A DNA stretch of 64,000 nucleotides from a virus. The DNA is taken from the IMG/VR virus record IMGVR_UViG_3300027782_000032, positions 64,001 through 128,000 of that record; one strand, given 5' to 3'. The notes under the pieces are model-generated. The model was not told the origin of the DNA and made no database searches. It worked only from the letters and a program-made list of their open reading frames with translations. A program made the position numbers and the translations under genes. Numbering within the stretch: position 1 is the stretch's first letter; every line of letters starts with the position of its first letter. Shown here piece by piece: positions 1 to 64,000 of the stretch.

Positions 1-1
1 G

Positions 2-3000
2 ACCAACCATGTCTACGTTTGACGCAAGAAGCTTTCTCTGAAGAACGCCATACTTTGGATTGTCACCAAAGACTTGCTTTAGTATTCCCTTAACATTCTT
101 CTGTTCTAGCTTTGGATTGGCGGAGTCTCCAAGTCCAGTAACTGCTTTAAATGAGTCGTATAAAGCTAGCCTGTGGTCTGACAGATTTGAAAAGCTCTTA
201 GAAGCTTCTTTCATTTCATTGTTAGAGTCGATTAACTCCTTGTAAAGATAGTTAGCGTCTCCAACCATAGGCAACCCACTTTGTTGCATAACGCTTACAG
301 GCCTGAACAAAGGAGGAAGCACTGGAACCTTGCTCATCATCCAGTCAGAAGGATGCATCTTAAGGCTCTGAGCTGTTTTAAGATAACCAAGCTTGCGCAC
401 AGCTGTGTCACGATACGACTTCTTACCTGAGGCTATCTGAGCCCTAGCTTTTATAAGCTCTTGGTCAACGTTTATCTTTTTAAGGGCTGAGCTGATTGCT
501 TCAGGTCCTTTAACACCGTTAAGCTCTTCCTTTCCAGAAAGAACGTCTCTAAACTTGTTCTCAGTAAGCCCTAGAATTCTTCTAATAGGCTCTTCCATGA
601 CTGGGTTAGGCATAGATTCGTGCAGCTTAACGTGGCTCCACATAGTGCCGCCATGACCTCCTGTTAGCCTGTTATCAAAAAGGCCATCACCAGCAGGCTT
701 CATTCCGTTTTCCCAGTCTACTGTATCTGATCTCTTAATTTCTCTATCACCGGACAGAGCGTCAACGTCTTTGTCGGTCATAGCCATAAGCTGTGTCTTA
801 GATCCATTTCTAACTGGGTTGATTCCAGCTCCTTGAAGCTGAGCCATAAACTTTCGGTAGGTCAGCGGGACCCTTGGTATAGGTAAAGACTTTCCAGTCA
901 TAAACGCTGCCCAGTAGTCGTCATTCTTCTGTCCCCTAATCGACCCAGCGTCCCTTAGAACCTCATGAGCACCATGAGATAGAAGTGCATTAACATCCAT
1001 AAGAGCCATGCGCTTGCTGCCTTCTTCTCCACCTTTTGCTGGAGTTTCCTCTGCAGTGTATCCGCTAGCTATACCGCGGCCTTGTCCTTTAGACTCTGAG
1101 GTATGGTGAAGCTTCATAAAGAACCTGTTACCAGTGAAGATGTTCTTTATCTTCTTACCTGATTCTGGGTCTTCGATGTCTTCCATGTCGCTAAGGTTGT
1201 TTTGCTTAAGCTCATTTATTGCAAACTCTGTAAGGTCATTAATGTTATCAAAGTCTTTTATAGCGTAGCGCTTTCCTGTCTTCTCAGCAACTTTTCCAAG
1301 AGCTGCCTCTACCATCTGGCTTGGATTGGTTCTAGTTATAACCCCTAGTGGATTAAGAAGTATTTCAAAAGGTCTACCTTGCGCGTCTCTAGGCATTTTA
1401 TCTTCTGGTATAACTGCAGCTATAACACCCTTATCTCCATACCTTCCAGAGAGCTTGTCACCTTCTTTCATCGGGTTAAGACTTTTAACAGTTACCGAAT
1501 ACCCCTTTTTAGTTTGAGCTATGTCAGTTACTATTCCTTCGTTCTCGTGATCCCATGTAGTTGTTGCGTTTGTAAACCCGTTACGTGATCTTCCAACCTG
1601 CTGATTATGGGCTCTTGACAGTATGTTAGCTTGTAAGATAAGTGGGTCACCTTTTCTTACAACTGTGCCAGCCTTTATAACACCGTTGTCATCCATGCCA
1701 GACAGGGCTTCCTTAGAGTACTCAGAAGGAAACAGAGTTAAAAAAGGCTTCTTTCCATGCTTTGAATCGTCGCCAAGCTCAGCCTCATGCTGGTACATAT
1801 GCTCTGACGTTAATCTCTTTGCTGCGCCTTCAGATATGACAATCGCGTCTTCAAAGTTGTATCCTTTGTAAGGTATGTACGCCGACCTTAGATTTGTACC
1901 TAAAGCAGCTGTACCTTTATCGTCAGTATAGTTAGACCTAGCCAATAGGTCTCCATTTCCAACTACATCTCCTACTTTTACGGTAGGCGTATTGTGCAAA
2001 AACGTCTTACGATTGAATGGAAGATTGTTGTAAATCTCTTTCTTATGCAGCTGTCCGTCATCACCCCTAATGTGTATCTCGTCTCCATCCACTTTTATAA
2101 CCTGTCCTGCTACGGTAGACCTTACAGCACCCATGTGGCCGCCATAAGATTCTTCATAAGACTTATCGTCTTCGTCTGGCATTCCCGATTGCACATAAGG
2201 AGATTCTGGGTTTTGAAGGGGTAGCGCCTGCGTAAGCATTCTAGCGCCCATCATAACTCTCTGGCCTTTAGTTGCGCTCTTAAGAGGAATCATGTTTGCT
2301 AAGTGGTTAAAGGAGCTTTCCATTCTTGGAAGCTCGTAGTTAACGTCTTTCCTGTCTACGTACTTGATCTTTCCGTTGACCAGTGCAGCTATCTTATTAT
2401 TGGTTTTGTCTGCCATTTGATTTGGAAAAGCTATTGCAGATCCTGCAAGCTCTTGAGGAGTTTTCCATGCGTCTTCTCCTGTATTGACGTCTCTAAAGCT
2501 ACCATAAACCTTTCCGTCTATGCCCTTACGAGAGTTGATAGCTATTCTGCTATCCACTCCAACCTTAAGAGACTCAGGAGTTAATAAAGGGTCTACAAAC
2601 CCGAAGTGAGATGGCTGCACATTACGAGCTTCTTCTGGCACTGATTGAAGAGAAGGTATACCACCCTCTCCAAGTCTACTAACCCTAGTTATCTGATTAA
2701 GCAAGTCGGCTGGGTTGACCTCTTCAAGAGGCTGACCAAGTCCGCTAGTCATAATAGCGCCATTTATCTGAGAGTCTAGAAACCCAGGAGCAAAAGAGCT
2801 TAGGTTCTTTTTAAAGCTGGCTTTCCATAGCAGCGGCCTCATTACTCTATGGGCTACCTTTACCCTTTCTGAAAATAGGTCTTCTGGCCCTATCATAGAC
2901 TGGTACGACATAGCGTCACGGTCGTCTGGATCTTGTTCTTTCCTATGAACTGCAAGCAGTTTTTTTGTAGCTGCTATGATAGAGTCTGCTGAAACATTGG

Positions 3001-3865
3001 CAAACGGGCTACCAAGTGTCCGTGAGTTAACCTCTGGGTCCATCTCCATCTTTGACATAGCCTCAATCACCGACTTCTTCCTGCTCTCAGGAGTGACTAC
3101 GTCGCCTGGCTTTGATTTAGCTATTCTGTTGAATATTTTATCAAGATGGCTTGGGTCGTCTGTATCAGCGTTGGCTTGGTATATTTCATTACCCCAAGCT
3201 TCTCTCAGCTGCTTGTCGCTAGCGCCCAAAGCCTTAAGAAGTGGAGTTATAGGAACAGAAGACTGACCGAATCCTATAGAAAAAACTCCTTTAGCTGGGT
3301 CAAGCGAGTATCTATGCGATGCGCCTTTTCCAGGCATTATGTTTGCGTGACTCTCTACGTCACCGCTATTTGTAACTCTTGTGAACACTCCAGGCTTAAG
3401 TCGCATCTGATTTGCCAGCGTGTACTCTGTGCCTTTTACTATAAACGTTCCCCTGTCTGTAAGATAAGGAACCTTGGCTAGAGTTGTTCTCTTAGAATCT
3501 AAGACCTCGCCTGTCTCATTATCTGTAAGGTTAAGAGTACCCTTTAGGCTTCTGCTAAGAGTGTTACCTTTTAAGATAGCTTCTTTCTGTGACTTAATTG
3601 ACTTAGTTTCTTCTTCGTCATTCCAGCCAACTTCAGCAATGCTTAAAGTGTGCCTTTGATTTACTAAAGGCTGAATGCCAGCTGCAGACGCTTGAACTCC
3701 TCCGAATATAGCAGCTCTAGTAGCTGCTACATCATCAAACCGACGCATGGTTGGCGGTGGCGCTACTGGCTTTAAAGGAGCCTTAGAACTAACCAAGCCG
3801 ACTGGCTTGCTTAGCGTCGGCTCTGGTATTAGGTTGTCTTCATCGTCTGAGAATATTCCAGCCAT
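2..3865 (-). CDS. rpoBC: Multisubunit DNA-directed RNA polymerase, beta-beta' fusion (3' end runs off the window)
   Basis: Absent from the ORF track, consistent with an open frame running off the left edge. My translation from ATG 3865 gives beta motifs GDKLSGRYGDKGVI, GGEEGSKRMALMDVNALLSHGA and VPLTYRKFMAQLQGAGINP, then beta' motifs DGLFDNRLTG, WMMSKVPVLPPLFRP and KYGVLQRKLLASNVDMVG at the window edge. Confidence 0.92.
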   Translation of the reverse strand, partial: MAGIFSDDEDNLIPEPTLSKPVGLVSSKAPLKPVAPPPTMRRFDDVAATRAAIFGGVQASAAGIQPLVNQRHTLSIAEVGWNDEEETKSIKSQKEAILKGNTLSRSLKGTLNLTDNETGEVLDSKRTTLAKVPYLTDRGTFIVKGTEYTLANQMRLKPGVFTRVTNSGDVESHANIMPGKGASHRYSLDPAKGVFSIGFGQSSVPITPLLKALGASDKQLREAWGNEIYQANADTDDPSHLDKIFNRIAKSKPGDVVTPESRKKSVIEAMSKMEMDPEVNSRTLGSPFANVSADSIIAATKKLLAVHRKEQDPDDRDAMSYQSMIGPEDLFSERVKVAHRVMRPLLWKASFKKNLSSFAPGFLDSQINGAIMTSGLGQPLEEVNPADLLNQITRVSRLGEGGIPSLQSVPEEARNVQPSHFGFVDPLLTPESLKVGVDSRIAINSRKGIDGKVYGSFRDVNTGEDAWKTPQELAGSAIAFPNQMADKTNNKIAALVNGKIKYVDRKDVNYELPRMESSFNHLANMIPLKSATKGQRVMMGARMLTQALPLQNPESPYVQSGMPDEDDKSYEESYGGHMGAVRSTVAGQVIKVDGDEIHIRGDDGQLHKKEIYNNLPFNRKTFLHNTPTVKVGDVVGNGDLLARSNYTDDKGTAALGTNLRSAYIPYKGYNFEDAIVISEGAAKRLTSEHMYQHEAELGDDSKHGKKPFLTLFPSEYSKEALSGMDDNGVIKAGTVVRKGDPLILQANILSRAHNQQVGRSRNGFTNATTTWDHENEGIVTDIAQTKKGYSVTVKSLNPMKEGDKLSGRYGDKGVIAAVIPEDKMPRDAQGRPFEILLNPLGVITRTNPSQMVEAALGKVAEKTGKRYAIKDFDNINDLTEFAINELKQNNLSDMEDIEDPESGKKIKNIFTGNRFFMKLHHTSESKGQGRGIASGYTAEETPAKGGEEGSKRMALMDVNALLSHGAHEVLRDAGSIRGQKNDDYWAAFMTGKSLPIPRVPLTYRKFMAQLQGAGINPVRNGSKTQLMAMTDKDVDALSGDREIKRSDTVDWENGMKPAGDGLFDNRLTGGHGGTMWSHVKLHESMPNPVMEEPIRRILGLTENKFRDVLSGKEELNGVKGPEAISSALKKINVDQELIKARAQIASGKKSYRDTAVRKLGYLKTAQSLKMHPSDWMMSKVPVLPPLFRPVSVMQQSGLPMVGDANYLYKELIDSNNEMKEASKSFSNLSDHRLALYDSFKAVTGLGDSANPKLEQKNVKGILKQVFGDNPKYGVLQRKLLASNVDMVG

Positions 3866-3866
3866 T

Positions 3867-4934
3867 TTAGGCCTCTTCTGAAAGTTGTTCGTTAACGTCG
3901 CTTTTTGGAGTTAGAGTTTTTTTCTTTTTGTTTACTTTAACAGGAACAGGTACTGAGTAAATCGGCATGCCCTCAGATTGTCTTCTAGTTAAAAACTCAT
4001 TTAAATACCTCTGATGCTCAAGTTCCTCTGGATCGTTATTCTTAGCATGAGTGTACCCTGTGTTTGTGCCGATTGCTCCAGCTCCTAAAGCTAGAGCTCC
4101 TGCTAAACCTAAATACCCAGTTGCATAAGGTTTAACAGCTGTAAAAGCTTGACTTCCTAAGTTTTTAAGATCTTCAAGTGTAGGAAGCATATAGTTTCCT
4201 ACTGCTGAGGCTCCTTCCATAGCCTTATTACCGACATAGCTAAACGCGTTTTGTAATGGGCCTGGAGGAGCTTCTGCTTTCTTTTCTTTAGTAACATGCA
4301 AACATAAGCTAGCCAACTTTTCTAAATCTTGAGCTAGTGTAGTAGACTTAGCTTCTGCTTTTTTTTGACCAAAGAACCCAGGCTTACCGGTTGCTTTAAC
4401 AGGTTCAGGCAGCCTGTTTGAATGAGCTTCTACTAAAGCCTCTCCAAACTCACGCTTAGCATCTTCTAACTCTTGAGCAGCATCTCTTTTTCTTTTTTCT
4501 CTAAATAGGTGATTAATAACTCCGTATCCTGTTCCTAGGCCAGCACCTGTAGCTGCAACTAGAGCAGGGGCATAGGCCATATTAGCCAAGTCCTCTGTTT
4601 TCCACTCTGATTGCTTTTCATTTTCTGTGTCTTTTATAGATACACCACTCCCTGGGCTAAATGGCTTATACTTACTACCCTTACCCCTTGCCTTACGCGC
4701 TTGTCTTTTTTCAACATTGTAAGAGGCTCCAGGTAAGGCCTCCTGCCCAGGAACGGGCACTTCTATAGTGTTGTTTCCAGGAGTGCCTGTACTAAACGCT
4801 TTGTTGTCTAAGCCACTATTAAAAGAGTTAAGTAGATGTTTAGTTCCAGCAATACCGCCTCCAGCAAGTAAGCTGAATAGTCCTACTCTTTTTAGGTTGT
4901 CCCATTGATTGTCGTCAAAGTATTGATCTGGCAT
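3867..4934 (-). CDS. Hypothetical protein with Gly/Ala-rich hydrophobic segments (possible virion protein)
   Basis: 355-aa ORF; stop is 1 nt from the RNAP start; several GxxxG-rich hydrophobic stretches. Function is inference. Confidence 0.7.
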   Translation of the reverse strand: MPDQYFDDNQWDNLKRVGLFSLLAGGGIAGTKHLLNSFNSGLDNKAFSTGTPGNNTIEVPVPGQEALPGASYNVEKRQARKARGKGSKYKPFSPGSGVSIKDTENEKQSEWKTEDLANMAYAPALVAATGAGLGTGYGVINHLFREKRKRDAAQELEDAKREFGEALVEAHSNRLPEPVKATGKPGFFGQKKAEAKSTTLAQDLEKLASLCLHVTKEKKAEAPPGPLQNAFSYVGNKAMEGASAVGNYMLPTLEDLKNLGSQAFTAVKPYATGYLGLAGALALGAGAIGTNTGYTHAKNNDPEELEHQRYLNEFLTRRQSEGMPIYSVPVPVKVNKKKKTLTPKSDVNEQLSEEA

Positions 4935-5288
4935 TTAAGTTCTCCTGTTAGGTGCTAACTTTCCTTGAACGTCAGCCCACTCCATGTGAATACTAAGCTT
5001 CTTATCTTCTGAAATAATCTTAGTTCTGTCTATAATTACACAAGCCCTGTTAGCAGCTAAATCTCTAATTTTAGTATACTCTTTAAGTTCTTCAGGATCG
5101 CTAAGATCAAATATCTTAACTTTAACATCATACTGAAGCGGTATATTCTCATACTCTTCTTGAGTAGTGTTTGGAGCCATTGGGCCGCCTAGTATAGGAA
5201 AACCTTGAGAGGTAGTCCCAGACAGCTGTCTATATTTAACACCTACACCACCAAGCCCAAACTGATTTAAAATACTAGAATCTCTCAT
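4935..5288 (-). CDS. Hypothetical protein
   Basis: 117-aa ORF, AGGA upstream, abuts the next gene. Confidence 0.7.
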   Translation of the reverse strand: MRDSSILNQFGLGGVGVKYRQLSGTTSQGFPILGGPMAPNTTQEEYENIPLQYDVKVKIFDLSDPEELKEYTKIRDLAANRACVIIDRTKIISEDKKLSIHMEWADVQGKLAPNRRT

Positions 5289-5299
5289 ATTAGTCCTTT

Positions 5300-6187
5300 C
5301 TAATACCTAGTAACACCTGAAATTCCTCTGTCTCGTTCTCGTCTACGTTTAGCCATCTCCGTCTGTCGTTTAATAAGTGTTGCCTGCCTATCGTACTCGT
5401 TTGTAAGCTCCTCGTTTAACATCTCTTCTCTAGATGGAATAGGAGCCTTGGTTACGTTATGCAAACCTGGTCCAACTACTTGGTTTCCTAAGTAGTACCC
5501 GCCTGCACCCGCTGCTGTAAGGCCTGCCAAGCCTACAAGAGGAATAGAGCCTAGTTGTCCAAGAATACTAAGATCAAGAGCCCTCTTCTCTGCAAAGTAC
5601 AGAGCTTGTTTTACTCGTATCTTTATCTCATCAAGGTTGAGGCCTTCATCAATGCACTTGGCCAAGAAGGCTACTTTAAACATTTGCTTATCGTCCATCG
5701 CTGCTCCTTGCTTTCCTAGAGTAGGTTTGGTAGCTGCAGTAGGGGTTACAGTACCTTTGTTTAAATCTACAGAAGCCCCACCTTTAACTGGCTTTATAGT
5801 CTGACCAGACATTGCAGTCATAGGAAGTCCAGCTAATCCTGCACTGCTAGCGCCCATTAAAGACCCAGCAAACGAAGCTGCGTCAGCAGGAGCTACTCGA
5901 TTGGCTCCTAACTGGGCAGGAGGGGCGCTTGGCCCAACTATTGGAATAGACTTGTCTATAAGTTTATTGCTAAAAGAACTATCATTTAAAGGGTATCTAG
6001 CTACTGCTTCCCTAGTCTTAGCGTGAGCTGCTGAGTTAAATATTTCTTTTGTGTAATTTCTTTTAGAGGTTAAAAGATTCTGTGTGTTTACAGGTAGCTT
6101 ACCCCAGCCGTTGTAAGGCTCAGTAGGCTGCCTTCCTGGAGCTATAGCTTCTGCGTTAATCTGAGCTTGGGTCTTAACTGGAGGCAT
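5300..6187 (-). CDS. Hypothetical protein with a C-terminal Gly-rich hydrophobic segment
   Basis: 295-aa ORF in a tightly packed operon. Confidence 0.7.
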   Translation of the reverse strand: MPPVKTQAQINAEAIAPGRQPTEPYNGWGKLPVNTQNLLTSKRNYTKEIFNSAAHAKTREAVARYPLNDSSFSNKLIDKSIPIVGPSAPPAQLGANRVAPADAASFAGSLMGASSAGLAGLPMTAMSGQTIKPVKGGASVDLNKGTVTPTAATKPTLGKQGAAMDDKQMFKVAFLAKCIDEGLNLDEIKIRVKQALYFAEKRALDLSILGQLGSIPLVGLAGLTAAGAGGYYLGNQVVGPGLHNVTKAPIPSREEMLNEELTNEYDRQATLIKRQTEMAKRRRERDRGISGVTRY

Positions 6188-6191
6188 GGTG

Positions 6192-6560
6192 TTATCCTAG
6201 TATGATTCCTGAGTTGGTTACACCCTTTGGTACGCTAGCTCCAGTTGACCAGATCTTTCGGTTGTCGTGTGCTAGCTGAGCAGCTACCTTTGGGTCTGTA
6301 GGGTCGCCCTGCTCTTTAGCTTCTTGAATACATAGCATAATGTCTCTAGCCGCTGCAATAATCTGAGTCTTCTCGTCTTGATGCTGAACTCTGGTAGACT
6401 CTTCAAACAAGGCTTTTGCTCGCCTTCTCATTACCGAGGTAGGCTCGACCTTATCAGATCCGTCTCTATTATCATGAATGTTTATGAGGCCACCTTCAGC
6501 CCAGAACTCAATCTGGTTGTATTTATATGTCTTCTTAATGATTAAAGCCGGAACGTCCAT
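6192..6560 (-). CDS. Hypothetical protein
   Basis: 122-aa ORF with a purine-rich RBS-like sequence (AAAGGGA) upstream. Confidence 0.7.
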   Translation of the reverse strand: MDVPALIIKKTYKYNQIEFWAEGGLINIHDNRDGSDKVEPTSVMRRRAKALFEESTRVQHQDEKTQIIAAARDIMLCIQEAKEQGDPTDPKVAAQLAHDNRKIWSTGASVPKGVTNSGIILG

Positions 6561-6620
6561 TTATTATCCCTTTCAGTTAAAACACAATACTACACTAATT
6601 TAAGCTTGTTGTCACTTAGC

Positions 6621-7940
6621 TTATTGACCAAAGAACCCAGGAACCACAGCTTTAAGTGCACCAGCCACAACACCAGCTCCCTGCAAAGTTCTTTGAGCCT
6701 GTGGAGTCAAGCCTACCAAAGCTCCTAATACTTTTCCACCCAAAGTAGCCTGAACATATCCAGCTCCCATGCCTATGCCAACCCTAGCTATGTCCATAGG
6801 AGTAATAAAGCCAGTGCCTCCTCCCATGCTGTTAGCTGCACTGACAACGCCCATAGTAGCTGCCTGCATATAAGGAGGAGAGAAAGGATCATTAAGAACA
6901 AGCCTATTGAAAGCGTCTACAGGCACAGGGGCTAGGCTTATTCCGCCTCCACCAAAGAAGTTAGATGACTTCTGCATCTCTTCAGATATCTCTGGCTGAA
7001 TCTGAGATAACGCTTCAGAAGCCTTAGTTATAGTTGAGTTTCCAAATATTACGTTTGGTGATGTGAAAGCTTTTATAGAGTTAGAATCCCTATCAGGATT
7101 GCTTTTAGCGTCCCAAGTGTGCATGCCTATTCCACCCATTGCAGCACCTGGAAGAGCACCTACAAGACCGCCTAGCATAGCCATTCTCTTTCTTAGCTTG
7201 CCCTTTTCAAATACTCCAGGGGCTATGTTCTCAGCTATGGTACCTGCTCCGTAGCCTAAGCCAGCAGTTAAGGCGCCACCAGCGATCATGGAAGCTAAAG
7301 GAGTAGGTCCACCTATATGGTCTGAGAACTTTGAAGGCTTAAGCATGAAGGCCTGAGCAACTGGACCAAGCACGCTAGACACCAAGGTGTCACTAGCACA
7401 CTTAACTAATATCCAAGGAGAGTTAAGGTTTGGCTTTCCAACCTTGTTGCTAACTCCTGCCTTCTCAAGAGTAGTGGAGACGTCTCCACTCTCGACAAGT
7501 ACTTTGTCAGATGTTGGACTGATCCACGCGTGCGTACGTGGTAAAAGAGCCCTAGCAACTTTTTCATAAACTTCTTTTGACGCTAAAACATAAGTATTTA
7601 CTAGGTCTGGAACGTAACTCCAAGCCAAGTCTTCAGCAATTTTATCCATCCGTTCTTGCCTCGAAATTGAAGAGGGGATAATATCCCTAGGAGCATGGAC
7701 CTTGAATGAAGTTGGAACGTGCGTTATCCCTACAAACTTTTTGTTAAGATCGGAATCTATGACAAAGTCTTCTGGCTTATCAACTAAAAGATTCCTCAAT
7801 ATTTTGTTCTTTTCATGATAGTTACGCTGATCAGACATCTGCTTGGCTCTAAGCAGCAGGTGAAGATCAGTCTTGGGATTGCGTTCTTCTTGAACTGGCA
7901 TTAGAAGGTCCTCCATCACGATAGTACCAACTCTTGGCAT
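6621..7940 (-). CDS. Hypothetical protein with multiple Gly/Ala-rich hydrophobic segments (possible virion protein)
   Basis: 439-aa ORF; contains one copy of the 14-bp palindrome in frame (SGDVST). Confidence 0.72.
   Translation of the reverse strand: MPRVGTIVMEDLLMPVQEERNPKTDLHLLLRAKQMSDQRNYHEKNKILRNLLVDKPEDFVIDSDLNKKFVGITHVPTSFKVHAPRDIIPSSISRQERMDKIAEDLAWSYVPDLVNTYVLASKEVYEKVARALLPRTHAWISPTSDKVLVESGDVSTTLEKAGVSNKVGKPNLNSPWILVKCASDTLVSSVLGPVAQAFMLKPSKFSDHIGGPTPLASMIAGGALTAGLGYGAGTIAENIAPGVFEKGKLRKRMAMLGGLVGALPGAAMGGIGMHTWDAKSNPDRDSNSIKAFTSPNVIFGNSTITKASEALSQIQPEISEEMQKSSNFFGGGGISLAPVPVDAFNRLVLNDPFSPPYMQAATMGVVSAANSMGGGTGFITPMDIARVGIGMGAGYVQATLGGKVLGALVGLTPQAQRTLQGAGVVAGALKAVVPGFFGQ
7475..7488. 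repeat. Iterated palindrome TGGAGACGTCTCCA, copy 1 (in CDS; 18-bp perfect palindrome 7473-7490)
   Basis: Read directly from the sequence. Confidence 0.95.
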
Positions 7941-8019
7941 ACCAAGCCATAGTTGGATGCCGTTTGGATGAAATTATGTTTAAGGATGGACATATTAACA
8001 AACACGGAGGTTATAACCA

Positions 8020-10284
8020 ATGGTTACTGCTGGAGTTAAGAAGTCTTTAAGTTTAGAGTCTAGGAAAGTAAAGAAAAGGAACGGAAACGTAGTAGCGTTT
8101 GAAGCCACTAAGATTGCATCAGCCGTTGAGAGATGCTTTAAAAACGGACTACAAAGCACAGATGAAGAAGCTCAAGTTGCAGGAGTTAAAGTCTCTAAAG
8201 CCGTTGCTAACATCCTAAACAAGAAGGTTGACGAAGAACCTATAGAAGTTGAAGCACTTCAACATACGGTAATTCAACAGCTATGGGCTTTAGGGTACTT
8301 TGAAGGCGCTGAACACTACACCATATTTAAAGAAAAAAGAAAGCAAGAAAGAGTAAACCATCCAGTAGACCCAGAGCTGAGGCGTCTGGTGGATGAAGAT
8401 AACAACTACTTTCCATCTGCGCTTCAGTACTACCAGTTCATCAGCAAGTTCTCAAAGTGGAACGAAGAACTTGGAAGAAGAGAAACTTGGGGAGAATGCG
8501 TAAACCGAGTAATGAGTTTCTTTGCAAAGCAGGACTTTGCTGAAAAGGTTACCAAGCAAGAGTTCAAAGAACTTAAAGAGTATCTGCAGCGAATGGACGC
8601 CACTCCAGCAATGCGAGTTATTCAGATGGCTGGAAAGGCATTAGATAGGTGCCACGTTGGAGTATACAACTGTAGCTACATGCCAATCACTGACATCAGA
8701 TCGTTCAGTGAGTTACTTTATATTCTCATGCAAGGTACTGGCGCTGGCTTCTCAGTAGAGCGTCGGTATGTTGAGCAGCTGCCTGCTGTAAAAAGACAGA
8801 CTGGCAAGCCACCAGCAAAGATGGGAATCATCGATACAACCGAAGGATGGTGCGATGCCCTCTACGCAGGTATGGAAGCTTGGTTCAATGGTAAAGACAT
8901 TGAGTTTGACTTCAGCAAGATCAGACCAGCTGGAGCAAGACTCAGCATTAAAGGAGGTAGGGCTAGCGGTCCTGATCCTCTCAAAACACTGCTACAGTTT
9001 GCAAGGACGCTTATTCTATCTAGGCAGGGTCGGTCACTTAGCGATGTAGACTGTCATGACCTAGCCTGCATGACTGGAAAGATCGTGCAAGTAGGTGGAG
9101 TTAGAAGAGCTAGTGAGATCTCGCTTAGCGACCTTGACTCTAAAGACATGAGACTGGCTAAGAGCGGAAACTGGTGGGAGAGCAGTATACATCGAACTAT
9201 GGCTAATAACTCAGCCGTATACGATAGCAAGCCTACCTCTATAGAGTTTATGGAAGAGTGGCTATCTTTAGCTAAGAGCGGGTCAGGAGAGCGTGGCATC
9301 TTCAACAGGGATGGCGTGCTTAGGACTCTACCTGAAAGAAGGCAGCCAAGAGACTTCGGCACTAACCCTTGTGCTGAAATTATTCTTAGACCTTATCAGT
9401 TTTGTAACTTGTCTATCGTGGTCGCTAGACACGATGACACTGCTGAGACTCTTAAAAAGAAAGTACGCATAGCTACTATCTTTGGAACTATGCAAGCCTG
9501 CCTGACAGACTTCAAGTACATTCGAAGAGAGTGGAAAGATAACTGCCAAGAAGAAAGGCTACTAGGAGTAGACATCACTGGACAGATGGACTGCCCACTG
9601 CTAAGACCTGGCTCTGAAGGCAGAGATGATCTCCTTAAAAAGCTAAGGTCTGTGGTAGCTAAAACTAATACAGAGTTTGCTGAAAGGTTTGGAATTGGCC
9701 GAGCAGCTGCAGACACTTGTGTTAAGCCATCTGGAGACAGTGCAGTTTTATTTGGATGCTCTTCTGGCATTCATGCTAGGTTCTCTGAGTATTACATCAG
9801 ACGAGTTAGAGAAAGAGCTGATAGCCCTGTAGCTAACATGCTAAGAGACGCTGGAGTTCCTTGGATTCAAGCACCTGAAGATCAGTCGCTTGTATGCTTT
9901 GAGTTTCCATGTGCATCGCCAGAAGGAGCTATTACAAAGGATCAACAAACAGCACTAGAGCAGCTAGACAACTGGATGACTTGGAAGCTTAACTGGGCTG
10001 AGCACTCGGTATCAGCTACTGTGTATCTTGAGCCTAACGAGTGGCTAGATGCAGGACATTGGGTGTATCGTAACTTTGATGCTATCTCTGGCATTAGCTT
10101 CTTACCTAAGAACAATGGCACCTACACAGGAACGCCATACGAAGAGATAGATAAGAATGAGTACACAAGCAGGGTAAACACTTTTCCAAAGATCGACTGG
10201 GCTAAGCTCTCTAGGTACGAGAAGACTGACCATACAGAGTCGTCTCAAACCTACGCTTGCACCGGCGGCGCATGTGAACTGTAA
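8020..10284 (+). CDS. nrdJ: Class II (adenosylcobalamin-dependent) ribonucleotide reductase with N-terminal ATP cone
   Basis: ATP cone (VKKRNGNVVAFEATKI), YNCSY, GTGAGFS, GGVRRASEI, TNPCAEI, FCNLS, KPSG, C-terminal CTGGAC; GGAGG RBS; no nrdB partner nearby. Confidence 0.92.
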   Translation: MVTAGVKKSLSLESRKVKKRNGNVVAFEATKIASAVERCFKNGLQSTDEEAQVAGVKVSKAVANILNKKVDEEPIEVEALQHTVIQQLWALGYFEGAEHYTIFKEKRKQERVNHPVDPELRRLVDEDNNYFPSALQYYQFISKFSKWNEELGRRETWGECVNRVMSFFAKQDFAEKVTKQEFKELKEYLQRMDATPAMRVIQMAGKALDRCHVGVYNCSYMPITDIRSFSELLYILMQGTGAGFSVERRYVEQLPAVKRQTGKPPAKMGIIDTTEGWCDALYAGMEAWFNGKDIEFDFSKIRPAGARLSIKGGRASGPDPLKTLLQFARTLILSRQGRSLSDVDCHDLACMTGKIVQVGGVRRASEISLSDLDSKDMRLAKSGNWWESSIHRTMANNSAVYDSKPTSIEFMEEWLSLAKSGSGERGIFNRDGVLRTLPERRQPRDFGTNPCAEIILRPYQFCNLSIVVARHDDTAETLKKKVRIATIFGTMQACLTDFKYIRREWKDNCQEERLLGVDITGQMDCPLLRPGSEGRDDLLKKLRSVVAKTNTEFAERFGIGRAAADTCVKPSGDSAVLFGCSSGIHARFSEYYIRRVRERADSPVANMLRDAGVPWIQAPEDQSLVCFEFPCASPEGAITKDQQTALEQLDNWMTWKLNWAEHSVSATVYLEPNEWLDAGHWVYRNFDAISGISFLPKNNGTYTGTPYEEIDKNEYTSRVNTFPKIDWAKLSRYEKTDHTESSQTYACTGGACEL

Positions 10285-10288
10285 TGTC

Positions 10289-10337
10289 TGATAGCTAAAA
10301 AAAACACCTCCATGTTCCTAAGAACTGGAGGTGTTTT
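10289..10337. terminator. Bidirectional intrinsic terminator T1 with conserved AGCTATCA tail (minus sense)
   Basis: AAAACACCTCC...GGAGGTGTTTT stem with T-tracts on both sides, between convergent nrdJ and a small ORF. Confidence 0.85.
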
Positions 10338-10339
10338 GT

Positions 10340-10453
10340 TTATTTCACTAGCATTACCCAGGTCTGAGTTATCATAAGCACAGCTAGAAACGCTATAAGC
10401 GAAAATGGTAGAAACAAAAACACAATCTCATCTACCGTATAATTCTTCATCAT
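10340..10453 (-). CDS. 37-aa single-pass membrane peptide (MMKNYTVDEIVFLFLPFSLIAFLAVLMITQTWVMLVK)
   Basis: Below the ORF-track cutoff; GGAG RBS; sole ORF between promoter P1 and terminator T1. Confidence 0.65.
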   Translation of the reverse strand: MMKNYTVDEIVFLFLPFSLIAFLAVLMITQTWVMLVK

Positions 10454-10519
10454 AATCTCCAAGTTAGATATAAAATTAAGAACTCTTACTGAGCTCCTGA
10501 ACACTATTGTATTCAATTC

Positions 10520-10547
10520 ATTATGACACGTTTATGGCCTGAATTAA
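10520..10547 (-). promoter_or_regulatory. Cassette promoter P1 (TTAATTCA-N12-GTCATAAT)
   Basis: One of nine 28-bp copies upstream of small genes; promoter role inferred from -35/-10-like boxes and position. Confidence 0.75.
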
Positions 10548-10556
10548 GGGGGTGTC

Positions 10557-10605
10557 TAATAGCTAAAAAAAGCACCTTCAAACCCCTAAGGGCTGAAGGT
10601 GCTTT
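10557..10605 (-). terminator. Intrinsic terminator T2 with AGCTATTA tail
   Basis: AAAGCACCTTCA...TGAAGGTGCTTT stem plus T-tract after the 164-aa gene. Confidence 0.85.
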
Positions 10606-10613
10606 GGTTAGAT

Positions 10614-11108
10614 CTAGTTTGCAAAAACTTTTCCAGCTTTTGCGTACTTGATTGTAGCTGAGGCGTTTATAGCCTTAAGCGACAGCTGTAGATCCGGTGG
10701 CATCACCGCCAGCTTAGCCCACTGTGGGCTAGTGGATGAGAATGCCTTAGCTGCATCTTTACCAAAGTGGTAAAGTACAGTCTCATCAAAACTATCATTA
10801 GCTAGCTCTGCGGCTAACTCATCCGACGGAAGACGATGAGTCTTGTCGAAAAAGCTAGCCTTAAAACTATCGATGTACGCCACTACATACGCCTTCTTCA
10901 CGGCATCGTAAGCCGACTCCTGCGGAGCCACTTCAATCGCCACCTCAGGCTCTACTGCAGGAGTAGCCTCAGGCTCCTCAAGCAACCTTAAAGCCATTTC
11001 TGAAGCAGCTGCCGATGCCTTCCTATCTGTGTATACCTTACCAAAAACTAGAATTGAGCATACAGAGACCACAGAAATCACAGCCCAAAAAACCTTATTA
11101 GTATTCAT
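10614..11108 (-). CDS. Hypothetical membrane-anchored protein (cassette gene)
   Basis: 164 aa, N-terminal hydrophobic helix, AAAGGAG RBS. Confidence 0.75.
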   Translation of the reverse strand: MNTNKVFWAVISVVSVCSILVFGKVYTDRKASAAASEMALRLLEEPEATPAVEPEVAIEVAPQESAYDAVKKAYVVAYIDSFKASFFDKTHRLPSDELAAELANDSFDETVLYHFGKDAAKAFSSTSPQWAKLAVMPPDLQLSLKAINASATIKYAKAGKVFAN

Positions 11109-11204
11109 GGTTATTTCTCCTTTAATGAGATGGCCACCACAGCCAGTTAATTACAACAGTGCAAGAACTCTTACTGAGCTCCTGAACACTATTGTATTCA
11201 ACTC
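11109..11204 (-). ncRNA. Putative structured 5' leader RNA, copy A (near-identical copy at 45245-45337, partial copy at 10478-10519)
   Basis: About 19-bp interrupted stem (11152-11196) plus a small GGCU/GGCC hairpin before the RBS; most differences between copies keep pairing. Confidence 0.55.
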
Positions 11205-11232
11205 ATTATGACGCAGTTTTGGCCTGAATTAA
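11205..11232 (-). promoter_or_regulatory. Cassette promoter P2
   Basis: TTAATTCAGGCCAAAACTGCGTCATAAT. Confidence 0.75.
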
Positions 11233-11238
11233 GCCCTG

Positions 11239-12012
11239 CTAGTCTATAGGCTTATTTAGATAGGTATCGCATATAAACCCTATGGAGTAACCCTTGTTAA
11301 GTTTGGTAACTACGGTTGTACGGCTTATTCCAAGGTACTTAGCCCAATCCGTCACAGTCATGTCCTTGCCGTTGTACTCATAGGTCTTATGAGTACGTAC
11401 CATATAAGATACTGGGTTTAGGGCTATCTCATCTCCGCTGTATCCTTGATTGTAAAGAAACACGGCTCTGTCATAGTTTAAACCTAGTAGCTTTACCAGA
11501 GCACCAAGCTTCATCGGCTTTCCTAAATATACTAAATCTCTAGACTTGTGCTCTAAAAGCTCTGGGTTTAGGGCGTCCTCTAAGGAAAACCCTCTGGCAA
11601 GCCTAGTAGCTGCTGTGTCGTAGTTTATATTCAAGTCCTTGCAAACCACAGACAATGGAAGCTGCACGCCGTTGTGTTCAACCATATGATTGCTGGTCTT
11701 GTTAAGAGCTTGAAGTGGAATCTTTATCCACTCCATGTTGCCGCATACATACCCTTCGTTATTGTCTATTCTTTCTATGCTGTATTCAGTCTTGGGCTCT
11801 GGGCACACTCCAACCTCGTTAAGAAAGTTTAGAAAGCTATACCTATACAAGTCTCCTACTCCAATACCCCTGCCTCCGTAGTTAGCATACCTATGGTGGT
11901 TAGGATTGTAGCACTTGGCGTTTATTCTCTGCCATGTCCTATACTCCTTTACATACTTAGCTCCCTTGGTGCTAGAGCCTCTTACGTCTCTAGCTGTGAA
12001 TGTGCCCTTCAT
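11239..12012 (-). CDS. Free-standing HNH-family (homing-type) endonuclease with three C-terminal HTH-like repeats
   Basis: CYNPNHHRYANYGGRGI...SIERIDNNEGYVCGNMEW; three G...L/I....RL/KL..GxS repeats. Start moved to ATG 12012 because of AGGAGG at 12021-12026. Confidence 0.82.
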   Translation of the reverse strand: MKGTFTARDVRGSSTKGAKYVKEYRTWQRINAKCYNPNHHRYANYGGRGIGVGDLYRYSFLNFLNEVGVCPEPKTEYSIERIDNNEGYVCGNMEWIKIPLQALNKTSNHMVEHNGVQLPLSVVCKDLNINYDTAATRLARGFSLEDALNPELLEHKSRDLVYLGKPMKLGALVKLLGLNYDRAVFLYNQGYSGDEIALNPVSYMVRTHKTYEYNGKDMTVTDWAKYLGISRTTVVTKLNKGYSIGFICDTYLNKPID

Positions 12013-12025
12013 AAGAGTATCCTCC

Positions 12026-12064
12026 TGATAGCTAAAAAAAGGCCAGAGCATAATGCTCCGGCCT
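12026..12064 (-). terminator. Intrinsic terminator T3 with AGCTATCA tail
   Basis: AGGCCGGAGCA-TTA-TGCTCTGGCCT-TTTTTT-AGCTATCA. Confidence 0.85.
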
Positions 12065-12068
12065 AGGT

Positions 12069-12233
12069 TTACCAGCTCCTTCGAACTGTCACAGATAAGT
12101 GTACCTTATCTATGATCTTGTCGTCCCACGGGCATGCCGTGGTACTGTAGGTACTCTCAACCGAATGAGAAACCTTAGGCGCACATCTGCATCCAGCAGC
12201 TGACAACACCAATACCAAAATTAAAATCCTCAT
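12069..12233 (-). CDS. 54-aa putative lipoprotein (MRILILVLVLSAAGC...)
   Basis: Below the ORF-track cutoff; AAGGAG RBS; basic-hydrophobic-lipobox signal; sole ORF between P3 and T3. Confidence 0.7.
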   Translation of the reverse strand: MRILILVLVLSAAGCRCAPKVSHSVESTYSTTACPWDDKIIDKVHLSVTVRRSW

Positions 12234-12268
12234 CGTAGCACTCCTTTGTTAGATGTAGAATCCATGTA

Positions 12269-12296
12269 ATTATGACGCAAAGACGCTATGGATTAA
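12269..12296 (-). promoter_or_regulatory. Cassette promoter P3
   Basis: TTAATCCATAGCGTCTTTGCGTCATAAT. Confidence 0.72.
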
Positions 12297-12303
12297 GGGT
12301 CGT

Positions 12304-12894
12304 CTACTTCTTTACAAAAGCCCACGAACTGTCTTTAAAGTACCTTATGTTTTCTTTTTTAAATATTTCGTCTACTGCTCTGCCTACGTCAGGCATGCAA
12401 TAGTCATGGCCTGCTATTAAGCCTCCAACCTTTACTTTGTCAGACCAAGCTTGTATGTCAGCTTTAACACTGTCATATGAGTGGTCTGCATCAATGTAGA
12501 CCATATCAATAGTTTCTTTACCAAACTCTTTTGCTAAAACCTCAGACTTAACTTTATGTTCAATTATGTTGTGGTTTCTAGACTTTGTATCTAAAAATTC
12601 TTTGTATATTACAGGAGCCATACTAGGGCTAATATACTCCTCCCAAATGTCACAACATACAACAACCCCAGCGTACTGAGCCATTAGCTCTGCAGAAGCT
12701 CCAGCGTAGCTTCCTACCTCTACAATCTTCCATCCTCTAGTTACTCTATAGTAATCAAGTAAATCTTTTAATCCAAACAGCCTGTTTATTGAAGGCATCT
12801 CTTCGTTAAAATAGTGATCGCTAGGTAAGTTAATAATCCTATACCTGTGTACTACTTTGTCAGCTAAGTTTTTAGTGTCATTATGATACGGCAT
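12304..12894 (-). CDS. Class I SAM-dependent methyltransferase (Methyltransf_24-like)
   Basis: VEVGSYAGAS; DMVYIDADHSYDSVKADI; GGLIAGHDY. Confidence 0.85.
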   Translation of the reverse strand: MPYHNDTKNLADKVVHRYRIINLPSDHYFNEEMPSINRLFGLKDLLDYYRVTRGWKIVEVGSYAGASAELMAQYAGVVVCCDIWEEYISPSMAPVIYKEFLDTKSRNHNIIEHKVKSEVLAKEFGKETIDMVYIDADHSYDSVKADIQAWSDKVKVGGLIAGHDYCMPDVGRAVDEIFKKENIRYFKDSSWAFVKK

Positions 12895-12923
12895 TACTTG
12901 AGTCTCCTTATAGTCTGTTGTTA

Positions 12924-13487
12924 CTACCTAAAAGGCGGACCTTCGTACCAAGTAACCAAGCTGTATCTAGTGCCTTTAGTAACTGGAGTAACCCTATGTT
13001 TTAGAAATGAAGGAAACACTAAAGTGTTACCCCTAGCGCGCATGTGCTCTGGCTTAGGAGGTTGAGAAGTGTTTAGTTGAAACTCAAAGTCTCCACCTTC
13101 ATAGTCTGCTGGGTCTGACAACTGTAGCACAAATGACAGCTTTCTTTGAGTGTTTTGACCGTTCCTAGGTAGCCACACTATGTCTTCGTGCCATCCATAG
13201 TGTCCTTTGTTTTCAGCTTGGTACTCTGTAAACTGAACCTCATAGAAAAAGTTGAGGTCAAATCCAAAAGAAGTATTGGCTCTTTTGCATACGTTGTCTA
13301 TGTCTGTGTAAAGCCACTGCCAGTCTGCAGCGTTCCTGTCTAGCCATCTTACTTTAGACGTTCTAAGGTCAGGCACTTGGCCGTACGTAGTAGCCTCTAC
13401 TGGAGTAATAGTAAGCGCTTGAGTGATTATGTTGTTACACTTTTCTGGTGAAGCATAGTTGTGCCACAGCTGCCACATAGATTGCAT
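12924..13487 (-). CDS. 2OG-Fe(II) oxygenase (prolyl-hydroxylase-like)
   Basis: WHED (HxD), RKLSFVLQLSDPADYEGGDF, FPSFLKHRVTPVTKGTRYSLVTW. Confidence 0.9.
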   Translation of the reverse strand: MQSMWQLWHNYASPEKCNNIITQALTITPVEATTYGQVPDLRTSKVRWLDRNAADWQWLYTDIDNVCKRANTSFGFDLNFFYEVQFTEYQAENKGHYGWHEDIVWLPRNGQNTQRKLSFVLQLSDPADYEGGDFEFQLNTSQPPKPEHMRARGNTLVFPSFLKHRVTPVTKGTRYSLVTWYEGPPFR

Positions 13488-13629
13488 CGTATCTCCTTTT
13501 CGTTAGACCCCGCTATTTAAGCTTAACGGTAGTCCTAAGTCAATAACAAGGGTGATACTACTAGCCAATAAAATACACTATTGTTATTATGCCTACTTGC
13601 TTAGTAACTACAAACTAGTGGATTGTTTT

Positions 13630-14304
13630 ATGGAATATAACGAATACTTTATCAAACGAATTAATAGGTATCAGTACGCTATTAATACGTATCCTAACAC
13701 AATGAATGATGAGCGAGGTGAAGCCTTAAGTAAGCTAGACTTGTTCGAGGGATGTAAATCTTTAGATCTAGGCAACAGCGGCCTAATGAACTTTACCAGC
13801 ATAGACTTTGAATTTAAGAAGCTTCCATTTGAAGACAAGTCATTTGACAGAGTTGTGATCATGGCAGTGCTGCATCATATATCAGTAGAGAATCGTGAGA
13901 TCCTGTACAAAGAGTGTATGCGTATCCTTAAGCAAGGTGGAAAGCTTGTGGTATCTGATGTTATTAAAGATTCGAAACAAGCCTACTGGCTTAATAACAT
14001 AGTAGACAAGTACAACAGCATAGGTCACAAAGGATTATTCTTTGATAAGTCAGATGAAGAGCTATTTAGGAAAACCGGATTTGATGTAAGAAGTGAAGTT
14101 GCTTCTTACTTCTGGTACTTCAAAAATAAGTCTGAACTAGAAGACTTTATAACTAACCTGTTTGGAATGGATCTAGCTGATAGCGTGTACGACATAGTTA
14201 ATGAGCACCTTGGGCTGAGCCCACACGGAGAAGAAGGGTTTAAATTTGAATGGAAGCTCATCTACTTTATAGCCACTTGTCCCCTAACTCTTTTTCAAGA
14301 TTAA
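13630..14304 (+). CDS. Class I SAM-dependent methyltransferase (Methyltransf_11-like)
   Basis: LPFEDKSFDRVVIMAVLHHI...CMRILKQGGKLVVSD. Start uncertain (ORF track gives 13552). Confidence 0.8.
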   Translation: MEYNEYFIKRINRYQYAINTYPNTMNDERGEALSKLDLFEGCKSLDLGNSGLMNFTSIDFEFKKLPFEDKSFDRVVIMAVLHHISVENREILYKECMRILKQGGKLVVSDVIKDSKQAYWLNNIVDKYNSIGHKGLFFDKSDEELFRKTGFDVRSEVASYFWYFKNKSELEDFITNLFGMDLADSVYDIVNEHLGLSPHGEEGFKFEWKLIYFIATCPLTLFQD

Positions 14305-15028
14305 CATTTCCTGTAAATGAAATATAGCCACCAGATGGAGTAAAGGTGTACTCGCTAAAGTAGATCTTGTCAGGCGATAGGTAAAAATCAATACGGACAA
14401 ACTCAAAAGGAGCTGATAGCTTTGCTGCAAACTCAAGCATCTTGTCCAAATCAGGCGGCTTCTGAATAAAGATAGATAGTCTATACTTTGGTAAGTTAGG
14501 CGATTCAACCCACTTTAAGCTATAGTTATTTTGCTTATTTCCTAGCTTAACTCCTATGCTAATAGGCTCTCCGTTTACACATCTAATCATATATACTATG
14601 GCGTCGCCTGTCTTATCAAGCAGGCGGTCTTGAATCTTATCTTCTATAAAGAATCTAGGCTCTATGAATGAGTAGTGCTTCTCAATAGAGTATGACTTGT
14701 ACTTCTGATTCCAGTGTGTAAGTTTTTTATTTATTATTCTTAAAATAGACATGCGACTAAAGTCGTTATTCCACTTTGAACCATGAGTTGACTTCAAAAT
14801 ATGATTTGGATTTATATCTTCCTGCTTAAGATCTTTGTAATCAGAAAGCACTCGTACTACCCGTGGTATCTCAAGCTCTGGGCATTGAGCCTTCGCTAGC
14901 TCCTTTGCAACAAGCTTGTCTGCGTACTTTGCATGCTCAGAAGTAAGCTGCTCTCCATATAGCTTTATCTTTTCATAAAATAATAGTGAAGACCAGTTGT
15001 CTGGCTTTATCATTCTATCGATGCTCAT
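14267..15028 (-). CDS. TupA-like ATP-grasp protein
   Basis: ILKSTHGS, IEPRFFIED, FVRIDFY...IYFSEYTFTPSGG. Start ATG 15028 chosen because it abuts the upstream stop. Confidence 0.8.
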   Translation of the reverse strand: MSIDRMIKPDNWSSLLFYEKIKLYGEQLTSEHAKYADKLVAKELAKAQCPELEIPRVVRVLSDYKDLKQEDINPNHILKSTHGSKWNNDFSRMSILRIINKKLTHWNQKYKSYSIEKHYSFIEPRFFIEDKIQDRLLDKTGDAIVYMIRCVNGEPISIGVKLGNKQNNYSLKWVESPNLPKYRLSIFIQKPPDLDKMLEFAAKLSAPFEFVRIDFYLSPDKIYFSEYTFTPSGGYISFTGNVNLEKELGDKWL

Positions 15029-15030
15029 AG

Positions 15031-15486
15031 TTAAGCGCCCTTCCACCACTCTGCAATATTTATAACTGAATGGTTTTGAAGTTCAGTGGATACGCGATAG
15101 CTGTCGTAATCAAAGTGCTGTGTAGAAGTCTCAAATATAACAGAGTCCTCTAACGCAAAAAACTGATGAATATGCCCAGGCATGACGTGCCAAGCCTGGC
15201 CTGGGTGTAACAACTTAGAAAGTACAGGCACGTCAGAAGTAGAGCTTTCAGAAGCTAAAGTAGTAGCCTCAGGTCGATCAGAGTAAAGCATCAACACCTT
15301 ACCAGAAACTACGGTAAGGGTTTCTTCTTTAATCTTGTGATAGTGAAAGCTGCAGTACTTAGAGGCACTCACTCTAAGTATTTTTCCACAGTAGGCTTCG
15401 TTGTTTACAATCCAGACCTCGCTTCCCCAGCTCTTGGGAACATAGGTCATGTGTTCAACTAGGCCGCTGAGTCTATTCTCTTTCAT
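15031..15486 (-). CDS. Cupin (sugar isomerase-like)
   Basis: KSWGSEVWIVNNEAYCGK, SFHYHKIKEET, GHIHQF. Confidence 0.8.
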   Translation of the reverse strand: MKENRLSGLVEHMTYVPKSWGSEVWIVNNEAYCGKILRVSASKYCSFHYHKIKEETLTVVSGKVLMLYSDRPEATTLASESSTSDVPVLSKLLHPGQAWHVMPGHIHQFFALEDSVIFETSTQHFDYDSYRVSTELQNHSVINIAEWWKGA

Positions 15487-16133
15487 CTCTTAGCCTCTGC
15501 TTTTCTAATAGCCGTCATAATTGATTGAAGAGAAGGATGACGCACAATCATGCTCTCATCAAAACCTACATAACCTACACAGTCTAGATTTTCAAGAGCA
15601 TAAGCGAACTCAGCAAAGCAGTTCCTTATTCTAAGATCGCTCTGCTCAGGATCACCACAAATGATTAGCTTGCCGTTCTTACCTAGCCTAGAAGTGAATA
15701 GCTTGAGCTGCTCCCACGTGCAGTTCTGAGCTTCATCGAGAATGGCAACGCAGTCATCAAAAGTTCTTCCTCTCATAACTGCTAAAGGAATAATCTCCAT
15801 AGACTTCATAACTTCTTTAGGATTGATAGTGGTGATTCTACGTAATACGTCCTCAATAGGAGCAACCCAAGGAGCTAGCTTGTCATTTATGTCGCCAGGC
15901 AAGAATCCCATCTTCTCACCGCACTCAACCATAGGTCTTGAAAGTATCATACGGCGGACCTTACCGCCTAAAAAAGAAGTTAAGGCCATCTTTACTGCTT
16001 GGTGTGTCTTACCTGTCCCTGCAGGCCCTGTTAGGAACAGAATATCTTTTTTTGGAAAAAGCTTTTCTGCTAATTTTTGTGCCTCGTTAATGGGTAAAAG
16101 TACGGGGTTGAGATCCTTAGGCAACTTGGCCAT
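15483..16133 (-). CDS. phoH: PhoH-like ATPase
   Basis: GPAGTGKT, RPMVECGEKMGFLPGD, RGRTF, DEAQN, GDPEQSD. Confidence 0.93.
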   Translation of the reverse strand: MAKLPKDLNPVLLPINEAQKLAEKLFPKKDILFLTGPAGTGKTHQAVKMALTSFLGGKVRRMILSRPMVECGEKMGFLPGDINDKLAPWVAPIEDVLRRITTINPKEVMKSMEIIPLAVMRGRTFDDCVAILDEAQNCTWEQLKLFTSRLGKNGKLIICGDPEQSDLRIRNCFAEFAYALENLDCVGYVGFDESMIVRHPSLQSIMTAIRKAEAKR

Positions 16134-16187
16134 TGTTACTCCGACCGGGTATTAACCCGGTTATGGGTTACACCGAACTACCAACAT

Positions 16188-16201
16188 TGGAGACGTCTCC
16201 A
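16188..16201. repeat. Iterated palindrome copy 2 (intergenic, just after the stop of a KLKKNR-tail gene)
   Basis: Read directly from the sequence. Confidence 0.95.
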
Positions 16202-16204
16202 CTA

Positions 16205-17113
16205 CTACCTATTCTTCTTAAGCTTGGATACCCCAGGTCTTGCAGCCTTAGACTTTTTCTTATTATTAGCTAAAGGTTTTGTTACTTTAGATACTGAAGC
16301 CTTTTGTTTATCAACTATGTTAGATAAAACTTTACCTGCAGCGCCTGCTGCGGCGTATGCTTCTATTGTTTTGCGGTCCAAAGAGCTATCTTTAGAGTTA
16401 AGCTTTGCAAGTACGTCTGCTTTAATTATTTGCGATTCAGTACTAGGTCTAAGTCCAAAAGCAACTATTTGATCTGAGTTGGAAGCAGTTTTGTTGCTTT
16501 GGGCAGATACAATCTTACTTACTAGTCCTTCTGCCGCTCTAACAGGGGCTAAAAACTTGTCCTTATCCGCACCTTTGTAAGCAACAGCAAGCATGTTTAT
16601 ACGATTTATTGCATTATTGCCTTCCGAATCGAGTCCACCTGTTGTGGCACGAGCCAAGGATTTTGAGTATGTTGCAATAAGCTGAGGCATCTCGTTCTGG
16701 TAGTTTCTGTCTCTAGTAGCTCGGTACTCGGCTTCAGCCTTTTGTGTTAGCATATCAAACTCCTTTTTTTGAGCAGCTATCCTTGCTGCTTCTGCTGGAG
16801 TAGGGCCGCCTCCGAATCCGAATGTGCGTCCTGGTGGAATACCGCCATTTCTAATCATAGCATCATTATACTCTGCTGCGCTTCGCTCCTGCTGACGTAA
16901 TCTATCAGCTTGCTCTACCTCAGCCATGTGCTTACCGTATGGAATGTCGTTTGCTCTCTTAAGCTTTTCATTGTCAGAAGCAACTGCTGCTGCAGATCTT
17001 GCAGCAAAATCACGATCCCACTGCCGCGAGTTCCTTTCTCTAAGCGCTTGGTCTTGGTACTCCATATATTGCTTCTGCTCAGCCGCAGTTGTCGGCGTAG
17101 GCCATCCTGCCAT
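16205..17113 (-). CDS. Orphan protein with basic C-terminal tail (VSKLKKNR)
   Basis: 302 aa, AAGGAG RBS; member of the tail array. Confidence 0.75.
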   Translation of the reverse strand: MAGWPTPTTAAEQKQYMEYQDQALRERNSRQWDRDFAARSAAAVASDNEKLKRANDIPYGKHMAEVEQADRLRQQERSAAEYNDAMIRNGGIPPGRTFGFGGGPTPAEAARIAAQKKEFDMLTQKAEAEYRATRDRNYQNEMPQLIATYSKSLARATTGGLDSEGNNAINRINMLAVAYKGADKDKFLAPVRAAEGLVSKIVSAQSNKTASNSDQIVAFGLRPSTESQIIKADVLAKLNSKDSSLDRKTIEAYAAAGAAGKVLSNIVDKQKASVSKVTKPLANNKKKSKAARPGVSKLKKNR

Positions 17114-17161
17114 AGTAACCTCCTTACTTTTATCTAGTCACCTAAAACTTAGTAAAGTAAT

Positions 17162-17944
17162 TTACCTTCTTCTATTTTGCTTTTTAATCTTGGCTATGCC
17201 CTTAGCAAAAGCCTTCTTAGCCTTTTCCTTTGCCTTTAGCTTGGCTGGTGGCTTCTTTACTTTTTCTGCAGCGGTCTTCTTATTAGTTAAAGCGTCAGCA
17301 AGCTTTTTTGAAGCTTCATCAGCTGCCTTTTTATTAACGGCTATTATGTCTGCTTTATTTTTATCGGTCTGAATACCTCTGTAGCTTCTACACTGTGCAG
17401 ATTGAAAGATAGCAGTGTTGACTAAGTTAGGTGAGTCGCACTTACCAGTGGCAACAGCGTTTGCTATGAGGTTAGGTAAAGAATTAGCAGCAGCCTTCTG
17501 TACTTCAGCCGCCGCTGCAGCGGCGGCGGCGTCTGCTGCTTCTTTAAGCTTTTGGTTGCGCGGTTTGTTCCTTTCAAAATTAGCAGCTATTTTATCGGCT
17601 ACTGATTTGTCATAAGCCAGCCTGTCGGCAACAGTGGCCTTAGCAATAGCCTCTCTAGCAATGCCTTCTGTGTCACCGCAATAGCCGCCGTTCTTTTGGC
17701 ATGATTCTACTGCAAGACCACCAAGCCTTGGATCAAAAACAGGAGGAGTGTATGGGACAATAGCTCCGATGCCAGGATTGGTGGAGTTAGCGCTAGGCTG
17801 CCTATTAATGGCTCCAGACAATTGAGTAACTGCTTCCCTTGCGTCTGAAGCAGCTCGAGATGCGTCTTCGTTAGCCTTCATGTTAGCTTGTACAGCTTGT
17901 TGTTGTTGCCAGTAAGGTAAATTTCGATTCAACATAAATGCCAT
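17162..17944 (-). CDS. Orphan Ala-rich protein with Cys pairs and basic tail (IAKIKKQNRRR)
   Basis: 260 aa; the RBS overlaps the upstream stop (TAAGGAG). Confidence 0.75.
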   Translation of the reverse strand: MAFMLNRNLPYWQQQQAVQANMKANEDASRAASDAREAVTQLSGAINRQPSANSTNPGIGAIVPYTPPVFDPRLGGLAVESCQKNGGYCGDTEGIAREAIAKATVADRLAYDKSVADKIAANFERNKPRNQKLKEAADAAAAAAAAEVQKAAANSLPNLIANAVATGKCDSPNLVNTAIFQSAQCRSYRGIQTDKNKADIIAVNKKAADEASKKLADALTNKKTAAEKVKKPPAKLKAKEKAKKAFAKGIAKIKKQNRRR

Positions 17945-17954
17945 TTTATTCTCC

Positions 17955-18845
17955 TTATTTTCTTTTCTTGGGTTTAGCTAACACCTTGTTCTTTGATTTT
18001 GCTTTAGACTTAGCTATAGCAGCTTCAACTGTATCCAAAAGCTTTTTAGTTTGAGCTTTATTTAAGTTAGCCTTCTTAGCAGCGCTTCTAGCGTCCTCTC
18101 TAAAAGCAGTAGCTCCAGCTACATTAGCTGCTGCGCTAGTACCTGCTACAAAGTTAGCAGAGGCTACAAACTTACCTATGTCAAATGGATCAGGCCGTGG
18201 CTCTTTAGGCGGCACTACGTTAGGCTTGCTATTGCATCTACAATGCCTAGTTGGCTTAGGATTAGCTGTAGGTAAAGGATTAGCTGTAGGTAAGGGATTA
18301 GCAGTAGGTAGGGGAGCTACTTGAGGCTGCTCTATTTCATACTGTGTAAACTGATCTGTACCTTGTACAGGTTGCTTTATAGCAGGCTGTCCTACTACTG
18401 GCTGAATAGCAGTTGGTGCAGGGCTGCCAGGGTCAGAACTGGTAAACGCATGAACCCACCAATCTGTTCCAGCTCCATAATCGCCTACGTTGTAACCTCT
18501 AGCGTTTTCTATAGAGGCTCCACCGCTAGACCTAACAGCAGAGTAAGGAGGCTTAGAGCCCATGGCATAATTAGGCATATTAGTAAGGGCAGCAGGAGGT
18601 ACAGCGAATGGCTGATTGATTGAGCCATCTCCCCACTTAGCTGTGGATCCGCCTGTTACAACTAAACCTTTAGAGGTTACAGCCTCTACACGGTAAACGC
18701 CGTCTAGGCTTTCATTCCAACCTGATATACCTGCTCTTTCAAATTGTCCAAGAGATATAACATCTCCTTGTTTAAATGGAACTCCGTTAGAACCTGTTGT
18801 AGTACCACTGCCTTTATTTGAAAATGTAATAATATTATATGACAT
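17955..18845 (-). CDS. Orphan protein with (PLPTAN)x3 repeat and basic tail (LAKPKKRK)
   Basis: 296 aa; TAGGAG stop/RBS overlap. Confidence 0.75.
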   Translation of the reverse strand: MSYNIITFSNKGSGTTTGSNGVPFKQGDVISLGQFERAGISGWNESLDGVYRVEAVTSKGLVVTGGSTAKWGDGSINQPFAVPPAALTNMPNYAMGSKPPYSAVRSSGGASIENARGYNVGDYGAGTDWWVHAFTSSDPGSPAPTAIQPVVGQPAIKQPVQGTDQFTQYEIEQPQVAPLPTANPLPTANPLPTANPKPTRHCRCNSKPNVVPPKEPRPDPFDIGKFVASANFVAGTSAAANVAGATAFREDARSAAKKANLNKAQTKKLLDTVEAAIAKSKAKSKNKVLAKPKKRK

Positions 18846-18856
18846 AGTCTTATCTC

Positions 18857-19753
18857 CTATCGGTTTTTCTTTTTAAGTTTAGAAACAGGAGCAGGCTTTT
18901 TATTTACTGGAGGCTTAGGGGCAGCCAATGCATTAGACTTAGCTGGCTGAGCATTCTTAATAGCCTTAGAAACTTTTGACTTAGCTTTTTTTGAACCTTT
19001 ATTAACTATAGGAACAAAGCTAGCGGTGTCTCCTTCTTCAAGGCTTTGAAGGTCCTCTGCCTCTACAGTTGGAATCGGCGCAGGATTAAATCCCAAGGTT
19101 TTATTTTTTTTAGCTGAACCCACACGGTTTAAAGAAGCTGAAGCTTTTGAGCCGCCTTGGTATGCAGCTTCAGCAGCTGGGTGCATGCCAGGAGCTTTAT
19201 AATCAGGCTCAACCTTGAAACCTAAATTCTTAATCTTTATCTCTAATCCAGCTATTCCTCCAGCTAGGTTGCTAGACTGTTGTCGAACAGCGGACCTAGC
19301 TGCCAGTAGTTTTCTTAAGTTTTCGGCTATGTACGCTTTAGCCTGTTCTTGTGGAGTTGTACCTTTTACTCTAGCCTCGTCTATGGTAGTTACACTGTTG
19401 CCGTAGTCTCCGTCCTGTCCTACGGTAAACGTCTCAGTAATTTCTTGTTTGGTCAGTCGGTCCACTCCAAGGACGTCGTAAGAGTCTTTAATTTGCACTG
19501 GTATGCCAGCCTCTAGTAGTCTATAAAGCCGGTCTAGCCTATCAAGCGCAGGCCTGAATCGGCTCATCTTTTGACGCGCAACAGCCAACTGACTGTTTAA
19601 GTCTGAAACTTGATTAATGGCCGTAGGTGAGGATCTGTTTAGCCCCTGCCTTAGCCTAAGCACGTATAGAGCCTGTGAAGCTTCATTAATAGCATCTTGA
19701 TCTCTTGCGTATGGGTCATTTACGATAGCTTGTAGCCTCATTTCTTCGTCCAT
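18857..19753 (-). CDS. Orphan protein with basic tail (PVSKLKKKNR)
   Basis: 298 aa; TAGGAG stop/RBS overlap. Confidence 0.75.
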   Translation of the reverse strand: MDEEMRLQAIVNDPYARDQDAINEASQALYVLRLRQGLNRSSPTAINQVSDLNSQLAVARQKMSRFRPALDRLDRLYRLLEAGIPVQIKDSYDVLGVDRLTKQEITETFTVGQDGDYGNSVTTIDEARVKGTTPQEQAKAYIAENLRKLLAARSAVRQQSSNLAGGIAGLEIKIKNLGFKVEPDYKAPGMHPAAEAAYQGGSKASASLNRVGSAKKNKTLGFNPAPIPTVEAEDLQSLEEGDTASFVPIVNKGSKKAKSKVSKAIKNAQPAKSNALAAPKPPVNKKPAPVSKLKKKNR

Positions 19754-19764
19754 ATTATTATCTC

Positions 19765-20706
19765 CTATCGGTTTTTCTTTTTAAGTTTAGAAACAGGAGG
19801 CCTAGCTACTTTTTTATTTTTCTTTTTTGATACTACAGGAGTTTTACCAGCTGGTCCCCTTGCTGAGCCTGATTGAGAGACTACAGCGTTAGCTAGTGCA
19901 TCGTATACTGGGAAAGCCTCTTTACGCTGGGCCGTAATAATAGGCTTAGCGACTGCGTCTATCGCTGCGGCTTGATTGTCTCTATTGGTCTGATCGTCAA
20001 GCTTGGCGTTGTTAGCTAAAGCCCTACGTGCTATCGCCGCCGCTCGCATATCTGCAGGTTCATACGACACAGTCCTAGTATCTTTACCTACTTGCGCTAA
20101 GTTAGCAGCTGCCTGCGCAGCAAAACCTTCAGAAGAACCAAGAGTTGAAGGACCGCTGTAATAATTAGTAAGCTGGACTTCGGCACTTGAGTTCCACGTA
20201 GTTTCAAGAGGATGAAGAAGGCCCTTTTTAATCATGTCCCTTCGTATTGCTTCTTTCATCTCTGGAGTGGCTGTACTAACTATTTCTGCAGCGTAAGCTG
20301 CAGCAGGTTTTGCAGCAATTTGATTTGCATTATTAATTAAAGCTTTAGCTTTATTGTCTCTATACCGTTGAGCTACTACAGCATTTGAATTACCCCTTTC
20401 ATAAAGTTTTATAGCATCCCTTTGAGCTCCTGTGCATTTAGTAACACCAATAGGCGCATTGAGGTTGGTATCACAACTAAACCCAAGCTGACGAGTTCTT
20501 ACATCTAGGAAATAATTAGAGTTTAAAGGGCCACTATATCGCAGCCTAGTTTCAGCAGCACTAACAGCATTAGCGTTTGCTATAGCCAGCTCAAATGGAG
20601 TTAGCCCTCTACCTGTAAAACCATTGGCCGGTTTAGAGTTAGCGTAGCGTAGTCGTTGTTCTTCTGCTGTTCCAAATATCCGCTCTCCAAGTGTAGGCTC
20701 AGCCAT
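19765..20706 (-). CDS. Orphan protein with basic tail (PVSKLKKKNR)
   Basis: 313 aa; starts 1 nt after the C39 peptidase stop. Confidence 0.75.
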   Translation of the reverse strand: MAEPTLGERIFGTAEEQRLRYANSKPANGFTGRGLTPFELAIANANAVSAAETRLRYSGPLNSNYFLDVRTRQLGFSCDTNLNAPIGVTKCTGAQRDAIKLYERGNSNAVVAQRYRDNKAKALINNANQIAAKPAAAYAAEIVSTATPEMKEAIRRDMIKKGLLHPLETTWNSSAEVQLTNYYSGPSTLGSSEGFAAQAAANLAQVGKDTRTVSYEPADMRAAAIARRALANNAKLDDQTNRDNQAAAIDAVAKPIITAQRKEAFPVYDALANAVVSQSGSARGPAGKTPVVSKKKNKKVARPPVSKLKKKNR

Positions 20707-20707
20707 G

Positions 20708-21292
20708 TTATCCTCCTACTTTTGTTGGTTTGTCTTCAAATAGGATCATAGAGATAGACTCTACAAACGCCTCTGTAACGGGCCTCTCATTCTTCCATAT
20801 CGCTAAGCCAAACCGCCTGTAAGGTCTTCCAGTCTTATCCTTATCATGCCACCTGTCTTCAAAGTCTTTCCAAGGTATATAGCCCCTAGCGTCATCTAAG
20901 GCTGGGTCTTCGAAGTAAACGTTATTAGCGTCGTAGTCTATTGCTATAACGTAGTGGCCGCTGTCTCCAGCTAGCTCAGCAGGCGTAGAAGCCCAAGCCT
21001 GCACAGCTATGATTACTGGATGGCCTTCTTCTAAATAATACTTAAGTTCTTGGTTGGTCATTCGCTCGTGCCATACCGTGCTGTAACCTCTTGCCTTGGC
21101 AGCCTTGCTAAGGGCCATAGGAGTGGTTCCGTCAACAGGATCGGACTTAAGCTCTGCAGCTAAAATAGACTCCTCGATGAACTCGCCCCAGTAGCCAAAG
21201 ATAGCGCTAAGGGCCGCGGGTCCGCACGTATAACAGGACTTCTGACGAGCGTCAGGTAAAGGTATTCGATTTCCTCGCAGGGTCCTGTCCAT
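20708..21292 (-). CDS. C39-family (papain-like) cysteine peptidase
   Basis: QKSCYTCGPAAL (Gln/Cys), GHYVIA (His), EDPA (Asp); AAGGAG RBS. Confidence 0.85.
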   Translation of the reverse strand: MDRTLRGNRIPLPDARQKSCYTCGPAALSAIFGYWGEFIEESILAAELKSDPVDGTTPMALSKAAKARGYSTVWHERMTNQELKYYLEEGHPVIIAVQAWASTPAELAGDSGHYVIAIDYDANNVYFEDPALDDARGYIPWKDFEDRWHDKDKTGRPYRRFGLAIWKNERPVTEAFVESISMILFEDKPTKVGG

Positions 21293-21408
21293 GTATGGCT
21301 CCTTGCGTGAGGGGTTAAGATGTAAAGCAGCTAAATGCCACTAATATATAATAACCCAGCTATCTCACGGTAGGAACCTATAAAAACTAATTAAACGTAA
21401 GTCCTTAT

Positions 21409-21654
21409 CTAGTCTTGCTTTAAAAGCATATTAAGGAACTGCTTGTTAGCAGATACAACTGGTTCAGGCCTGCCTAGGGTGGCATTACCTTGACCTCTTA
21501 CATCAGCGTTACGCCAAGTCCAGCACTCGCCTGTGTCATCTTGAAACACAACCCACATAAGATCGTGATCTTGGCTGTAGTCTATTATGACATGAGCCAT
21601 GCCCTTGCCTTTGATGGTTATAACTGGAATAGGAGGATCTAGCTGCAGCATCAT
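21409..21654 (-). CDS. Small hypothetical protein (MMLQLDPPIPV...)
   Basis: Start moved to ATG 21654 because of AAGGAG at 21661-21666. Confidence 0.7.
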   Translation of the reverse strand: MMLQLDPPIPVITIKGKGMAHVIIDYSQDHDLMWVVFQDDTGECWTWRNADVRGQGNATLGRPEPVVSANKQFLNMLLKQD

Positions 21655-21666
21655 AACTAACTCCTT

Positions 21667-21680
21667 TGGAGACGTCTCCA
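21667..21680. repeat. Iterated palindrome copy 3 (between a stop codon and the next RBS)
   Basis: Minus strand reads TAG-TGGAGACGTCTCCA-AAGGAG. Confidence 0.95.
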
Positions 21681-22292
21681 CTATCTGTTTTTCTTTTTAA
21701 GTTTTGCCACTGAACCTCTTTTACCAGTAGATTTTTTCTTAAGGCTAGATGGCTTGGTTCCAGCAGCTGGGGTGGAGGCTGGAGTGGAAGCTGAGCTACT
21801 TCCCCTTTGTACAGTAAAAGAAGCCTCAAGCTTTTGCCTTAAGTTTTTAAGACGTCCAACGTCTGCAGTGAGCTTTGACTTTATACCATCATACCCAGCT
21901 GGCATGGGGTAGCTCCTTTTATAATCACTAATAAATTGATTAAGCTCCTTAAACATGGCTTCACTTTTAATTTTACCAAAGTTAATTGTGCTAGTGGGCA
22001 AGCGACCACCATTTTTAAGGGCTGCCGCCTTCTGTTCTATGGTCACAGGAGGAGCATAGCCAAACTTGAGAGCTTCTAATCTAGATATAGTGTGCAATCT
22101 TGACTCATAGTCATAAACTATAGCATTGCCTGCTTTTATACTGCTAACTAGAGCTTGACCCTCAACAACGTGTGCAGGCGCTGCACCCTTAATTGCATGA
22201 CTAAACTCAAGAAGAAGACCGGCTATAGCTCTCGTTTCGTTTTCAGCAGCACTACTACCGCCGCCTGATGCCATTTGCATAAAATTAGTCAT
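21681..22292 (-). CDS. Orphan protein with basic tail (VAKLKKKNR)
   Basis: 203 aa, GGAG RBS. Confidence 0.75.
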   Translation of the reverse strand: MTNFMQMASGGGSSAAENETRAIAGLLLEFSHAIKGAAPAHVVEGQALVSSIKAGNAIVYDYESRLHTISRLEALKFGYAPPVTIEQKAAALKNGGRLPTSTINFGKIKSEAMFKELNQFISDYKRSYPMPAGYDGIKSKLTADVGRLKNLRQKLEASFTVQRGSSSASTPASTPAAGTKPSSLKKKSTGKRGSVAKLKKKNR

Positions 22293-22305
22293 AGTATAGT
22301 CTCCA

Positions 22306-22932
22306 CTATCGGTTTTTCTTTTTAAGTTTAGCTGCAGCTTTTGCTTTAGCTTTAGCCTTTGCTTTTAACTTAGCAGGCTTCTTTCCACTGGCTTTGGATG
22401 TGCCTAGCTCCCTTGCAACTTCATCGAAAGTAACATTAGATCTTGCAGTACCGAAGTTATCGGTGGCAATACGCTTTTTTTCTAATTCAAGACAGGTCTT
22501 ATCAACTGATCTATTTTGTGCATCACGAGCACCTGCGCTGCAAGCCCTACTGTAAGCATCACTAAGGGATTTATCAGCATCTCTACGGCGCGCTAGTATA
22601 GCTTGCTCTGCAGCTAATTCAGCTGCTTTCTTATCTTTATCTGCTTTAGCCTTAGCCGTATCCTTCAGGTACTTTTGAAGTTCGGCGTTGTTTTCTGCTT
22701 TAGCTTTGACGTTACGGTTGTAATCTTGGCAGTCGGTTACTGTTGTGTTTCCAAGACATCTTGAATAACCGAGGCGCTCCCTTTTCTTGTCATCGGTACC
22801 GCATATATCAACAAGTCCAGCAATCTGACCCGTACCCTTACCCTCTATGCATGGCCTAGATGTAATAAGGTTAAGCATCTGTGATCGTTCCCATAGCTGT
22901 TGCGCTCTTGGGTCATTACTAAATACTGCCAT
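22306..22932 (-). CDS. Orphan Cys-containing protein with basic tail (AAKLKKKNR)
   Basis: 208 aa, 6 Cys, AGGAG RBS. Confidence 0.75.
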   Translation of the reverse strand: MAVFSNDPRAQQLWERSQMLNLITSRPCIEGKGTGQIAGLVDICGTDDKKRERLGYSRCLGNTTVTDCQDYNRNVKAKAENNAELQKYLKDTAKAKADKDKKAAELAAEQAILARRRDADKSLSDAYSRACSAGARDAQNRSVDKTCLELEKKRIATDNFGTARSNVTFDEVARELGTSKASGKKPAKLKAKAKAKAKAAAKLKKKNR

Positions 22933-22955
22933 AGTGTGTTCTCCTATGCGTTAAG

Positions 22956-25214
22956 TTAAGCCCCTTTCAACCCTTGGTTATAACTGTTTTGTAATACACC
23001 TTCTGCTTGCCCGTTCTGCTGCTTCTGCTGGCCACCAAACATGCTGTGAAGCCCGTAGCCTGCTACGCCTGTGCCTAGAGCGCCTAAAAGGTACTTGGCC
23101 CAGGGGTTGTTCTGCATGAAGTTAACTACTGGAAGAGCGTATCCAGCGGTGCGCCTCTCAGCTTCGTACTGACCTGCAGAGTCGTACATGCCTTGCTGCA
23201 TGCCTCTACCTACATCTTTAACAGTGTCAATAGCTGGCGCAACGCCTGGAACTTTCCTAACTGTGTTGCCAATGTTAGTAGCCATAGTACCTAGACCTTG
23301 AGCTACTCCGCCTGCGTAGTTAGATGCGTTGTCCTTCATAGACCTTAGTTTACTTTTAGCAATAACACCCTTGGCCATAGTAAATGGGTTTAAAGATTTA
23401 CCTAAGTAACTATCAACCCCGTAGTCAATTGCTTTGTCTGCCCATCCATTAATCGTACTAGAGACGTCTCCAGTTCCTTTAAAGTAATTGCTTACGTTGT
23501 TAGCCATAGCAGGAAGGTCTGGTCGATTACTCATAGCCTGAAGGCGCTCAAAAGCCTCTGGGCTGTACATTGACTGCAAAGCTGTAGACCCTGCGTTCAT
23601 TACTCCTGACCCTATAGACTTTAAAGAAGGAGAAGGACTAGAAGCTGCAGGCGCTGCAGCCTTAGGAGCTGGAGCTGATCCTGCACTTGGTGCAGCAACG
23701 TCAGACTGCTTGCCCATACCCATGAGCGTTCCGCCTGCTGATAAGAAGTTTTTTCCAAGCCTTTGAGCTCCAGAAATAACCTTACCTGCGCTATCAGTGG
23801 CTTGTCCCATAGCCTTCTCAGCACCTTTAGCTTGATTGTATCGCCTAGTTACTTCCCCTGGGCTGGTCCAGCCTGGAGCCCTGACCCATTTTTCTACCTC
23901 TGAAGTTGCGGCTGCTCCAACCTGCCTGCCAGTGTTCTGCAACGACTTTTTCATGTTAGCAAAGTCAAAGCCTCTAGCTGGTGCAGTACCTAGTATGGAA
24001 GGATCTAGCTTAGCTTTTGAGCTTATACTAGAGAAGTCAAAGTTACGTGCAGGAGCTGTACCTGACGCAGAAGGAGCTGCATTAGCCCTTCCTAGCTGAG
24101 ACCGTTGCCTATAAGCCATTTCTCTTGATTTGTTACTATCGTCTATATTGTTAGCTATGCTGTGGAATGCACTTCCAAACTCTCCTACTGACTTTACAGG
24201 GTTAGCAAAGTTTTGATAGACCTGTTGCATGTAAGATGGCCCTTCAGCTTGCTTAGTTGATTGGCCCCTATCATTGTTATCTAGAACCAAGCCGCCAGCG
24301 TAAAGGCTTTCTGGAGAGCCATGGAAATGCTCTTTTACCATGCGCTTTAGCACTCGCTGCTCTGCCTGCCTGTATAGGTCTTGAAAGTTCAGCTTCTTAA
24401 GCTCTGGGTACTCTTCAGCGAAGTCTGAAAGCTCCCAGTCCTTCTTAGGGCGCTGCGCTCTAGGAATCGCAGGCTTATTACCAAACATAGACCTGTACAT
24501 GGATCCAGGTATGTTTTTCCATAACTTGACCATGCTCTGTGCTTGCTTAACCCCGCCAGCTGGATCAAAGCCTAGATTCTTCTCTGTTACTCTTCTTAAC
24601 GCATTACGCGCAGTACCAAGCGGAGCAACTGGCTTTAAACCTTTTTGATTAAAACTCATCTTTCCAGGGACTGGCTTAATTGGCTTAGTTACCTGCATAC
24701 CCTCTGAGGAGTCAGAGTTGATGGCGGTTTCTTCTTCATCACCAGATCCTCTGCCAGGACTGGTAATAACAGAAGACAGCTTAGACAGTAGCGTACGCTC
24801 TGCAGCAGCTTTCAAAGGAGACGAGCCTGCCCATATAGAGTACAAATATTTTACTGCAGCAAGGCTACTGCTCTTCTCAACCTTCTTAAGCTTAGTGTAA
24901 TACTCAGGATCTTGAGTTAAGTGATCCATGGCTATCTCTTTAGCCATGCCAGTGTCGTTAGTGTGCTCTTTTTCTTCGTCAATGCCTTCATCGAGTACTC
25001 CTTTAGAGAAGTCTGAAGGCTTCTTGTCATCGCCTACTCCACCCTTAAGCTTGTTAGTTTCTAAAGCCTTCTTCTCTGCTTGATCTTCTACATGCTCTGG
25101 TAGGTCTTTCTTACCTGTAGCGGTAGACCACTCATCGCAATCCCATGAGCCAGCTTGGCCTTTACCCTTGAGGAGGTAACATAATTTACGTTGTGAATCA
25201 GATTTGAACGGCAT
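22956..25214 (-). CDS. Large multi-module protein with an N-terminal EHT...AxEIAxDHL...YY module (DUF5661-like from recall) and low-complexity C-terminus
   Basis: EEKEHTNDTGMAKEIAMDHLTQDPEYYTKL. Start moved to MPFKS (25214) with GGAG RBS. Confidence 0.7.
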   Translation of the reverse strand: MPFKSDSQRKLCYLLKGKGQAGSWDCDEWSTATGKKDLPEHVEDQAEKKALETNKLKGGVGDDKKPSDFSKGVLDEGIDEEKEHTNDTGMAKEIAMDHLTQDPEYYTKLKKVEKSSSLAAVKYLYSIWAGSSPLKAAAERTLLSKLSSVITSPGRGSGDEEETAINSDSSEGMQVTKPIKPVPGKMSFNQKGLKPVAPLGTARNALRRVTEKNLGFDPAGGVKQAQSMVKLWKNIPGSMYRSMFGNKPAIPRAQRPKKDWELSDFAEEYPELKKLNFQDLYRQAEQRVLKRMVKEHFHGSPESLYAGGLVLDNNDRGQSTKQAEGPSYMQQVYQNFANPVKSVGEFGSAFHSIANNIDDSNKSREMAYRQRSQLGRANAAPSASGTAPARNFDFSSISSKAKLDPSILGTAPARGFDFANMKKSLQNTGRQVGAAATSEVEKWVRAPGWTSPGEVTRRYNQAKGAEKAMGQATDSAGKVISGAQRLGKNFLSAGGTLMGMGKQSDVAAPSAGSAPAPKAAAPAASSPSPSLKSIGSGVMNAGSTALQSMYSPEAFERLQAMSNRPDLPAMANNVSNYFKGTGDVSSTINGWADKAIDYGVDSYLGKSLNPFTMAKGVIAKSKLRSMKDNASNYAGGVAQGLGTMATNIGNTVRKVPGVAPAIDTVKDVGRGMQQGMYDSAGQYEAERRTAGYALPVVNFMQNNPWAKYLLGALGTGVAGYGLHSMFGGQQKQQNGQAEGVLQNSYNQGLKGA

Positions 25215-25300
25215 ATCTAGGCTCCTGATGGTGACGTATAGCGTCATCCATTATATCAAGAGCCTTCTACGGAAGCTATATATTCATATAAAGCCTTGAA

Positions 25301-26503
25301 CTAGTCTATCAATTCCCTTATGTACTCACCCATACCTTTGTTAGACATCTCAGTGGTTGTGAATTCAGTATAAGACATCTCCTTGTACCATTCAAGGACC
25401 TCATCTGGGCTGGCGTAATAAGGCTCTTCTATTAGAGAAAGATTAGTGTTTCTTAGAGGATAAGCAAAGCTACTAGAAGTGCAAAAACAAGGAATACCTA
25501 AGTTTATTAACTCAAATACACTAGTGCTATTGTCAATAACTGCGCAGTAAGTCTTTGGAGCTGCTTGTACTAGCGTAGGAGAACCTCTAAATACCTCTAT
25601 GCCTAGTTTTAAAAGTAAGTCAGTAAGTTTTAGGGTGCTGAAAGGGTGCGGTCTAAAAACTATCTTACGTTTGCTTACTTCTCTTATCTTTGTGTAAGAC
25701 TCTATTATAAAATCTTCAACGCTTAAATAACTATGGCTTGGGTCTCCCTCTAAGCCTCCCATGATTAAAATAAAGCCGTCTTTGTCGTTCTTCCACTTAT
25801 GATCGTATATGTTAGTTATTGGACTGTAGTCTTTAGTTTTGGCACACTGAGCTATTAGCGCATCTACCTTTTCAAGACCTCTAGGTTTGCACCACGTAGC
25901 CTTACCATATACCCAACTGTCTAAACCAATTCTTTCATACTTAGGGTTATGACCTAGGTAGTTTACTCCTGCAATCTTACATGTGCTGGCTCTAAGCCTA
26001 CTAAGTGTTCCAGTCTCAAGAACTATTAGCTTCTTGTTGTAGAACTTTGCCATGTCAGCAACTGTTGTGTTTACCATCTCCTTGACTATAGTTTTAGTGT
26101 TAAAGTTATTAGGCATGTCTGGGCTAAACACTCTATCCGGAGCTGTAGCTCCAAACGCAGTATGTATGCAATATGCGTCAGCCTTTTTTAACCAGTACAT
26201 GTCTTCAATAGTAAACAGCGTTCCAGATGCAAGTGACGACTTAATCTCTGCAAACTCTTCAGGGTCTCTAGAAGCTGACATCTCATGAGGATCGTATAGG
26301 CACGCAGGATTACATGACACTTTCTCTGCAACTATTCGAACATCTATGTTGTACTCAGACCCAAACTTCTTAAGACCTTTGTACAAACAAATAGGGCCGT
26401 GAGTGTTAGCTGTTCTATATTTTTTAAGTAAAAGAGGCGTACCTACAAACACTATAAGTTTATTGTCGTAACTTGGCACTGTTAGGCCTTTCTTTGTATT
26501 CAA
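25301..26503 (-). CDS. Capsule polysaccharide modification/export-like protein (KpsS/LipB-type GT-B fold)
   Basis: RKIVFRPHP and NSTSVFELINLGIPCF motifs. Confidence 0.6.
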   Translation of the reverse strand: MNTKKGLTVPSYDNKLIVFVGTPLLLKKYRTANTHGPICLYKGLKKFGSEYNIDVRIVAEKVSCNPACLYDPHEMSASRDPEEFAEIKSSLASGTLFTIEDMYWLKKADAYCIHTAFGATAPDRVFSPDMPNNFNTKTIVKEMVNTTVADMAKFYNKKLIVLETGTLSRLRASTCKIAGVNYLGHNPKYERIGLDSWVYGKATWCKPRGLEKVDALIAQCAKTKDYSPITNIYDHKWKNDKDGFILIMGGLEGDPSHSYLSVEDFIIESYTKIREVSKRKIVFRPHPFSTLKLTDLLLKLGIEVFRGSPTLVQAAPKTYCAVIDNSTSVFELINLGIPCFCTSSSFAYPLRNTNLSLIEEPYYASPDEVLEWYKEMSYTEFTTTEMSNKGMGEYIRELID

Positions 26504-27171
26504 CTTGGAGAAAGAATAAAGTCTCCAGCCATCTCTTTTATAAGTTTATAGCCTAGACCTTTTAAATATGAAACAGCTTCTTTCTCTCCTAGACCATAAT
26601 GCTGCGCATTGTCTGGCTTCTGCTCAACTATAATTACAGGCCTGCATTCTCTTATAGTTTTAACACCTCCCATCAAAACAAATAGTTCATAACCTTCGCA
26701 ATCAATCTTGATAAGGTCTACTTCTTTTAGCTTGAAGCTATCCAGAGTTTTTAGAGGTATGTCTCCTAAGCCTGACACTCTGCTATCTCCAGAGCTTTCA
26801 ATTGGAGTATCTATAGAAACAGACCCCTCTTTAGACCCTAGGGCGCAGGCGTGCAAAGTAACGTTGCCTCTATGCTCTAATACGTTTTTAGTAAAACAAT
26901 CCCTATGATTTTTAACAGGTTCAAAGGCGTGCACTGAGTTGAAAGAATGAGACAGGTTATAAGACCACAGACCAACGTGACCTCCAATATCTAGAGCTGT
27001 TCTAGACTTCTTACACATAGCTATTACTTCTGATTGCTTCTTACCTTGGTATGACTCTCTACCGTTAAGAGTAAGCTTGTTTTTCGGGTTGGATATCCAC
27101 TCAGTAAGATGGGTCTCGCCATCTGGAAGCCACCAATCTGATATCTTTTGCATAACTAGTACCTTGAGCAA
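26500..27171 (-). CDS. FkbM-family methyltransferase
   Basis: LDIGGHVGLWS, AFEP, LIKIDCEGYELFVLMG. Confidence 0.9.
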   Translation of the reverse strand: MLKVLVMQKISDWWLPDGETHLTEWISNPKNKLTLNGRESYQGKKQSEVIAMCKKSRTALDIGGHVGLWSYNLSHSFNSVHAFEPVKNHRDCFTKNVLEHRGNVTLHACALGSKEGSVSIDTPIESSGDSRVSGLGDIPLKTLDSFKLKEVDLIKIDCEGYELFVLMGGVKTIRECRPVIIVEQKPDNAQHYGLGEKEAVSYLKGLGYKLIKEMAGDFILSPS

Positions 27172-27248
27172 ATGGTCTACATTACTGAATTAGCATACAT
27201 GTATAGCATAAATAGAAGCTATAAGTTAAGTGCATAATCAAATTAGGG

Positions 27249-27815
27249 CTACTTTGCAAGTCCTTTGACAATACAGGCTTGATAGTTGATCTTCCACACT
27301 GGGACTTCTGGCTTGTCCTTGAGAAACTCATCTATTGCTATAGTTGCACCTTTGCAAGTTGGCCTTTCATAGTCATCTAAAACTATAATTCCATTGTCTA
27401 CCATTCTTGGATAAAAGAAGTTTAGGCAATCTACGTGGCTCTTATATATGTCTACGTCTATGTGAACTAAGGCGAACTTTTGATTTTTTATCAAGTCTAC
27501 GTGAACGCCAGGGAATACTCCCTTGTACACAAAAACGTTCTTATAGCTGGCAACGCCTGCACATATAGCTTCATAAGATGTGTCGTTGAAGTCGTTCTTT
27601 CTATGATGGTTATCAAACGCTGTATCAACATCTGGCATACCTTCGAACGTGTCGAAAAGGTATAGTGGCTTCTCCTCATTTTTATTTTTAGCTATTATCT
27701 CAGCGCTACCGCCTTTGTACACGCCTACTTCAACAAAAATACCATCTAGCTTGTTGGCTAGTTGTGTGTAGTGTTTCAATTTTTCCTTACGAGCTTCGCT
27801 AAGTAACGACTGCAT
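27249..27815 (-). CDS. TylF/MycF-family sugar O-methyltransferase
   Basis: VEVGVYKGGS, LFDTFEGMP, VHIDVDIY, IIVLDDY. Confidence 0.88.
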   Translation of the reverse strand: MQSLLSEARKEKLKHYTQLANKLDGIFVEVGVYKGGSAEIIAKNKNEEKPLYLFDTFEGMPDVDTAFDNHHRKNDFNDTSYEAICAGVASYKNVFVYKGVFPGVHVDLIKNQKFALVHIDVDIYKSHVDCLNFFYPRMVDNGIIVLDDYERPTCKGATIAIDEFLKDKPEVPVWKINYQACIVKGLAK

Positions 27816-27841
27816 ATGAATACTCCTATTATTTACAAATA

Positions 27842-28615
27842 CTAAGTATGCTTTGCAAAGCTAAGAGCTTTAATAAGCTCTATAGAAACCATTTCAGGTG
27901 AAATGGACTCCATAGCAATCTTGCAATGATTACAAGCCTTTATGCTACCACATCCTAAGTTTGAAGGTACAAATAAATGGTTATGAATATCATAACCGCT
28001 TACCATAGGTGAGGTAAATCCTCCGTAAATAACTACACCTTTAAGCCCTACGGCTGCGGCCATATGGTGCATACCGCCTTCATGGCTTACAAACGCTTTA
28101 GCTTTAGTAAGCGCAGCTGCAGCCATTCTTGGAGATGAGACTTTTATAAGCTTTACATTTGGAAGTACTTTTGTTGAATCTGGGCCTATCTGAACCCAGT
28201 TTACATTAGGAAACATCTTGATAAGAGATATGAAGTTGTTCCAGCCCCAGTTCCTATTAACGCTCTCAGCTTTGACCTTGAGGTTAGGTTCTATGACTAC
28301 AAAGCCTTCGCCTATACTATTTGCAAATTGCTTTTCATTGTCTGAGAAGAAAAGCTTAGGTGATATTGGCTTATATCTACGCCACAGCCACCTATCACTA
28401 TTAAATGATTCTATGTAACCCCTACGACCTGGGCCGTTAACTATAGACTTGGTAAACTTATCACCAAGCTTGGCTATATGTGGGTCGTTATCCCAAATCT
28501 CATGCCACCTCTGCTTTACACCTGACTTGTCTAGAATAGCAACCTTGCAGTTACCGCAGGCTTTTGACAATGCCTGAGCTTCCCCTGCAGCCATAAGCTC
28601 ATCGCCTAGTCCCAT
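27842..28615 (-). CDS. GT9-family (heptosyltransferase-like) glycosyltransferase
   Basis: MGLGDELMA; EGGMHHMAAAVGLKGVVIYG. Confidence 0.85.
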   Translation of the reverse strand: MGLGDELMAAGEAQALSKACGNCKVAILDKSGVKQRWHEIWDNDPHIAKLGDKFTKSIVNGPGRRGYIESFNSDRWLWRRYKPISPKLFFSDNEKQFANSIGEGFVVIEPNLKVKAESVNRNWGWNNFISLIKMFPNVNWVQIGPDSTKVLPNVKLIKVSSPRMAAAALTKAKAFVSHEGGMHHMAAAVGLKGVVIYGGFTSPMVSGYDIHNHLFVPSNLGCGSIKACNHCKIAMESISPEMVSIELIKALSFAKHT

Positions 28616-28678
28616 GCTTACCTCTTATTATAGTCTGGCGCACATACTAACTATAAACATAGCCATATGCAAGGCTGG

Positions 28679-29236
28679 CTACACTACTGACAGCTTACTC
28701 ACCTCATTATCCTCAGTAACTCTCTTCTTCTTACACCCTACTGGAATGTAGAACCCCAGTTGTGGAGACGTCTCCAATCCGTAGCTTCGTCGGATGGACT
28801 CTAGGTCATCGCTCTTAATAGAAATAGCCCACAGCTTTTCATACTCACCTGTTGCAGGCAGCTCAACTATAGGGCCAAGAGTGTAGTGATAAGAGTGACC
28901 GCGCTCAGTGATATGGCTAGTTCCGCCTAGCTTATCTACCTCTTCTTTGGTCATTACCTTGATAGCGCACTCAGTTCTATTGTTACGCACAACGAATTCA
29001 GCCCCTGGCTCATCTAGAGCGTCAAAGACACCTTTGATAAGCGAAGAGGGGACTGTTAGTTCTAGGTTACCGCTGGGACCTGCTTGAAGCCTGCCAGCAA
29101 GAGCGTGCACTGAAGCGTGATCCGCACTCTTGTTCATATGGCCATGCGCCTGCCCAAACGAGAACATCTCAGCGTTGAGAGCCTTGAGCCACTCAGCGCC
29201 TTTGATAAGTCCTAATGATATCGGAGGTATGGTCAT
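28679..29236 (-). CDS. Hypothetical protein
   Basis: 185 aa; ATGA-coupled to the upstream gene; contains the palindrome (LETSPQ). Confidence 0.7.
   Translation of the reverse strand: MTIPPISLGLIKGAEWLKALNAEMFSFGQAHGHMNKSADHASVHALAGRLQAGPSGNLELTVPSSLIKGVFDALDEPGAEFVVRNNRTECAIKVMTKEEVDKLGGTSHITERGHSYHYTLGPIVELPATGEYEKLWAISIKSDDLESIRRSYGLETSPQLGFYIPVGCKKKRVTEDNEVSKLSVV
28763..28776. repeat. Iterated palindrome copy 4 (in CDS)
   Basis: Read directly from the sequence. Confidence 0.95.
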
Positions 29237-30411
29237 TTAGATGTCTCCAGTATTCTACGCAGCCACAGCTGACCGGCTGGGCTGTTTAAATCGGAGGGCT
29301 TATACTTCTTTGCCAGTTCGCCTAGCTCTCTGTTGGACATACTGACCTCCGGTGAGAAATTATAGTCCCCGCCCATGTGCTTTCCGGTAACGTCTTTAAA
29401 AGCCCTGGCTGATTGTCCAAGTTCATTAAATACAGCCCCTGCCTCAATAGCAGCTGTCCTTCCTTTAGCGGCTAAAGAATCCGAAAGTTTGGAAGGGCTA
29501 AAAGGGTCTGCATAAGTATTATCGGATATCTTATTAGAGTTATTGCCTGTATTGTACCATCTTAATGCTCTAGGGCCTTTTGCATATGTACTAACCGCAT
29601 TAGTATGATTTTTTCCAAGGGCATCCTTGTCGTAATAGTCACCAATCGCATCATGTCTCGTTGACCTGTTGTTTATGGGCAGCCCTTTATGGTCTGTTGT
29701 TTGTGTATAGTATGTGCGGCCTCCCATCCCCAGATCCTGCCAACCAGCGTGAGTGTTTTCGTGTACTCTAGTGGCGTTTATGTTGTCTAGGCTTCTAGGC
29801 TCGTCAGTTGTTTTTTGAGCCCCTCCAGCATAACGAGGTCGGCCTAGATCTGGGTGAAGCCTAGGCACCAATGAGTACTGCACACTTGGACTGCCCGGGT
29901 ATGACCACTCGGCTGCATGAGGCGCTTGCCCAAGAGCATCGAACGGGTGCTTAGACCAAGCCATATGTGGTATTGGAGCGTTATCACTCATATCCGAAGC
30001 TATTTGACCCATCCTTGCATTCCACTTGTTCCATGCCCCGTCTTGACCTAGCAGTGAAGACCGACTCGGCATTGTCGGAGAGGTTTTAGGGTTTAGCTCA
30101 TTTAACTGTCCGGTAAGACTTTCGTGGAACTTAAGTCTACTTGTCCCTAACCCTCCTTCAGGTGGAGAATAGTTAGTGGATATAAAGGCGTTATATGGCT
30201 CCTCAGATTTAAGACTCCATTTGCCGTCTGGTGACTTAACAGATAAATCAGGAACCCTAGGTGTAGTAGAGGCTGAAGGAAGAGTTCCAACTCTATTATG
30301 TAGTCCTCCGTAGACGTTTTTTGGAGGGCCTACCTTAAAATCGTGGTCTTCGTTAGCAGCTCTCTTCCCCATCATGCGCCCAAACGCTGCTGCTTTTTCT
30401 AGTCTGTTCAT
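29233..30411 (-). CDS. MNRLEK-leader protein with an HExxH motif (possible zincin metallopeptidase cargo)
   Basis: N-terminal MNRLEKAAAFGRMMGK; RVHENTHAG with a later AIEAG. Confidence 0.65.
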   Translation of the reverse strand: MNRLEKAAAFGRMMGKRAANEDHDFKVGPPKNVYGGLHNRVGTLPSASTTPRVPDLSVKSPDGKWSLKSEEPYNAFISTNYSPPEGGLGTSRLKFHESLTGQLNELNPKTSPTMPSRSSLLGQDGAWNKWNARMGQIASDMSDNAPIPHMAWSKHPFDALGQAPHAAEWSYPGSPSVQYSLVPRLHPDLGRPRYAGGAQKTTDEPRSLDNINATRVHENTHAGWQDLGMGGRTYYTQTTDHKGLPINNRSTRHDAIGDYYDKDALGKNHTNAVSTYAKGPRALRWYNTGNNSNKISDNTYADPFSPSKLSDSLAAKGRTAAIEAGAVFNELGQSARAFKDVTGKHMGGDYNFSPEVSMSNRELGELAKKYKPSDLNSPAGQLWLRRILETSK

Positions 30412-31058
30412 TGGTTTGTCTCGTCTGAGTTAACCTTAAAAAGTTCGTTTAAGTCTTTTGGATTCTTTGTATCATACTCGACTGTGCCAGGCGTGCTACC
30501 ATATCTGTTTACAAGCCTGTAGTTGCTGTCATATAGTTTCTTGCCAGTATCGTACTTACGTGCCTCTATCTCTTCGTCCCAAGGCTTTCCCTTTGCTATG
30601 TTCTTTCTTTTAACTCTCTCTATCCGCTGCTTTAGTAGGTCTTGCAAAGGTGTGGTAACCAGTACTCTGTTAGGATACCTTGCAAGCTGACCTCTACCTA
30701 GCAAAGACAACTGAGTCCCCTCAACAACTGCACCGTCCTTAGCGGAATCAAGCATCTCTGTAGCCATTCCCCTAGCCGCATTTAGAAATCTTCTTCTCTC
30801 CGGAGATCCTGCTATAGTATGTCGGATGTCTGGGTCACTTTCTAACATAGGGCGCCATCTAGGATGATCATCGATAGATAATACAGGAAGCTTTAAAGCC
30901 TCTCCAAGGCTTTTAGCTACCGTAGACTTACCTGCTCCGCTATGACCGCTAACAAGAAACACTCTACGTCCTGCATCGTTTACAGAGTCCAAGCCTAGAT
31001 CAGCAGCAAGCTTCCCCATCATGCGCCCAAACGCTGCTGCTTTTTCTAGTCTGTTCAT
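30408..31058 (-). CDS. MNRLEK-leader protein with a P-loop kinase-like domain
   Basis: VSGHSGAGKST Walker A. Start moved to 31058, 2 nt after the upstream stop. Confidence 0.75.
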   Translation of the reverse strand: MNRLEKAAAFGRMMGKLAADLGLDSVNDAGRRVFLVSGHSGAGKSTVAKSLGEALKLPVLSIDDHPRWRPMLESDPDIRHTIAGSPERRRFLNAARGMATEMLDSAKDGAVVEGTQLSLLGRGQLARYPNRVLVTTPLQDLLKQRIERVKRKNIAKGKPWDEEIEARKYDTGKKLYDSNYRLVNRYGSTPGTVEYDTKNPKDLNELFKVNSDETNQ

Positions 31059-31060
31059 GA

Positions 31061-32779
31061 TTAACAGTTCCATTTACGTAGTGCTTTGTTAATTCGGCTA
31101 TCTGGATCATTTGCTGTTTCTTCAGAGGTAAGCTTAGACTTCATGCCACCCATTCGAGCGCAGAAGCTGTCTTTACGAGCTCCGCCTTCTGGCTGAGGTC
31201 TTTTTATGTCCTGACCCTTAGCTTTTAAGCTAGCCCTTCCTTTCTCGTTTAGGCCTCCGTCTGGGTTCTTGCCTTCTGAAGTCTGCCAAGCTTCTGAGGC
31301 CTTCTTCTCTGATTCTTTCTTCTTCTTACCTACAGGACGGCAAGAGCCTTCAGTTAACGCCGCTGTGCCAGGTACACGCTCGTAGCCTGTCCAGCACGCC
31401 GCAGACTTTAGAGTGTCTGCTGCTTTTTTGGCAGTCATAGGAGTGGTCGGCGCAGCCTTAATCTGAGACGAGAATGCGGGGTACACAGAGTCTTCAAATA
31501 CGTCCTCATTTCCGATAGGGCTGTCGCCTTCTTGTTTGTACCTATCTGGATACCACTTTGGTAGTAAGTGTGAGGCAAGCATAGCCCTACCCATTGCCGT
31601 GGACGTAAGCTCGCTTTCTTCGTTCTCTGCCATATCTTTCATTACAGAAAACAAATGATCATAGTCTTTTTCTGGTGATGAGAATAACCTAGTTAAAAGC
31701 CTAGGCTCCATCGTTCTCTCGGCATCTAGCCTCATCTCAGTGACGCCGTTGTGAGGACCCCATTGAGACTTAATACCTACAGGCTGATCTAGTTTCTTCC
31801 AGAATATGCCTGCCTGCTTACCCATGGCCGAACCAAACTCTGCTGCTTTTTCTAATTTATTCGTATCAATCGCTCCTGTGTTAGGTTTAATGTTTTGAGG
31901 TTCATCGTTACCGTACTCTTCGTCAAATTCTTTTTGAAGCTTAGCTGCCTGTACAGCTCCATACGCTCTGCCAGCAATAATACCAGCAAGAGGATTAGCT
32001 GCTAGAGCTCCTACATAAGATCCGTAGCCTGCAGGTAACACTCTAGTTCTCTCAATAGCATTCTGCTTATACTCTTTAGAATCTGCTCCTAAAGCTTTTT
32101 TTAAAGCATCGTCGCTTAAACTGTTGGCTCTTGCTTCATGAACAAGGTTAGCCCCAGGAACCATAAAATAGGATGCATGATAAAGGTCGCCGGCTAAGCC
32201 TTTTAAAGGCTTAGAAGCTATATTGCCTTTGCCAGGTTTTATACCATACAGGCCGTTAAAGTCTAGTGCGTGACCTAATTCGTGCTGTGTCACTGCAGGC
32301 TCGTGCATGTATTCGCCTATAGTGTCTGACATCCTATTATAGTGGGATGCTCTTAAAAGAGGAGTAATAGCATTAGTAACAAGGGTCTGAGGCATACCTA
32401 TCAAGCGCATAGGAAGCGAAACCTTTTGGTTATGTAATACTCTTCCTCCTAACCGTCTGTACCAAGGTAAGTTGTCTCCCCTGTCTTTTTTCCATATAAT
32501 ATCGTCTATTGTGTTTGTACCGCCTAGCCTCAATACAGTGTCTTTAAGGGCTTCTCTATTATCGTCAGAAGAATTAGCTATTAGCTCTGCATCGTGTTTG
32601 TGCTCTTCAAACCTATCTGGAAGATACTTATGAAACAATGACCTAGACGGGTCTTTAAGGGCGTTACCAGTTAACATTAGATTTTGAAAGCCGCCTATAC
32701 GTCCTAGCGTGCTGGCAGCTATTCTTGATATTGGGCCACCTTCTTCAACATGTATTGAAGTTTTTTCTAATCTGTTCAT
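31061..32779 (-). CDS. MNRLEK-leader multidomain protein: HExxH metallopeptidase-like domain, internal second leader, C-terminal CWxGY and GGLNxKG...SFCARM...RKWNC modules (DUF6321-like from recall)
   Basis: QHELGHALD; internal NKLEKAAEFGSAMGKQA; C-terminal SRINKALRKWNC. Confidence 0.72.
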   Translation of the reverse strand: MNRLEKTSIHVEEGGPISRIAASTLGRIGGFQNLMLTGNALKDPSRSLFHKYLPDRFEEHKHDAELIANSSDDNREALKDTVLRLGGTNTIDDIIWKKDRGDNLPWYRRLGGRVLHNQKVSLPMRLIGMPQTLVTNAITPLLRASHYNRMSDTIGEYMHEPAVTQHELGHALDFNGLYGIKPGKGNIASKPLKGLAGDLYHASYFMVPGANLVHEARANSLSDDALKKALGADSKEYKQNAIERTRVLPAGYGSYVGALAANPLAGIIAGRAYGAVQAAKLQKEFDEEYGNDEPQNIKPNTGAIDTNKLEKAAEFGSAMGKQAGIFWKKLDQPVGIKSQWGPHNGVTEMRLDAERTMEPRLLTRLFSSPEKDYDHLFSVMKDMAENEESELTSTAMGRAMLASHLLPKWYPDRYKQEGDSPIGNEDVFEDSVYPAFSSQIKAAPTTPMTAKKAADTLKSAACWTGYERVPGTAALTEGSCRPVGKKKKESEKKASEAWQTSEGKNPDGGLNEKGRASLKAKGQDIKRPQPEGGARKDSFCARMGGMKSKLTSEETANDPDSRINKALRKWNC

Positions 32780-32796
32780 GGCGCTCCTCTGTAGGT

Positions 32797-33399
32797 TTAC
32801 TTATTAGACCTCAAACCTAAGTATTTAGCAGCGGTTTCGCCTGCACTACTTAAATCATTAAGAAGGTTATTGCCTCCTGCTCCACTACCTGTACCTGTAA
32901 GGTATCCAACACCCTCGTTAACAGCTTCATTCATTTTTTTAGTGTTTAGTAAGCCGCCAGTGTAAGGTACTTCCCCTAGCATGACGTTGCTTCCTATAAG
33001 ATCTTTTTGTGACTTCTCAGTAGCGTCTGGTGATGTGTTATTTACAGCGTGCATGCGATCTTTGTGCAACTGCTTTAACATCGTAAGTGGGTTATACATT
33101 TGATAAGCGGCTGTACCTGCACCTCCTAACATACCAGCGCCTGCACCAAGAAGACCGCCTCTTGTAGCCCCGTACAAAGCTCTGCTAAGTGCGCCCCGTC
33201 TAGGTTTGCCTGAACCGTCCTCATCTTCTTCGTTACCTACCATTCCGGTTAAGCCTGCAAGGCCGCCCAAGGCTGCACCTCCAAGTCCGCCTAAACCGCC
33301 AAAGCCAGCAGCATTAGTTAGAACTCCGTTGTATCCTTCGCCGGCTGCAGCTTTGCCCATCATTGCTCCGAAAGCTGCTGCTTTTTCTAATCTGTTCAT
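32797..33399 (-). CDS. MNRLEK-leader protein with Gly-rich hydrophobic segments
   Basis: MNRLEKAAAFGAMMGKAAA; AGGAG RBS. Confidence 0.75.
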   Translation of the reverse strand: MNRLEKAAAFGAMMGKAAAGEGYNGVLTNAAGFGGLGGLGGAALGGLAGLTGMVGNEEDEDGSGKPRRGALSRALYGATRGGLLGAGAGMLGGAGTAAYQMYNPLTMLKQLHKDRMHAVNNTSPDATEKSQKDLIGSNVMLGEVPYTGGLLNTKKMNEAVNEGVGYLTGTGSGAGGNNLLNDLSSAGETAAKYLGLRSNK

Positions 33400-33426
33400 A
33401 TCAATCGCTCCTGTGTTACGGCTTAA

Positions 33427-33849
33427 TTAGGCCGCGTCTTGGTTAGAAAGTATACTAAGTCCACCGTTGTCTAATCTACGCCTTAAAGATCTAAGCTCAT
33501 CCTCTAGTTGAATGACCTTAATTCTCAATTCGTCGTTCTCTTTACGGCAGTTACGTCTGTCGTTGTAGAGTTCTTCTATGTCCTTCTTAAGGTTCTTCAT
33601 CTCTTCCCTTAGAAAACTCTGCATGTCTTTAGATGACTCTACTATAAGCCTGTATTCGCTGAACAACGTATCATTCTCATGGTGCTCTAAGCGCTGCTTT
33701 TTTAAGATGATCTCTTTGGTCTTTATGTCAGCTTCTTTTGCAGCCTTTAGCCTACTGACGTAGATAAAGGAAATGGCTCCCGCAAGGGAGCCAGCGGCAC
33801 CAAATAGAATGCTTATCGCTGAGAGTATGATGTCTAGCTTAAAGTCCAT
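33427..33849 (-). CDS. Membrane-anchored coiled-coil protein (holin-like topology possible)
   Basis: One N-terminal TM helix followed by a heptad-rich charged region. Confidence 0.6.
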   Translation of the reverse strand: MDFKLDIILSAISILFGAAGSLAGAISFIYVSRLKAAKEADIKTKEIILKKQRLEHHENDTLFSEYRLIVESSKDMQSFLREEMKNLKKDIEELYNDRRNCRKENDELRIKVIQLEDELRSLRRRLDNGGLSILSNQDAA

Positions 33850-33878
33850 GACGGTTACATCCTTGTAAGTAATTAAGA

Positions 33879-34325
33879 CTAATACTTTCTAGGTTGAACG
33901 TTCTTTACGTCATTAAACTCGTCTGGTCCGCCGTAGTTTACTTTAGGATTGTTTCTACCTGCGTAGTCTTGTATTAGGCCGGGTACTGCTCTAGACATGC
34001 CTGGAATGTCTTTCTTAAATGAAGCAGCAGCTCCCATAAGATGTGGAGTAGCAGCCATAAGACCACTAGGTATACCACTACCTCTAGCAACATTGTTTAC
34101 CAGCTTACTAGCGGCAAGGCCTCCCTGAGCTATACCTTGCTGCCTGCGTACTTGGTCTTGGGTGTACTCTGATGGTATACCCATCGCTCCAGCGAATGGA
34201 GTTAAAGGGCCCTTACGATACTTGTCAGCAGCTGGAACTGCCTGAGTAGGATCTGCAGCCTTCTTAAAGAACACCCTATGAAGATTAGCCAACTTGTTGA
34301 AACTGCTCATAGTCTTTACATCCAT
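33879..34325 (-). CDS. Hypothetical protein with a leader-like N-terminus (FNKLA...FKKAAD)
   Basis: 148-aa ORF. Confidence 0.6.
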   Translation of the reverse strand: MDVKTMSSFNKLANLHRVFFKKAADPTQAVPAADKYRKGPLTPFAGAMGIPSEYTQDQVRRQQGIAQGGLAASKLVNNVARGSGIPSGLMAATPHLMGAAASFKKDIPGMSRAVPGLIQDYAGRNNPKVNYGGPDEFNDVKNVQPRKY

Positions 34326-34714
34326 GTAAGAGAAAGTTATAAAGTCCAGTTTAAAGCCTCTCCAGATCCCCTGCCCTGGAGTCCTAGCTAAGCGTTAGCT
34401 CAGCAGCAAGCCAGTAAATTGAGCGTTATACTGCCCGCCCCTCCTGCCATACCTGATCGGCTTTCGCCATGGTATGGGTTCCTAGTTCCGTAGAGCAAGC
34501 TTCCATGCATTAGTCTATCAGTACCTAACCAGTTGACGCCCTCAACTAAGCTCTAAGCTGGACGTCATATTATGCCAAAAGACTTTTGTATAGTCTACAA
34601 TGAAGATTATTAATTTAAAAAGCTTAGTAAGTATAGAGCCTATTTAATCTTGTGGTTTATCTATAAAACTAAAATAATAAGCTAATAAGTTTACATCAAC
34701 CACTGGGACTGACA

Positions 34715-35887
34715 ATGCTGTACATACTGACTCCGTGCTCTAGGCCTTATAACCTAAAAGAAATGCATGCAACCATTCCGCCTCAAGCACAATGGGTAAT
34801 ATGCCACGACTTTGATGATGCGTATATTCCTGAGCTGAGCAACGCAATTATAATGAAGGTTGATAAGACAAGCCCGTACGGCGTTAATGCAAGAAATCAT
34901 ATGTTGAACACAATACCTTTTAAAGACGAAGACTGGATATACTTTCTAGATGACGACAACATCATTCATGAAGACTTTTATAAATACATAGAATTTGCTC
35001 TTAAGCTTGATATGTACGCTATGGTCACTTGGGCTCAGGTAGACAACAGAGGTAGGCATAGACTAAAAGCCTTGGTAGAGCCTGTAGTGGCAGCTATAGA
35101 CACGGCTAGCTATATGGTTAACTACAGGTTTGTTAAAGACTTAAGACTAGTACAGATTAATATTCAAGATGGAATATACGCTGAAGCATGTGCAAAGAGA
35201 GGTCCAGTTCTGGCAATAGGTAAAGTGCTATGCCACTACAATAAGCTTGAGATTAGTAAAAAAAAAGTAACCATACTCATCGTAAACTTCAAAACCCTGG
35301 GCTTAATAAAAAGGGCCGTAGAGGCAATAAGAAGCCTGACCAATAAAGACGATTACGAAATCATAGTGTTTGATAACGGGTCTAACGATGAGTCTTTAGA
35401 GTACTTAAGAAGCTGCGTTGGAGATGACTTACAACTAGTTGAAAACAGTACTAACATAGGACACGGAAGAGCTCTAGACAAAATAGTAAAACTTGTAAGA
35501 ACGCCATACATATTCACTATGGATTCTGACGCTTATCCTATTAGAGCAGATTGGATTAGTCACTATTTGAGTAAAATGACTGACAAAGTTAAATGCGTAG
35601 GTGCTAAGTTTAACTCTAATCCTGGAAGAGATCATATTCATGTAAGCGCACTTATGGTCGAGACTGAAGCATTTAAAAAAGTAAACGCATCGTTCGTCGG
35701 TAAGGGTGGGTATGAAAACTATGGAAATCCAGACCGGCAATCCTATGACGTTGGAGAAAAGCTTACTTGGGACTTAAGAGAGAACTGGTTTGAAGTGTGT
35801 TCTGACGGTGACTTTCGTCAGTTTGTTACTCATGACTGGGCTGGTACTCAAAATTTAGCTCCAAGAGATCTTCTAGTATTTCGGTAA
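34715..35887 (+). CDS. Two-domain GT2-family glycosyltransferase
   Basis: Domain 1 ILTPCSR...FLDDDN; domain 2 ILIVNFKT...FDNGSND...NIGHG...MDSDA. Confidence 0.85.
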   Translation: MLYILTPCSRPYNLKEMHATIPPQAQWVICHDFDDAYIPELSNAIIMKVDKTSPYGVNARNHMLNTIPFKDEDWIYFLDDDNIIHEDFYKYIEFALKLDMYAMVTWAQVDNRGRHRLKALVEPVVAAIDTASYMVNYRFVKDLRLVQINIQDGIYAEACAKRGPVLAIGKVLCHYNKLEISKKKVTILIVNFKTLGLIKRAVEAIRSLTNKDDYEIIVFDNGSNDESLEYLRSCVGDDLQLVENSTNIGHGRALDKIVKLVRTPYIFTMDSDAYPIRADWISHYLSKMTDKVKCVGAKFNSNPGRDHIHVSALMVETEAFKKVNASFVGKGGYENYGNPDRQSYDVGEKLTWDLRENWFEVCSDGDFRQFVTHDWAGTQNLAPRDLLVFR

Positions 35888-35888
35888 G

Positions 35889-36806
35889 CTAGTCGTCTTC
35901 TTGTCTGTTTTTAAAGAACAGTTCAATTTCAGATTTAAACTTAACGCTGTCTCCAACGTACTTATACAAGCCTTCTGACTCTTTAAGATCATCGATCACA
36001 TTTAGATGACTAAGCACAGTATAGCGTGAAGAGTACTGTCGATTAAACATGCTTCCATGGTTTATGTGCATTACGTCCTGATCAATACCTAAAACTTGTC
36101 TATACCCCATCCATCTAGAATAAGTAGCTTCAAGCGCGGTCAACTCTTGTAATAGATGCTTGTTTATTACTTTAGCTCTTCCAAATGAAATACCTAAAAA
36201 CATATAAGACTGAAAAGTGTCTCCTCCTCCTATTATTGACAGATCATATATTGGGTGCTTCCTTATGTCTTCAAGCCGCATAGCCCAAACACCTCCAGGA
36301 GCTGAATGTTTAAGCACAGTAGTGATGAACGCAGCTGTATACGAGTCATTACCTCCTAGGTCTCTTACCTGCTTTGACAAAGACGGAGTAGTAGCTAAGC
36401 TTACTCCATGGTATCTAGTGTGTCCTTTAGGTAAGTAGTGTACCTTAGAAAATGGTTGAACTACTGAGTTAGGCTGCTGAAGCAGCCGCTTTGTCTTGTC
36501 TATCCAGTCAGGATCAGTAAATATTAGATCTGAATCTACGTAAGCTATGTACTTGTATTCGTCAGTAAGATTTTGCGCTACATGATTTACGACACGTTCT
36601 TTTTGCCAGAGGCATTGATCAGAAGTAAGCCTTATTACGCCTGGCATATTCAGATGAAAACAGCCTTTCTTAGCAACTTCAACTACCTTTACGTGAGGAG
36701 TAACCTCCTTATAACAGTTGTAGGCTATATGAAAGTTTTTTAAAGGGGTTTTACGATTAAAGTAATTCCAATAAAACATTACTAAGCAAAAGTCATCGTG
36801 CTTCAT
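35889..36806 (-). CDS. GT-A fold glycosyltransferase-like protein
   Basis: YIAYVDSDLIF DxD motif; GG...IGGGD. Confidence 0.65.
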   Translation of the reverse strand: MKHDDFCLVMFYWNYFNRKTPLKNFHIAYNCYKEVTPHVKVVEVAKKGCFHLNMPGVIRLTSDQCLWQKERVVNHVAQNLTDEYKYIAYVDSDLIFTDPDWIDKTKRLLQQPNSVVQPFSKVHYLPKGHTRYHGVSLATTPSLSKQVRDLGGNDSYTAAFITTVLKHSAPGGVWAMRLEDIRKHPIYDLSIIGGGDTFQSYMFLGISFGRAKVINKHLLQELTALEATYSRWMGYRQVLGIDQDVMHINHGSMFNRQYSSRYTVLSHLNVIDDLKESEGLYKYVGDSVKFKSEIELFFKNRQEDD

Positions 36807-37911
36807 TTAAGAACACCTGTATGTTTCCTGAGTTGCTAACATTTGTCATTTTTAAGGTAGCTACAGCAGCCAAAGCCTTAGGGCTATCTGAAACTATGAC
36901 TGTAACGTGCAAAGGTATTAAAACTAAACTTACATCCTCTGACCATTCTGAAAAGAATACAACTTCACTAGTAGGTAAGCCGCTGGGTACGCATGAGTAA
37001 AACCTTACTCTATGCCTTAGTCCAAACCTATCTAGCCAAATAATCAAGTCAAGGCTATCTATGTAGCCTTGAGGAGCGAACACGTTAACGACTCTGCACG
37101 CCTGAGCCAGGGTGATGATGTCTGCAGTAGACTTTCCGTAATAAGATACGCTATTAAATACTCTACATATTGAGAAGATTCTTTCATACCTGCGCCTATC
37201 TTTATATGAAGAAACGCCATCAGGATAGACTAAAGGCCCTAGCTCTTGAGACCACTCTAAAAGAATGTCACCAGACAATAGGTTCTGGTTTGCATAAAAG
37301 TATTTAAGATTATTATTTTTAGTGTACGTGTCTATTGAGCCTGCTGCGCATATGCCTGCTACTGATCTTTGGCTAATGATAATTGGAGCAGTACCGTCAG
37401 ACACTATAGCGTCACTAAGTACGTAATCATGACCTTCTGTTTTTATCGCTGAACTGTCTGAACACGTAGTTGGTGAGCCAACCATAACTTGATATCTAAC
37501 TAGAGGTCGCCAATTGGAGAGGTTTGAATAAAAGCACATTGAAAGCTGAACAGACTTAGGAAGGTAAAGAAAGTACTCGTATTGATCCATCTCAGTCGCT
37601 GCTGTTACAAGACCAGCTACTGGATTGCTGCTATACTTAGAATCTATAACAACTGTTTTTCCAAAGAAGTCGCTCTCATCTAGTAGATTATTATTGTCTT
37701 CGTGCTGTACAACTACGAGATTAGTAAGCGGCTTTGTGCCTACCCTGTAGCATATGTTATCGATGTGTGTTTCAACCAAGGCCTTTGGCTCAGCCTTAGC
37801 TATTAACTTAGGAGCCTGTATTGGTTGAAGACTACCATCCTCGCCTTCAACAAAACCTTTAGTTATCTTATCAACAATGCGTCGCAGCTTAACGAGGTCT
37901 GATGACAGCAT
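36793..37911 (-). CDS. Hypothetical protein
   Basis: 372-aa ORF overlapping the next start. Confidence 0.65.
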   Translation of the reverse strand: MLSSDLVKLRRIVDKITKGFVEGEDGSLQPIQAPKLIAKAEPKALVETHIDNICYRVGTKPLTNLVVVQHEDNNNLLDESDFFGKTVVIDSKYSSNPVAGLVTAATEMDQYEYFLYLPKSVQLSMCFYSNLSNWRPLVRYQVMVGSPTTCSDSSAIKTEGHDYVLSDAIVSDGTAPIIISQRSVAGICAAGSIDTYTKNNNLKYFYANQNLLSGDILLEWSQELGPLVYPDGVSSYKDRRRYERIFSICRVFNSVSYYGKSTADIITLAQACRVVNVFAPQGYIDSLDLIIWLDRFGLRHRVRFYSCVPSGLPTSEVVFFSEWSEDVSLVLIPLHVTVIVSDSPKALAAVATLKMTNVSNSGNIQVFLNEAR

Positions 37912-37927
37912 GATTTAAAGCCATAAG

Positions 37928-38755
37928 TTAGAGTGACCCTGGGGGCATGTATGGAAAGTCGGAGTCTGAATCATCATCTTCATCGCCAAACTCTTCGTCT
38001 TCTTCCAACTCCTCGTCAGTAGGGGCTCTGAACACGAAGTTTGCTTCCGATATCAACTCAAGCCTTGGCAGCTTTGGAAATATAATCCTCATAGCTTGCC
38101 TTATCTTTTCAACATCGTTGCATATCTCACAATCATCGGGGTCATTGACTCCTATGTCAACAGTTATCTCCATATAAGAGTCGGATGGATCGGAATCATA
38201 GCCTGAATCCTCCATATCCTGATCTTCATTAAAGGAGTAATCGCTGTCACTGTCTGAGTCACTATCGCTGTCTGAATCGCTATCGTATCCTGGCTCGCCT
38301 TCTCTACCCTTATGATCACCTAGGTCGTAGTCAACATGCCATTCTGAACTCTCAGAATCAGAGTCGCTATCTGAATCGCTGTCTGAGTCAACCTTGTCAT
38401 TACCAAGAATGCCAAGAGCCTCTTCCATCTGGTCGTCTGACATGTAAGGCTTAGTGGAGACGTCTCCACTGGATGGTATAATAGCTGAGCACTGCATAAA
38501 CAGAGGACCTACTGCTCCCTTAGTCTGGGAGTCCTTTACTGTCTTCTCAAAGTACTCTGATAGCTTGTACTTAGACTTGAAGCCTTTCTCATATAGTATC
38601 TTGATGATCTCCATGGAGTCATACACGGCTATAGTTCCGCTAGCTGGAGCTGGCACTACACCAACAAAAGCTCTGTCAAACCCTTTCATGAGCTTGATGT
38701 TAGGGTATAGCTTAGTTATTGCCTCTGCTGTCATGTGGTTTCGCTTATGCTTCAT
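37928..38755 (-). CDS. Highly acidic protein with (DS)n repeats
   Basis: Globular N-terminus (KGFDRAFVGV...AVYD), then two DSDSDS tracts and an E/D-rich tail. Confidence 0.7.
   Translation of the reverse strand: MKHKRNHMTAEAITKLYPNIKLMKGFDRAFVGVVPAPASGTIAVYDSMEIIKILYEKGFKSKYKLSEYFEKTVKDSQTKGAVGPLFMQCSAIIPSSGDVSTKPYMSDDQMEEALGILGNDKVDSDSDSDSDSDSESSEWHVDYDLGDHKGREGEPGYDSDSDSDSDSDSDSDYSFNEDQDMEDSGYDSDPSDSYMEITVDIGVNDPDDCEICNDVEKIRQAMRIIFPKLPRLELISEANFVFRAPTDEELEEDEEFGDEDDDSDSDFPYMPPGSL
38455..38468. repeat. Iterated palindrome copy 5 (in CDS; 18-bp perfect palindrome)
   Basis: Read directly from the sequence (SGDVST). Confidence 0.95.
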
Positions 38756-41090
38756 CGCTATCCTCCTCAGATTCTTCGCTACCTTTAAGCACTTGGGTCA
38801 GAGCTAACACCGCTGGCACAGTCATACCACCAGCTATTAAAGCTTTTTGCAATGACGATAGCCCAGCAGGCGTTATCTTTTCTTTGATTTCTTTTACTAT
38901 CTCTTTAGCTGGGGGTTGAGCTTCCCCTTTTTGAGGTTGAGCTACCCCTTTTTGAGGTTGAGCTACCCCTTTTTGAGGTTGAGCTTCCCCTTTTGCTGGC
39001 TTATTAGTAGGTGGGAAGTAAGCGTCTGGATTGGTAGCGTCGACGTTCTTCCTAGTTATAGCCTTTAATATCTCTGGGCCCTCGTTTGCAGCTATTAAAC
39101 CTGGCGTAGATACTGCAGTTCTTGCTGCAGCCATGGGAGCAGCCTTTACAGCTTTAGTTGCGTTAAAGTTCTTAAGAGCCTTTAAAACAGCTGCTGGGCT
39201 ATCTTTTATATTTTTAAGCAGCTCTGGAATAGACTTTAACGATCTAGGACTTGCCAAACCACCTATGCCAGCTACTAAGTCTGCGTTAGGAATGTCTGCT
39301 GAATGAGCTCCAAATCCAAGAATTCCTTGCCCAAGAGCAATTGCTCTTCCGACAGGGGTTAAAGCTAAAGTATCAAAGAGTGTTTCTGTGCCTTTTTCTA
39401 ACGTACTTTTAGATGGGTTAAACAAAGGTAACGGGTCTACGCTTCCCACCGTAGAGTTGTTAGCTAAATCTTTTTGATTTTTATTGTTTAGATCTACAAG
39501 TGCTTTAAGCCTTTGCTTGTCTTCGTTTCTAGATACAGGGTCTGGATTTCGAAGTATTCGAGTGTCTAGTTCTTTAATTGCCTTGGCAGTATCTTGAATT
39601 CTTGTGTCGCTATCAATTACTTCCCTTGAGCTGTCTACTCCTTGTATAACCTTATTACCATTAAAAGGAGTGTTGTTAGATGTCGGTGGAGGAAGATTAG
39701 GTATAGGAACTTCAGGATCGATTCCAGGTACCAAACTTCCTAACGTCTTTGCAATATTAGTTAAAGAGTTGCCTATACCGCCTGCATAAAGAACGCCTTT
39801 ATCTACACCTTTAGAGCCAAATACAGGCTCGTAAGCTGGTCCACTGTCAAGGCTAGCTTTGTTAGTAGCATTGATTACCATTCGTTTGAGTATTGCGTCC
39901 TTATGCTCTTTTGGTAATCCCTCAAACGCACTTCTTATCTCAGGTGGAAGGTCAGTTAAATCGCCTGTCCTGTACTTATGAGAATGGTTGACTATGGCCT
40001 GAGCTAGGTCGCTTCTTCCTGCATCGCTAGCGCTTAGCCCAGACTTAGCAGCTCTAGCTCTAACATCGGCAAGCCTATTTGCGTTTATTAACTCTTCATT
40101 TGTCTTGTACTTTATAACAGGCTTCGCATCAGGAGGAGGAACAGGAAGAGCAGGAACATTTGAAGATAACGAAGCGCCAACTGGAACACTGTTCTGTGGA
40201 GTAGTTGTCTTTCCTCCAGAGGCTAAGAACTCTTCATACTTTTTATTAATGTCATCGCTGCCTGATTGAGCTGCTGCTGTGTTACTTATTCTATTAAGAG
40301 TCTCGCTTAGGTTCTTGTTAGCTACAGCAGCCTGCTCTGCTGTTTGAAACGTCCTTGGAGGAGGCGTAGGTGCAACTGTAGGAAGGTTTCTTACAGCGTC
40401 TTGAGCTTGAGCCCTTGATGTAGCGTTGCTAATACTGTCGCTAAGGTTCCTATTAGCTTCTCCAGCTTGAGTGCTATTAGGTATAAAAGGTGAAGGAGTG
40501 GGAGATGGCGTAGGTGTAAGGAAAGATGACACGCCATTCGCTAAGCTAGAGGCCAGACGGCCCTTACCTTCAGCTGCTAAGTTCTCTCCAAAGCTGCTTA
40601 ACAGCTTACCAAACCCTGATTCAGCGAAAGGTTTGGACGCGCTGTACTGTTTGTATGAGTTTACTAAGTTTTTAGAGTAATCAGCAGCAGCTGGGAATGC
40701 TTCCATAACCTTGGGAAGCGCTGCAGATGTCAAAGCTGACAGCAATTTGAACGATGCAGCCTTTATAACCTCAGATCTTTGACTAGTGTAATTTTGATCA
40801 GTGTACGCCTGGGCACGCAAACCTCCTAAATTATCATAAGCAATGATTTTATAAGGAGTTACGTCGGATTGGGTGGCTGTTTTATTAAGATTACCACCTA
40901 CGAGAGGCTGTGACAACTGTTTTTTCTTTAAAAAAGGATTAGTTGTCTTATCTCCTAGCTGGGTCTGCTCTTTCGGTTTGTTAGATAACCTAGAAGCACC
41001 TATGCCCATAGGCTTTAAGCCCCTAAAACTGCCACCTAAAGCCCCAGAAAGGGATATACCAGCCTGCTTATCACCTTGATTCAATGACAT
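38745..41090 (-). CDS. Large low-complexity protein (possible virion protein)
   Basis: 781 aa, P/S/T/A-rich, C-terminal hydrophobic segment. Confidence 0.72.
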   Translation of the reverse strand: MSLNQGDKQAGISLSGALGGSFRGLKPMGIGASRLSNKPKEQTQLGDKTTNPFLKKKQLSQPLVGGNLNKTATQSDVTPYKIIAYDNLGGLRAQAYTDQNYTSQRSEVIKAASFKLLSALTSAALPKVMEAFPAAADYSKNLVNSYKQYSASKPFAESGFGKLLSSFGENLAAEGKGRLASSLANGVSSFLTPTPSPTPSPFIPNSTQAGEANRNLSDSISNATSRAQAQDAVRNLPTVAPTPPPRTFQTAEQAAVANKNLSETLNRISNTAAAQSGSDDINKKYEEFLASGGKTTTPQNSVPVGASLSSNVPALPVPPPDAKPVIKYKTNEELINANRLADVRARAAKSGLSASDAGRSDLAQAIVNHSHKYRTGDLTDLPPEIRSAFEGLPKEHKDAILKRMVINATNKASLDSGPAYEPVFGSKGVDKGVLYAGGIGNSLTNIAKTLGSLVPGIDPEVPIPNLPPPTSNNTPFNGNKVIQGVDSSREVIDSDTRIQDTAKAIKELDTRILRNPDPVSRNEDKQRLKALVDLNNKNQKDLANNSTVGSVDPLPLFNPSKSTLEKGTETLFDTLALTPVGRAIALGQGILGFGAHSADIPNADLVAGIGGLASPRSLKSIPELLKNIKDSPAAVLKALKNFNATKAVKAAPMAAARTAVSTPGLIAANEGPEILKAITRKNVDATNPDAYFPPTNKPAKGEAQPQKGVAQPQKGVAQPQKGEAQPPAKEIVKEIKEKITPAGLSSLQKALIAGGMTVPAVLALTQVLKGSEESEEDSDEA
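38914..38994 (-). repeat. 21-bp tandem repeat, about 4 units, encoding QKG(E/V)AQP
   Basis: GGTTGAGCT(T/A)CCCCTTTT repeated at a 21-bp period. Confidence 0.9.
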
Positions 41091-41103
41091 TAAAAGCTCC
41101 TTA

Positions 41104-41361
41104 TCAGCTAGTCGACACCAATGGCACCAGCTTTCCGTCCAACATTACCACTTTACCAGAAGAAACCTCTCTGCAGTGGTGTATGAACTCATCAAAGCAA
41201 GCTATTACAGCAAGCCTACTAGCGTTATTACCGTACTTTGACACAGGCTTGAGCTTACTTTGCAAGAAATCATCGACTAAACCGTCTAAAAGAGCTTCTT
41301 GCTCTTCTCCAGTGAATAGCTTTAGCTCTGGTCTGTCTTTAAATGTTATTTTTTTAGCCAT
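41104..41361 (-). CDS. Hypothetical protein
   Basis: 85-aa ORF in the operon. Confidence 0.65.
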   Translation of the reverse strand: MAKKITFKDRPELKLFTGEEQEALLDGLVDDFLQSKLKPVSKYGNNASRLAVIACFDEFIHHCREVSSGKVVMLDGKLVPLVSTS

Positions 41362-41364
41362 TGG

Positions 41365-41742
41365 TTAAGCTCTCCCTGTGATACTAGCTGAAGTGTCCAT
41401 CTGACGTATTGAATTATTCTGAATATCAGCATAAGAACCCGTAATAGATACTGATGCAGTGGGTTCAGTTATGGTTAATGACTTGTTAAAGGGAAGTCTC
41501 TCTCCAGTAGATAGCAGAATACCTATACCTTGGTCTAAGTACTCCATTCCAATCACTGGATGCTTAGTCATATGAGCCTGACCAAACTTAAGGAAGCCCT
41601 TAACAGACTCTACCTGAACCTCGTTAGGAGAATCAGACTTAATCCAATTCTCAAGTATCCAGTTTAATAGGTCTGGCTCTGATGAAGTAGTAACATTAAA
41701 ACCAAAGCCTTCTTTCCAAGTGTCAATAGATACTGCAGCCAT
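41365..41742 (-). CDS. Hypothetical protein
   Basis: 125-aa ORF in the operon. Confidence 0.65.
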   Translation of the reverse strand: MAAVSIDTWKEGFGFNVTTSSEPDLLNWILENWIKSDSPNEVQVESVKGFLKFGQAHMTKHPVIGMEYLDQGIGILLSTGERLPFNKSLTITEPTASVSITGSYADIQNNSIRQMDTSASITGRA

Positions 41743-41756
41743 TGTGGTACACCTTT

Positions 41757-42095
41757 CTAGTGTTGTTGTCCCATGTTGAGTTTCATAAGCGTCAACCCAG
41801 CCGCTACTAATAACGAACCTAGGACAACATACTTATTAACATTAAGCCCATAAAATACAAGTGGAACTATGTAATCAATAGATATTACCGAGAACTCCCA
41901 GCAAAGGCTAAACAAAAAGATGCGCTCTTTGTTGTCTACAAACCTGACACCAAGTACCCACAATGTGGATACGAGTAACCCTACCCCTATAGATAGAATA
42001 GGATAATACCAAGCGTTTCTGATTAGGTCGGTGTAGCAGAAGATTAGGGAAGAGGTATAAAGCACCATAACTGCAAGAATGATTAACCATTCCAT
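41757..42095 (-). CDS. Small four-TM membrane protein (SMR/DMT-like)
   Basis: 112 aa, four hydrophobic helices, last one LGSLLVAAGLTLM. Confidence 0.6.
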   Translation of the reverse strand: MEWLIILAVMVLYTSSLIFCYTDLIRNAWYYPILSIGVGLLVSTLWVLGVRFVDNKERIFLFSLCWEFSVISIDYIVPLVFYGLNVNKYVVLGSLLVAAGLTLMKLNMGQQH

Positions 42096-42153
42096 AGTCT
42101 AAGCACCTCAATAAAAGAGTTAACTATAATGGTACCCTATAACTGGCTATGGC

Positions 42154-42189
42154 TGATAGCTAAAAAAAGAGCAGTTTAACGTCCTGCTC
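42154..42189 (-). terminator. Terminator T4 with AGCTATCA tail (near-identical to T8)
   Basis: GAGCAG-9nt-CTGCTC followed by a T-tract and AGCTATCA. Confidence 0.75.
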
Positions 42190-42200
42190 AGGACGGGTGG

Positions 42201-42590
42201 TTAGTAAGAAGGAGATTGAACTCTTCTCTCTATTCGTTCCCAAGCACCATCGTGCAAATCAACGTCGTAAGCTGATACAGCGTTGATAATTGCCTTAGAC
42301 AGAGACTTAGAGTCTCTACCGAAGTTGATGTTTATACGATGCTTTGTGACAGCTATTATAACATTCCCTGGTGTTATGACCATTACCTCCCATGGAGCTA
42401 GGTCAACCACCTGTGCCCAAGTATCCGAAAACAGCTTCCATTCTTCCGTCACTACTCTGAGACGTCCTTTGAAGTCGTCAAAGTCATGACTTGGGTTATA
42501 TTCCCCTGCAATTGAAGCCATGTGATTTGCCACCGACTGGAACACGTCGTTTATGTTCGCTTCGTTTAATCCAATGTTCAATATGTACAT
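42201..42590 (-). CDS. Hypothetical protein (cassette gene)
   Basis: 129 aa, AAGGAG RBS, between P4 and T4. Confidence 0.75.
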   Translation of the reverse strand: MYILNIGLNEANINDVFQSVANHMASIAGEYNPSHDFDDFKGRLRVVTEEWKLFSDTWAQVVDLAPWEVMVITPGNVIIAVTKHRININFGRDSKSLSKAIINAVSAYDVDLHDGAWERIERRVQSPSY

Positions 42591-42682
42591 AACTCTATCT
42601 CCTTAAAATATAAACATGCAAACACAGCCAACGAAAAGTTCGTAGGACTGCTCACGTTTTTACAGGTACGTGTAACCACTAT

Positions 42683-42710
42683 ATTATGACGCACTTATGG
42701 GTTGGATTAA
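42683..42710 (-). promoter_or_regulatory. Cassette promoter P4
   Basis: TTAATCCAACCCATAAGTGCGTCATAAT. Confidence 0.78.
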
Positions 42711-42711
42711 G

Positions 42712-42725
42712 TGGAGACGTCTCCA
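42712..42725. repeat. Iterated palindrome copy 6 (directly upstream of the P4 -35-like box)
   Basis: Read directly from the sequence. Confidence 0.95.
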
Positions 42726-42730
42726 TTGGC

Positions 42731-42762
42731 TGATAGCTAAAAAAAAGCAGGATGATCCTGCT
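42731..42762 (-). terminator. Terminator T5 with AGCTATCA tail
   Basis: AGCAGGA-TCA-TCCTGCT followed by a T-tract and AGCTATCA. Confidence 0.85.
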
Positions 42763-42768
42763 CTCGGG

Positions 42769-43146
42769 TTACCCCTCTTGACCAACGACTCCCCACAGAC
42801 TGAAAGGAGAAATCTCCTTCCACTCGGTAATGTCGTTTGACCGCATGGGCTTCCACCCATTTGCACGGTCCAAGCACATGGTAATGTGCTTGCGGACGTT
42901 CCGACTAGGAACGTCCGTATCGACTTCAACGGCCATTACGCCGTCGAGTCGACCGACACGAACTACTTTTAGTTCGTGTCGTTGACCATTGAGATCCTGT
43001 GCCATACTGTTACATATGGGAAGAAGGTCAACGGTCATATGGTGGCATATGACCTCGAAGTGTTTGGGCACTTCGAGGTTTGCGTGCATCCACGCCACCA
43101 AGATGGATACACTGTCCTTTTCAAGGACGCAAGCCGTGTAGGCCAT
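42769..43146 (-). CDS. 2H-phosphoesterase-like protein (cassette gene)
   Basis: Two HxT motifs (CHHMTV, KHITM) about 50 aa apart; C-terminal KPMRSNDITEW. Start moved to 43146 with AGGAG RBS. Confidence 0.7.
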   Translation of the reverse strand: MAYTACVLEKDSVSILVAWMHANLEVPKHFEVICHHMTVDLLPICNSMAQDLNGQRHELKVVRVGRLDGVMAVEVDTDVPSRNVRKHITMCLDRANGWKPMRSNDITEWKEISPFSLWGVVGQEG

Positions 43147-43212
43147 TTTTAGTCTCCTAAAAATAAGACGAGGCGCCATCTATTTGATGACTGGTACCTA
43201 TACTTGCACCTT

Positions 43213-43240
43213 ATTATGACACACTTATGGGTTGGATTAA
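43213..43240 (-). promoter_or_regulatory. Cassette promoter P5
   Basis: TTAATCCAACCCATAAGTGTGTCATAAT. Confidence 0.78.
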
Positions 43241-43241
43241 G

Positions 43242-43255
43242 TGGAGACGTCTCCA
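43242..43255. repeat. Iterated palindrome copy 7 (directly upstream of P5)
   Basis: Read directly from the sequence. Confidence 0.95.
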
Positions 43256-43260
43256 CTATG

Positions 43261-43305
43261 TGATAGCTAAAAAAAGACCAACAGCATAAAGCTGATGGTC
43301 TTTTT
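43261..43305 (-). terminator. Terminator T6 with AGCTATCA tail
   Basis: AAAAAGACCA...TGGTCTTTTT stem with T-tracts. Confidence 0.85.
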
Positions 43306-43320
43306 AGTTTGGTTAAATGA

Positions 43321-44118
43321 CTACTTGCAGGTTCTGCACACTCTGAAGCAAAGTCGTGTACGGTCATCTCTGCCGAACCAGCCTTCTGATTCGGTTGGAA
43401 ACATAGATTTGTCATATCCGCCTGATAGAACTACCACTCTTTTCCATTCTATAGCATCAAGATTAGGCACCTTGATCGTAGTTTCCTTATATTTAGTTAC
43501 TTTATACCTTTTATAACCAAGCTTCTTTCCTGCTCCACCTGCAATACATTTAATCTCCTCTCCTGGCTGAGGGCCCTTAGGGTTATATTTAGGTATTTCA
43601 ATACCAGTAGGTGCTCCAGGGTACTCTTCGCTTACCTCTAAGTTCTCTAGGCCTGGGATCCCTGTAGTGTAGTTGCAGCTGTTAAACCGAGACCACGATT
43701 TACCATTCCAGTGGTGGTAACAATAGCTAGAGTACCCTTCATAGCTATAATCCTGACACCACTCGCCTATGGGGTGACTTCTTCGGGCAGTACCTAAAAC
43801 AGAACGTACCCAGGTAAGCTCCAACTCAGCCTGAGTTGGTAGCCTAAATACTGACTTGTTTATCCTACTTTTATTTAGCCGGGTTATGAACTCCTGGCAA
43901 TCATACCAAGACACGCTGGTTATAGGGTCGTCATGGTTTGCGTTCCAAGGGATAGTCTCAGTAGACCACCACTTTCCAGATTTAGTCCTGTTCATACCCA
44001 GCTCATACCACCTCTTTATAGTTATCATAGGTGATATAGCAAACTCTGATACTATTACTGGGTGTCTATACCATCTATCTATAAAACTTCCTTTAAATCT
44101 AACTAGAGTAGACATCAT
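43321..44118 (-). CDS. Divergent FGE-sulfatase (SUMF1/C-type-lectin fold) domain protein (cassette gene)
   Basis: PITSVSWYDCQEF, FRLPTQAELE, GEWCQD, C-terminal CFRVCR; AGGAGG RBS. Confidence 0.72.
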   Translation of the reverse strand: MMSTLVRFKGSFIDRWYRHPVIVSEFAISPMITIKRWYELGMNRTKSGKWWSTETIPWNANHDDPITSVSWYDCQEFITRLNKSRINKSVFRLPTQAELELTWVRSVLGTARRSHPIGEWCQDYSYEGYSSYCYHHWNGKSWSRFNSCNYTTGIPGLENLEVSEEYPGAPTGIEIPKYNPKGPQPGEEIKCIAGGAGKKLGYKRYKVTKYKETTIKVPNLDAIEWKRVVVLSGGYDKSMFPTESEGWFGRDDRTRLCFRVCRTCK

Positions 44119-44191
44119 ACCTCCTGCTTAACAGCGTCAAAGAATAGCTCTCTGACCAGCCCCCGTTTTTACAGGTACGGGTAACCATTAT

Positions 44192-44219
44192 ATTATGACG
44201 CGTTTATAAGACCAATTAA
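44192..44219 (-). promoter_or_regulatory. Cassette promoter P6
   Basis: TTAATTGGTCTTATAAACGCGTCATAAT. Confidence 0.72.
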
Positions 44220-44238
44220 CATAACGAGATATGATGTG

Positions 44239-44283
44239 TGATAGCTAAAAAAGAAACACACCATGCCCGAAGGCATGATGTGA
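44239..44283 (-). terminator. Terminator T7 with AGCTATCA tail
   Basis: CATGCC-TTCG-GGCATG stem followed by a T-rich tract and AGCTATCA. Confidence 0.75.
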
Positions 44284-44291
44284 TCCTTGAA

Positions 44292-44609
44292 TTACGCAAT
44301 CCTTCTTGGGGATTGCTTGATCCACTGCACGACCTCATCCCAGCTCTCGCTGGAGAATTGGTCTTGCTGTGAGTTTGACGACATGTACATACAGCATGAG
44401 TCATCCCAGTCGTTAAGCAACACACAGCTGAACTGCTGCGACTCGGTGTCACAGTCAACCATAACACCGCAGAGTCGCTTAGTACTCTTAATCTGGGCAG
44501 AGCTGCTGCCGTATCCAACCACACGTTTGAACCCTGCTCTACGCAGGGAGTCAGACAGTTTAACGCAGGGCAATAAAGATCTTACTAAAGTAGTCACGAG
44601 AACCTCCAT
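44292..44609 (-). CDS. Hypothetical protein (cassette gene)
   Basis: 105 aa between P7 and T7; exact start uncertain. Confidence 0.6.
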   Translation of the reverse strand: MEVLVTTLVRSLLPCVKLSDSLRRAGFKRVVGYGSSSAQIKSTKRLCGVMVDCDTESQQFSCVLLNDWDDSCCMYMSSNSQQDQFSSESWDEVVQWIKQSPRRIA

Positions 44610-44674
44610 GTAGCTAATAATAACGCAGGCGATGAACTTTAGAGCTCATCTACTAATACCTACGTATACACCTC

Positions 44675-44702
44675 ATTATGACGCACTTATTGGTTGAATT
44701 AA
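44675..44702 (-). promoter_or_regulatory. Cassette promoter P7
   Basis: TTAATTCAACCAATAAGTGCGTCATAAT. Confidence 0.78.
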
Positions 44703-44828
44703 GTTAAGCTAGGTAAGATGGTTCTTAGCTACAAGTCTTGTAGCCAGGCTACAAAAGCACGTCGCTGGCGACGAAAACGTAACATAAGGTAACGGTCACA
44801 TTATGTTACTTGACAATGAGCTGGTTAC

Positions 44829-44864
44829 TGATAGCTAAAAAAAGAGCAGTTTAACGTCCTGCTC
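44829..44864 (-). terminator. Terminator T8 (near-identical to T4)
   Basis: About 50-bp duplication of 42154-42203. Confidence 0.75.
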
Positions 44865-44875
44865 AGGACAGGTGG

Positions 44876-45244
44876 CTAAGCGACTATGTCGGACCAGCCT
44901 CTCAAGTCTGAACGATGTGAAGAAGACTTAGTGGCTATTGCACACAGTTCTTCTACGTCGTTACCGTTAAGGAAAGCTGAGACAAACTTCACCACTCCCG
45001 TCCATGAGTACAACCTGTACTCATAGTCGGCTGGAACACCGCTCAAACCCAAGCTGTCGACTAGTCTTGGACCGCATAGAAACGTAGTGACTAAATATCT
45101 CCCGTCGTCATCCGCCTCAGCCACCAACGCAGATCTATTGGACTCTACGCTAGGAGCAATTAAAGCAGACGAGTAGCTCCTTGACTTTCTAATCTGGTCT
45201 TTAAAGCCTGGTAAATTAGCGTGTAGTTTCTCAATAATAGTCAT
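44876..45244 (-). CDS. Hypothetical protein (cassette gene, MTIIEKLHAN...)
   Basis: Start moved to 45244: AAAGGAGAAATAACCATG, identical to the 11108 start context. The ORF-track extension runs through the leader and into the promoter. Confidence 0.75.
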   Translation of the reverse strand: MTIIEKLHANLPGFKDQIRKSRSYSSALIAPSVESNRSALVAEADDDGRYLVTTFLCGPRLVDSLGLSGVPADYEYRLYSWTGVVKFVSAFLNGNDVEELCAIATKSSSHRSDLRGWSDIVA

Positions 45245-45337
45245 GGTTATTTCTCCTTTAATGAGGGCTACCACAGCCGGTAAGTACAACAGTGCAAGCG
45301 CTCTTACTGAGCTCCTGAACACTATCGTATTCAACTC
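45245..45337 (-). ncRNA. Putative structured 5' leader RNA, copy B
   Basis: Near-identical to 11109-11204; long stem at 45285-45329. Confidence 0.55.
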
Positions 45338-45365
45338 ATTATGACGCACTTATGGGTTGGATTAA
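45338..45365 (-). promoter_or_regulatory. Cassette promoter P8
   Basis: TTAATCCAACCCATAAGTGCGTCATAAT (identical to P4). Confidence 0.78.
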
Positions 45366-45366
45366 G

Positions 45367-45380
45367 TGGAGACGTCTCCA
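45367..45380. repeat. Iterated palindrome copy 8 (directly upstream of P8)
   Basis: Read directly from the sequence. Confidence 0.95.
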
Positions 45381-45386
45381 CTAGCC

Positions 45387-45432
45387 GTCCTATAAAATAA
45401 TAGGACAGTAGGACGATAGGACAGTAGGACAA
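45387..45432. repeat. Four tandem 8-bp TAGGAC(A/G)(G/A) units plus one inverted copy
   Basis: TAGGACAG TAGGACGA TAGGACAG TAGGACAA at 45401-45432; GTCCTAT at 45387. Confidence 0.85.
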
Positions 45433-45448
45433 TTACTGTTGATTAGGA

Positions 45449-45814
45449 TTAAGCCTTGATGCCGCCTATGTCTGTACGCACAATGTCGTGCTCAGATAGC
45501 TCAGACCAATAGATCTCCAAAGCTTCAGTCTCTTCTATAGCTTCGAACTTATGGTTCAAGCCAGGCGGTATCTTAATGCACTCGGTAGGTCTAAGAATGA
45601 TGGTGCTTTTTATAGTACCGTCTGGGTTGTAGCAGCTGACCATCAGCTTACCCGAGACTATATAGAATTGATTCCACTTGTGCTGGTGAAAGTGATTAGA
45701 GCAGTATCCACCTTTGAGAATATGTATGTGGCAGATTTGAAAGGAGTTGTCTAAATGAATGATATGGTTTCGGCCCCATAACTTCTCCTCTTGTCTTACA
45801 GCTAGAACATCCAT
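45449..45814 (-). CDS. Cupin (sugar isomerase-like)
   Basis: KLWG, CSNHFHQHKWNQF, HKFEA. Confidence 0.8.
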   Translation of the reverse strand: MDVLAVRQEEKLWGRNHIIHLDNSFQICHIHILKGGYCSNHFHQHKWNQFYIVSGKLMVSCYNPDGTIKSTIILRPTECIKIPPGLNHKFEAIEETEALEIYWSELSEHDIVRTDIGGIKA

Positions 45815-45817
45815 GAG

Positions 45818-46858
45818 TTAACCCTCTATGATCTTCTTCCAAGATGCATTGAATTTGTTACGCTTAATCTTACGTCCAATCTTAGTGTTCTTGTTAAGGT
45901 CTGCTAAGCCATGATTAATAATATCTGCAGCTAAATTAAAGAACCTATTCGCATCAGGCTTAGCAAACACTATACCATTGGTCGATCCGCCCTGATCACA
46001 TGGTACTAATATTCCGTTAGAGCCATCAACTATTATATTTGATATTGGAGGTATGTTATAAGCTATAACAGGAGTACCCATGTACAAAGACTCTATGCCA
46101 ACTAAACCAAACCCTTCAATCTCAGCAGGCCATATGACTAGATCGTGGTTTCCGTACAGCAGCAAGGAGCTTACACATGTGGTTGTGTCTATAATCGGAT
46201 TTATCTGATGGTTCTTTTTAAAGAAGTGCCTTAGTTCTCTAACCACCTCCCAAGACATACACCTAGGGCTGTACGATATAGACAGCTCAGCATGAGGGCA
46301 CAGCTTGTTTACACCAATGGCTACATCAAACAATGCATCCATGTCACATCTAAGGCCTTGGCTAGAGTGCAGAGGTATGAGTACCTTAGGCTTAGAAGTG
46401 TCTACTCCTCCAATGTCTTTCCTGGTAACAGGTATCAAACTGTCCCACTCAACAGTGGATACATTCTTAAGATCAAAGTCCTTCTTTAGAGTCTCTGCAT
46501 TACTAGGGCTTGGAGCTACAGTATGCGCACATAGCTTAAATGACTTCCTACTATAAGCTGGAAGGCAGTCCCAAGGGGCTAGAGCTATTGTTACTATGTT
46601 CTTACCGACCTTGTGTATTAGATCCTTGTCAGGTGGCACAGGCCATATGATGTGAGTAATACCTTTGAGCCACTGCTCGTAGCTCATGACGTCAGGCGTA
46701 ACTACAACCGAATCCCAATCACAGCCGTATGTGTGTCCTCGTTTGAGCTTACTAAACAAAGTAGTCTCATACCCTATAGAACGCAATGAATCAGACAAAC
46801 GCATTGCCGCATATACGGCATCGTGAGGCTTGTACTGAATATCGAATCCTATTCTCAT
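45818..46858 (-). CDS. GT4-like (GT-B) glycosyltransferase
   Basis: WPAEIEGFGLVGIESLYMGTPVIAY...DGSNGILV. Confidence 0.88.
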   Translation of the reverse strand: MRIGFDIQYKPHDAVYAAMRLSDSLRSIGYETTLFSKLKRGHTYGCDWDSVVVTPDVMSYEQWLKGITHIIWPVPPDKDLIHKVGKNIVTIALAPWDCLPAYSRKSFKLCAHTVAPSPSNAETLKKDFDLKNVSTVEWDSLIPVTRKDIGGVDTSKPKVLIPLHSSQGLRCDMDALFDVAIGVNKLCPHAELSISYSPRCMSWEVVRELRHFFKKNHQINPIIDTTTCVSSLLLYGNHDLVIWPAEIEGFGLVGIESLYMGTPVIAYNIPPISNIIVDGSNGILVPCDQGGSTNGIVFAKPDANRFFNLAADIINHGLADLNKNTKIGRKIKRNKFNASWKKIIEG

Positions 46859-46868
46859 ACTGGGCCTA

Positions 46869-47495
46869 TCAATTATGCGTGAACAGGTAGCCTTCTACCT
46901 TGGCAGGTTTGAACTCTGGTAAATTTGAAAGGTTCTTTACAAAAAACCAGTCAGCAGCAAAGTCATCGCTGTCCCATTTAACCTTACTGCACAAGCAAGA
47001 GCTTGCTATCCAAGCGCCTCCGTCAATCAAACCTCTCTTTAAAGAAGTATTAACTGGAGACCACAACTTGTGACTATGTACCATGTTGCAGTAAACGAAG
47101 CTAGCCTTATCGGAGTAAGCTTTAGACAGCATCCATTCAAAGTATACAGGAACATACCAGCAGTCTGCATTCATAGTGCATAGCCAGTCGCATCCGTCAT
47201 TGACTGCCTTGTCTAATCCAGGCTGTCTCATGCTATGACCGTGCTTTCCAACCCTAGAAGAAGTACATGATAAGTCAAACCTTGCGTCTTCTCCTATTGC
47301 TAGCTTGCAGTTAGCTAAAGCCTTGGTGTCTAGCCAAGGACCATCGTGTGATATATAAGCTTTGAAGTTGTGATAGGTCTGAGCCTTTAACGCGTATATG
47401 AGGGAAGACAGTGAGTTGGCTTGATTGTACGTAACTAATGATATGCCTATCTTAGCGCTGGCTGGTATGTTTGACTTAGGCTTCCAGTACCTCAT
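46869..47495 (-). CDS. GT2-like glycosyltransferase
   Basis: ISLVTYNQ, SHDGP, MNADCWY. Confidence 0.8.
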   Translation of the reverse strand: MRYWKPKSNIPASAKIGISLVTYNQANSLSSLIYALKAQTYHNFKAYISHDGPWLDTKALANCKLAIGEDARFDLSCTSSRVGKHGHSMRQPGLDKAVNDGCDWLCTMNADCWYVPVYFEWMLSKAYSDKASFVYCNMVHSHKLWSPVNTSLKRGLIDGGAWIASSCLCSKVKWDSDDFAADWFFVKNLSNLPEFKPAKVEGYLFTHN

Positions 47496-48241
47496 GAGTC
47501 TCTCCTCAAATGTCCTTTTCCTGCTCCTTTACCACTAGGCTTTCTAGTAACGCCACGGTAATGAAACACGAAGCTTGAGCAAGCTACTGCACTTGTTATA
47601 CCTAGCTTCTTCCACCTTCCCATTAACTCGTCTTCATTACGAGTCATCTTGTACTTTGGATTGAAGAACAAGCCTGGGCTCATAGCTCCCATCAGCCAAG
47701 TGGTTGCTTTAGCAGCTATGCAGAAACCGTTTAGAGGTGAACTTACAGTTTTGCCTGAATGAAGACGAAGCAACTCAGACGACACCTTTGATATGTAGAC
47801 GTCTGAGTCGCTAACTTTAAACTCTGGGTAGTACTTAATGACGTTTTGGCTAGCTCTGTGGCCCGGCGCATTCGTCGTCGGACCCACTACGCCTGCGCCG
47901 CCTTCTAGAGCCTCTTCGATTCCCAGCATCCAGTTCGGTGGAAACTTCAGGTCTGAGTTCCCCGCTACTATTATCTTGGGGTTTTGGGTCAACGCTAGCT
48001 GTATTCCCTTGTTCCACGACCTTGTCAGGTTCTTGTCGTTCTTCTCGAACCTGTACAGGAGCAGCCGGTGCTTCGGATACTTCTCCCATATGGCAGGATT
48101 CCACAACGGGCTCCCGTCGTCCACAAGTACCGCCAAGCTGTTCGCAGAGCTCGCCAGCAGGCTTTCCACAGCTATCTTCGCATAATCGAACTGATTGTAC
48201 GTCGGTATTACAACAGCCACCAGAGGCTGGAAACGTCTCAA
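47492..48241 (-). CDS. GT2-family glycosyltransferase (TTG start)
   Basis: VVIPTYNQ, LVDDGS, GNSDLKF. Confidence 0.85.
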   Translation of the reverse strand: MRRFQPLVAVVIPTYNQFDYAKIAVESLLASSANSLAVLVDDGSPLWNPAIWEKYPKHRLLLYRFEKNDKNLTRSWNKGIQLALTQNPKIIVAGNSDLKFPPNWMLGIEEALEGGAGVVGPTTNAPGHRASQNVIKYYPEFKVSDSDVYISKVSSELLRLHSGKTVSSPLNGFCIAAKATTWLMGAMSPGLFFNPKYKMTRNEDELMGRWKKLGITSAVACSSFVFHYRGVTRKPSGKGAGKGHLRRDS

Positions 48242-49763
48242 CAGCTACTGGGCTGGCCTCCTCCTCTTTAGCTGACTTAGTTTCAATAGCTTCATCAATT
48301 GAAGGCACATTGTCGATGAAAGTGTCGATTGGATTAAACTCTTGAGGCTCAGGATCAGGTAGTGGAGACGCCTCCAATAGGAGCAGCTCTTTAAGTCCTT
48401 CAAGCTTTGTTGGAGTCAGCTGGTAATCACAAGATGCTAGAATGCACCTTACGTGCCCTCCTTCAACTTCGTCAGAAGGTAAAACTTCTTCTAAAGTAAC
48501 TCCGTAGTTGTCCTTTAGGATACTGTAAGACTTGCTAAGGAAAGCTGAACCTATTGAGTAGTTAGATTGAATGCAGTTGTTTATTACTATCTTAGTTCCT
48601 GGCACGCACAGCCTAAGTATGTGTGCAAAATCAGACGCTATAGTCTCTGGTGACCTGCCGCCATCAATGCTTACTATGGTAACGTTAGGCATGTCAGCGG
48701 TTGCGGTTGGTAGGGTTTCTCTAGTATCACCTTTGATAAGCTGAACTAAGCTAGCACCTGCAGCTGTAATCTTCTGTCTAGCTAAATCCCTGCTTGCTGG
48801 ATCATGCTGGCCCTTTAGGTGCTCCCTTTCTTTAATCTGTTCCGTAGCTTTTTCAAACATGTCAAAACCGTAGAACTCAATGTTAGTCCTACCAAGCCTC
48901 TTAGCTAAAGCTACTAAGGTAGCTGACCTGTCTGCGTTATGTACGCCAATATCGAGTATGCGGTAAGGCTTATTCTTCTTACTTTCGTTAATAGTGGAAT
49001 TAACTGCTAAAGTAAGGTGATCGTATCTGCTCATCTCTGACTCCTTGTTAAAAGGTAACTCTATTCCAGACCTATAATACTTAGATATGTCTTTAGGCTT
49101 TGGAAGCTTAGACAAACCAAGCTCTTTTCTAAACTGTGCATAATCCTCTTGATGCACGTCTCCGCCACATCCCAACAATGGATATAGCGACAATACAGCT
49201 ACGCCTGCCTTCTCTCTAGCTAGCCTCCTAGCTTTATAAGTCCATAGTCTATACTCTCTATAGACTTCTGAAGCAGATAAACCATGAAACTGAATATGCT
49301 GGTCATGCCCGTGATGGTCACCAGCTATATCGCCTAGGTCTACTCCGACTAGAATAACAGATCTAGCACCCATGCGACAGGCTAAATCAATAGCTGTTAG
49401 CTGTATTCCTTTTCCAAGGAACAAAGTATCAGACTTACCACCTATGAACTCCTTCCATTCATAAGAGGTATAAAACACATATATTGACGGGTCATTAAGC
49501 CGTAAAAACGTTGGAGCTTTATGCTTCACTAGCCACTTAGTTGGCTTTACCTTTTTAGCTTTAACAAGCTCTCTATATTCAACCTCAAGCTCTGGATGCA
49601 CAGTTATGCTGTACATAGGTTCAATAAGCTTATAGGCTTGATTAAGACCTATCGTTACTCTTCCTTTAAAGAAATTCTTTGGAAACAACCTAGCTGTAGG
49701 CCCTGTTCCAACCACATATATGTCTGCACCAACGTGCTTCTTAATTAAAGTATTTATTCTCAT
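47850..49763 (-). CDS. DUF115/MptE-like domain joined in frame to a class I methyltransferase-like domain
   Basis: YVVGTGPT...IGLNQ...ILVGVDL; then ILDIGVH...GFDMF...IKGDT...SIDGG. Internal AAGGAG+ATG at 49034; the C-terminal 130 aa overlap the GT2 gene. Confidence 0.7.
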   Translation of the reverse strand: MRINTLIKKHVGADIYVVGTGPTARLFPKNFFKGRVTIGLNQAYKLIEPMYSITVHPELEVEYRELVKAKKVKPTKWLVKHKAPTFLRLNDPSIYVFYTSYEWKEFIGGKSDTLFLGKGIQLTAIDLACRMGARSVILVGVDLGDIAGDHHGHDQHIQFHGLSASEVYREYRLWTYKARRLAREKAGVAVLSLYPLLGCGGDVHQEDYAQFRKELGLSKLPKPKDISKYYRSGIELPFNKESEMSRYDHLTLAVNSTINESKKNKPYRILDIGVHNADRSATLVALAKRLGRTNIEFYGFDMFEKATEQIKEREHLKGQHDPASRDLARQKITAAGASLVQLIKGDTRETLPTATADMPNVTIVSIDGGRSPETIASDFAHILRLCVPGTKIVINNCIQSNYSIGSAFLSKSYSILKDNYGVTLEEVLPSDEVEGGHVRCILASCDYQLTPTKLEGLKELLLLEASPLPDPEPQEFNPIDTFIDNVPSIDEAIETKSAKEEEASPVAVETFPASGGCCNTDVQSVRLCEDSCGKPAGELCEQLGGTCGRREPVVESCHMGEVSEAPAAPVQVREERQEPDKVVEQGNTASVDPKPQDNSSGELRPEVSTELDAGNRRGSRRRRRRSGSDDECAGPQS

Positions 49764-49772
49764 TGATCACCG

Positions 49773-50537
49773 TTAGTCAATAAAGCTTTTTAGATACTTC
49801 TCATAGTATGGATGTAAGCCCTGTTTTGGTCTACTGTCTATTCTAGGAGCTGACCACAGCCTAAGCGCATGTATGAAGTCTCCCCTAAGCACGTCCTTAC
49901 TAGCTATAGCCTTAGCTAGTTCAGACTCCCACATTGCAGCTAAAGAGTGGTCTGGCTTATACCAAGGCTGCTCAGGCTCTTTTGTGTAATGAATAAGTCT
50001 AGTAGTTGACTCTTCATAAGTATTAAGATGGTTCCAATAGTTAGGGATGCTCATTGGCATCTCTTTCATAAAAGTAAGATGCATAAAGTTAGGGTAAGAG
50101 TACCCGTTCTTTAACATATTCCAAAGTTCCTCTGGAATCCAACCACAGGTTTCGCAGTTTATAACCATTACAGATGTGTTAGGCCAAGGGTTCTTAGGGC
50201 TAAACTTGTCAACTTGATAAGTACACGCTACCGACTGAGCACCGGTCATAAGCTTTGAATAGTTCCATAACTCAGCAATATCGCCCAGCACCAGCTGATC
50301 TGCGTCAAGGTATATGGCATGTCCTTCAAATCCGCACGCTGCTGGAATCATAAACCTTCTTAGGCTAAACCCAGTCCCTTGGTGCAAGCCTCTTGGAACT
50401 TGCCAAGAAGGTCCAACCATGGCAGTAATCTCTACAGGCATAGAGCAATGCCTTCGTATAGAATGACCGAGCACGTCAAGCGGTACCTTGGTCTTCTCTT
50501 CAGTGCCTACAAATATACGTATCGTTTCTTCTGTCAT
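49773..50537 (-). CDS. GT8-like glycosyltransferase
   Basis: FSLRRFMIP, AIYLDADQLVLGDIAELW, LIHYT...PW. Confidence 0.82.
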   Translation of the reverse strand: MTEETIRIFVGTEEKTKVPLDVLGHSIRRHCSMPVEITAMVGPSWQVPRGLHQGTGFSLRRFMIPAACGFEGHAIYLDADQLVLGDIAELWNYSKLMTGAQSVACTYQVDKFSPKNPWPNTSVMVINCETCGWIPEELWNMLKNGYSYPNFMHLTFMKEMPMSIPNYWNHLNTYEESTTRLIHYTKEPEQPWYKPDHSLAAMWESELAKAIASKDVLRGDFIHALRLWSAPRIDSRPKQGLHPYYEKYLKSFID

Positions 50538-50606
50538 AGCTTGTTCCTTAGTCCAGCAAAGTTAACTTAGCGAGCTCCTTAGTTAACGCAAACGCGTTTC
50601 CGTGAA

Positions 50607-51221
50607 CTAAGGAACTTTGAATAAAGGTTTTACACTAACTCCAAAGGTTTTGGAAGCCAACTTAAACTCATTGTACTGTCCTTTAAATGAAGTCCTTCCG
50701 TTGGCAAGCCTAGACTCCTCATTAAATGCCTTAGAGTATTCAGTACCCTCGTCTACTCCAAGCGTAAATATTTCTTTTACTCCTGAGCTGGCTAACAGGT
50801 TTACAGCGGCGACAGCGCTAAACAGCTTTACCCTAACCACTGGACCTGACTGTATCATAAGCTTGCTAGATCTAGAGCTGTTGTACCACAACACCGGAAC
50901 ATTTACGCTCAAACTCTTATCAGAGAACAAGTTTAGAGCTGTTTTACCACAAGGCACAAAGTTAACGTGAGGCTCCCAAGGTGTTACAATATGTTGGCAA
51001 AGGTTATCGCTTACCGACGTTTTGATTACGTCAAAATCAATAACATGACCTAGCAGGCATGGTATCTTAAACATGACATGGTTTAAACCAACCACGTGGT
51101 AAGAGTCTAAATCTATATCTGCAACCCTATCAAATGATGGGCCTTTGCCTACTATCAACCAAGGCTTGTAAAACAGATTAGACTTAAACCAATCAAAGAA
51201 ACTGATTAGGTTTAAGGTCAC
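50607..51221 (-). CDS. DUF115/MptE-like (sialyltransferase-like Rossmann) protein
   Basis: LIVGKGPS, VGLNH, IFTLGVD. Confidence 0.65.
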   Translation of the reverse strand: MTLNLISFFDWFKSNLFYKPWLIVGKGPSFDRVADIDLDSYHVVGLNHVMFKIPCLLGHVIDFDVIKTSVSDNLCQHIVTPWEPHVNFVPCGKTALNLFSDKSLSVNVPVLWYNSSRSSKLMIQSGPVVRVKLFSAVAAVNLLASSGVKEIFTLGVDEGTEYSKAFNEESRLANGRTSFKGQYNEFKLASKTFGVSVKPLFKVP

Positions 51222-51985
51222 AGATTGTTACCATTAACTAAAACATCTAAATAGGTACCAGGGCTCTCTACAAGCTTCTTAAGCATCTTGGCTTCTGAAG
51301 CCTCATGGTCTTCTATACGAATGTAATGATCGCACATACCTGATACTGCTAGTCTTGTTAACTTAGGAAACCTGCTACCTGCTCCGTGGTGGTAAAACAT
51401 ATGGCCGTATACAGCACCCAGCAGCGGGTGGTAGTTAACCTTGTTTGTCCTTATCAAAGGTACAATCTTATTCATGAAAGGAACTAGTCCTGTACCAACG
51501 TCGCTTACTTCCTTACCAAGCATATTAAACGTAGACTTTGGATCGAAGCTTGCATCAGAATCAAAGAACTCTTTACTAGCAAAGAAAACGCAAGGGTGAG
51601 GAAACACGTCAAAGTTCTCAAACCTTACTACTGCAGCAGCTATCCTATTCTTCATCTCTAGCATTCTCTTGCATATAGGGAACCAGTCAGCCCTAAATGG
51701 AAAGGCATCGCTGTCTAGTAACAGCAGCCACTTATAGTCGCTCTCTTTAAACGCTTTTACTATTGGCTTGAGGCCGTCAGCATGTCCCTTGTTATTTTTA
51801 AATGAAGCTATTACTTTGTAACCCTTTTCAACCCATGGCTCTTCCATGGCAGCGTTTAGCACTACGTGCTTATCCATCTTAACGCCTATAGACCTGTTTA
51901 AAAAGAATGACTGTAGGTTTGACCAAGCTTCGTTCCTGTTAGAAGTAGAGGCAACGGTCGCCATCATAACGCTATCTTCGTTCAT
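51218..51985 (-). CDS. GT-A fold glycosyltransferase-like protein
   Basis: WLLLLDSDAFP DxD motif. Confidence 0.6.
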   Translation of the reverse strand: MNEDSVMMATVASTSNRNEAWSNLQSFFLNRSIGVKMDKHVVLNAAMEEPWVEKGYKVIASFKNNKGHADGLKPIVKAFKESDYKWLLLLDSDAFPFRADWFPICKRMLEMKNRIAAAVVRFENFDVFPHPCVFFASKEFFDSDASFDPKSTFNMLGKEVSDVGTGLVPFMNKIVPLIRTNKVNYHPLLGAVYGHMFYHHGAGSRFPKLTRLAVSGMCDHYIRIEDHEASEAKMLKKLVESPGTYLDVLVNGNNL

Positions 51986-52008
51986 GCTATACCTTTCTTT
52001 TTAAAAGT

Positions 52009-52536
52009 TTAATCTACATCTACTAAGCTATCAGACATTGCTAACTTAGGTGCATCGCTAGTTCTTACTCCGTCTATATATACAGCACACCAAAAGTTAT
52101 AGCCATCCTTACTACAAGACCTACCCATTCCAAATTGAGTATAGTCGCCTAGAATGATGGGTCTATGAGTTAAAGAGTTGAACCAAGTCTTCATAACTGC
52201 TGATGGGTCATCAGTCATGGAGAATGATATGCACTCTCCTATGTTGGAAGGCTCTTCTCCAACTATAGTTAGCCTCTGAGAAGGCCCAAAGAAGCTAAAG
52301 CCTAAATGAGAAACAGATTGTGTATTAGCCATCCACACAGCATGAGCCTGAGCGACTGTGCAGCAGCTCTCACTAATGACTAACGGAGCTAGGTCGTACA
52401 CGCTCCTAGTCTTGTTGTGTAGGTCCAACATTGTATTGCACTCTTTGCTAGTTGGCATGTCTGCATCCCTGCCTTGCTTGCGCCTCGATGATACATCGAA
52501 GAGCATGCTTAAGAAGCTACTGATCACATTCATCAC
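52009..52536 (-). CDS. CAP (SCP/Tpx/PR-1) domain protein
   Basis: LHNKTR...LAPL...AQAHAVWM...SH...WFNSLTHRPII. Confidence 0.85.
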   Translation of the reverse strand: MMNVISSFLSMLFDVSSRRKQGRDADMPTSKECNTMLDLHNKTRSVYDLAPLVISESCCTVAQAHAVWMANTQSVSHLGFSFFGPSQRLTIVGEEPSNIGECISFSMTDDPSAVMKTWFNSLTHRPIILGDYTQFGMGRSCSKDGYNFWCAVYIDGVRTSDAPKLAMSDSLVDVD

Positions 52537-54440
52537 ATAACCCCATATTGCTGCTGTAGTATAGATCTAGCACCTGCTGTCTGAGCCTGTTGTCTGATGT
52601 TGCCTATAGTCTGCTTAACCAAGCTGTGAATAACTGGGTCTTGAGACTTGAGCTTAGTCATCTCAGATTGCCTCTGAGACTCAGGCATGGACATCAGCTG
52701 GTCTGCAAGTGTTTGAGCCTTTGACTGCAAATCTTGAGGCGTTACTTTCTGGTTAGGAGATGTAGGCGTAGCTAACGACATACCTTGAGCTGCTGCTCCA
52801 GCTGCTCCAGCCGGAGGAGCCTGCCCTGGAGCAGGAGGAGCTCCATAGCCTGGAGGCTGCTGGCCTTCTTGTCCTTGCTGTCCTTGCTGTATCTGATCTA
52901 TAACAGGAGGAGCCATTTGCTCCATTAGTGCAGACTGATCCATATCCTCTTGCATCTTAGCCTGCTCTTCTTGTTTAAACCTTTCTTCTTCCATCATCTG
53001 ACGCTGCTCATCCTTGAAGTTGAGCCCAAGGCTTCTGAGAACGCCTGTCTGACTTACCTGCTGTGACTGCATCAACTGCATCTTGGACATGATAAGCTGT
53101 ACATCGTCTAGAATGCTTGGCCTAATCAGTTTGCATACTGCAGGCTCCCATCCAAACGCGTCGCCTATGTCCTTAGTTAACTGCCTCAGGAATGCGTTTA
53201 GGCAATGCACTAGATAGTACCAGCTAGACTCAAACAGCCTAATAGCTGGAAGAGCAGCTTGAAGATTCAATGTGCCACGATATAACTCTGCAGGCATACC
53301 AAACCCGTTGAGCAACATGTTGATGCCTGACTCTAATAGATCGTTAGGTGCTAGGTTCTTAGCCTCTCCACCTAGCGATTGATACTGAATAGGAGTGCTA
53401 AGGAAGTGCCACGCTGCTGGGTCTTTCCTTCTCTTCCTAAGCATGGCTTGGACCTGTCCTCTAAGACCTCCTAAGTCCATGTTCATTAAAGGGTCTCCAC
53501 CTTCTGGCAGGGAGCTAGACTGCGGCTGAGGGCTTAGAACCCTAAACGGAATAACGTAGTCCAATGCTATAGCTTCATTGTATCTGTGAAGAACTTGGCA
53601 ATACCAAGCGTGTCTGAAGTTAACCAGAGTTCTAGAGATGCCCCAACCTCTAGACCTTACGCCTGAAAGGGTTGGTTCGTACATATGGTGAATAGCGCCT
53701 TTATCAAACAATAAGAAGCCATTAGCTGCTACTGCCTCTACAATCTCCCATGGTACAGTTTCAAGTACCTGTGGATCTCCTCTTCTTACCTGCATTCTAT
53801 AGTCCTCTGGTATACGCCAGAGGTAGTCTCGGTTATCGCGTACAGGGTCGTGCCTGATCTCCATCTCTACTGCAGGCCATCTTCTTACTCTTACTTCGTC
53901 TATCTCGTTGGTTCTTCTGTCTGTTCTTTTCCAAATGCCTGTGTACTTACACTTAGGGCAGTTAGCGCTAAAGTCTGGCATCTTCCACTTAAATGCGAAG
54001 TTAGAGTTATTGATAACTTCCTTAAGTGGAACATCAAGGAAGCATTGAGGACAGGCAAGATAACGCCTGAACGGTACAACAAGCGTAGTAAAGCTATTAC
54101 CATAACATAAGAAGTCCAAGCCTACAGAGTGGAGAATAGTTCTTATGTCTAAGGTCTCGTTCAAGAAAGTCTCGTACTTTTCTCTCTCGTCGTCGCCTAT
54201 GTTCTTGTTGCCTACGCCCTTGATCTCTATCTCGGTTATAAAATAGCTGAGAATACGCCTAGCGGCTTCTCTGATCATTGAGTTGGAATTGAATATGAAC
54301 TCGCAATAGCGTAGAGCGTCGCGTATGTTCTCTGGCATTACGGTGCTAGCGTAATCCATGAATGGGTCTGGAAACGGCTCATCACCCCTATTGTTAAGGG
54401 CCCATCCTCTACCTAACGCACCTTCAGAGTAATCAGACAT
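52533..54440 (-). CDS. Probable portal protein with an inserted zinc ribbon and a Gln/Pro-rich tail
   Basis: 635 aa; DFLCYGNSF resembles the portal D-x3-x-GN motif; CPQC...CPKC insert. Call is by pattern recall. Confidence 0.55.
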   Translation of the reverse strand: MSDYSEGALGRGWALNNRGDEPFPDPFMDYASTVMPENIRDALRYCEFIFNSNSMIREAARRILSYFITEIEIKGVGNKNIGDDEREKYETFLNETLDIRTILHSVGLDFLCYGNSFTTLVVPFRRYLACPQCFLDVPLKEVINNSNFAFKWKMPDFSANCPKCKYTGIWKRTDRRTNEIDEVRVRRWPAVEMEIRHDPVRDNRDYLWRIPEDYRMQVRRGDPQVLETVPWEIVEAVAANGFLLFDKGAIHHMYEPTLSGVRSRGWGISRTLVNFRHAWYCQVLHRYNEAIALDYVIPFRVLSPQPQSSSLPEGGDPLMNMDLGGLRGQVQAMLRKRRKDPAAWHFLSTPIQYQSLGGEAKNLAPNDLLESGINMLLNGFGMPAELYRGTLNLQAALPAIRLFESSWYYLVHCLNAFLRQLTKDIGDAFGWEPAVCKLIRPSILDDVQLIMSKMQLMQSQQVSQTGVLRSLGLNFKDEQRQMMEEERFKQEEQAKMQEDMDQSALMEQMAPPVIDQIQQGQQGQEGQQPPGYGAPPAPGQAPPAGAAGAAAQGMSLATPTSPNQKVTPQDLQSKAQTLADQLMSMPESQRQSEMTKLKSQDPVIHSLVKQTIGNIRQQAQTAGARSILQQQYGVM

Positions 54441-54479
54441 TGTAAGATAGGCCTCCTGCCTCGTTACTATATTTAAGTA

Positions 54480-55241
54480 TTAAAGGACGCCTTCTTCTAT
54501 AACCTTTGCAGGGTCGACGTCTCTTTTGCTAGCTCTATCATCATACTCTTTTTGTGGAGACGTCTCCACTGGCTTATCTTCAACAAGCTCTTGTATTAGT
54601 TCAGCCGGCATAGACTTCTCTTGAGAGATTGGAACCAAGCAATGCTCGTAAGGTCCAAACTTGTGCTGAAGAATAGGAGGTTTAACTATAAACAAGCTGT
54701 CTATACCTTCTACCATCACCCCTATGTAAGCGTCAGCCTCGTTAGCTAGTTTGCTGGTAAACGGATAAAACTCTCCAGGCCCTGCATACCTCATATCAGT
54801 TGTAAGCACTAGATACCCTGGGGTTATTGTAGCACCGTGATACTTGTAGTTTAAAGTTGCTAAGCTTGGCATGTCAAAGTACACCCTTACCATAGGAGGT
54901 GTAACTGATGCCTCTGGCAGCTGTGCTGCAGGATGAACATGATTAGCACCATCAATCGTAGATGCTACCGTGCCTAGACTAGGAGGAGTAGTAGCAGATG
55001 CAGTAGTAGAGAATCGCCTTAAGTTATCAGATATCATCTTGGACCTTTCTGCTTGAGCAAGTTTTCTAAGGTCCTGACTATTGTCATCTTTGACCTTGTA
55101 AGGATTGGCTGTTGGCTTAATAGTATTTAAATCAATAACAAAGGAGTCACTCTCGTGCGGGTCTACTATCATCTTGGTAACTGATCTGCTGTGGTCTATA
55201 GTAGACCCTCCTGTTACTGGTGCTAGTCTTGAATCTGACAT
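54480..55241 (-). CDS. Hypothetical protein
   Basis: Start moved to 55241 (AAGGA RBS); contains the palindrome (VETSPQ). Confidence 0.7.
   Translation of the reverse strand: MSDSRLAPVTGGSTIDHSRSVTKMIVDPHESDSFVIDLNTIKPTANPYKVKDDNSQDLRKLAQAERSKMISDNLRRFSTTASATTPPSLGTVASTIDGANHVHPAAQLPEASVTPPMVRVYFDMPSLATLNYKYHGATITPGYLVLTTDMRYAGPGEFYPFTSKLANEADAYIGVMVEGIDSLFIVKPPILQHKFGPYEHCLVPISQEKSMPAELIQELVEDKPVETSPQKEYDDRASKRDVDPAKVIEEGVL
54555..54568. repeat. Iterated palindrome copy 9 (in CDS)
   Basis: Read directly from the sequence. Confidence 0.95.
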
Positions 55242-55316
55242 TAGTGAATCCTTCCTAAGTTTAACTCTACTGTAACCTAACACAGCGTTTTACTGTTTAT
55301 AAGGATAATAAGCAAC

Positions 55317-55454
55317 ATGATATCTTACGAAGAAGTAGATATATATAAGTTTTTTAGCCTACTGCTTATCGTAGCGGCTGTCTACCTATTAGCTCTAGGT
55401 ATACCTATTATACTTGATATCTTATTGTCAGATCCTTTTGACGACCATAGCTGA
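55317..55454 (+). CDS. 45-aa single-pass membrane peptide (MISYEEVDIYKFFSLLLIVAAVYLLALGIPIILDILLSDPFDDHS)
   Basis: Below the ORF-track cutoff; AAGGA upstream; its TGA stop is part of the T9 tail. Confidence 0.5.
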   Translation: MISYEEVDIYKFFSLLLIVAAVYLLALGIPIILDILLSDPFDDHS

Positions 55455-55503
55455 TAGCTAAAAAAAACAATCCGACGCCCTCCTAAGAGGGAATCGGATT
55501 GTG
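55452..55503 (-). terminator. Terminator T9 with AGCTATCA tail
   Basis: ACAATCCGA...TCGGATTGT long stem followed by a T-tract and AGCTATCA. Confidence 0.85.
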
Positions 55504-55507
55504 AGTT

Positions 55508-56158
55508 TTACTTGGTGACAGACTGCCGTGGCAGCCTTACCCTATTAGGCTGGAAGAACTTGTACAGCTCCTCCAGACCAAGTCCGGCAGCCTCCAAGGA
55601 GGACCTGGTAACCACCTGAGGCTTTGGTAAGCCGTCTTGATCTACGAGTCCGTCTACGCACTCGTATATTCTAGCTGGCTCAGCTAAAACCGAATCCTCC
55701 AAAATGGCGCATGGCGCCATTCTGTATGGCGCCATCAACTTGATGGAGCCAAGAAGCGCAGCCTCTAGGGCCTCTGGAGCTTCCGCACCAGAAGCTATAG
55801 AAAGAGACTCAAGACTGACGTCGTCCGAAGACGACATCATTCCGTAACCAATTGGAAGTGCAACTGCCTGAGGGATTAGATCGCCCGTATCGAACCGGTC
55901 CAAAGCCCGGTCGAACGCCCTCCTGTTGGAGGGGGATCTTTTGCAGAAAGGCCTAAAGGCCTTTCCCAGAGGATCGATTGCTTGCCTAGCCACGTACCCG
56001 TAAGGGTACGCCTTAGCCCTGGAAAACACGCCAACTACCCCGTTAGGGTAGCCGACAATAACGCCTGTTTGCCCTACAGGCAAAAAGGATTCTTTAAACC
56101 CCTCCTCCCATGCCGATGGAGTTATGGTGATTAGAGCCAAGTCCTTTAGCTGAGACAT
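55508..56158 (-). CDS. Hypothetical protein (cassette gene)
   Basis: 216 aa, AGGAG RBS. Confidence 0.72.
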   Translation of the reverse strand: MSQLKDLALITITPSAWEEGFKESFLPVGQTGVIVGYPNGVVGVFSRAKAYPYGYVARQAIDPLGKAFRPFCKRSPSNRRAFDRALDRFDTGDLIPQAVALPIGYGMMSSSDDVSLESLSIASGAEAPEALEAALLGSIKLMAPYRMAPCAILEDSVLAEPARIYECVDGLVDQDGLPKPQVVTRSSLEAAGLGLEELYKFFQPNRVRLPRQSVTK

Positions 56159-56176
56159 GCAGATACTCCTTGAAAA

Positions 56177-56458
56177 TTACTTCTTCTTTACCCATAGAAT
56201 ACTGTCCTTCGGGACAGTAAGCTGGGGCCTTGGGGCCCCTTTAGTATCGGGTCTCAGTGTGCAGGCCACTTGGCCATCACTCTGAGCCCTTCGTCGGACC
56301 ACTTCTCTGAGTGATCCTCCGTATTGGACATGTGGCCTGTAACCAGGGCCAGCACCGTCCTGGGATACCTTCCCATTTTTACCCTTTGAAAAGTTGACCC
56401 ATAAAAGGGCCACTACAAAGGAGGTCAACACAAGGCCTGCCACCGTGTTTTCAAACAT
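56177..56458 (-). CDS. Small membrane-anchored protein (cassette gene)
   Basis: N-terminal TM helix; start taken at MFENTV (56458). Confidence 0.6.
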   Translation of the reverse strand: MFENTVAGLVLTSFVVALLWVNFSKGKNGKVSQDGAGPGYRPHVQYGGSLREVVRRRAQSDGQVACTLRPDTKGAPRPQLTVPKDSILWVKKK

Positions 56459-56494
56459 GGCCGCCCCTTTCTGCCACCCATAAGGTAGCACTAT

Positions 56495-56522
56495 ATTATG
56501 ACGCGTTTAAGAGCTGGATTTA
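56495..56522 (-). promoter_or_regulatory. Cassette promoter P9
   Basis: TAAATCCAGCTCTTAAACGCGTCATAAT (variant upstream box). Confidence 0.68.
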
Positions 56523-56523
56523 G

Positions 56524-56880
56524 CTAAGATTTGAAGTACTCATCATCGTCGTCAAACACCTCCATGTCGTCAAACATGGAGCCGTTAGGGTCTAATTCTG
56601 TACTCTTAGGCTCGTAAGAAAGGTCAGCCTCTACCTGTCCATCTGAATTGATTAACTTGCGTGGAGGAAGGGATATGTGCATCCTCTCTCCATAAAAGAC
56701 GTGGCAGCTCACCCGCTTGCCGTTGTAAGAACGGAGCTTCTCTACAAAGTCTTCCTTGCTACTGAAAGATAAACACTCAGGATAACCATGAGAGGGTACA
56801 ACAACGATGTGATATAAATCCTTCGCTGTCTGGCCCGAATCACTTTCGTTCAGGCCATTGTCCATTTTGGTTACCTTCAT
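56524..56880 (-). CDS. Hypothetical protein
   Basis: 118-aa ORF with an acidic tail. Confidence 0.65.
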   Translation of the reverse strand: MKVTKMDNGLNESDSGQTAKDLYHIVVVPSHGYPECLSFSSKEDFVEKLRSYNGKRVSCHVFYGERMHISLPPRKLINSDGQVEADLSYEPKSTELDPNGSMFDDMEVFDDDDEYFKS

Positions 56881-57136
56881 AAATAGCAGTTATGGCTACC
56901 AGAACTGACCTTCTGGTCATCTCCTTGTCCAACCATCTGCTGTCCATTCCAGGTGCAGACGTTGCAACAATGGTGAACTGGTTATTGAACAGCCACTCGT
57001 TAATAGTGTCGTCCAATGGCTCGTTTATGCGTACAAGCCTCCAATCGTCTGGAGCTGCTCCAGCCGGTCGTTCGTAAACTCTCTCCTCTACGAACGTTTT
57101 TGTTTTGCGATATATGAAATCAGTTGGGTGGTTCAT
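56840..57136 (-). CDS. Hypothetical protein
   Basis: 98-aa ORF overlapping both neighbours. Confidence 0.6.
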   Translation of the reverse strand: MNHPTDFIYRKTKTFVEERVYERPAGAAPDDWRLVRINEPLDDTINEWLFNNQFTIVATSAPGMDSRWLDKEMTRRSVLVAITAIYEGNQNGQWPERK

Positions 57137-57782
57137 TGTTTACTACTTTCATTAAATACTTAGCTTCATAGCTAGCTGGACACTTAATTAGTTTAGGAAC
57201 TGGAAAGCCTTTGTACCCCCAGCTATGGGTTGAGCCGTCCATCTTCCACAGATAAGGCTCTATAGTCAAGCTCGGATCCTTAGGGTCTGGTATCCTAACC
57301 TTGACCATTTCACAAAGAAACATGTGACCTTTTGCACGATTAAGTATCGTAAACTTACCTATCGCCTTCTGTATAACGTGCCAGTGCTCTATCGGAACAA
57401 AGGATAGCATACGGTCATGTCCGCCGCTGTTATCAGGGTAATCAAGACCGTCGAATATGCGTCTGTTGAAGATAACATAGCTAACCAAGTTCTGATTATC
57501 AGACCATATCTGGTACTCTTTAAGAGGGTCAAAGTCCAAACCTCCCTTTGAGAAAAGAGCTGTATGGTTAAAGAATACAAAGTCATTAGAAAGGCTATGA
57601 AGTGAATCTGAAAGCTCAACCCTCTTCAAAGGAGGGAGCTTCTTAAGCTCTTCTAATGTTGGGTTCTCTATACCACCATCAACTACACCTTCGGCTACAG
57701 GGACCCTTCCCTCTAGCGTAGTTTCTGGTACGTCTTTAAGCCTAGCCTCTATCTCTTCTTGGCTTAGTCTCTTATCACTCAT
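57120..57782 (-). CDS. Hypothetical protein
   Basis: Start at MSDKRL overlaps the upstream stop region. Confidence 0.68.
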   Translation of the reverse strand: MSDKRLSQEEIEARLKDVPETTLEGRVPVAEGVVDGGIENPTLEELKKLPPLKRVELSDSLHSLSNDFVFFNHTALFSKGGLDFDPLKEYQIWSDNQNLVSYVIFNRRIFDGLDYPDNSGGHDRMLSFVPIEHWHVIQKAIGKFTILNRAKGHMFLCEMVKVRIPDPKDPSLTIEPYLWKMDGSTHSWGYKGFPVPKLIKCPASYEAKYLMKVVNNEPPN

Positions 57783-58770
57783 GGTTAGCCTTTGCAATAG
57801 TTAGGGTTACGTTGCCTAAACGATCCACCAACCATACTGATTTCTTATCTGATAAACAGTCAAACGGAGAACCTAAGTCATAAAAAGATTTTGTTACTTC
57901 TTGGTTCTGATCACCAATGTTGCTGTCAGTAGAGTGGAATGCTATTGTACAAATACCTTTTCCTGAGGTGTTAGTTCTGCATTTTTTGAAGCAGCATAAG
58001 GCTTCTTTGTACCTACCCCTTCTACCTATCTTGGAGCCTACCCTTCGCTCTGCTGCTGTTGCTTTTGGGTTGAACCCATGGCACAACTCATCCACTAGCA
58101 GCAAGTTTAGGGGAGTTAACTTACTTGATTCTTTAATTAAAGAGAACAAGCCATCCTTTGATCTTAGCTTGTCAGTCCAGTCATCTGGATGGATCTTCCT
58201 ATAGTACTTGTTAAACTTCTTGTTGTAGGACCTCATGCTAAGGTGGAGACAGTTCTGCAAGTTGTTCTCAGCGCAATCTAGGATGTGAGATATTACACAA
58301 TCTAGATCCTTTCTCTTTCCAAATACAACCATAGGAATAGACGAAGATACAGACTCAGTCATTCCTGCATCAAACCTGTAAGTCTGGTTACGCTTGTTGT
58401 CTACCTCTGCTATTACATTTTTAAGGGCAGCAGTCTTCTTACTTAAGTTAGTCGTCATGTCCCTCTTGTGGCTAGGAATAAACTTTGCCAAATAGCCAGC
58501 TACTCTCATGCAAGTCTTTGGCAGCAGGCACCTATCAATAGGAGTAGTTCTAGCAAGCGATAGAACATCCTTCTTAAGTCTTGCTATAGCTTCTTCTGAT
58601 GCCCCTGCAGCCTTTGCTTGAGATTCTAGGTCTTCTATAGCTCTCCACTGAAGCATCTGAGAAAGCCTTAAAGCGTCCATAAAATAAGCTGTAGTTGATG
58701 CTGCGCTAGGAGCTGACAATATTGTTTCTGCAGCTTTTACTTGACTTTCACTATCAAATGGCTTCTTCAT
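57775..58770 (-). CDS. Hypothetical protein, possibly a degenerate P-loop NTPase
   Basis: LLLVDEL is Walker-B-like but there is no clear Walker A; AAAGGA RBS at 58770. Confidence 0.5.
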   Translation of the reverse strand: MKKPFDSESQVKAAETILSAPSAASTTAYFMDALRLSQMLQWRAIEDLESQAKAAGASEEAIARLKKDVLSLARTTPIDRCLLPKTCMRVAGYLAKFIPSHKRDMTTNLSKKTAALKNVIAEVDNKRNQTYRFDAGMTESVSSSIPMVVFGKRKDLDCVISHILDCAENNLQNCLHLSMRSYNKKFNKYYRKIHPDDWTDKLRSKDGLFSLIKESSKLTPLNLLLVDELCHGFNPKATAAERRVGSKIGRRGRYKEALCCFKKCRTNTSGKGICTIAFHSTDSNIGDQNQEVTKSFYDLGSPFDCLSDKKSVWLVDRLGNVTLTIAKANHE

Positions 58771-58787
58771 ATAATCCTTTCTTATAA

Positions 58788-59399
58788 TTAAAACTGTAAG
58801 CCTGAACCATACTGCTCTATAAGAACAGAGCAAACATAAACTGCATCGGCTATGTTATCCACACCAGTGCTTTCATAGCCTTCTACTTCAAAGTTAAAAC
58901 CAAACTCTTTATTGCAAGCAGCGATAATATCGCTCTTGTTGGCGTTGCCCTTTCCAGTAGCTCTCTTTTTAATAGTACCGATAGGAATACCTGTAATAGG
59001 TATTCCCTGCGCCTCACACCAAGTAGCCGCAGTAGCTTTAAGCGCACCAAACCACTCGCAAGCAGGGGCGGCCCTAGCCAACAAAGCACCAACGCTTTGA
59101 AAGCCTGTATTAGGAGGAGTGTACCTAACGTCTTCAAATGCTACAAGGTCTGGCTTGATAGCAGCTAGAAAGTGTCTTAACCTTATAAACCTTATAGCTC
59201 CTGAGTCATAAGGCCCAGCTGATAAGTCCAGCTGACCAGCGTGCATTCTTCTCTCAGAAGAACCCTTAGTTAAAAAACAATAAGAGTATCCACAGGATGT
59301 TCCTAAATCTAATCCAAGAACTGTCATAGTACCTTCAGGTCTTACTGAAGATACTTTTTCTTTTAAAACTTCTGGGCATCTTTCCATGTCATGCTTCAT
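58788..59399 (-). CDS. ruvC: RuvC-like Holliday junction resolvase
   Basis: VLGLDLGT, VAFED, IKKRATGKGNANKSDI, DNIADA. Confidence 0.85.
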   Translation of the reverse strand: MKHDMERCPEVLKEKVSSVRPEGTMTVLGLDLGTSCGYSYCFLTKGSSERRMHAGQLDLSAGPYDSGAIRFIRLRHFLAAIKPDLVAFEDVRYTPPNTGFQSVGALLARAAPACEWFGALKATAATWCEAQGIPITGIPIGTIKKRATGKGNANKSDIIAACNKEFGFNFEVEGYESTGVDNIADAVYVCSVLIEQYGSGLQF

Positions 59400-59411
59400 T
59401 TAAACCCCTTA

Positions 59412-60194
59412 TTAGTTTACCTTCTTAAATCCTCGTTCAGACATCTCTCTAAACTCCTCAAAAAGATGATGAGTAAGTTTACAGTCAAAGTCAGCTTCGT
59501 GAGCGCTGCCTTGAAGGCTGTGCTTATTAACTAAGTCATATTTCTTAGAACAGTGCTTGTCTAAAGAACTGTAAAGCCTTCCACCTTCTTTTATAAGCCT
59601 TACATTGAAGCTAAACCAATCGTCACCAGGGTTAGGAGTCAGCTTACACTGACTTCCACGCTCTAGACCCATAGTATCAAAGTAGCTCATGCCTGAGCCT
59701 TCAAGGCTGAAGCTCTCGTTGTCGCCTCTAAGTTGCTTTACGCACCTATCTATCATTGGCTGGTCAAACCTAAGCCCGTTATGTGCTATAAAACTGAACT
59801 TATTAGCCTTACATAGTTTAACTATGTCCATAAAGTGAGTAAAAGCATCGTAGGCAGGTATGCCATGCTGCTTCATTCTTGAAATGCTGTGCTTATACAC
59901 AGAAGTGCCAGGCTCTCCAGGGTTCTTAGAGTCCATAGCGTTTTTGGTAAAAGCCATGCGGTTATCAAGCCAAGCACAAAAGTCTGGGCTGCTGTTATGA
60001 GTCCAGTCCACTATGAAGCTGCCGCAATCAACTAGTGAGCGATTGTGTACTAGAACATACCCCAACTGCACCACTAAGTCGTTTGATAAATCCAAGCCTG
60101 TTGACTCAACATCAAACACTATGTAGTTGGAAGGTAGCGGTCCAAGTTTAGATACTACCTTAGCCATCCACACGTCAGACTCTTCATCTATCAT
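59412..60194 (-). CDS. DEDDh 3'-5' exonuclease (DnaQ-like)
   Basis: ExoI FDVESTG, ExoII AHNGLRFD, ExoIII AHEADFD. Confidence 0.88.
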   Translation of the reverse strand: MIDEESDVWMAKVVSKLGPLPSNYIVFDVESTGLDLSNDLVVQLGYVLVHNRSLVDCGSFIVDWTHNSSPDFCAWLDNRMAFTKNAMDSKNPGEPGTSVYKHSISRMKQHGIPAYDAFTHFMDIVKLCKANKFSFIAHNGLRFDQPMIDRCVKQLRGDNESFSLEGSGMSYFDTMGLERGSQCKLTPNPGDDWFSFNVRLIKEGGRLYSSLDKHCSKKYDLVNKHSLQGSAHEADFDCKLTHHLFEEFREMSERGFKKVN

Positions 60195-60206
60195 AAGTCT
60201 TCCTAA

Positions 60207-60710
60207 CTATTTTTTAAAAAACGAAACAACCCTGTCGTATGCTCTTCCAAGTATAGACCTTCGTTTATAGAAGATACCGTCCATGGAAGACCCAACCAGT
60301 TCAACAAACCTCTTGTCGTTTAATGGTGACGGCTCGTCCTCAACTAAAACATCTCGTATAGAAGAATAGAACGCAGCCATCATCGTCTCACCAAGAGCGG
60401 CGTAGATTAACATCTTTGCTGAGTCATTACATTCAAATAATCCTGATTTTTCCATAGTGTCCTTAACATTATTAGGGCATTCATCAGGCCGTCCGCACAT
60501 TGCCATGTAGTTAGCCATAGCCTTAGCAGCCTTTGAAAGAGCTTCGTCAGTTACATGATGATGCTTAACTAGATCCATAAACCATGGAAGTCCTGTGCCT
60601 TTGCTAACCCTATCCATAGCAGACTGCATGATTTGAGGCCAGCAGTACGCTATGTCTCTTGAAGGGTTATATCTCCTACGATCTACGTGTCCTAAAATAT
60701 TGGTTGTCAA
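60207..60710 (-). CDS. Hypothetical protein
   Basis: 167-aa ORF. Confidence 0.68.
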   Translation of the reverse strand: MTTNILGHVDRRRYNPSRDIAYCWPQIMQSAMDRVSKGTGLPWFMDLVKHHHVTDEALSKAAKAMANYMAMCGRPDECPNNVKDTMEKSGLFECNDSAKMLIYAALGETMMAAFYSSIRDVLVEDEPSPLNDKRFVELVGSSMDGIFYKRRSILGRAYDRVVSFFKK

Positions 60711-60721
60711 CTTAATCTCCT

Positions 60722-61630
60722 TTAATCTACTAGATTTAAACTTGTATTAATTACGCAATCGACACACTTACCTGGTTTTCCTGGGTCTATCCAAGATACT
60801 TTGTTACATACATCACAGTGCTTTTCTTGATAGGTATTCAAATGAGTAGCGGCTTCGCATTCGCTTAGACCTGCTGGGCACCTATGACAATTAACTGTTA
60901 CAGGGTACTCACGTGGGCACCTAAACTCTTCATTCCTATGTATAGACCTATACCTCTTTCTGAGCAATTCCCTGTTCTTTGACACTACATAGTCATTACA
61001 TAGAAACTCTGTGTAGTCAGGCTTATCCCTTACAGCTAGGTGATCAAAGTAACCTAGGAAGTATAGACTTGTAAAGTTAGATTCATCTAGATATGGATAT
61101 TTATTATTATCTTCGCTTCTGCTGAAACCTATTCTGTACTTTGCGTAGTTGCACATGTCGGATGACCAAAACCTTCTATATAACATAGAGCTGGCTGGTC
61201 CGCTCATAACGTCAAGGTCTACCCATATACCTCGCTGCTTGTTACCGTCTTTAAAAGACCTTACAGCCTTCTCTATACTTACTATCTTTATAAGGCCCCA
61301 GTCAGACCTTATTCTCCAGTCAGTGTCCTTGACCTGCTCGCCTTGCATTAGAAGAGGCATATTACCAGCTATCTTTGCAGCTATAGATTCTACGTCTCTA
61401 GCTGTAATAGGCTGCCTTAAATATTTAAGAAGCATATCTTGAGAGAAGGCAAAGTCTATACATGCCTTTGGAATACAAAATGATAAAGCAGCTGAAGCAG
61501 AACTAATAGAATCGCTTGTAAGAATGCTGCCACAAAAAGGAATGAGAGCATCAACAACCCGCTTGCGAGTGTTGAGTATTTTCGACGAAGACACCTTAAC
61601 CTTCTCATCACTAAGCCTCCTGCTAAACAT
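60722..61630 (-). CDS. Hypothetical protein with C-terminal Cys clusters (probable Zn-binding)
   Basis: CHRCP...C...H...CDVC...CVDC. Confidence 0.68.
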   Translation of the reverse strand: MFSRRLSDEKVKVSSSKILNTRKRVVDALIPFCGSILTSDSISSASAALSFCIPKACIDFAFSQDMLLKYLRQPITARDVESIAAKIAGNMPLLMQGEQVKDTDWRIRSDWGLIKIVSIEKAVRSFKDGNKQRGIWVDLDVMSGPASSMLYRRFWSSDMCNYAKYRIGFSRSEDNNKYPYLDESNFTSLYFLGYFDHLAVRDKPDYTEFLCNDYVVSKNRELLRKRYRSIHRNEEFRCPREYPVTVNCHRCPAGLSECEAATHLNTYQEKHCDVCNKVSWIDPGKPGKCVDCVINTSLNLVD

Positions 61631-61633
61631 TAA

Positions 61634-62383
61634 TCACCCTTCTTTCTTAAATCTGTCGTTCCATACTTCAAGTTGAGTCTTTTTAGAGCCAAGTGGCGGC
61701 TCGTTATAACCTCGTCTATCAGATGCAGATTCTTTTCCGTTATCGTCTGCGTTTACAGCGACGCCAGCCTTATAGCTTGAAAGTTTAAGGCCTTGATGCC
61801 TTATTAGCTCTCCTAAAAGGACATCTCCTCCGCAATGCTTAAGCATTGGATGAGGCCACTTATACTTGTTTATCACACTTGTCTTAATAATCCACCACCC
61901 TCCTGTAGCAAACTTTGTCATCTCTGGTCTTCCAGGAAGAGGTCCACTTACAAACCAGTCACAGTGGAGACGTCTCCAATCGGTCTGTCCTGGTAATATG
62001 GGTATGTGATATATAGCGCCTGCCATGTCTGATTCGCTATCGTTCATAAACTTCTCAGTAGCTGATAGCCAAGCCAATGGATTAGAGTCTTTTATGAAGC
62101 TATCGTCATCAAACCACATGACGTAGTCAGTGGTAATAGGCTTTGCTTTGAAAAGCCTATCCATCATAGGGTATTTGAATATCTGTGGGTTAAAGCTAAG
62201 GTTGACTAACCTGTCGCTATGAATGAATAGGTCTGAGACTACCTTATTGGTAGCCTCAGACGTCTCGTTTAATCCTATTCTAACTTCGACTCCGCTTTTA
62301 TAAAGCTGGCTTACAGGGCTTAAACACCTTGAAGCCAGCTTAGGGTAGTCTCCGTACATCAGACAGCATACTGTAGTGCTCAA
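61634..62383 (-). CDS. GT2-like glycosyltransferase
   Basis: YVMWFDDDS, GGWW, GGDVLLG. Confidence 0.75.
   Translation of the reverse strand: MSTTVCCLMYGDYPKLASRCLSPVSQLYKSGVEVRIGLNETSEATNKVVSDLFIHSDRLVNLSFNPQIFKYPMMDRLFKAKPITTDYVMWFDDDSFIKDSNPLAWLSATEKFMNDSESDMAGAIYHIPILPGQTDWRRLHCDWFVSGPLPGRPEMTKFATGGWWIIKTSVINKYKWPHPMLKHCGGDVLLGELIRHQGLKLSSYKAGVAVNADDNGKESASDRRGYNEPPLGSKKTQLEVWNDRFKKEG
61965..61978. repeat. Iterated palindrome copy 10 (in CDS, third reading frame: WRRLH)
   Basis: Read directly from the sequence. Confidence 0.95.
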
Positions 62384-62390
62384 TATAACC

Positions 62391-63299
62391 TCAGCTACTT
62401 AGCTTAGAGTCTATAGACGCTGGCCTCCTTGACTTAGTCTTGGATAGCGCTTCAGACTTGTCAGCGTCGGTTAACGCCTTCTTGGCAGTGGCCCTTTCTT
62501 CTATGGCCTTCTTGGTAACAGATGGAAGGTTTTCAGTAAATACTAAAATCCTAGCCAACATGGTACTAAGAGTAGCTACAGTCTCGTGCATCTCCTCTAC
62601 TTTTGATAGAAACTCATCAGGCTTTTCTATCTGGTTTACAACCTCAGTAAAGTCAGCTAGCACGTTCTCAACCTGAGCTTTAATCTTTGCCTGATATCTT
62701 TCAGTACCACTAATAACTTGCTTAATTGTAGAAGACACTTCTGAGCCCCTGTTAGCAACCCTCTTAGCTGTAGTGCCCCCAAACTCAGACTTAATCTCAG
62801 ACATAAGATCCCTAACCGACAACTTACCAGATATAGCCTTATCTATCATCTTTCTTCTATTATCGTGTGGATCCGTTTCTGAAGAGCTTGGAAGATGCAT
62901 AACGCTAGCAAAGTGAGACCAAGTTAAAACAAACCCAGAGTCTTTAGCTCGCTGGACTACCTTGTTAAGCTCTGACTTAGTAGCGTACATAGAGCTGAAA
63001 GTAATCGTCTTATAAACTGTTGACTTATCAACTGAAAGAGCTTTAGATAGCTGCTCTACAGCCTTGTCTCCTAGCTTAGGGTTACCCCTAACTGTTCTAG
63101 CTACACTACCCCTGTCGTAGTTAAAGCTGATCATGTCGTCTCTAAACTCTTGATAAGCCTTCTTTTCCTTCTCGTAAATTTCAAACAGCTCGTCGCTCAT
63201 TGAGTCAGTTATATCTGGCTTGTTAGGCTCACTTGATTTGACATGCTGATTTGCAGCCAACTCAGTATCCTTTTCAATTGCTTCTAATTTGTCTTTCAT
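62391..63299 (-). CDS. Putative DNA-binding helical protein (YhcG/DUF1016 N-terminal-like)
   Basis: GDKAVEQLSKALS...TVYKTITF...LTWSHF...LSVRDL resembles that family's pattern as I recall it. Confidence 0.4.
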   Translation of the reverse strand: MKDKLEAIEKDTELAANQHVKSSEPNKPDITDSMSDELFEIYEKEKKAYQEFRDDMISFNYDRGSVARTVRGNPKLGDKAVEQLSKALSVDKSTVYKTITFSSMYATKSELNKVVQRAKDSGFVLTWSHFASVMHLPSSSETDPHDNRRKMIDKAISGKLSVRDLMSEIKSEFGGTTAKRVANRGSEVSSTIKQVISGTERYQAKIKAQVENVLADFTEVVNQIEKPDEFLSKVEEMHETVATLSTMLARILVFTENLPSVTKKAIEERATAKKALTDADKSEALSKTKSRRPASIDSKLSS

Positions 63300-63326
63300 G
63301 AATCACCTCAGTTGTAAAAGAAAAGA

Positions 63327-63941
63327 CTATTCACCGGAAACACTATCCGGCAAAACCAACCTGTTAAAAAACAAATTCCAAGCTACTCGCTCGTACTTGT
63401 CCGTGTTGGAGAAGTTGAGAGATCTCTGCTCAAAACTCTCCATAGTTATAGAACGCACCAAGTCCATAGCAGATCTACTTGGCCAGTTCTTAGATCTATC
63501 TAGCATGAGGAAATTGTTTGAAGCAGGCTCGTCACCAGTCAGAACCATAGACAGGCATCGCCTAGACATAAAGTAAGTTAGACCACCCCTGTCAGTTAAG
63601 AACTCAACTAATGAACTGAACCTAGCTTCATCCTTCTCTTCACCTGTAAAGCCTAGAAGCCTACCCTGAGCATCTGACTCTTTCTTAGCCAGAGACTCTT
63701 TAGAAAATGTCTTGTTTTCAAGCTTAGATACTACACCAACAATGAGTTGAGATAACTTACCAAGAAGGTCTCTTCCTGAATGAGCTACTCTTCCCATTCT
63801 TCCATAAGAAGACTGCATAGTGGCTCCCTTACTATCAATAAGAACTACAGCCGCTTTTATGGCTGAGTCTCCTATCTCGCTGTTAACAAGCCTTATGCCT
63901 GGTGTAAGCCCTGTCTCATCGTAGCCATCCATAGAGTACAC
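63327..63941 (-). CDS. Hypothetical protein
   Basis: 204-aa ORF, GTG start. Confidence 0.6.
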   Translation of the reverse strand: MYSMDGYDETGLTPGIRLVNSEIGDSAIKAAVVLIDSKGATMQSSYGRMGRVAHSGRDLLGKLSQLIVGVVSKLENKTFSKESLAKKESDAQGRLLGFTGEEKDEARFSSLVEFLTDRGGLTYFMSRRCLSMVLTGDEPASNNFLMLDRSKNWPSRSAMDLVRSITMESFEQRSLNFSNTDKYERVAWNLFFNRLVLPDSVSGE

Positions 63942-64000
63942 TAGGGATACGCGTCTTCCGGACAGCTCAGCAGAGAAGAAAGAAAGGCTTACGCTACAAG

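What the first reader, a model, noticed from the sequence alone, without database searches (positions are those of the whole stretch)
2..3865. Phage RNA polymerase with beta and beta' fused in one reading frame
Seen: the beta C-terminal motif (about 820-880) continues without a stop into beta' N-terminal motifs, in an ORF of at least 1288 aa. Established: cellular beta-beta' fusions occur in Helicobacter and Wolbachia, whereas phiKZ-like phage RNAPs are split into several subunits. The motifs are diverged (GRYGDKG for GRHGNKG; ASNVDMVG for GKRVDYSG), arguing against recent host capture.
Basis: partly seen in the sequence, partly recalled or inferred. Interest (0 to 1): 0.7.

Follow-up and report, generated by a model that had tools for sequence, protein, structure and literature searches.

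The report
Two-chain phage RNA polymerase, beta fused
An uncultured 190-kb phage makes its only RNA polymerase from two proteins: all of subunit beta joined to the front half of beta-prime, and the back half of beta-prime separately. It also has its own sigma factors, and no paper I could find describes this widespread layout.

Summary
On the minus strand, an ORF runs from window 3865 past the window start. In the whole 190,371-bp virus record it is 1485 aa long.

It contains a complete bacterial-type beta (aa 1 to about 1018) and an 8-residue linker. The N-terminal half of beta-prime follows, up to the catalytic GADFDGDA and 85 residues beyond. So the fusion is real but partial. The beta-prime C-half, with bridge helix and trigger loop, is a separate 639-aa gene 4 kb downstream.

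The junction is not an artefact:
- Two other metagenomes assembled the same DNA.
- More than 150 cluster representatives keep the junction open.

In a tree the fused chains form one clade, far from 30 bacteria of 15 phyla.

The enzyme lacks both zinc sites and all cysteines. No alpha or omega gene is found. The genome also encodes:
- an SNF2 helicase;
- a Cys-free sigma-70-family protein, modelled onto the beta-prime clamp helices;
- a second sigma-like protein.

In Salmonella phage Arash, homologues of the fused chain, the beta-prime C-half, the Cys-free sigma and the helicase are abundant in virions. A packaged, injected holoenzyme is therefore likely but unproven here.

This scan has found the same layout on other phage DNA several times. 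I found no paper describing it.

The parts
2..3865 (-). In-window part (aa 1-1288) of the 1485-aa fused beta/beta-prime-N gene. The gene continues to genome 63408, 592 nt before the window start.
   Evidence: Pfam Rpb2_3, Rpb2_6 and Rpb1_1. Rpb1_2 lies just outside the window.
812..3865 (-). Complete beta module, aa 1 to about 1018. It includes GRYGDKG at window 1427-1447 and the C-terminal helix at window 812-841.
   Evidence: phmmer matches bacterial beta chains nearly end to end. For example, cyanobacterial beta 74-1075 of 1100 aligns with aa 99-1039, E 1.8e-69. The beta C-terminus aligns to Thermus aquaticus beta 1096 of 1119.
788..811 (-). Junction: linker of about 8 residues (aa 1019-1026) between the last beta helix and the first conserved beta-prime residues.
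   Evidence: Alignment with bacterial beta-prime N-termini. The AlphaFold2 model shows a tight hairpin here, block pLDDT 80-93. The junction region is conserved, in one open frame, in all 29 aligned family members.
2..787 (-). In-window part of the beta-prime N-half (aa 1027-1288).
   Evidence: phmmer matches cyanobacterial gamma 179-552 of 624 and beta-prime chains, E 8e-50 to 1e-45.
623..691 (-). Site where the beta-prime N-terminal zinc ribbon is missing: a 32-residue deletion between the GLF motif and the MGHIEL-equivalent.
   Evidence: MAFFT alignment with five bacterial beta-prime N-termini. The deletion is shared with Arash and Vibrio phage D69. The chain has 0 Cys.
134..259 (-). Beta-prime clamp helices (coiled coil, aa 1203-1244), the predicted docking site of the phage sigma.
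   Evidence: Helices 644-665 and 670-684 of the model. These are the interface residues in the complex prediction.

Best explanation
The ORF encodes the large chain of a two-chain, bacterial-type multisubunit RNA polymerase of an uncultured tailed phage of about 190 kb.

Shown:
- One polypeptide of 1485 aa carries a complete beta, an 8-residue linker, and the N-terminal half of beta-prime.
- That half holds the clamp, the clamp helices and the catalytic barrel with ADFDGD. The zinc ribbon is deleted.
- A separate 639-aa protein supplies the rest of beta-prime, including the bridge helix and the trigger loop with its His. Its second zinc site is also lost.
- This is the only RNAP set found in the genome. 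No alpha or omega gene was found.
- The genome encodes an SNF2-type helicase directly downstream, a Cys-free sigma-70-family protein, and a second sigma-like protein with a region-4 match.

Inferred:
- The two chains form the catalytic core.
- The beta/beta-prime tether takes over the assembly role that the alpha dimer has in bacteria.
- The phage sigma docks on the clamp helices and directs the core to phage promoters of the two-element sigma-70 kind.
- The core, the Cys-free sigma and the helicase are packaged in the capsid and injected with the DNA to start early transcription. The homologous proteins of Salmonella phage Arash suggest this.
- The second sigma would then redirect newly made enzyme later in infection.
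For: Architecture:
- ORF and motifs.
- Pfam beta and beta-prime domains in one frame.
- PDB sequence matches to beta and then to beta-prime or gamma along one chain.
- Junction and zinc-ribbon deletion.
- Beta-prime C-half as a separate gene starting at the equivalent of M. tuberculosis beta-prime residue 663. Bridge helix and trigger loop are kept and the Zn2 cysteines are gone.
- AlphaFold2 model of aa 560-1485: mean pLDDT 84.3, pTM 0.71.
- Its best structural matches are bacterial beta chains and cyanobacterial gamma. No jumbo-phage RNAP is in the top 50.

Reality of the fusion:
- Identical DNA in two other samples.
- 120 close clusters and 150 representatives all carry the fusion.
- Arash gp206 (1525 aa) and Vibrio phage D69 gene 0261 (1527 aa) match in one piece to the last residue.
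- All 120 best longer relatives of the beta-prime C-half lack beta and beta-prime-N domains.

Single set, no alpha or omega.

Sigma:
- Sigma70_r3 match at 26.9 bits.
- The family profile matches SigA, RpoD and RpoS across regions 2-4, E 2e-10.
- Second sigma: Sigma70_r4 at 48 bits.

Docking:
- Complex model score 0.71, best of 3 controls 0.00.
- That mark was reached by 58 of 80 solved complexes and 2 of 110 mismatched pairs.
- The runs agree in at least 55% of contacts, and partner pLDDT is at least 69.
- The interface is the clamp helices (aa 1203-1243) against sigma residues 49-89.
- Sigma/beta-prime complexes are solved, so this pass may come from memory. It shows likeness, not binding.

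Virion packaging:
- In Arash, gp206 is the most detected protein in purified particles (3516 spectra). gp216, sigma gp10 and helicase gp217 are also present (PMC10585845).
- This genome has homologues of all four.
- The four transcription proteins have 0 Cys in 2896 residues, against 1.36% genome-wide.
- That trait is shared by 24 of 29 fused chains and 27 of 27 sigmas of the family. In Arash, gp4, gp10 and gp217 have no Cys and gp206 has 1 in 1525.

Promoters: ten copies of a conserved two-element motif lie on the coding strand only.
Against: - No experiment or read-level data exist for this phage.
- Packaging is inferred from a relative with only 31% identity. The Arash authors themselves note that abundant infection-phase enzymes might merely contaminate particles.
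- Absence of alpha and omega rests on Pfam six-frame searches. These would miss a diverged or structurally analogous subunit, and use of host alpha and omega is not excluded.
- The record is estimated to be 92% complete.
- That the tether replaces alpha is an idea, not a result.
- Which polymerase and which sigma read the ten promoter-like motifs is unknown. Host sigma-70 holoenzyme could read them.
- The tree has a long branch and composition bias, and lacks Campylobacterota and Rickettsiales. It cannot tell ancient origin from fast evolution.
Confidence: 0.7

Rival explanations
1. Same two-chain enzyme, but not packaged. It is made after infection and transcribes middle and late genes, while host RNAP reads the sigma-70-like early promoters.
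For: - The ten conserved motifs resemble ordinary sigma-70 promoters: a -35-like element, a spacer and CATAAT.
- The Arash authors allow that abundant enzymes may be carried over into particle preparations.
- Only one RNAP set exists, so it must in any case serve the later phases.
Against: - In Arash the homologue gives more spectra than the major capsid protein: 3516 against 1333.
- The transcription proteins are cysteine-free against a 1.36% background. In Arash, gp4, gp10 and gp217 have no Cys and gp206 has one.
- The genes sit among homologues of virion proteins.
Confidence: 0.25
2. The phage chains form a hybrid enzyme with host alpha dimer and omega, and possibly host sigma, rather than a self-sufficient core.
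For: No alpha or omega gene was found. The enzyme is close enough to bacterial RNAP that the beta and beta-prime surfaces could still fit them.
Against: - Identity to bacterial subunits is only 24-33%.
- Reviews report that other phage multisubunit RNAPs do not stably bind host alpha, sigma or omega (PMC13282480).
- The phage brings its own sigma-family proteins.
Confidence: 0.15
3. The fusion is an assembly or sequencing artefact: a lost stop or frameshift between adjacent rpoB-like and rpoC-like genes.
For: In many bacteria rpoB and rpoC are adjacent. In some of the fetched loci they are even in the same frame, separated by a single stop.
Against: - The same DNA was assembled in other samples.
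- The junction is conserved in 29 aligned relatives at 44-90% identity, in all 150 representatives, and in cultured phages Arash and D69.
Confidence: 0.01
4. A recently captured cellular rpoBC fusion of the Helicobacter or Wolbachia kind.
For: Cellular full fusions exist (established knowledge).
Against: - Beta-prime is split here.
- The zinc ribbon is deleted.
- Identity to all bacteria is 24-33%.
- The phage clade is separated from all sampled bacteria by a long, fully supported branch.
Confidence: 0.02

Closest known systems
Salmonella phage Arash gp206 + gp216 (with sigma gp10 and helicase gp217); OQ632216, PMC10585845
   Same: - gp206 (1525 aa) matches aa 4-1485 in one piece and ends at the same point.
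- gp216 (606 aa) matches the 639-aa beta-prime C-half.
- Homologues of gp10 and gp217 are present.
- The zinc-ribbon deletion and the low Cys content are shared.
   Different: - Identity is only 25-34%.
- Gene order differs. Here the helicase follows the fused gene; in Arash it follows gp216.
- The paper calls gp206 simply 'subunit beta' and does not mention a fusion.
- Arash was cultured on Salmonella. This phage is known only from metagenomes.
Vibrio phages D69, D148 and D181 (OZ195729 and others)
   Same: A 1527-aa gene matches aa 93-1288 of the window part in one piece. A 609-aa gene two genes downstream has the size and place of the beta-prime C-half.
   Different: The genes are annotated 'hypothetical protein'. 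In D148 and D181 a homing endonuclease interrupts the gene.
Bacterial RNAP core subunits beta and beta-prime (for example Thermus 4G7H, B. subtilis 6WVJ)
   Same: - Same domain order and the same catalytic motifs.
- Bridge helix, trigger loop and clamp helices are present.
- These are the best sequence and fold matches.
   Different: - One chain carries beta plus half of beta-prime.
- Both zinc sites are lost and there is no cysteine.
- The enzyme is smaller: beta about 1018 aa, beta-prime about 460 + 639 aa.
- There are no alpha or omega genes.
Helicobacter/Wolbachia RpoBC fusion
   Same: The beta C-terminus is joined head to tail to the beta-prime N-terminus by a short linker.
   Different: Those chains carry the whole of beta-prime and belong to cellular lineages. 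Here beta-prime is cut after the catalytic barrel, and the protein is far from all sampled bacteria.
Cyanobacterial and plastid split beta-prime (gamma/RpoC1 + RpoC2; 8SYI)
   Same: Beta-prime is cut between the catalytic barrel and the bridge helix. Gamma is among the best fold matches for the beta-prime part, with TM 0.60 by target length.
   Different: - The cut lies about 65 residues earlier. The chain ends at about gamma residue 559 of 624, before the TTxG motif that opens the phage C-half.
- Gamma is not fused to beta.
- The one cyanobacterium and one melainabacterium in the tree do not group with the phage.
phiKZ/AR9-type jumbo-phage multisubunit RNAPs (PMC7598289, PMC7824862)
   Same: Phage-encoded two-barrel RNAP without alpha or omega. 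A virion-packaged version exists, and an SF2 helicase is linked to the RNAP genes.
   Different: - Those enzymes split beta into 2-3 pieces and beta-prime into 2.
- They come as two sets and have no sigma homologue by sequence.
- Here beta is whole and fused, there is one set, and sigma-70-family genes are present.
- Similarity is weak: 23-27% over parts of beta.
mReC metagenomic phages (Weinheimer and Aylward 2020, PMC7481178)
   Same: Uncultured tailed phages whose RNAP is close enough to cellular RNAP to match COG0085/COG0086. It branches apart from all cellular lineages, and the RNAP genes lie among virion genes.
   Different: Their tables list beta and beta-prime as separate genes (for example 1361 + 1006 aa). 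The paper mentions fusion only for crAss-like phages. Whether this contig belongs to mReC could not be tested.

Membership tests
Two-barrel multisubunit RNAP, bacterial type (beta/beta-prime) | Beta catalytic barrel with the conserved Lys motif (GRHGNKG type) and Rpb2 domains | tested here: met
   GRYGDKG at aa 807-813. Rpb2_6 scores 169 bits against a cut-off of 23.4, and Rpb2_3 scores 27.3 bits.
Two-barrel multisubunit RNAP, bacterial type (beta/beta-prime) | Beta-prime catalytic barrel with the three-aspartate motif | tested here: met
   GADFDGDA at aa 1393-1400. Rpb1_2 scores 85 bits summed over the frame.
Two-barrel multisubunit RNAP, bacterial type (beta/beta-prime) | Bridge helix and trigger loop | tested here: met
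   Both are in the separate 639-aa chain and align to Thermus beta-prime 1017-1111 and 1174-1384, with the trigger-loop His kept.
Two-barrel multisubunit RNAP, bacterial type (beta/beta-prime) | Alpha dimer and omega subunits | tested here: not met
   The six-frame Pfam searches for RNA_pol_A_bac and Rpb6/omega found nothing, while all 14 control genomes matched. Diverged analogues or host subunits are not excluded.
Two-barrel multisubunit RNAP, bacterial type (beta/beta-prime) | Two zinc sites of beta-prime | tested here: not met
   The zinc ribbon is deleted. The Zn2 cysteines are replaced. Both chains have 0 Cys.
Full RpoBC fusion (Helicobacter/Wolbachia type) | Complete beta and complete beta-prime in one chain | tested here: not met
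   The chain ends 85 aa after the catalytic motif, and the C-half is a separate gene.
Full RpoBC fusion (Helicobacter/Wolbachia type) | Nests within the cellular clade that carries the fusion | tested here: inconclusive
   The chain is not nested in any of 15 sampled phyla.
Cyanobacterial-type split beta-prime | Cut at the gamma/beta-prime boundary, after the TTxG motif | tested here: not met
   The chain ends at about gamma residue 559 of 624, and the C-half begins with MLKTTIGQ.
phiKZ/AR9-type phage RNAP | Beta split into 2-3 and beta-prime into 2 polypeptides; two paralogous sets; no sigma homologue | tested here: not met
   There is one Rpb2_6 locus and beta is unsplit. Sigma-family proteins are present.
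Arash-like two-chain phage RNAP | Beta + beta-prime-N chain of about 1500 aa ending at the same point, plus a separate beta-prime C-half, a sigma and an SF2 helicase | tested here: met
   tblastn of gp206, gp216, gp10 and gp217 gave E values of 0, 6e-38, 1e-16 and 5e-67.
Arash-like two-chain phage RNAP | Presence in purified virions | not testable with these tools
   Shown only for Arash by mass spectrometry. Here it is supported indirectly by the cysteine-free composition.
Sigma-70 family (for the 275-aa partner) | Regions 2, 3 and 4 in order | tested here: met
   The profile of 27 homologues aligns to SigA, SigB and RpoD from region 2 through 4.2, E 2e-10 to 1e-7. Sigma70_r3 is above its cut-off. 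The Pfam region 2 model alone did not match.

The most novel reading that the evidence does not exclude
This is a self-sufficient minimal bacterial-type holoenzyme made of two core chains plus a sigma-70-family factor. It has no alpha, omega, zinc or cysteine.

It is stored in the capsid, threaded through the tail with the DNA, and reassembles in the host. The beta/beta-prime-N tether replaces the alpha-dimer assembly platform. The absence of cysteine and zinc would be an adaptation to unfolding, transit and refolding.

It would be the first sigma-70-dependent virion RNA polymerase. It would also be an exception to two statements in reviews: that phage multisubunit RNAPs lack sigma, and that sigma-encoding large phages lack their own RNAP.
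Probability: 0.35. Interest if true: 0.8.

Novelty: new variant of a known kind. Interest (0 to 1): 0.6.

Why it matters
Reviews up to 2026 describe phage multisubunit RNA polymerases as fragmented, sigma-less enzymes of phiKZ-like jumbo phages. They describe sigma-encoding large phages as dependent on host polymerase.

This enzyme breaks both patterns:
- It is far closer to bacterial RNAP.
- It is repartitioned into two chains in a way seen in no cell.
- It is stripped of alpha, omega and zinc.
- It is paired with its own sigma-family proteins.

The family is very large in metagenomes and has cultured members (Arash, Vibrio phages), so it can be studied at the bench.

It offers three things:
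- a natural minimal bacterial-type RNAP for work on assembly and sigma recognition;
- a test of whether a covalent tether can replace the alpha platform;
- a probable new kind of injected transcription machine.

For annotation, genes of this family are currently labelled 'subunit beta' or 'hypothetical protein'.

Tried and rejected
- **Read support across the junction.** Independent assemblies were compared instead.
- **Other RNAP subunits.** The six-frame Pfam searches found no alpha, omega or Sigma70_r2. A search for a T7-like single-subunit RNAP found nothing, but its control genomes also gave nothing, so that answer is uninformative.
- **Neighbouring genes.** Pfam and PHROGs on nine neighbouring ORFs and the 1730-aa Cys-free ORF gave no functional information.
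- **Literature.** Searches for a described phage beta/beta-prime fusion found only crAss-like and P23-45 enzymes and the split jumbo-phage RNAPs.
- **mReC paper.** Its supplement does not list a 190,371-bp contig and shows beta and beta-prime as separate genes. Membership of this contig in mReC was left open.
- **GTDB genomes.** The scan returned only ordinary bacterial rpoB-rpoC loci, all unfused, and no close relative that could hint at a host.
- **Full fusion within the close family.** This idea was rejected. None of the 120 best longer relatives of the beta-prime C-half carries beta or beta-prime-N domains.


Full report
**Where and what**

The window is bases 64001-128000 of a 190,371-bp IMG/VR virus record, estimated 92% complete. 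Of 186 long ORFs, 177 lie on the minus strand.

The finding's ORF is on the minus strand. It starts with ATG at window 3865, one base after the stop of the upstream gene, and is open to window 2, giving 1288 aa. On the whole record it continues 592 nt further, to 1485 aa at genome 63408-67865.

**Check of the observation**

Pfam finds Rpb2_3 (aa 380-445), Rpb2_6 (aa 587-934, 169 bits) and a weak Rpb1_1 match (aa 1168-1224) in the window part. Rpb1_2 lies just beyond the window edge.

- GRYGDKG at aa 807-813.
- The beta C-terminal helix ending at aa 1018, window 812-841.
- ASNVDMVG at window 2-25.

Against the PDB, aa 99-1039 match bacterial beta nearly end to end. Then aa 1093-1483 match beta-prime or cyanobacterial gamma.

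**The junction**

The last conserved beta helix aligns to Thermus aquaticus beta residue 1096 of 1119. Eight residues later the chain aligns with the native N-terminus of bacterial beta-prime. This is a tight head-to-tail fusion at window 788-811.

The same alignment shows a clean 32-residue deletion that removes the beta-prime zinc ribbon. Arash and Vibrio phage D69 share it.

An AlphaFold2 model of aa 560-1485 has mean pLDDT 84.3 and draws the junction as a confident hairpin. Its best structural matches are bacterial beta chains and cyanobacterial gamma.

**The fusion is partial**

The chain stops 85 residues after the catalytic aspartates. The rest of beta-prime is a separate 639-aa gene at genome 57691-59610.
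- It begins at the equivalent of M. tuberculosis beta-prime residue 663.
- It keeps the bridge helix and the trigger loop.
- The second zinc site is replaced by non-cysteine residues.

The cut lies about 65 residues before the cyanobacterial gamma/beta-prime boundary.

None of the 120 best longer relatives of this C-half carries beta or beta-prime-N domains. Many instead carry unrelated extensions.

**Not an artefact, not a one-off**
- The exact protein is on five contigs.
- Contigs from two other samples differ by 0 and 1 bases over 12.86 kb.
- The 120 nearest clusters (52-99% identity) all have beta and beta-prime-N domains in chains of about 1460-1500 aa, or longer where inteins are inserted.
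- The best 150 representatives at 50% clustering all keep the fusion, with lengths up to 3350 aa because of inteins.
- Cultured phages Arash (gp206, 1525 aa) and D69 (1527 aa) have the same chain with the same end.

Read mapping could not be done.

**Origin**

All 80 bacterial loci fetched have separate rpoB and rpoC and are 24-33% identical to the phage chain.

The tree used 15 fused chains and 30 bacteria of 15 phyla, with 1461 columns under LG+C20+F+G4 PMSF. The phage chains form one clade (SH-aLRT 100). All bacteria lie on the other side of a branch of about 3.8 substitutions per site, which joins the bacterial backbone at an unresolved deep node.

Caveats:
- The branch is long and composition is biased.
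- Support is SH-aLRT only.
- No Campylobacterota or Rickettsiales were included, and there is no outgroup.

Recent capture from a host is excluded. Ancient origin and fast evolution cannot be told apart.

**Partners**
- **RNAP sets.** There is one Rpb2_6 locus, so one RNAP set.
- **Alpha and omega.** None was found.
- **Helicase.** A 497-aa SNF2-type helicase starts 2 nt after the fused gene's stop codon.
- **First sigma.** A 275-aa protein at genome 24176-25003 matches Sigma70_r3. Its family profile aligns to SigA, RpoD and RpoS over regions 2-4, E 2e-10.
- **Second sigma.** A 237-aa protein at genome 157023-157736 has a strong region-4 match.

A complex model of the beta-prime N-half with the 275-aa sigma scored 0.71, against 0.00 for the best of 3 controls.
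- That mark was reached by 58 of 80 solved complexes and 2 of 110 mismatched pairs.
- The runs agree in at least 55% of contacts, and partner pLDDT is at least 69.
- The interface is the clamp helices (aa 1203-1243) against sigma residues 49-89.
- Such complexes are solved for bacteria, so the pass shows likeness to them, not that this pair binds.

**Packaging**

In Arash, gp206 is the protein with the most spectra in purified particles. gp216, sigma gp10 and helicase gp217 are also detected (PMC10585845). Homologues of all four are present here.

A first-stage note on this genome pointed out that the transcription proteins lack cysteine, and I confirmed it.
- They have 0 Cys in 2896 residues, against 1.36% genome-wide.
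- The trait is family-wide. In Arash, gp4, gp10 and gp217 have no Cys and gp206 has 1 in 1525, whereas the non-virion sigma gp196 has three.
- Here too the second sigma has three Cys.

This fits a division into an injected set and a later sigma, but it is inference.

**Promoters**

Ten copies of a conserved motif with a -35-like element, a spacer and an extended CATAAT lie on the coding strand only. They are compatible with a sigma-70-family factor. Whether the phage or the host factor reads them is unknown.

**What is known**
- The Arash paper calls gp206 'subunit beta' and does not mention a fusion.
- Reviews describe phage multisubunit RNAPs as split and sigma-less.
- The mReC paper reports deep-branching phage RNAPs with beta and beta-prime as separate genes.
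- I found no paper that describes this layout.
- Earlier follow-ups of this scan reached the same reading on other phage genomes.

**Verdict**

The layout is a new variant of the bacterial-type RNAP, and this phage is one more member of a large uncharacterised phage family that shares it.

Noticed in passing
genome 27959-33151 (outside the window) and window 38745-41090, minus strand: Two further large ORFs (1730 and 781 aa) have no cysteine at all and no Pfam match. The 1730-aa ORF also has no PHROG match. They may be other ejected virion proteins, like the Cys-free gp4 of Arash.
   Followed up: partly
window 10547, 11232, 12296, 42710, 43240, 44219, 44702, 45365, 56522; also genome 183459: Ten copies of a conserved two-element promoter-like motif (TTAATyC, spacer, GyGTCATAAT), all on the minus strand. 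Most lie ahead of small genes. Three are directly preceded by the palindrome GGAGACGTCTCC.
   Followed up: partly
genome 157023-157736, minus strand (outside the window): A second sigma-family gene (237 aa, Sigma70_r4 at 48 bits) with three cysteines, unlike the Cys-free 275-aa sigma at genome 24176-25003.
   Followed up: partly
relatives P0021, P0025, P0123-P0195 and others; Vibrio phages D148 and D181: The fused RNAP gene of relatives is heavily invaded by inteins (LAGLIDADG and intein-splicing domains, chains up to 3350 aa). One recurrent site is right after the catalytic DFDGD motif. In D148 and D181 a homing endonuclease gene interrupts the gene. The copy in this window has none.
   Followed up: no
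relatives P0358-P0477 of the beta-prime C-half: In many related phages the beta-prime C-half is 1120-2000 aa and carries extra non-polymerase parts (PF18905, kinase-like PF13671/PF13238). Here it is a minimal 639 aa.
   Followed up: no
window 8020-10284, plus strand: A class II (B12-type) ribonucleotide reductase with an ATP-cone. It is one of only 9 of 186 long ORFs on the plus strand.
   Followed up: no
window 3867-7940, minus strand: Five tightly packed ORFs (355, 117, 295, 122 and 439 aa) directly upstream of the RNAP gene have no Pfam or PHROG match. They are likely co-transcribed with it.
   Followed up: partly

Follow-up and report, generated by a model that had tools for sequence, protein, structure and literature searches.

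A 14-bp perfect palindrome, TGGAGACGTCTCCA, recurs at nearly even intervals along the genome of a freshwater phage and is kept letter for letter whatever gene it falls in. It is a putative recognition site for a two-fold-symmetric protein that would read double-stranded DNA and act in a spacing-dependent manner on the whole genome, a reading that we tentatively prefer, at rather less than even confidence. The window analysed, a stretch of 64,000 nt (positions 64001-128000 of a 190,371-bp record, designated G000 among the compared genomes), contains 10 exact copies (0.00 in 100 dinucleotide shuffles), and the whole record contains 23, against 4e-4 predicted from composition. All ten window copies listed in an earlier note on this DNA were recovered at the coordinates it gave. 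Its three near-copies are also present, the first of them starting at 23459 and not at 23461: a one-mismatch copy (23459..23472; TAGAGACGTCTCCA) that represents the commonest variant among relatives, a two-mismatch copy (48228..48241) that may be due to chance, since 0.4 are expected per genome at two mismatches, and a one-mismatch copy with a central T to C change (48363..48376). The whole record holds only four near-copies with one or two mismatches, three of them with one mismatch. An assembly or adaptor artefact was rejected, as reading frames stay open, positions are conserved and copies are found again in JGI, ENA and Logan assemblies made independently. The word itself is absent from the literature searched, in which keyword searching also gave no evenly spaced phage palindrome.

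The distribution of the sites is markedly regular. Gaps between sites have a genome-wide CV of 0.47 (P=5e-5 versus uniform random placement), and within the core stretch at 34176-102455 they range from 5.5 to 9.7 kb (mean 7.6 kb, CV 0.17), so that the spacing of roughly 4-10 kb suggested earlier for sites outside the cassette island is confirmed but turns out to be more regular than had been claimed. Overall, the 23 copies are dispersed evenly over about 170 kb at a density of 1 site per 7.7 kb. A rhythm of about 8 kb is likewise found in the relatives G002, which shows six consecutive gaps of 6.9-8.1 kb, G004 and G005 and in one GC-55% lineage, and the word recurs at similar intervals on no fewer than eight other IMG/VR contigs. 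We know of no process that has been shown to require a spacing of 7-8 kb.

Placement of the sites ignores gene structure. Nineteen of the 23 lie inside ORFs (coding density 94%), in all three frames, where they are read as GDVST (9), ETSP (7) or WRRL (4). Five window copies had been assigned to coding sequence, and these are indeed clearly intragenic: 7475..7488 in ORF 6621-7940(-), read GDVST and kept at the orthologous place in G001 and G002; 28763..28776 in the 2H-phosphoesterase-like ORF 28679-29236(-), read ETSP, where outgroups have LSALPN or LPEKIE; 38455..38468 in ORF 37928-38755(-), read GDVST; 54555..54568 in ORF 54480-55283(-), read ETSP; and 61965..61978 in ORF 61634-62383(-), read WRRL, where outgroups have WLTQQ or a gap. 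Between genomes of 65-76% DNA identity, 15 of 16 alignable sites are letter-perfect; third-codon positions within sites are identical in 90/90 cases versus 51-76% in the flanks, and conservation in the 10-60 bp around sites is below average. Since sites are kept at this level of divergence and outgroup homologues have other amino acids at the site positions, selection acts on the DNA word and not on the protein, as the earlier note had proposed; the loss by synonymous change at neutral rates that would have contradicted this proposal is clearly not seen. In G004, site positions are kept but many copies carry one mismatch, which suggests that the requirement for the array can relax.

The site array is restricted to one clade of about 190-kb freshwater phages, for which the palindrome provides a simple sequence marker, the clade being uncultured. 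No copy with up to one mismatch was found in five related outgroup records, searched whole and including two complete 204-kb genomes, and neither these two genomes nor 39 outgroup loci contain any other iterated palindrome. Two cultured relatives, Arash and Vibrio phage D69, likewise have neither the motif nor another iterated palindrome, and no palindrome is mentioned in the Arash paper. A clade-specific factor is therefore expected. When cellular genomes (596 Gb) were searched for the 18-mer, seven unrelated matches were returned, about the number expected by chance and with no clustering, and a host regulon is thus not apparent.

The full logo is an 18-20 bp dyad built around 14 invariant core positions, with TAGTGGAGACGTCTCCACTA as its 20-mer form and TAGTGGAGAC as its half-site of 9-10 bp. 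With 14 bp almost never varying, the site is defined more strictly than those of most architectural proteins and comes nearer to the specificity of a nuclease. Outside the core, 51-78 sites show flank preferences for A/T at -2, G/T at -1, C/A at +14 and T/A at +15. Mirrored flank positions form Watson-Crick pairs no more often than expected (46 observed versus 47 expected, and 44 versus 45) and thus do not covary, which argues against a hairpin stem and for separate reading of each half-site, as a protein subunit would do. The lone half-site TGGAGAC occurs at its expected number (43 observed versus 43 expected), indicating selection on the full dyad only. Sub-words such as GACGTC and GAGAC carry no restriction-avoidance signature except for a slight deficit of GACGTC (40 observed, 60 expected). 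Strand composition does not flip at the sites (R-L GC skew -0.002 +/- 0.011), and identity plotted against distance from core sites is flat with no excess of breakpoints, giving no sign of a recombination hotspot. The independence of the half-sites, the expected number of lone half-sites and the absence of a skew flip or identity rise together favour a symmetric protein that reads double-stranded DNA. The earlier proposal of a dimeric phage protein is consistent with the two-fold symmetry and the independent half-site flanks; that a protein binds, that it would be encoded by the phage and that it would serve genome organisation, segregation or packaging is inferred.

These data bear directly on the alternative that the palindrome is a structural signal, acting either as an RNA hairpin in long co-directional transcripts (for processing, antitermination or as a boxB-like tag) or as an extruded DNA hairpin or cruciform as in the hairpin-type promoters of N4, whose virion polymerase reportedly reads DNA hairpins. 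A perfect palindrome gives the same RNA from either transcribed strand, and the 18-mer is predicted to fold into a 7-bp stem with an ACGU loop (-9.6 kcal/mol, z = -3.9). The phage encodes a homologue of CsrA, a protein that prefers GGA in a loop, but this fold would bury GGA in the stem. The loop is self-complementary, which a hairpin does not need, and the stem is short and lies within translated ORFs. Moreover, it is the sequence that is invariant rather than the pairing: the variable flanks show no compensatory change and mismatch variants are never compensated, the 14 core positions being uninformative on covariation because they never vary. A virion-packaged RNA polymerase is likely to occur in the group by analogy with phage Arash, an RNA polymerase of bacterial type being known from the virions of relatives of the clade (phage Arash paper), which fits an N4-like scheme. 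On balance, a structural signal appears very improbable. An intrinsic terminator or REP/BIME element was rejected as well, since the flanks contain no T-run and most copies are intragenic; the cassettes have their own terminator hairpins, which are distinct from the palindrome and lie upstream of it.

The remaining five exact copies of the window are found next to genes or promoters. Three of them adjoin a TTAATC-N16-CATAAT promoter, confirming that they abut a -35-like box as had been noted: 42712..42725, located between a terminator, followed by TTAGCTATCA, and the promoter at 42683-42710(-); 43242..43255, in a duplicate of this palindrome-promoter module (promoter 43213-43240(-)); and 45367..45380, in a third copy (promoter 45338-45365(-)). 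The other two follow the TAG stop of basic-tail genes, also as described before: 16188..16201 is intergenic, 3 nt past the TAG-TAG stop of the variable ORF 16205-17113(-), with the conserved PhoH gene 15483-16133(-) 55 bp downstream of it, and 21667..21680 abuts the TAG stop of ORF 21681-22292(-), with the conserved C39-peptidase gene 20708-21292(-) downstream of it. This arrangement could be explained if the sites were dispersed operators, comparable to stoperators or to the C1 operators of phage P1, at which a phage or host repressor or activator acts locally. Indeed, the centre of the 42712 site lies at about -42.5 of its promoter, as estimated from hexamer positions, and such a location directly upstream of -35, common to the three promoter-linked sites, is classic for a class-II activator or operator; the proximity of two more sites to the PhoH and C39-peptidase genes is compatible with local control too. 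However, the link between palindrome and promoter comes down to one duplicated module, present only in G000 and its 90% relative G005, and none of the roughly 20 instances of this promoter class in G001-G004 has the palindrome, so that the promoter control put forward in the earlier note does not extend beyond this module. In addition, the 19 sites inside ORFs have no promoter-like flank and no orientation, operators are not expected at regular spacing and the cellular genomes reveal no regulon. Dispersed operators are thus an improbable explanation of the array as a whole. Within the cassette module, a protein bound beside the -35 box could also serve as operator or activator.

The same intergenic sites raise the question of whether the palindrome marks boundaries of recombination or module exchange, or is a repeat that spreads selfishly. 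At 16188 and 21667, an identity of 75-92% to relatives ends exactly at the palindrome, with unrelated DNA beyond (at 16188, the left flank is 84-92% identical to G001/G002 and the right flank is unrelated), and the palindrome-promoter module has been copied before different cargo genes. Most sites, however, are ancient and orthologous and lie in core genes with both flanks homologous; there are neither target duplications nor longer shared flanks, identity near the sites is not raised and 14 bp cannot encode mobility. We consider this explanation scarcely credible.

A different possibility is that the palindromes are programmed nick or break sites, at which a nuclease (an HNH-like protein specific to the clade or another enzyme) cleaves a single strand or both. 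Such cutting would yield a nicked genome like that of T5, or regular 3' ends for recombination-dependent replication, clamp loading or torsion relief. Fourteen invariant base pairs amount to nuclease-grade specificity, and the phage encodes SbcC/Rad50-type and other recombination and replication genes. Furthermore, DNA-recognition domains were found in a single clade-specific ORF, and the PHROG to which it belongs is annotated as HNH endonuclease. This ORF (11242..12051, minus strand; 270 aa) has homologues of 256-261 aa that start about 13 codons later, its own likely start being at about 12012, and consists of an N-terminal HNH-like beta-beta-alpha domain (residues 90-117 in the structural model) followed by three tandem helix-turn-helix (HTH) repeats of about 50 aa. 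It matches PHROG 3377 'HNH endonuclease' at E=8e-45 and the Pfam families HTH_7/8/17 weakly, and its HTH repeats bear a weak likeness to winged HTH domains of the RacA/BldC/Xis type (Z 2.7-3.7). Its profile returned nothing at E<=1 against PDB sequences, and a Foldseek search with the whole model gave nothing significant. PacI is nevertheless its top or second fold match, a weak one (Foldseek E=1.0; VIA Z 4.7), and is a homodimeric HNH enzyme that cuts a palindrome with Tyr instead of His as general base (PMC4081073); the ORF product has an invariant Tyr in the loop between the two strands of its beta-beta-alpha motif. On the other hand, while the Asn residues are conserved, the position of the HNH general-base His is occupied by Arg in 30/30 homologues, which makes nuclease activity uncertain. 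Programmed cutting is also at odds with the lack of a skew flip, of an identity rise and of a breakpoint excess around the sites, and metagenome contigs run through the sites, bearing in mind that assemblies cannot show nicks. Nicking or breakage as the primary function is accordingly regarded as unlikely.

The ORF at 11242-12051(-) is the best candidate for the reader of the palindrome, a doubtful and unproven assignment. All motif-bearing lineages with sequence for this region have it and no outgroup does, but this co-occurrence is weak evidence because about 70 ORFs are equally clade-specific. Prediction of a homodimer scored 0.00, which is evidence neither way. Three tandem HTH modules would more naturally read an asymmetric site. 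Pfam searches, run on sets of ten ORFs, covered about 70 ORFs individually, and further ones covered two 71-ORF batches with the top 25 families listed; core ORFs mostly lack a Pfam match, and the matches listed include no HTH protein or regulator other than the candidate, and as DNA-binding or nuclease candidates only this ORF and a small HNH protein of the packaging region, which also occurs in the outgroup G006 (tblastn). Conserved neighbours of the sites (PhoH, the C39 peptidase, the 2H phosphoesterase and a membrane coiled-coil protein) were rejected as readers, as was the 54-aa ORF upstream of the candidate, a lipoprotein.

In the preferred reading, a sequence-specific dimer or pseudo-dimer would read double-stranded DNA with one half-site per subunit, and one high-affinity site would be maintained every 7-8 kb or so across nearly the whole chromosome. 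The presence of one site per 7-8 kb throughout points to a distance-dependent, genome-wide DNA transaction and not to control of particular genes. The sites may serve as anchoring or loading points, the bound proteins bridging sites or loading a factor of limited range, and the 190-kb DNA would in this way be divided, while it is replicated, transcribed or packaged, into loops or topological domains of about 7.6 kb each. We favour loop anchoring or loading, or possibly programmed nicking, as the role of the sites. In a more specific version, which is possible but doubtful, the array would act as a ruler for the chromosome: a protein devoted to this task, perhaps a relative of HNH homing endonucleases that has been domesticated, would bind or nick an exact 18-20 bp dyad about every 7.6 kb and thereby split the viral genome into equal units for these processes. 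Such a ruler would constitute a periodic, sequence-encoded genome architecture of a kind described for no virus so far. If a reader exists, the array would give insight into the way in which a large phage gauges or subdivides its DNA, with loops, torsional domains, nick-primed replication units or a self-marking system as the possible outcome, and the reader would offer a rare-cutting or rare-binding specificity of 18-20 bp with possible use as a tool.

In the literature searched, an evenly spaced array of exact palindromes was found described for no phage. To our knowledge, dispersed protein-binding palindromes occur in bacterial chromosomes and a few temperate phages, but an even, letter-perfect array that overrides coding sequence is not known from a lytic-type phage. 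Comparison with known systems shows partial likeness to several of them. Cyanobacterial HIP1 is also a palindrome under DNA-level selection in all reading frames, but has 8 bp and occurs about once per kb; the phage word, with 14-20 bp and one copy per 7.7 kb, evenly spaced and positionally conserved, does not belong to this type, and the HIP1 analogy of the earlier note fails in length and density. The nicks of T5 and phiKMV-like phages likewise occupy fixed, sequence-defined positions along a linear phage genome; their sites, however, are asymmetric, confined to one strand and unevenly spaced, unlike the symmetric and even phage array. A homing-endonuclease target was rejected, since such a target is single, adjoins the insertion point of the endonuclease gene and is lost or disrupted in genomes with that gene, whereas 23 sites stay intact alongside the HNH-like gene.

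Among repeats read by a viral protein, the hrs of baculoviruses, bound by the IE1 dimer, are palindromic repeats placed around a large viral genome that act at a distance as enhancers and are putative origins. In contrast to the single, exact and mostly genic phage sites, the hrs consist of imperfect palindromes of 30 bp that are clustered, belong to a eukaryotic virus and lie in non-coding, AT-rich DNA. Cluster A mycobacteriophage stoperators and P1 C1 operators resemble the array in comprising dozens of near-identical 13-17 bp sites for one phage protein, but they are asymmetric, oriented with transcription, mostly intergenic and unevenly spaced, and function in temperate-phage repression. 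The phage site is a perfect dyad, mostly genic, and adjoins promoters only through the one duplicated module, which sets it apart from dispersed operators and from the stoperators cited as analogues in the earlier note.

Sites of the parS/ParB type, including the dispersed centromere sites of N15, are 16-18 bp palindromes with a central CG that can be genic and have a dimeric reader. From each site, ParB clamps spread over some 10 kb, a range that would make the phage-site spacing of about 8 kb meaningful. However, parS sites are few and lie near the origin or par locus, whereas the 23 phage copies are dispersed, not clustered, over the whole genome, and a six-frame search of the 190-kb record for ParB_N (PF02195) found none at E<=1, control genomes being positive. 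Membership of parS, also invoked in the earlier note, is thereby ruled out; nothing in the record indicates a plasmid or prophage lifestyle. RacA/ram of Bacillus subtilis, MatP/matS, Noc/NBS and SlmA/SBS are systems in which 12-16 bp palindromes, in about 20-70 dispersed genic and intergenic copies (about 25 for the 14-bp inverted repeat ram), are bound by dimeric readers for chromosome-scale anchoring, domain organisation or occlusion. No homologue of these readers was found in the general Pfam and fold searches, and the closest approach to a known reader family is the weak likeness of the candidate HTH repeats to RacA/BldC/Xis (Z about 2.7-3.7). The phage sites resemble these arrays in being dispersed, palindromic and selected regardless of gene context, but ram, matS, NBS and SBS belong to cellular chromosomes, occur within one macrodomain at irregular intervals and vary more in sequence, whereas the phage array spans the whole genome at intervals of about 7.6 kb with 14 invariant positions.

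The palindromic 14-bp word iterated in G000, the 190,371-bp IMG/VR virus record that contains the window (92% complete, 42.6% GC), is a sequence-specific, two-fold-symmetric DNA signal under strong purifying selection, of which one copy is kept roughly every 7–8 kb of genome irrespective of genes. The ten exact copies and three near-copies described in the window by the earlier note are all present, one near-copy coordinate being off by 2, where zero exact copies are expected. Across the whole record there are 23 perfect copies, 3 further ones that deviate at one base and 1 that deviates at two, against 4e-4, 0.02 and 0.4 expected from composition. Nineteen of the 23 lie in ORFs and are indeed read in all three frames, as GDVST, ETSP and WRRL; with a coding density of 94%, sites placed at random relative to genes would show the same share.

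The 14 core positions are invariant across the 51–78 sites compared, which come from six genomes. The flanks prefer A or T at −2 and G or T at −1, mirrored by C or A at +14 and T or A at +15, with a weaker leaning to T at −3 and to A at +16. These symmetric preferences yield the consensus TAGTGGAGACGTCTCCACTA, and the true motif is longer than 14 bp and symmetric. Within-site Watson–Crick pairs at mirrored flank positions number 46 versus 47 expected under independence, and 44 versus 45; in the absence of covariation the two halves are selected independently, which would be expected of two protein subunits on duplex DNA rather than of a stem. An RNA hairpin, the nucleic-acid-structure reading of the palindrome, would fold with a modest −9.6 kcal/mol; the loop, too, is a palindrome, and there is no covariation. 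Lone half-sites occur exactly as often as a Markov model predicts, indicating that only the complete dyad is selected.

Repeated copies of the word also turned up in at least eight other contigs when IMG/VR was scanned, and five of these relatives (G001–G005) were compared. They are syntenic with G000 at 65–76% DNA identity (90% for G005). Fifteen of the 16 sites in alignable DNA of G001 or G002 are letter-perfect within diverged flanks. In orthologous pairs the third-codon positions of the word match in all 90 cases, a count conditional on the partner genome having a site, versus 51–76% in the neighbouring 90 nt. The 10–60 bp beside the sites are conserved below the genome average, which places the sites in tolerant protein segments. 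Distant homologues in array-less phages carry other residues there (LVMQP or LVVPN versus LETSP, ANDVDV versus IGDVST and WLTQQ versus WRRLH). Site retention and these residue differences together show that the word is clearly not being lost by synonymous change at neutral rates, upholding the proposal that selection acts on the DNA word. This constraint can relax: in G004 the positions and a rhythm of ~8 kb persist, with one scattered mismatch in more than half of the copies.

The gaps between copies in G000 have a CV of 0.47, compared with about 1 for copies placed at random, and equally regular placement arises in only 1 per 20,000 random placements. In a core stretch the nine gaps range between 5.5 and 9.7 kb, with a mean of 7.6 kb and a CV of 0.17, and six consecutive gaps in G002 measure 6.9–8.1 kb. 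The irregularities have explanations: three copies spaced at 0.5–2 kb arose by duplication of one cassette module, and a 15.9-kb gap in G000 is halved by the one-mismatch copy at 42006, where G002 has a perfect copy. Both near-complete genomes contain a site-free zone of 20–25 kb (G000 185050 to contig end plus 1–14863; G001 66793–92270), which includes the sole part of the genome where gene orientation is mixed; the zone may correspond to the genome ends or the early region. Inside this zone, at G000 215–5228, the 12-mers AGGAAACCAAGG (42 copies) and AGGCTATCAAGG (35 copies) recur, dispersed across ORFs with DUF7486 and LRR-like matches. GC and AT skew, a test for origins or other directional processes, show no step at the sites; as a test for restriction pressure, sub-words such as GACGTC and GAGAC show no purging outside the sites; and in 596 Gb of cellular genomes, searched for a host regulon, the 18-mer is about as frequent as chance predicts. 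The likeliest mechanism, which we put forward tentatively, is that the sites form an array for anchoring or loading of a putative dimeric protein that would partition or mark the phage chromosome.

The earlier note also envisaged promoter control, a link confined to one duplicated module. A sharply defined phage promoter class, C-TTAAT(T/C)-N13-GCGTCATAAT, is conserved across G000–G005 in about 5–10 copies per genome or contig (window 10547, 11232, 12296, 42710, 43240, 44219, 44702, 45365 and 56522, minus strand, and G000 183459) and in many cases follows a hairpin terminator and the fixed word TTAGCTAT. The palindrome abuts this promoter only in duplicated modules, three in G000 and two in G005, where the dyad centre lies at about −42.5, as estimated from hexamer positions, and a bound dimer could touch sigma; in G001–G004 the two never adjoin. 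Control of promoters is thus no more than a lineage-specific addition. A role of the sites in recombination or mobility is suggested by window positions 16188 and 21667, which lie exactly at the border between a conserved block and replaced DNA, high identity to relatives stopping there; genome-wide, however, identity does not rise near sites, and most are flanked on either side by homologous DNA. Window 16205–22932 and G000 79–93 kb form a hypervariable block whose orphan genes have basic C-terminal tails in common (KLKKKNR-stop). Between genomes, conservation in this block is limited to PhoH, a C39-like peptidase and a 2H phosphoesterase; 16188 adjoins the first, 21667 the second, and 28763 lies inside the third.

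Nearly all genes are on the minus strand. G000 encodes a bacterial-type multisubunit RNA polymerase, in which one 1485-aa ORF (window 2–3865, continuing to G000 63408, minus strand) joins beta to the N-terminal part of beta-prime, together with a SNF2 helicase, sigma factors, a family-A DNA polymerase, a DnaB-like helicase, SbcC, UDG, PhoH, a class II ribonucleotide reductase and a large glycosyl/methyl-transferase island. A 61-aa CsrA homologue (G000 152096–152281, plus strand, outside the window; Pfam CsrA E=5e-21), an unusual gene for a phage, is conserved in G001, G003 and G005. Freshwater-lake metagenomes contain genes identical to those of G000. The closest cultured phages, at ~30% identity in the polymerase beta subunit, are Salmonella phage Arash, whose virion contains polymerase, sigma and a helicase by proteomics (PMC10585845), and Vibrio phages D69, D148 and D181. 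In Arash (OQ632216) a non-palindromic 14-mer of its own, CAAACGTTGTAACC, recurs in 10 copies, as does a word resembling an extended −10 element, TGGTATAAGTAA; the two are probably the promoter elements of this phage.

Judging by its distribution, the array is an innovation of one subclade. Neither the word nor any other repeated palindrome is present in 39 loci around polymerase genes at ~55% identity, in two complete 204-kb outgroup genomes, or in Arash and D69; a GC-55% lineage that keeps the clade's local gene order has two perfect copies, 7.7 kb apart. This confinement points to a clade-specific reader. G000 contains no ParB_N domain, and most conserved ORFs lack a Pfam match. A classic 116-aa HNH endonuclease (CxxC…HH…N…H; G000 42908–43258, minus strand) sits among structural and packaging genes, has a homologue in outgroup G006, and is probably of the terminase-associated kind. 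A Cys-rich 154-aa ORF (G000 164694–165158, minus strand), without a Pfam match, is shared across the clade with 84–94% conservation, and outgroups lack it.

On its HNH and HTH features and its presence in motif-bearing lineages but not outgroups, the best candidate reader, albeit a doubtful one, is the ORF at window 11242–12051 (minus strand), which matches a PHROG annotated as HNH endonuclease (E=8e-45). The gene is single-copy and keeps the same neighbourhood in every motif-bearing lineage covering the region, and is absent from every outgroup, a distribution common to about 70 other ORFs. Just upstream, and conserved with it in every lineage, a 54-aa ORF (window 12069–12233, minus strand) with a signal peptide and lipobox (…AAGC) resembles a small lipoprotein that perhaps serves in superinfection exclusion or as a spanin. 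The leading alternative to the anchoring or loading array, itself unlikely, is that the HNH-like protein nicks the sites in a programmed manner; local transcription-control, nucleic-acid-structure and recombination-boundary models trail both. After its HNH-like part the candidate carries three ~50-aa HTH repeats in tandem, of MerR/Xis/BldC/RacA type (weak matches), a layout that does not obviously fit a perfect dyad. The HNH-like part is modelled with a beta-beta-alpha core and has an invariant Arg in place of the general-base His. The candidate's nearest solved fold, by a weak match (Foldseek E=1.0, TM 0.52; VIA Z 4.7), is PacI, a homodimeric, palindrome-cutting HNH enzyme whose general base is a Tyr (PMC4081073).

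Follow-up and report, generated by a model that had tools for sequence, protein, structure and literature searches.

What might a phage gain from placing the same two short signals around small and unrelated genes at several sites in its genome? The window analysed here, a stretch of 64,000 nucleotides from a viral genome of 190,371 bp, contains nine copies of each signal, all on the minus strand. One, called P, is a putative promoter of 34 nt with the pattern TWAAT-N15-GTCATAAT-N4-TG, and no copy of it appeared in 100 dinucleotide-preserving shuffles of the window. The other, called T, is a predicted terminator that consists of a hairpin, a run of six to eight T and the tail AGCTATYA. Matches to its tail pattern, TTTTTTAGCTATYA, start at 10289, 10557, 12026, 42154, 42731, 43261, 44239, 44829 and 55452 (0.02 expected by chance), and the whole genome holds these same nine copies and no more. 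Motif matching thus recovers the nine promoters and nine tailed terminators located by a sequence-only reading of this DNA. However, the conserved promoter stretch is 34 nt rather than the 28 bp proposed there, with an invariant TG 4 nt past the -10 element, and the count of nine promoters holds for the window, while a genome-wide scan adds a tenth copy outside it, at genome position 183439.

P and T alternate strictly and form islands A, B and C of three, five and one units, as had been described. The gaps between a tail and the next promoter measure 19, 20 and 20 nt in island B, in line with the three gaps of 19-20 bp noted earlier, and 9 nt in island A. The proposed one-to-one pairing is true of the signals but not of the genes: an HNH homing-endonuclease-like gene, without a promoter of its own, sits outside any P-T unit, between the terminator at 12026 and the promoter at 11205. 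Every cargo ORF is preceded by a Shine-Dalgarno (SD) site. The features of the three islands are as follows.

Island A
12263..12296, minus strand: putative promoter P of unit A1 (exact motif match)
12069..12233, minus strand: cargo of A1, 54-aa ORF with signal peptide and lipobox-like LSAAGC (ORF list; SD AAGGAG upstream)
12026..12063, minus strand: predicted terminator of A1, hairpin, T7, AGCTATCA (-17.6 kcal/mol)
11239..12012, minus strand: HNH homing-endonuclease-like gene (phrog_3377, E 6.5e-45)
11199..11232, minus strand: putative promoter P of unit A2 (motif match)
11105..11215, minus strand: promoter -10 and structured leader of ~100 nt, A2 (leader fold z -4.4)
10614..11108, minus strand: cargo of A2, 164-aa ORF with N-terminal hydrophobic segment (ORF list)
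10557..10602, minus strand: predicted terminator of A2, hairpin, T7, AGCTATTA (-20.9 kcal/mol)
10514..10547, minus strand: putative promoter P of unit A3 (motif match; 9 nt past preceding tail)
10340..10453, minus strand: cargo of A3, 37-aa hydrophobic peptide ORF (ORF list)
10289..10333, minus strand: predicted terminator of A3, hairpin, T8, AGCTATCA (-17.8 kcal/mol)

Island B
45367-45380: palindrome TGGAGACGTCTCCA, adjoining the -35 of the B1 promoter
45332..45365, minus strand: putative promoter P of unit B1 (motif match)
44876..45244, minus strand: cargo of B1, 122-aa ORF (ORF list)
44829..44864, minus strand: predicted terminator of B1, hairpin with conserved loop GACGUUAAA, T7, AGCTATCA (fold and motif)
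44669..44702, minus strand: putative promoter P of unit B2 (motif match)
44292..44609, minus strand: cargo of B2, Cys-rich ORF of ~100-105 aa, family f3 (ORF list)
44239..44286, minus strand: predicted terminator of B2, hairpin, T6, AGCTATCA (-19.6 kcal/mol)
44186..44219, minus strand: putative promoter P of unit B3 (motif match; 19 nt past tail)
43321..44118, minus strand: cargo of B3, 265-aa protein with FGE-sulfatase-type domain (Pfam PF03781, E 1.3e-6)
43261..43300, minus strand: predicted terminator of B3, hairpin, T7, AGCTATCA (-13.2 kcal/mol)
43207..43240, minus strand: putative promoter P of unit B4 (motif match; palindrome 43242-43255 ahead)
42769..43146, minus strand: cargo of B4, predicted minimal 2H phosphoesterase of 125 aa (alignment, AF2, Foldseek)
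42731..42761, minus strand: predicted terminator of B4, hairpin, T8, AGCTATCA (fold and motif)
42677..42710, minus strand: putative promoter P of unit B5 (motif match; palindrome 42712-42725 ahead)
42201..42590, minus strand: cargo of B5, 129-aa ORF (ORF list; 50% homolog in G008)
42154..42189, minus strand: predicted terminator of B5, GACGUUAAA-loop module, T7, AGCTATCA (fold and motif)

Island C
56489..56522, minus strand: putative promoter P, TAAAT variant of the -35 (motif match)
56177..56458, minus strand: cargo, 93-aa ORF with N-terminal hydrophobic segment (ORF list)
55508..56158, minus strand: cargo, 216-aa ORF (ORF list)
55452..55501, minus strand: predicted terminator, hairpin, T8, AGCTATCA (-22.4 kcal/mol)

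All nine terminators have the anatomy of intrinsic terminators, in that each has a G+C-rich hairpin (-7.4 to -22.4 kcal/mol) on the coding strand after a stop codon, with T6-T8 directly behind it. Two of these hairpins are weak (-7.4 and -8.2 kcal/mol), and an independent terminator scan called two of the five terminators in island B. The last terminator of island A is convergent with the end of a ribonucleotide reductase gene (8020-10284, plus strand), and that of unit B5 is the final signal of island B, ahead of a conserved 112-aa membrane-protein gene (41757-42095). Each P is on the coding strand, with the SD-ATG 30-110 nt downstream of it, and the leaders behind P are structured (mean z -2.2, n=32, versus -0.45 for random 45-mers), with a hairpin that often starts exactly at the conserved G. 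The 41 P and 38 T copies compared across eight contigs share invariant core positions and differ in their flanks.

The ends of different units are near-identical, over 15-16 bp at the T-run and tail, over 34 bp at the promoter, and over up to 111 bp when the leader is included. Self-comparison finds that units, also those of different islands, share repeats of 43-111 bp that are 90-100% identical. For example, a promoter -10 with its leader in island A (11105-11215) matches its counterpart in island B (45241-45348) over 111 bp at 91.9% by self-blastn, with unrelated ORFs downstream. The 64-bp T-P joints are 92% identical to each other, and the GACGUUAAA-loop terminator module at 44829 is 98% identical to 42153-42200.

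The motifs are carried by eleven related IMG/VR contigs, eight of which came from a search with the joint P-T pattern, and by about 20 metagenome contigs. In Salmonella phage Arash and Vibrio phage D69, P is absent (0-1 one-mismatch matches, the control level), and thus the cassette system appears to be specific to a freshwater clade. Within this clade, the island downstream of a conserved cupin gene has from 2 to at least 12 cassettes depending on the relative, and 102 cassettes fall into 45 cargo types, namely 24 shared families and 21 singletons. Proteins of the flanking genes are 75-98% identical in closer relatives and 57% in G003, whereas the cargo of island B is mostly unique; islands A and C are far more stable. 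Fixed cassette content and order, which would speak against modular units, is therefore not what the relatives show, as they differ in their cassettes.

The places at which genomes part company are equally telling. Two indels separate this genome from its closest relative, G005, and their switch points lie within CTTAAT and within T6AGCTATCA, precisely at bases that belong to the shared motifs, with no nucleotides extra or missing. More generally, long HSPs end preferentially near the signals, at 0 to +40 relative to P and at -50 to 0 relative to T. When T elements are compared in pairs, both flanks are alike in 6 cases and a single flank in 27; for P elements, the corresponding numbers are 5 and 28. 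Between this genome and the relative L089, the match at the 2H phosphoesterase cassette spans exactly that unit, at 93.9% identity (window 43275-42731, L089 8673-9213), and the cassette has other neighbours in L089 than here. Its ORF has 96% nucleotide identity (91% at third codon positions), while the adjoining glycosyltransferase gene, a core gene, is 66% identical. These borders bear out the earlier proposal of modular units with ends at which genomes differ, in that breakpoints lie in the promoter and in the T-run with its tail.

We consider it fairly probable (about 75%) that these units are autonomous cassettes of a modular system in a new phage lineage, similar to the promoter-early stem-loops (PeSLs) of T4-type phages, and that their ends enable the shuffling of units. 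The promoter would be bipartite and of the sigma-70-family type, with a -35-like CTTAAT, a spacer of 16 nt and an extended -10, GYGTCATAAT, and transcription would start at the invariant TG or next to it. The leader would usually begin with a 5' hairpin, followed by a Shine-Dalgarno site and one or two small accessory ORFs, and the unit would end with an intrinsic terminator and its invariant AGCTATYA. The three islands in which the units are stacked are hyperplastic regions flanked by conserved core genes, the tenth promoter marks a fourth site beyond the window, and recombination within and between phage genomes would delete, insert, duplicate or exchange whole units. Because the cargo is unrelated and the ends are near-identical, such an exchange would leave each gene with a working promoter and terminator. 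In this way, a 190-kb uncultured phage with its own RNA polymerase would store small accessory genes as self-contained promoter-gene-terminator units. The proposed shuffling mechanism is the one put forward for PeSLs of T4-type phages (PMC2839356, PMC4122927).

One may argue that the ends are purely regulatory signals under purifying selection, that illegitimate recombination occurs anywhere, and that the repeats mark the joints without causing them. The tract common to all terminators, at just 15-16 bp, is short by the standards of classical homologous recombination; at the joint of the 2H cassette, the two genomes have different sequence between tail and -10, which leaves very little real homology there; and islands A and C are fairly stable although the same repeats are present. 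Moreover, random crossover followed by selection for intact signals gives the same mosaic borders, and sequence data cannot separate these causes. Nevertheless, the precise switches in the closest pair, together with repeats that are long and similar enough to be adequate substrates for phage recombination systems, make this account unlikely, and recombination products of PeSLs, including circles, have been demonstrated by experiment in T4-type phages (PMC2839356).

Neither intrinsic termination nor a following promoter accounts for the tail itself, and its parts (T-run, palindromic core TAGCTA, YA) might instead form a dedicated site for a phage protein. The resident HNH endonuclease could possibly nick or cleave the tail and so promote exchange where cassettes meet; the tail could possibly be read as a sequence-specific termination signal by a factor, the phage SNF2 helicase for instance, much as poxviruses read a U5NU signal with NPH-I; or a regulator could possibly bind it. 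AGCTAT is present in 38 of 38 terminators whose hairpins differ completely, is missing from the genome's other strong terminators, is kept at island-final terminators where no promoter comes after, and is conserved in two relatives in which the promoter has drifted (G007 and G008). In addition, the leader of the tenth unit contains two tandem copies of the tail sequence, crossovers fall within the tail, and the HNH gene starts 15 nt past one tail, which its SD (AGGAGG) overlaps, and is kept at this position in at least four relatives (at 50-67%). However, the HNH gene is limited to one island, and a canonical hairpin with T7-8 should stop a bacterial-type RNAP unaided. Downstream DNA sequence modulates intrinsic termination, and therefore the tail could have a purely kinetic role. 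On balance, a dedicated site is improbable as the explanation of these units. Less probable still is that P is some other DNA site, for example an operator, partition or replication site, and that the small genes are expressed through read-through of operons further upstream. P is indeed not called by a generic scan for the sigma-70 consensus, and three P copies of island B directly adjoin the palindrome TGGAGACGTCTCCA, which occurs genome-wide. Against this stand the bipartite anatomy with its fixed spacing of 15 nt, the 5/6 match to TATAAT, the conserved G at -14, and the conserved TG at the expected start distance, at whose G the 5' hairpins begin. Furthermore, P always lies on the coding strand before an SD-ATG and directly past a terminator that would block read-through, and in one relative it precedes a tRNA-Met gene.

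If the cassette reading with P as a promoter is followed, the question arises which polymerase reads it. The generic scan, which required 4/6 or more per hexamer and 9/12 or more in total, called no P; TTAATC matches TTGACA at 3/6 positions and CATAAT matches TATAAT at 5/6, with C for T at -12 in every copy. The phage encodes an RNAP beta subunit with 31% identity to gp206 of Arash and two ORFs of the sigma-70 family, of which one has a strong region 4 and the other a region 3; Arash virions contain RNAP and sigma (PMC10585845). Because P departs from the sigma-70 consensus, and because RNAP and two sigmas are encoded by the phage itself, early transcription by the host RNAP cannot be assumed. 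We lean slightly towards P being read by the phage's own RNAP-sigma holoenzyme, with the host enzyme almost as probable a reader. Early expression of the units is plausible. A second promoter class was looked for in the genome and was not found; if the ten P copies in 190 kb were the sole early promoters of an injected polymerase, the expression route of the rest of the genome would lack an explanation.

PeSLs are known from the T4-type phages RB49/phi1, PST/T4 and nt-1/KVP40 (Arbiol et al. 2010, PMC2839356; Comeau et al. 2014, PMC4122927), and the analogy drawn by the sequence-only reading is apt. In both systems, composite terminator and promoter modules of ~60-100 bp recur many times within a genome and border either a lone ORFan or a small set of genes, mostly directly upstream. 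The modules accumulate in hyperplastic regions that lie between blocks of conserved core genes; where close relatives differ by an indel or a replacement, its borders fall inside the modules; and each moved gene travels with its own promoter and terminator. [quoted passage not shown] In addition, the stem-loop here always forms a canonical terminator of its own that precedes the promoter, while that of PeSLs takes variable positions within the promoter; the invariant 8 nt past the T-run have no PeSL counterpart; and there are 9-10 units per genome here compared with ~50 PeSLs. The lineage is also different, as the genome has no match to the T4 Gp23 capsid (PF07068) and has its own beta-type RNAP and sigmas, related to those of Arash. 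By RNAP, the nearest cultured relatives are Arash and Vibrio phages D69, D148 and D181, with genomes of ~180-190 kb and 30-31% identity in RNAP beta. Thus, accessory-gene shuffling at conserved unit ends would extend, in PeSL-like form, to a lineage unrelated to T4-like phages.

Two other kinds of mobile gene invite comparison. Morons of lambdoid and other temperate phages (the Juhala/Hendrix concept) are extra genes with their own promoter and terminator between two conserved genes, and resemble the present units in transcription independent of the surrounding operon and in variable presence among relatives. However, morons lack a common repeated promoter or terminator, are usually single insertions expressed from a prophage, while here one conserved family of ends borders arrayed units; this phage gives no sign of lysogeny, because the joint P-T pattern has no match among 185,579 bacterial genomes. 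Integron cassettes (attC/attI, IntI) likewise form arrays of single-gene cassettes with unrelated cargo, a short conserved border site and variable number and order, but they have no promoters of their own and depend for their movement on a dedicated tyrosine recombinase that acts on folded attC sites, whereas each unit here has its own promoter and terminator and its borders are transcription signals. No recombinase is linked to the islands, nor do they show an integrase with attI or promoterless attC cassettes; on this comparison, the sole enzyme gene reported in the islands is the HNH endonuclease.

The cargo gives some hints of function, although 9 of the 11 cargo proteins have no family assignment. 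The B4 protein is predicted to belong to the 2H phosphoesterase superfamily, as it combines an H-x-T/S-x pair with a modelled CNPase/LigT-like fold. Its two HxT motifs (HHxT and HIT) are invariant in 12 homologs, its AF2 model has a pLDDT of 96.9, Foldseek returns CNPase at TMq 0.65-0.74 with probability 1.00 (Acb1 is at rank 50), and its ESM Atlas neighbours carry PF08302. A putative host-takeover or anti-defence role of the cassettes is based on this one protein of the eleven. The 265-aa protein of B3 has a 68% homolog in one relative, and family f3 (B2) has homologs in six, including the closest, in which the 122-aa ORF of B1 is missing. The 37-aa ORF of A3 is found in this genome only, among the relatives compared, while the A1 ORF, a putative lipoprotein, has homologs (40-65%) at the same place in the same four relatives as the HNH gene. 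Some relatives have a non-coding RNA as cargo in place of an ORF.

The nine promoter-gene-terminator units of the window form a real and well-supported cassette system, similar to the promoter-early stem-loop (PeSL) cassettes of T4-type phages, in a phage lineage in which none had previously been described. The sequence-only reading placed nine promoters and nine terminators on the minus strand, and both sets are borne out at the positions given: TWAAT-N15-GTCATAAT-N4-TG occurs nine times in the window, always on the minus strand, and in none of 100 shuffles, and the terminator tail TTTTTTAGCTATYA also occurs nine times, all on the minus strand, with 0.02 copies expected by chance. These tail copies are the sole ones in the whole genome. 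A hairpin of -7.4 to -22.4 kcal/mol precedes each T-run, and a Shine-Dalgarno sequence precedes every ORF of the units. The elements discussed below are as follows.

Features of the window
2-3865: ORF for a bacterial-type RNA polymerase (RNAP) beta subunit
10520, 11205 and 12269, minus strand: promoters of island A (three units), with terminators at 10289, 10557 and 12026
11239-12012: HNH homing-endonuclease-like gene
41757-42095: gene for a 112-aa membrane protein, border of island B
42683, 43213, 44192, 44675 and 45338, minus strand: promoters of island B (five units), with terminators at 42154, 42731, 43261, 44239 and 44829
43275-42731, minus strand: unit 4 of island B, encoding a 125-aa protein
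45449-45814: cupin-like gene, other border of island B
56495, minus strand: promoter of island C (one unit), with a terminator at 55452

The proposed one-to-one pairing holds in that promoters and terminators alternate strictly, but the HNH gene lies outside this scheme, between a terminator and the next promoter. Three tail-to-promoter gaps in island B measure 19, 20 and 20 nt, and one in island A measures 9 nt. When 41 promoters and 38 terminators taken from eight related contigs are aligned, the consensus is CTTAATtc...atAA.tGCGTCATAAT-N4-TG for the promoter and a hairpin, T7-8 and AGCTAT(C/T)A for the terminator; core positions are invariant, and flanks and hairpins vary. The 45 nt past the TG show more predicted structure than random segments do (mean z -2.2, n=32, vs -0.45), and in many units the conserved G is the exact first base of a hairpin, which would fit a transcript start at this G and a protective 5' stem-loop.

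The 34-nt promoter has the layout of sigma-70-family promoters, with a -35-like hexamer, a 16-nt spacer, a G at -14 and CATAAT. It differs from the sigma-70 consensus at invariant positions (C at -12, and TTAATC instead of TTGACA) and goes undetected in a generic sigma-70 scan. The source record (190,371 bp, rated 92% complete), of which the window covers bases 64,001-128,000, carries an RNAP beta gene, whose product has its nearest cultured relatives in Salmonella phage Arash (31% identity) and Vibrio phages D69, D148 and D181, and it encodes two sigma-70-family proteins, one with a strong region 4 (Pfam E 8.6e-13) and the other with a region 3 match; a search of the genome for the T4-type capsid protein Gp23 gave no match. 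Arash virions contain RNAP beta, beta' and a sigma factor in abundance (PMC10585845). Because the departures from the sigma-70 consensus are invariant, the information content of the motif is very high and phage sigma factors with regions 3 and 4 are present, we put slightly better than even odds on the promoter being read by the phage's own holoenzyme, and the motif is a ready candidate recognition sequence for one phage sigma factor. A screen of intergenic k-mers for another class of promoter yielded nothing beyond the cassette motifs and tandem coding repeats, and inspection of the remaining intergenic regions by eye found no clear second motif. The tandem repeats dominated this screen because the crude ORF caller had missed them; they lie at genome 5.2-7.0 kb and 0.7-1.8 kb, beyond the window, and consist of ~147-nt units with TTTGAAATACC...TGTCCTCA...TGTAACTAC and of collagen-like CAAGGACC repeats. 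On the plus strand, the reverse complements of two promoter-leader regions (42659-42687 and 44168-44196) hold an antisense sigma-70-like site, TTTACA-17-TATTAT (10/12), perhaps arising by chance from the A/T richness of the -10 region.

The sequence-only reading would have been contradicted by fixed cassette content and order among relatives, and the opposite is seen in island B, where both the number of units and their cargo vary between constant borders. The two border genes have 75-98% protein identity in the closer relatives and 57% in G003, one of the related viral or metagenome contigs (handles beginning with G or L).

Units in island B
G001: 2
G002 and G004: 3 each
This genome: 5
L011: at least 5
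L089 (12.9-kb contig): at least 12

In total, 102 cassettes from 31 contigs comprise 24 shared cargo families and 21 singletons. The 122-aa protein of unit 1 is found in no relative, and every other island-B cargo of this genome is found in one to a few relatives only; islands A and C are steadier. The cupin-like border gene has 95-98% protein identity in relatives whose adjoining glycosyltransferase has 52-94%, and in L089 the two genes show 93% and 66% nucleotide identity, so that the island border itself seems to have been exchanged or homogenised.

The positions at which genomes part company coincide with the repeated signals. G005, the closest relative (~87% nucleotide identity), is without units 1, 3 and 4 of island B: it matches the context of unit 1 through CTTAAT and then unit 2, and it matches terminator 2 through T6AGCTATCA and then the joint ahead of unit 5. 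Over all terminator pairs, similarity extends to both sides in 6 and to a single side in 27 (promoter pairs, 5 and 28), and the ends of long inter-genome alignments cluster between 0 and +40 relative to the promoter and between -50 and 0 relative to the tail. Whole units also move. The unit encoding the 125-aa protein has a 545-bp match in L089 (93.9% identity) that starts at the preceding T-run and stops where the unit's own tail ends, and the neighbouring units differ; its ORF has 96% nucleotide identity (91% at third codon positions), with the adjoining glycosyltransferase gene at 66%. The order of this unit relative to that of the f3 family (the Cys-rich ~100-105-aa cargo of unit 2) is reversed in L089, where the f3 copy is 48% identical and could be a paralog. 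Within this genome, islands A and B share a 111-bp promoter-plus-leader segment that is 92% identical and has unrelated ORFs downstream, and two further repeats are a terminator-promoter joint of 64 bp and a terminator module of 48 bp. The palindrome TGGAGACGTCTCCA, whose core occurs 23 times in the genome, abuts the -35 element of three island-B promoters (42712-42725, 43242-43255 and 45367-45380), copies that lie within 2.7 kb of one another; it also abuts two island-B promoters of G005, and this is not so in other relatives.

The simplest reading, also proposed for PeSLs (PMC2839356, PMC4122927), is that the repeated regulatory ends would serve as a foothold for recombination, and every product would still work as a transcription unit, shielded from the units beside it. 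The sequences themselves establish the anatomy, its conservation, the turnover of cassettes and where the breakpoints fall; we infer that both signals are active and that homology, rather than selection, sets the positions of the breakpoints, and early expression of the units is plausible. A more elaborate possibility concerns the tail, AGCTATCA. Strong terminators elsewhere in the genome (genome positions 37377, 45559/45585, 137212 and 168379) are without AGCTAT, so the tail is a property of the cassettes rather than a general part of termination; it is also a point of crossover between genomes. A role as upstream element of the next promoter was rejected, since the tail is retained at island-final terminators, which no promoter follows, and lies at a variable distance from the promoter (7-9, 19-20 or >100 nt). 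With its T-run, palindromic TAGCTA and YA, the tail might instead be a purpose-built signal for a phage protein: a site of nicking or cleavage that directs recombination to the borders of cassettes, or else a sequence-specific termination signal serving the phage's own RNAP, which may be delivered with the virion, and a putative SNF2 helicase. The candidate nuclease is the resident HNH protein (phrog_3377, E 6.5e-45), whose gene has no promoter of its own, starts 15 nt past a tail with its Shine-Dalgarno sequence overlapping that tail, and is kept at the same spot in G001, G002, G003 and G006. We consider such a signal unlikely; if real, it would make the islands a dedicated system of cassette exchange and insulation, not a passive by-product of repeated regulatory DNA, and the cassettes of some relatives would deliver structured non-coding RNAs in place of proteins.

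The conserved glycosyltransferase next to island B retrieved seven related viral contigs, and the terminator-promoter joint, used as a DNA pattern, retrieved eight viral contigs and 28 stretches in ~20 metagenome contigs; all related contigs carry the motifs on the coding strand, with promoters and terminators alternating. The joint has no match in 185,579 bacterial and archaeal genomes, on which ground a prophage or moron origin was rejected, and island A found no counterpart among GenBank phages by megablast. The promoter motif is absent from Arash and D69, so the cassettes are a feature of a freshwater clade and not of all RNAP-carrying relatives. To our knowledge, PeSL-type shuffling has been reported in print only for T4-like phages. 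Their PeSL promoters are host sigma-70 sites, whereas the lineage studied here has its own bacterial-type RNAP and sigma factors; the non-canonical promoter and the cassette-specific terminator tail are new with respect to known PeSLs. A PeSL-like solution appears to have arisen independently in an RNAP/sigma-carrying lineage, and large lytic phages in general may test accessory genes in this manner, by setting unrelated cargo between transcription signals that are nearly identical.

The 45 cargo types form a clean set rich in ORFans and offer an entry point for further work, as does the strictly conserved tail. Pfam and PHROGs gave nothing for nine of the 11 cargo proteins, and ESM Atlas gave nothing for the 216-aa protein of island C; one protein has an FGE-sulfatase-type domain, and the remainder are small and often hydrophobic. 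The 125-aa protein is a predicted minimal 2H phosphoesterase: its two HxT motifs are invariant in 12 homologs, its model has a pLDDT of 96.9, its best structural matches are CNPase catalytic domains (TMq 0.65-0.74), with the anti-CBASS nuclease Acb1 lower in the list, and its ESM Atlas neighbours include tRNA-ligase CPD domains. A PDB sequence search with this protein gave no match. RNA repair and degradation of cyclic-nucleotide defence signals would both be reasonable roles. The host-takeover or anti-defence label given to the cassettes by the sequence-only reading is accordingly a plausible guess based on one protein. Homologs of the 125-aa protein in unrelated phages have flanks without the present motifs. 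In L081, an unrelated 458-kb phage contig, a 2H homolog (2300-3030) lies between copies of a different repeated element, TGATACCAACTAG plus a hairpin, which suggests a further cassette joint, specific to that lineage.

Genome position 183439, beyond the window, holds a tenth promoter. Downstream of it (region 183270-183470) come two tandem AGCTAT copies, a hairpin of -33 kcal/mol and T5AGCTATT, and then, ~70 nt on, a Shine-Dalgarno sequence, a 92-aa ORF and an operon. This leader, conserved in G005 and G006, looks like a putative attenuator. In G004 (L037 6607-6911), a tRNA-Met gene lies ~200 nt downstream of the homologous promoter; a tRNA scan found none in the other five genomes scanned.

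Some cassettes of relatives have stop codons throughout all three frames: L014:11756-12233 (G002 63611-64108), L010 (G001 3161-3829), L012:11427-11899 and L011:11839-12385. They share a 5' hairpin GAUACCGAUAGGUAUC, two to four internal hairpin modules with the conserved loop GACGUUAAA, and a GUGGAUGAAACUUCCAC hairpin, and are candidate phage non-coding RNAs carried as cargo. Rfam searches of the window and five loci brought no family to gathering score, and those of the non-coding cassettes gave nothing at E<=1. In the window, the terminators at 42154-42189 and 44829-44864 are copies of one GACGUUAAA-loop module with the stem GAGCAG/CUGCUC, which an alternative upstream helix, GUCCU/AGGAC, overlaps. 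The module is present in six relatives, and by-eye comparison finds compensatory stem changes between copies.
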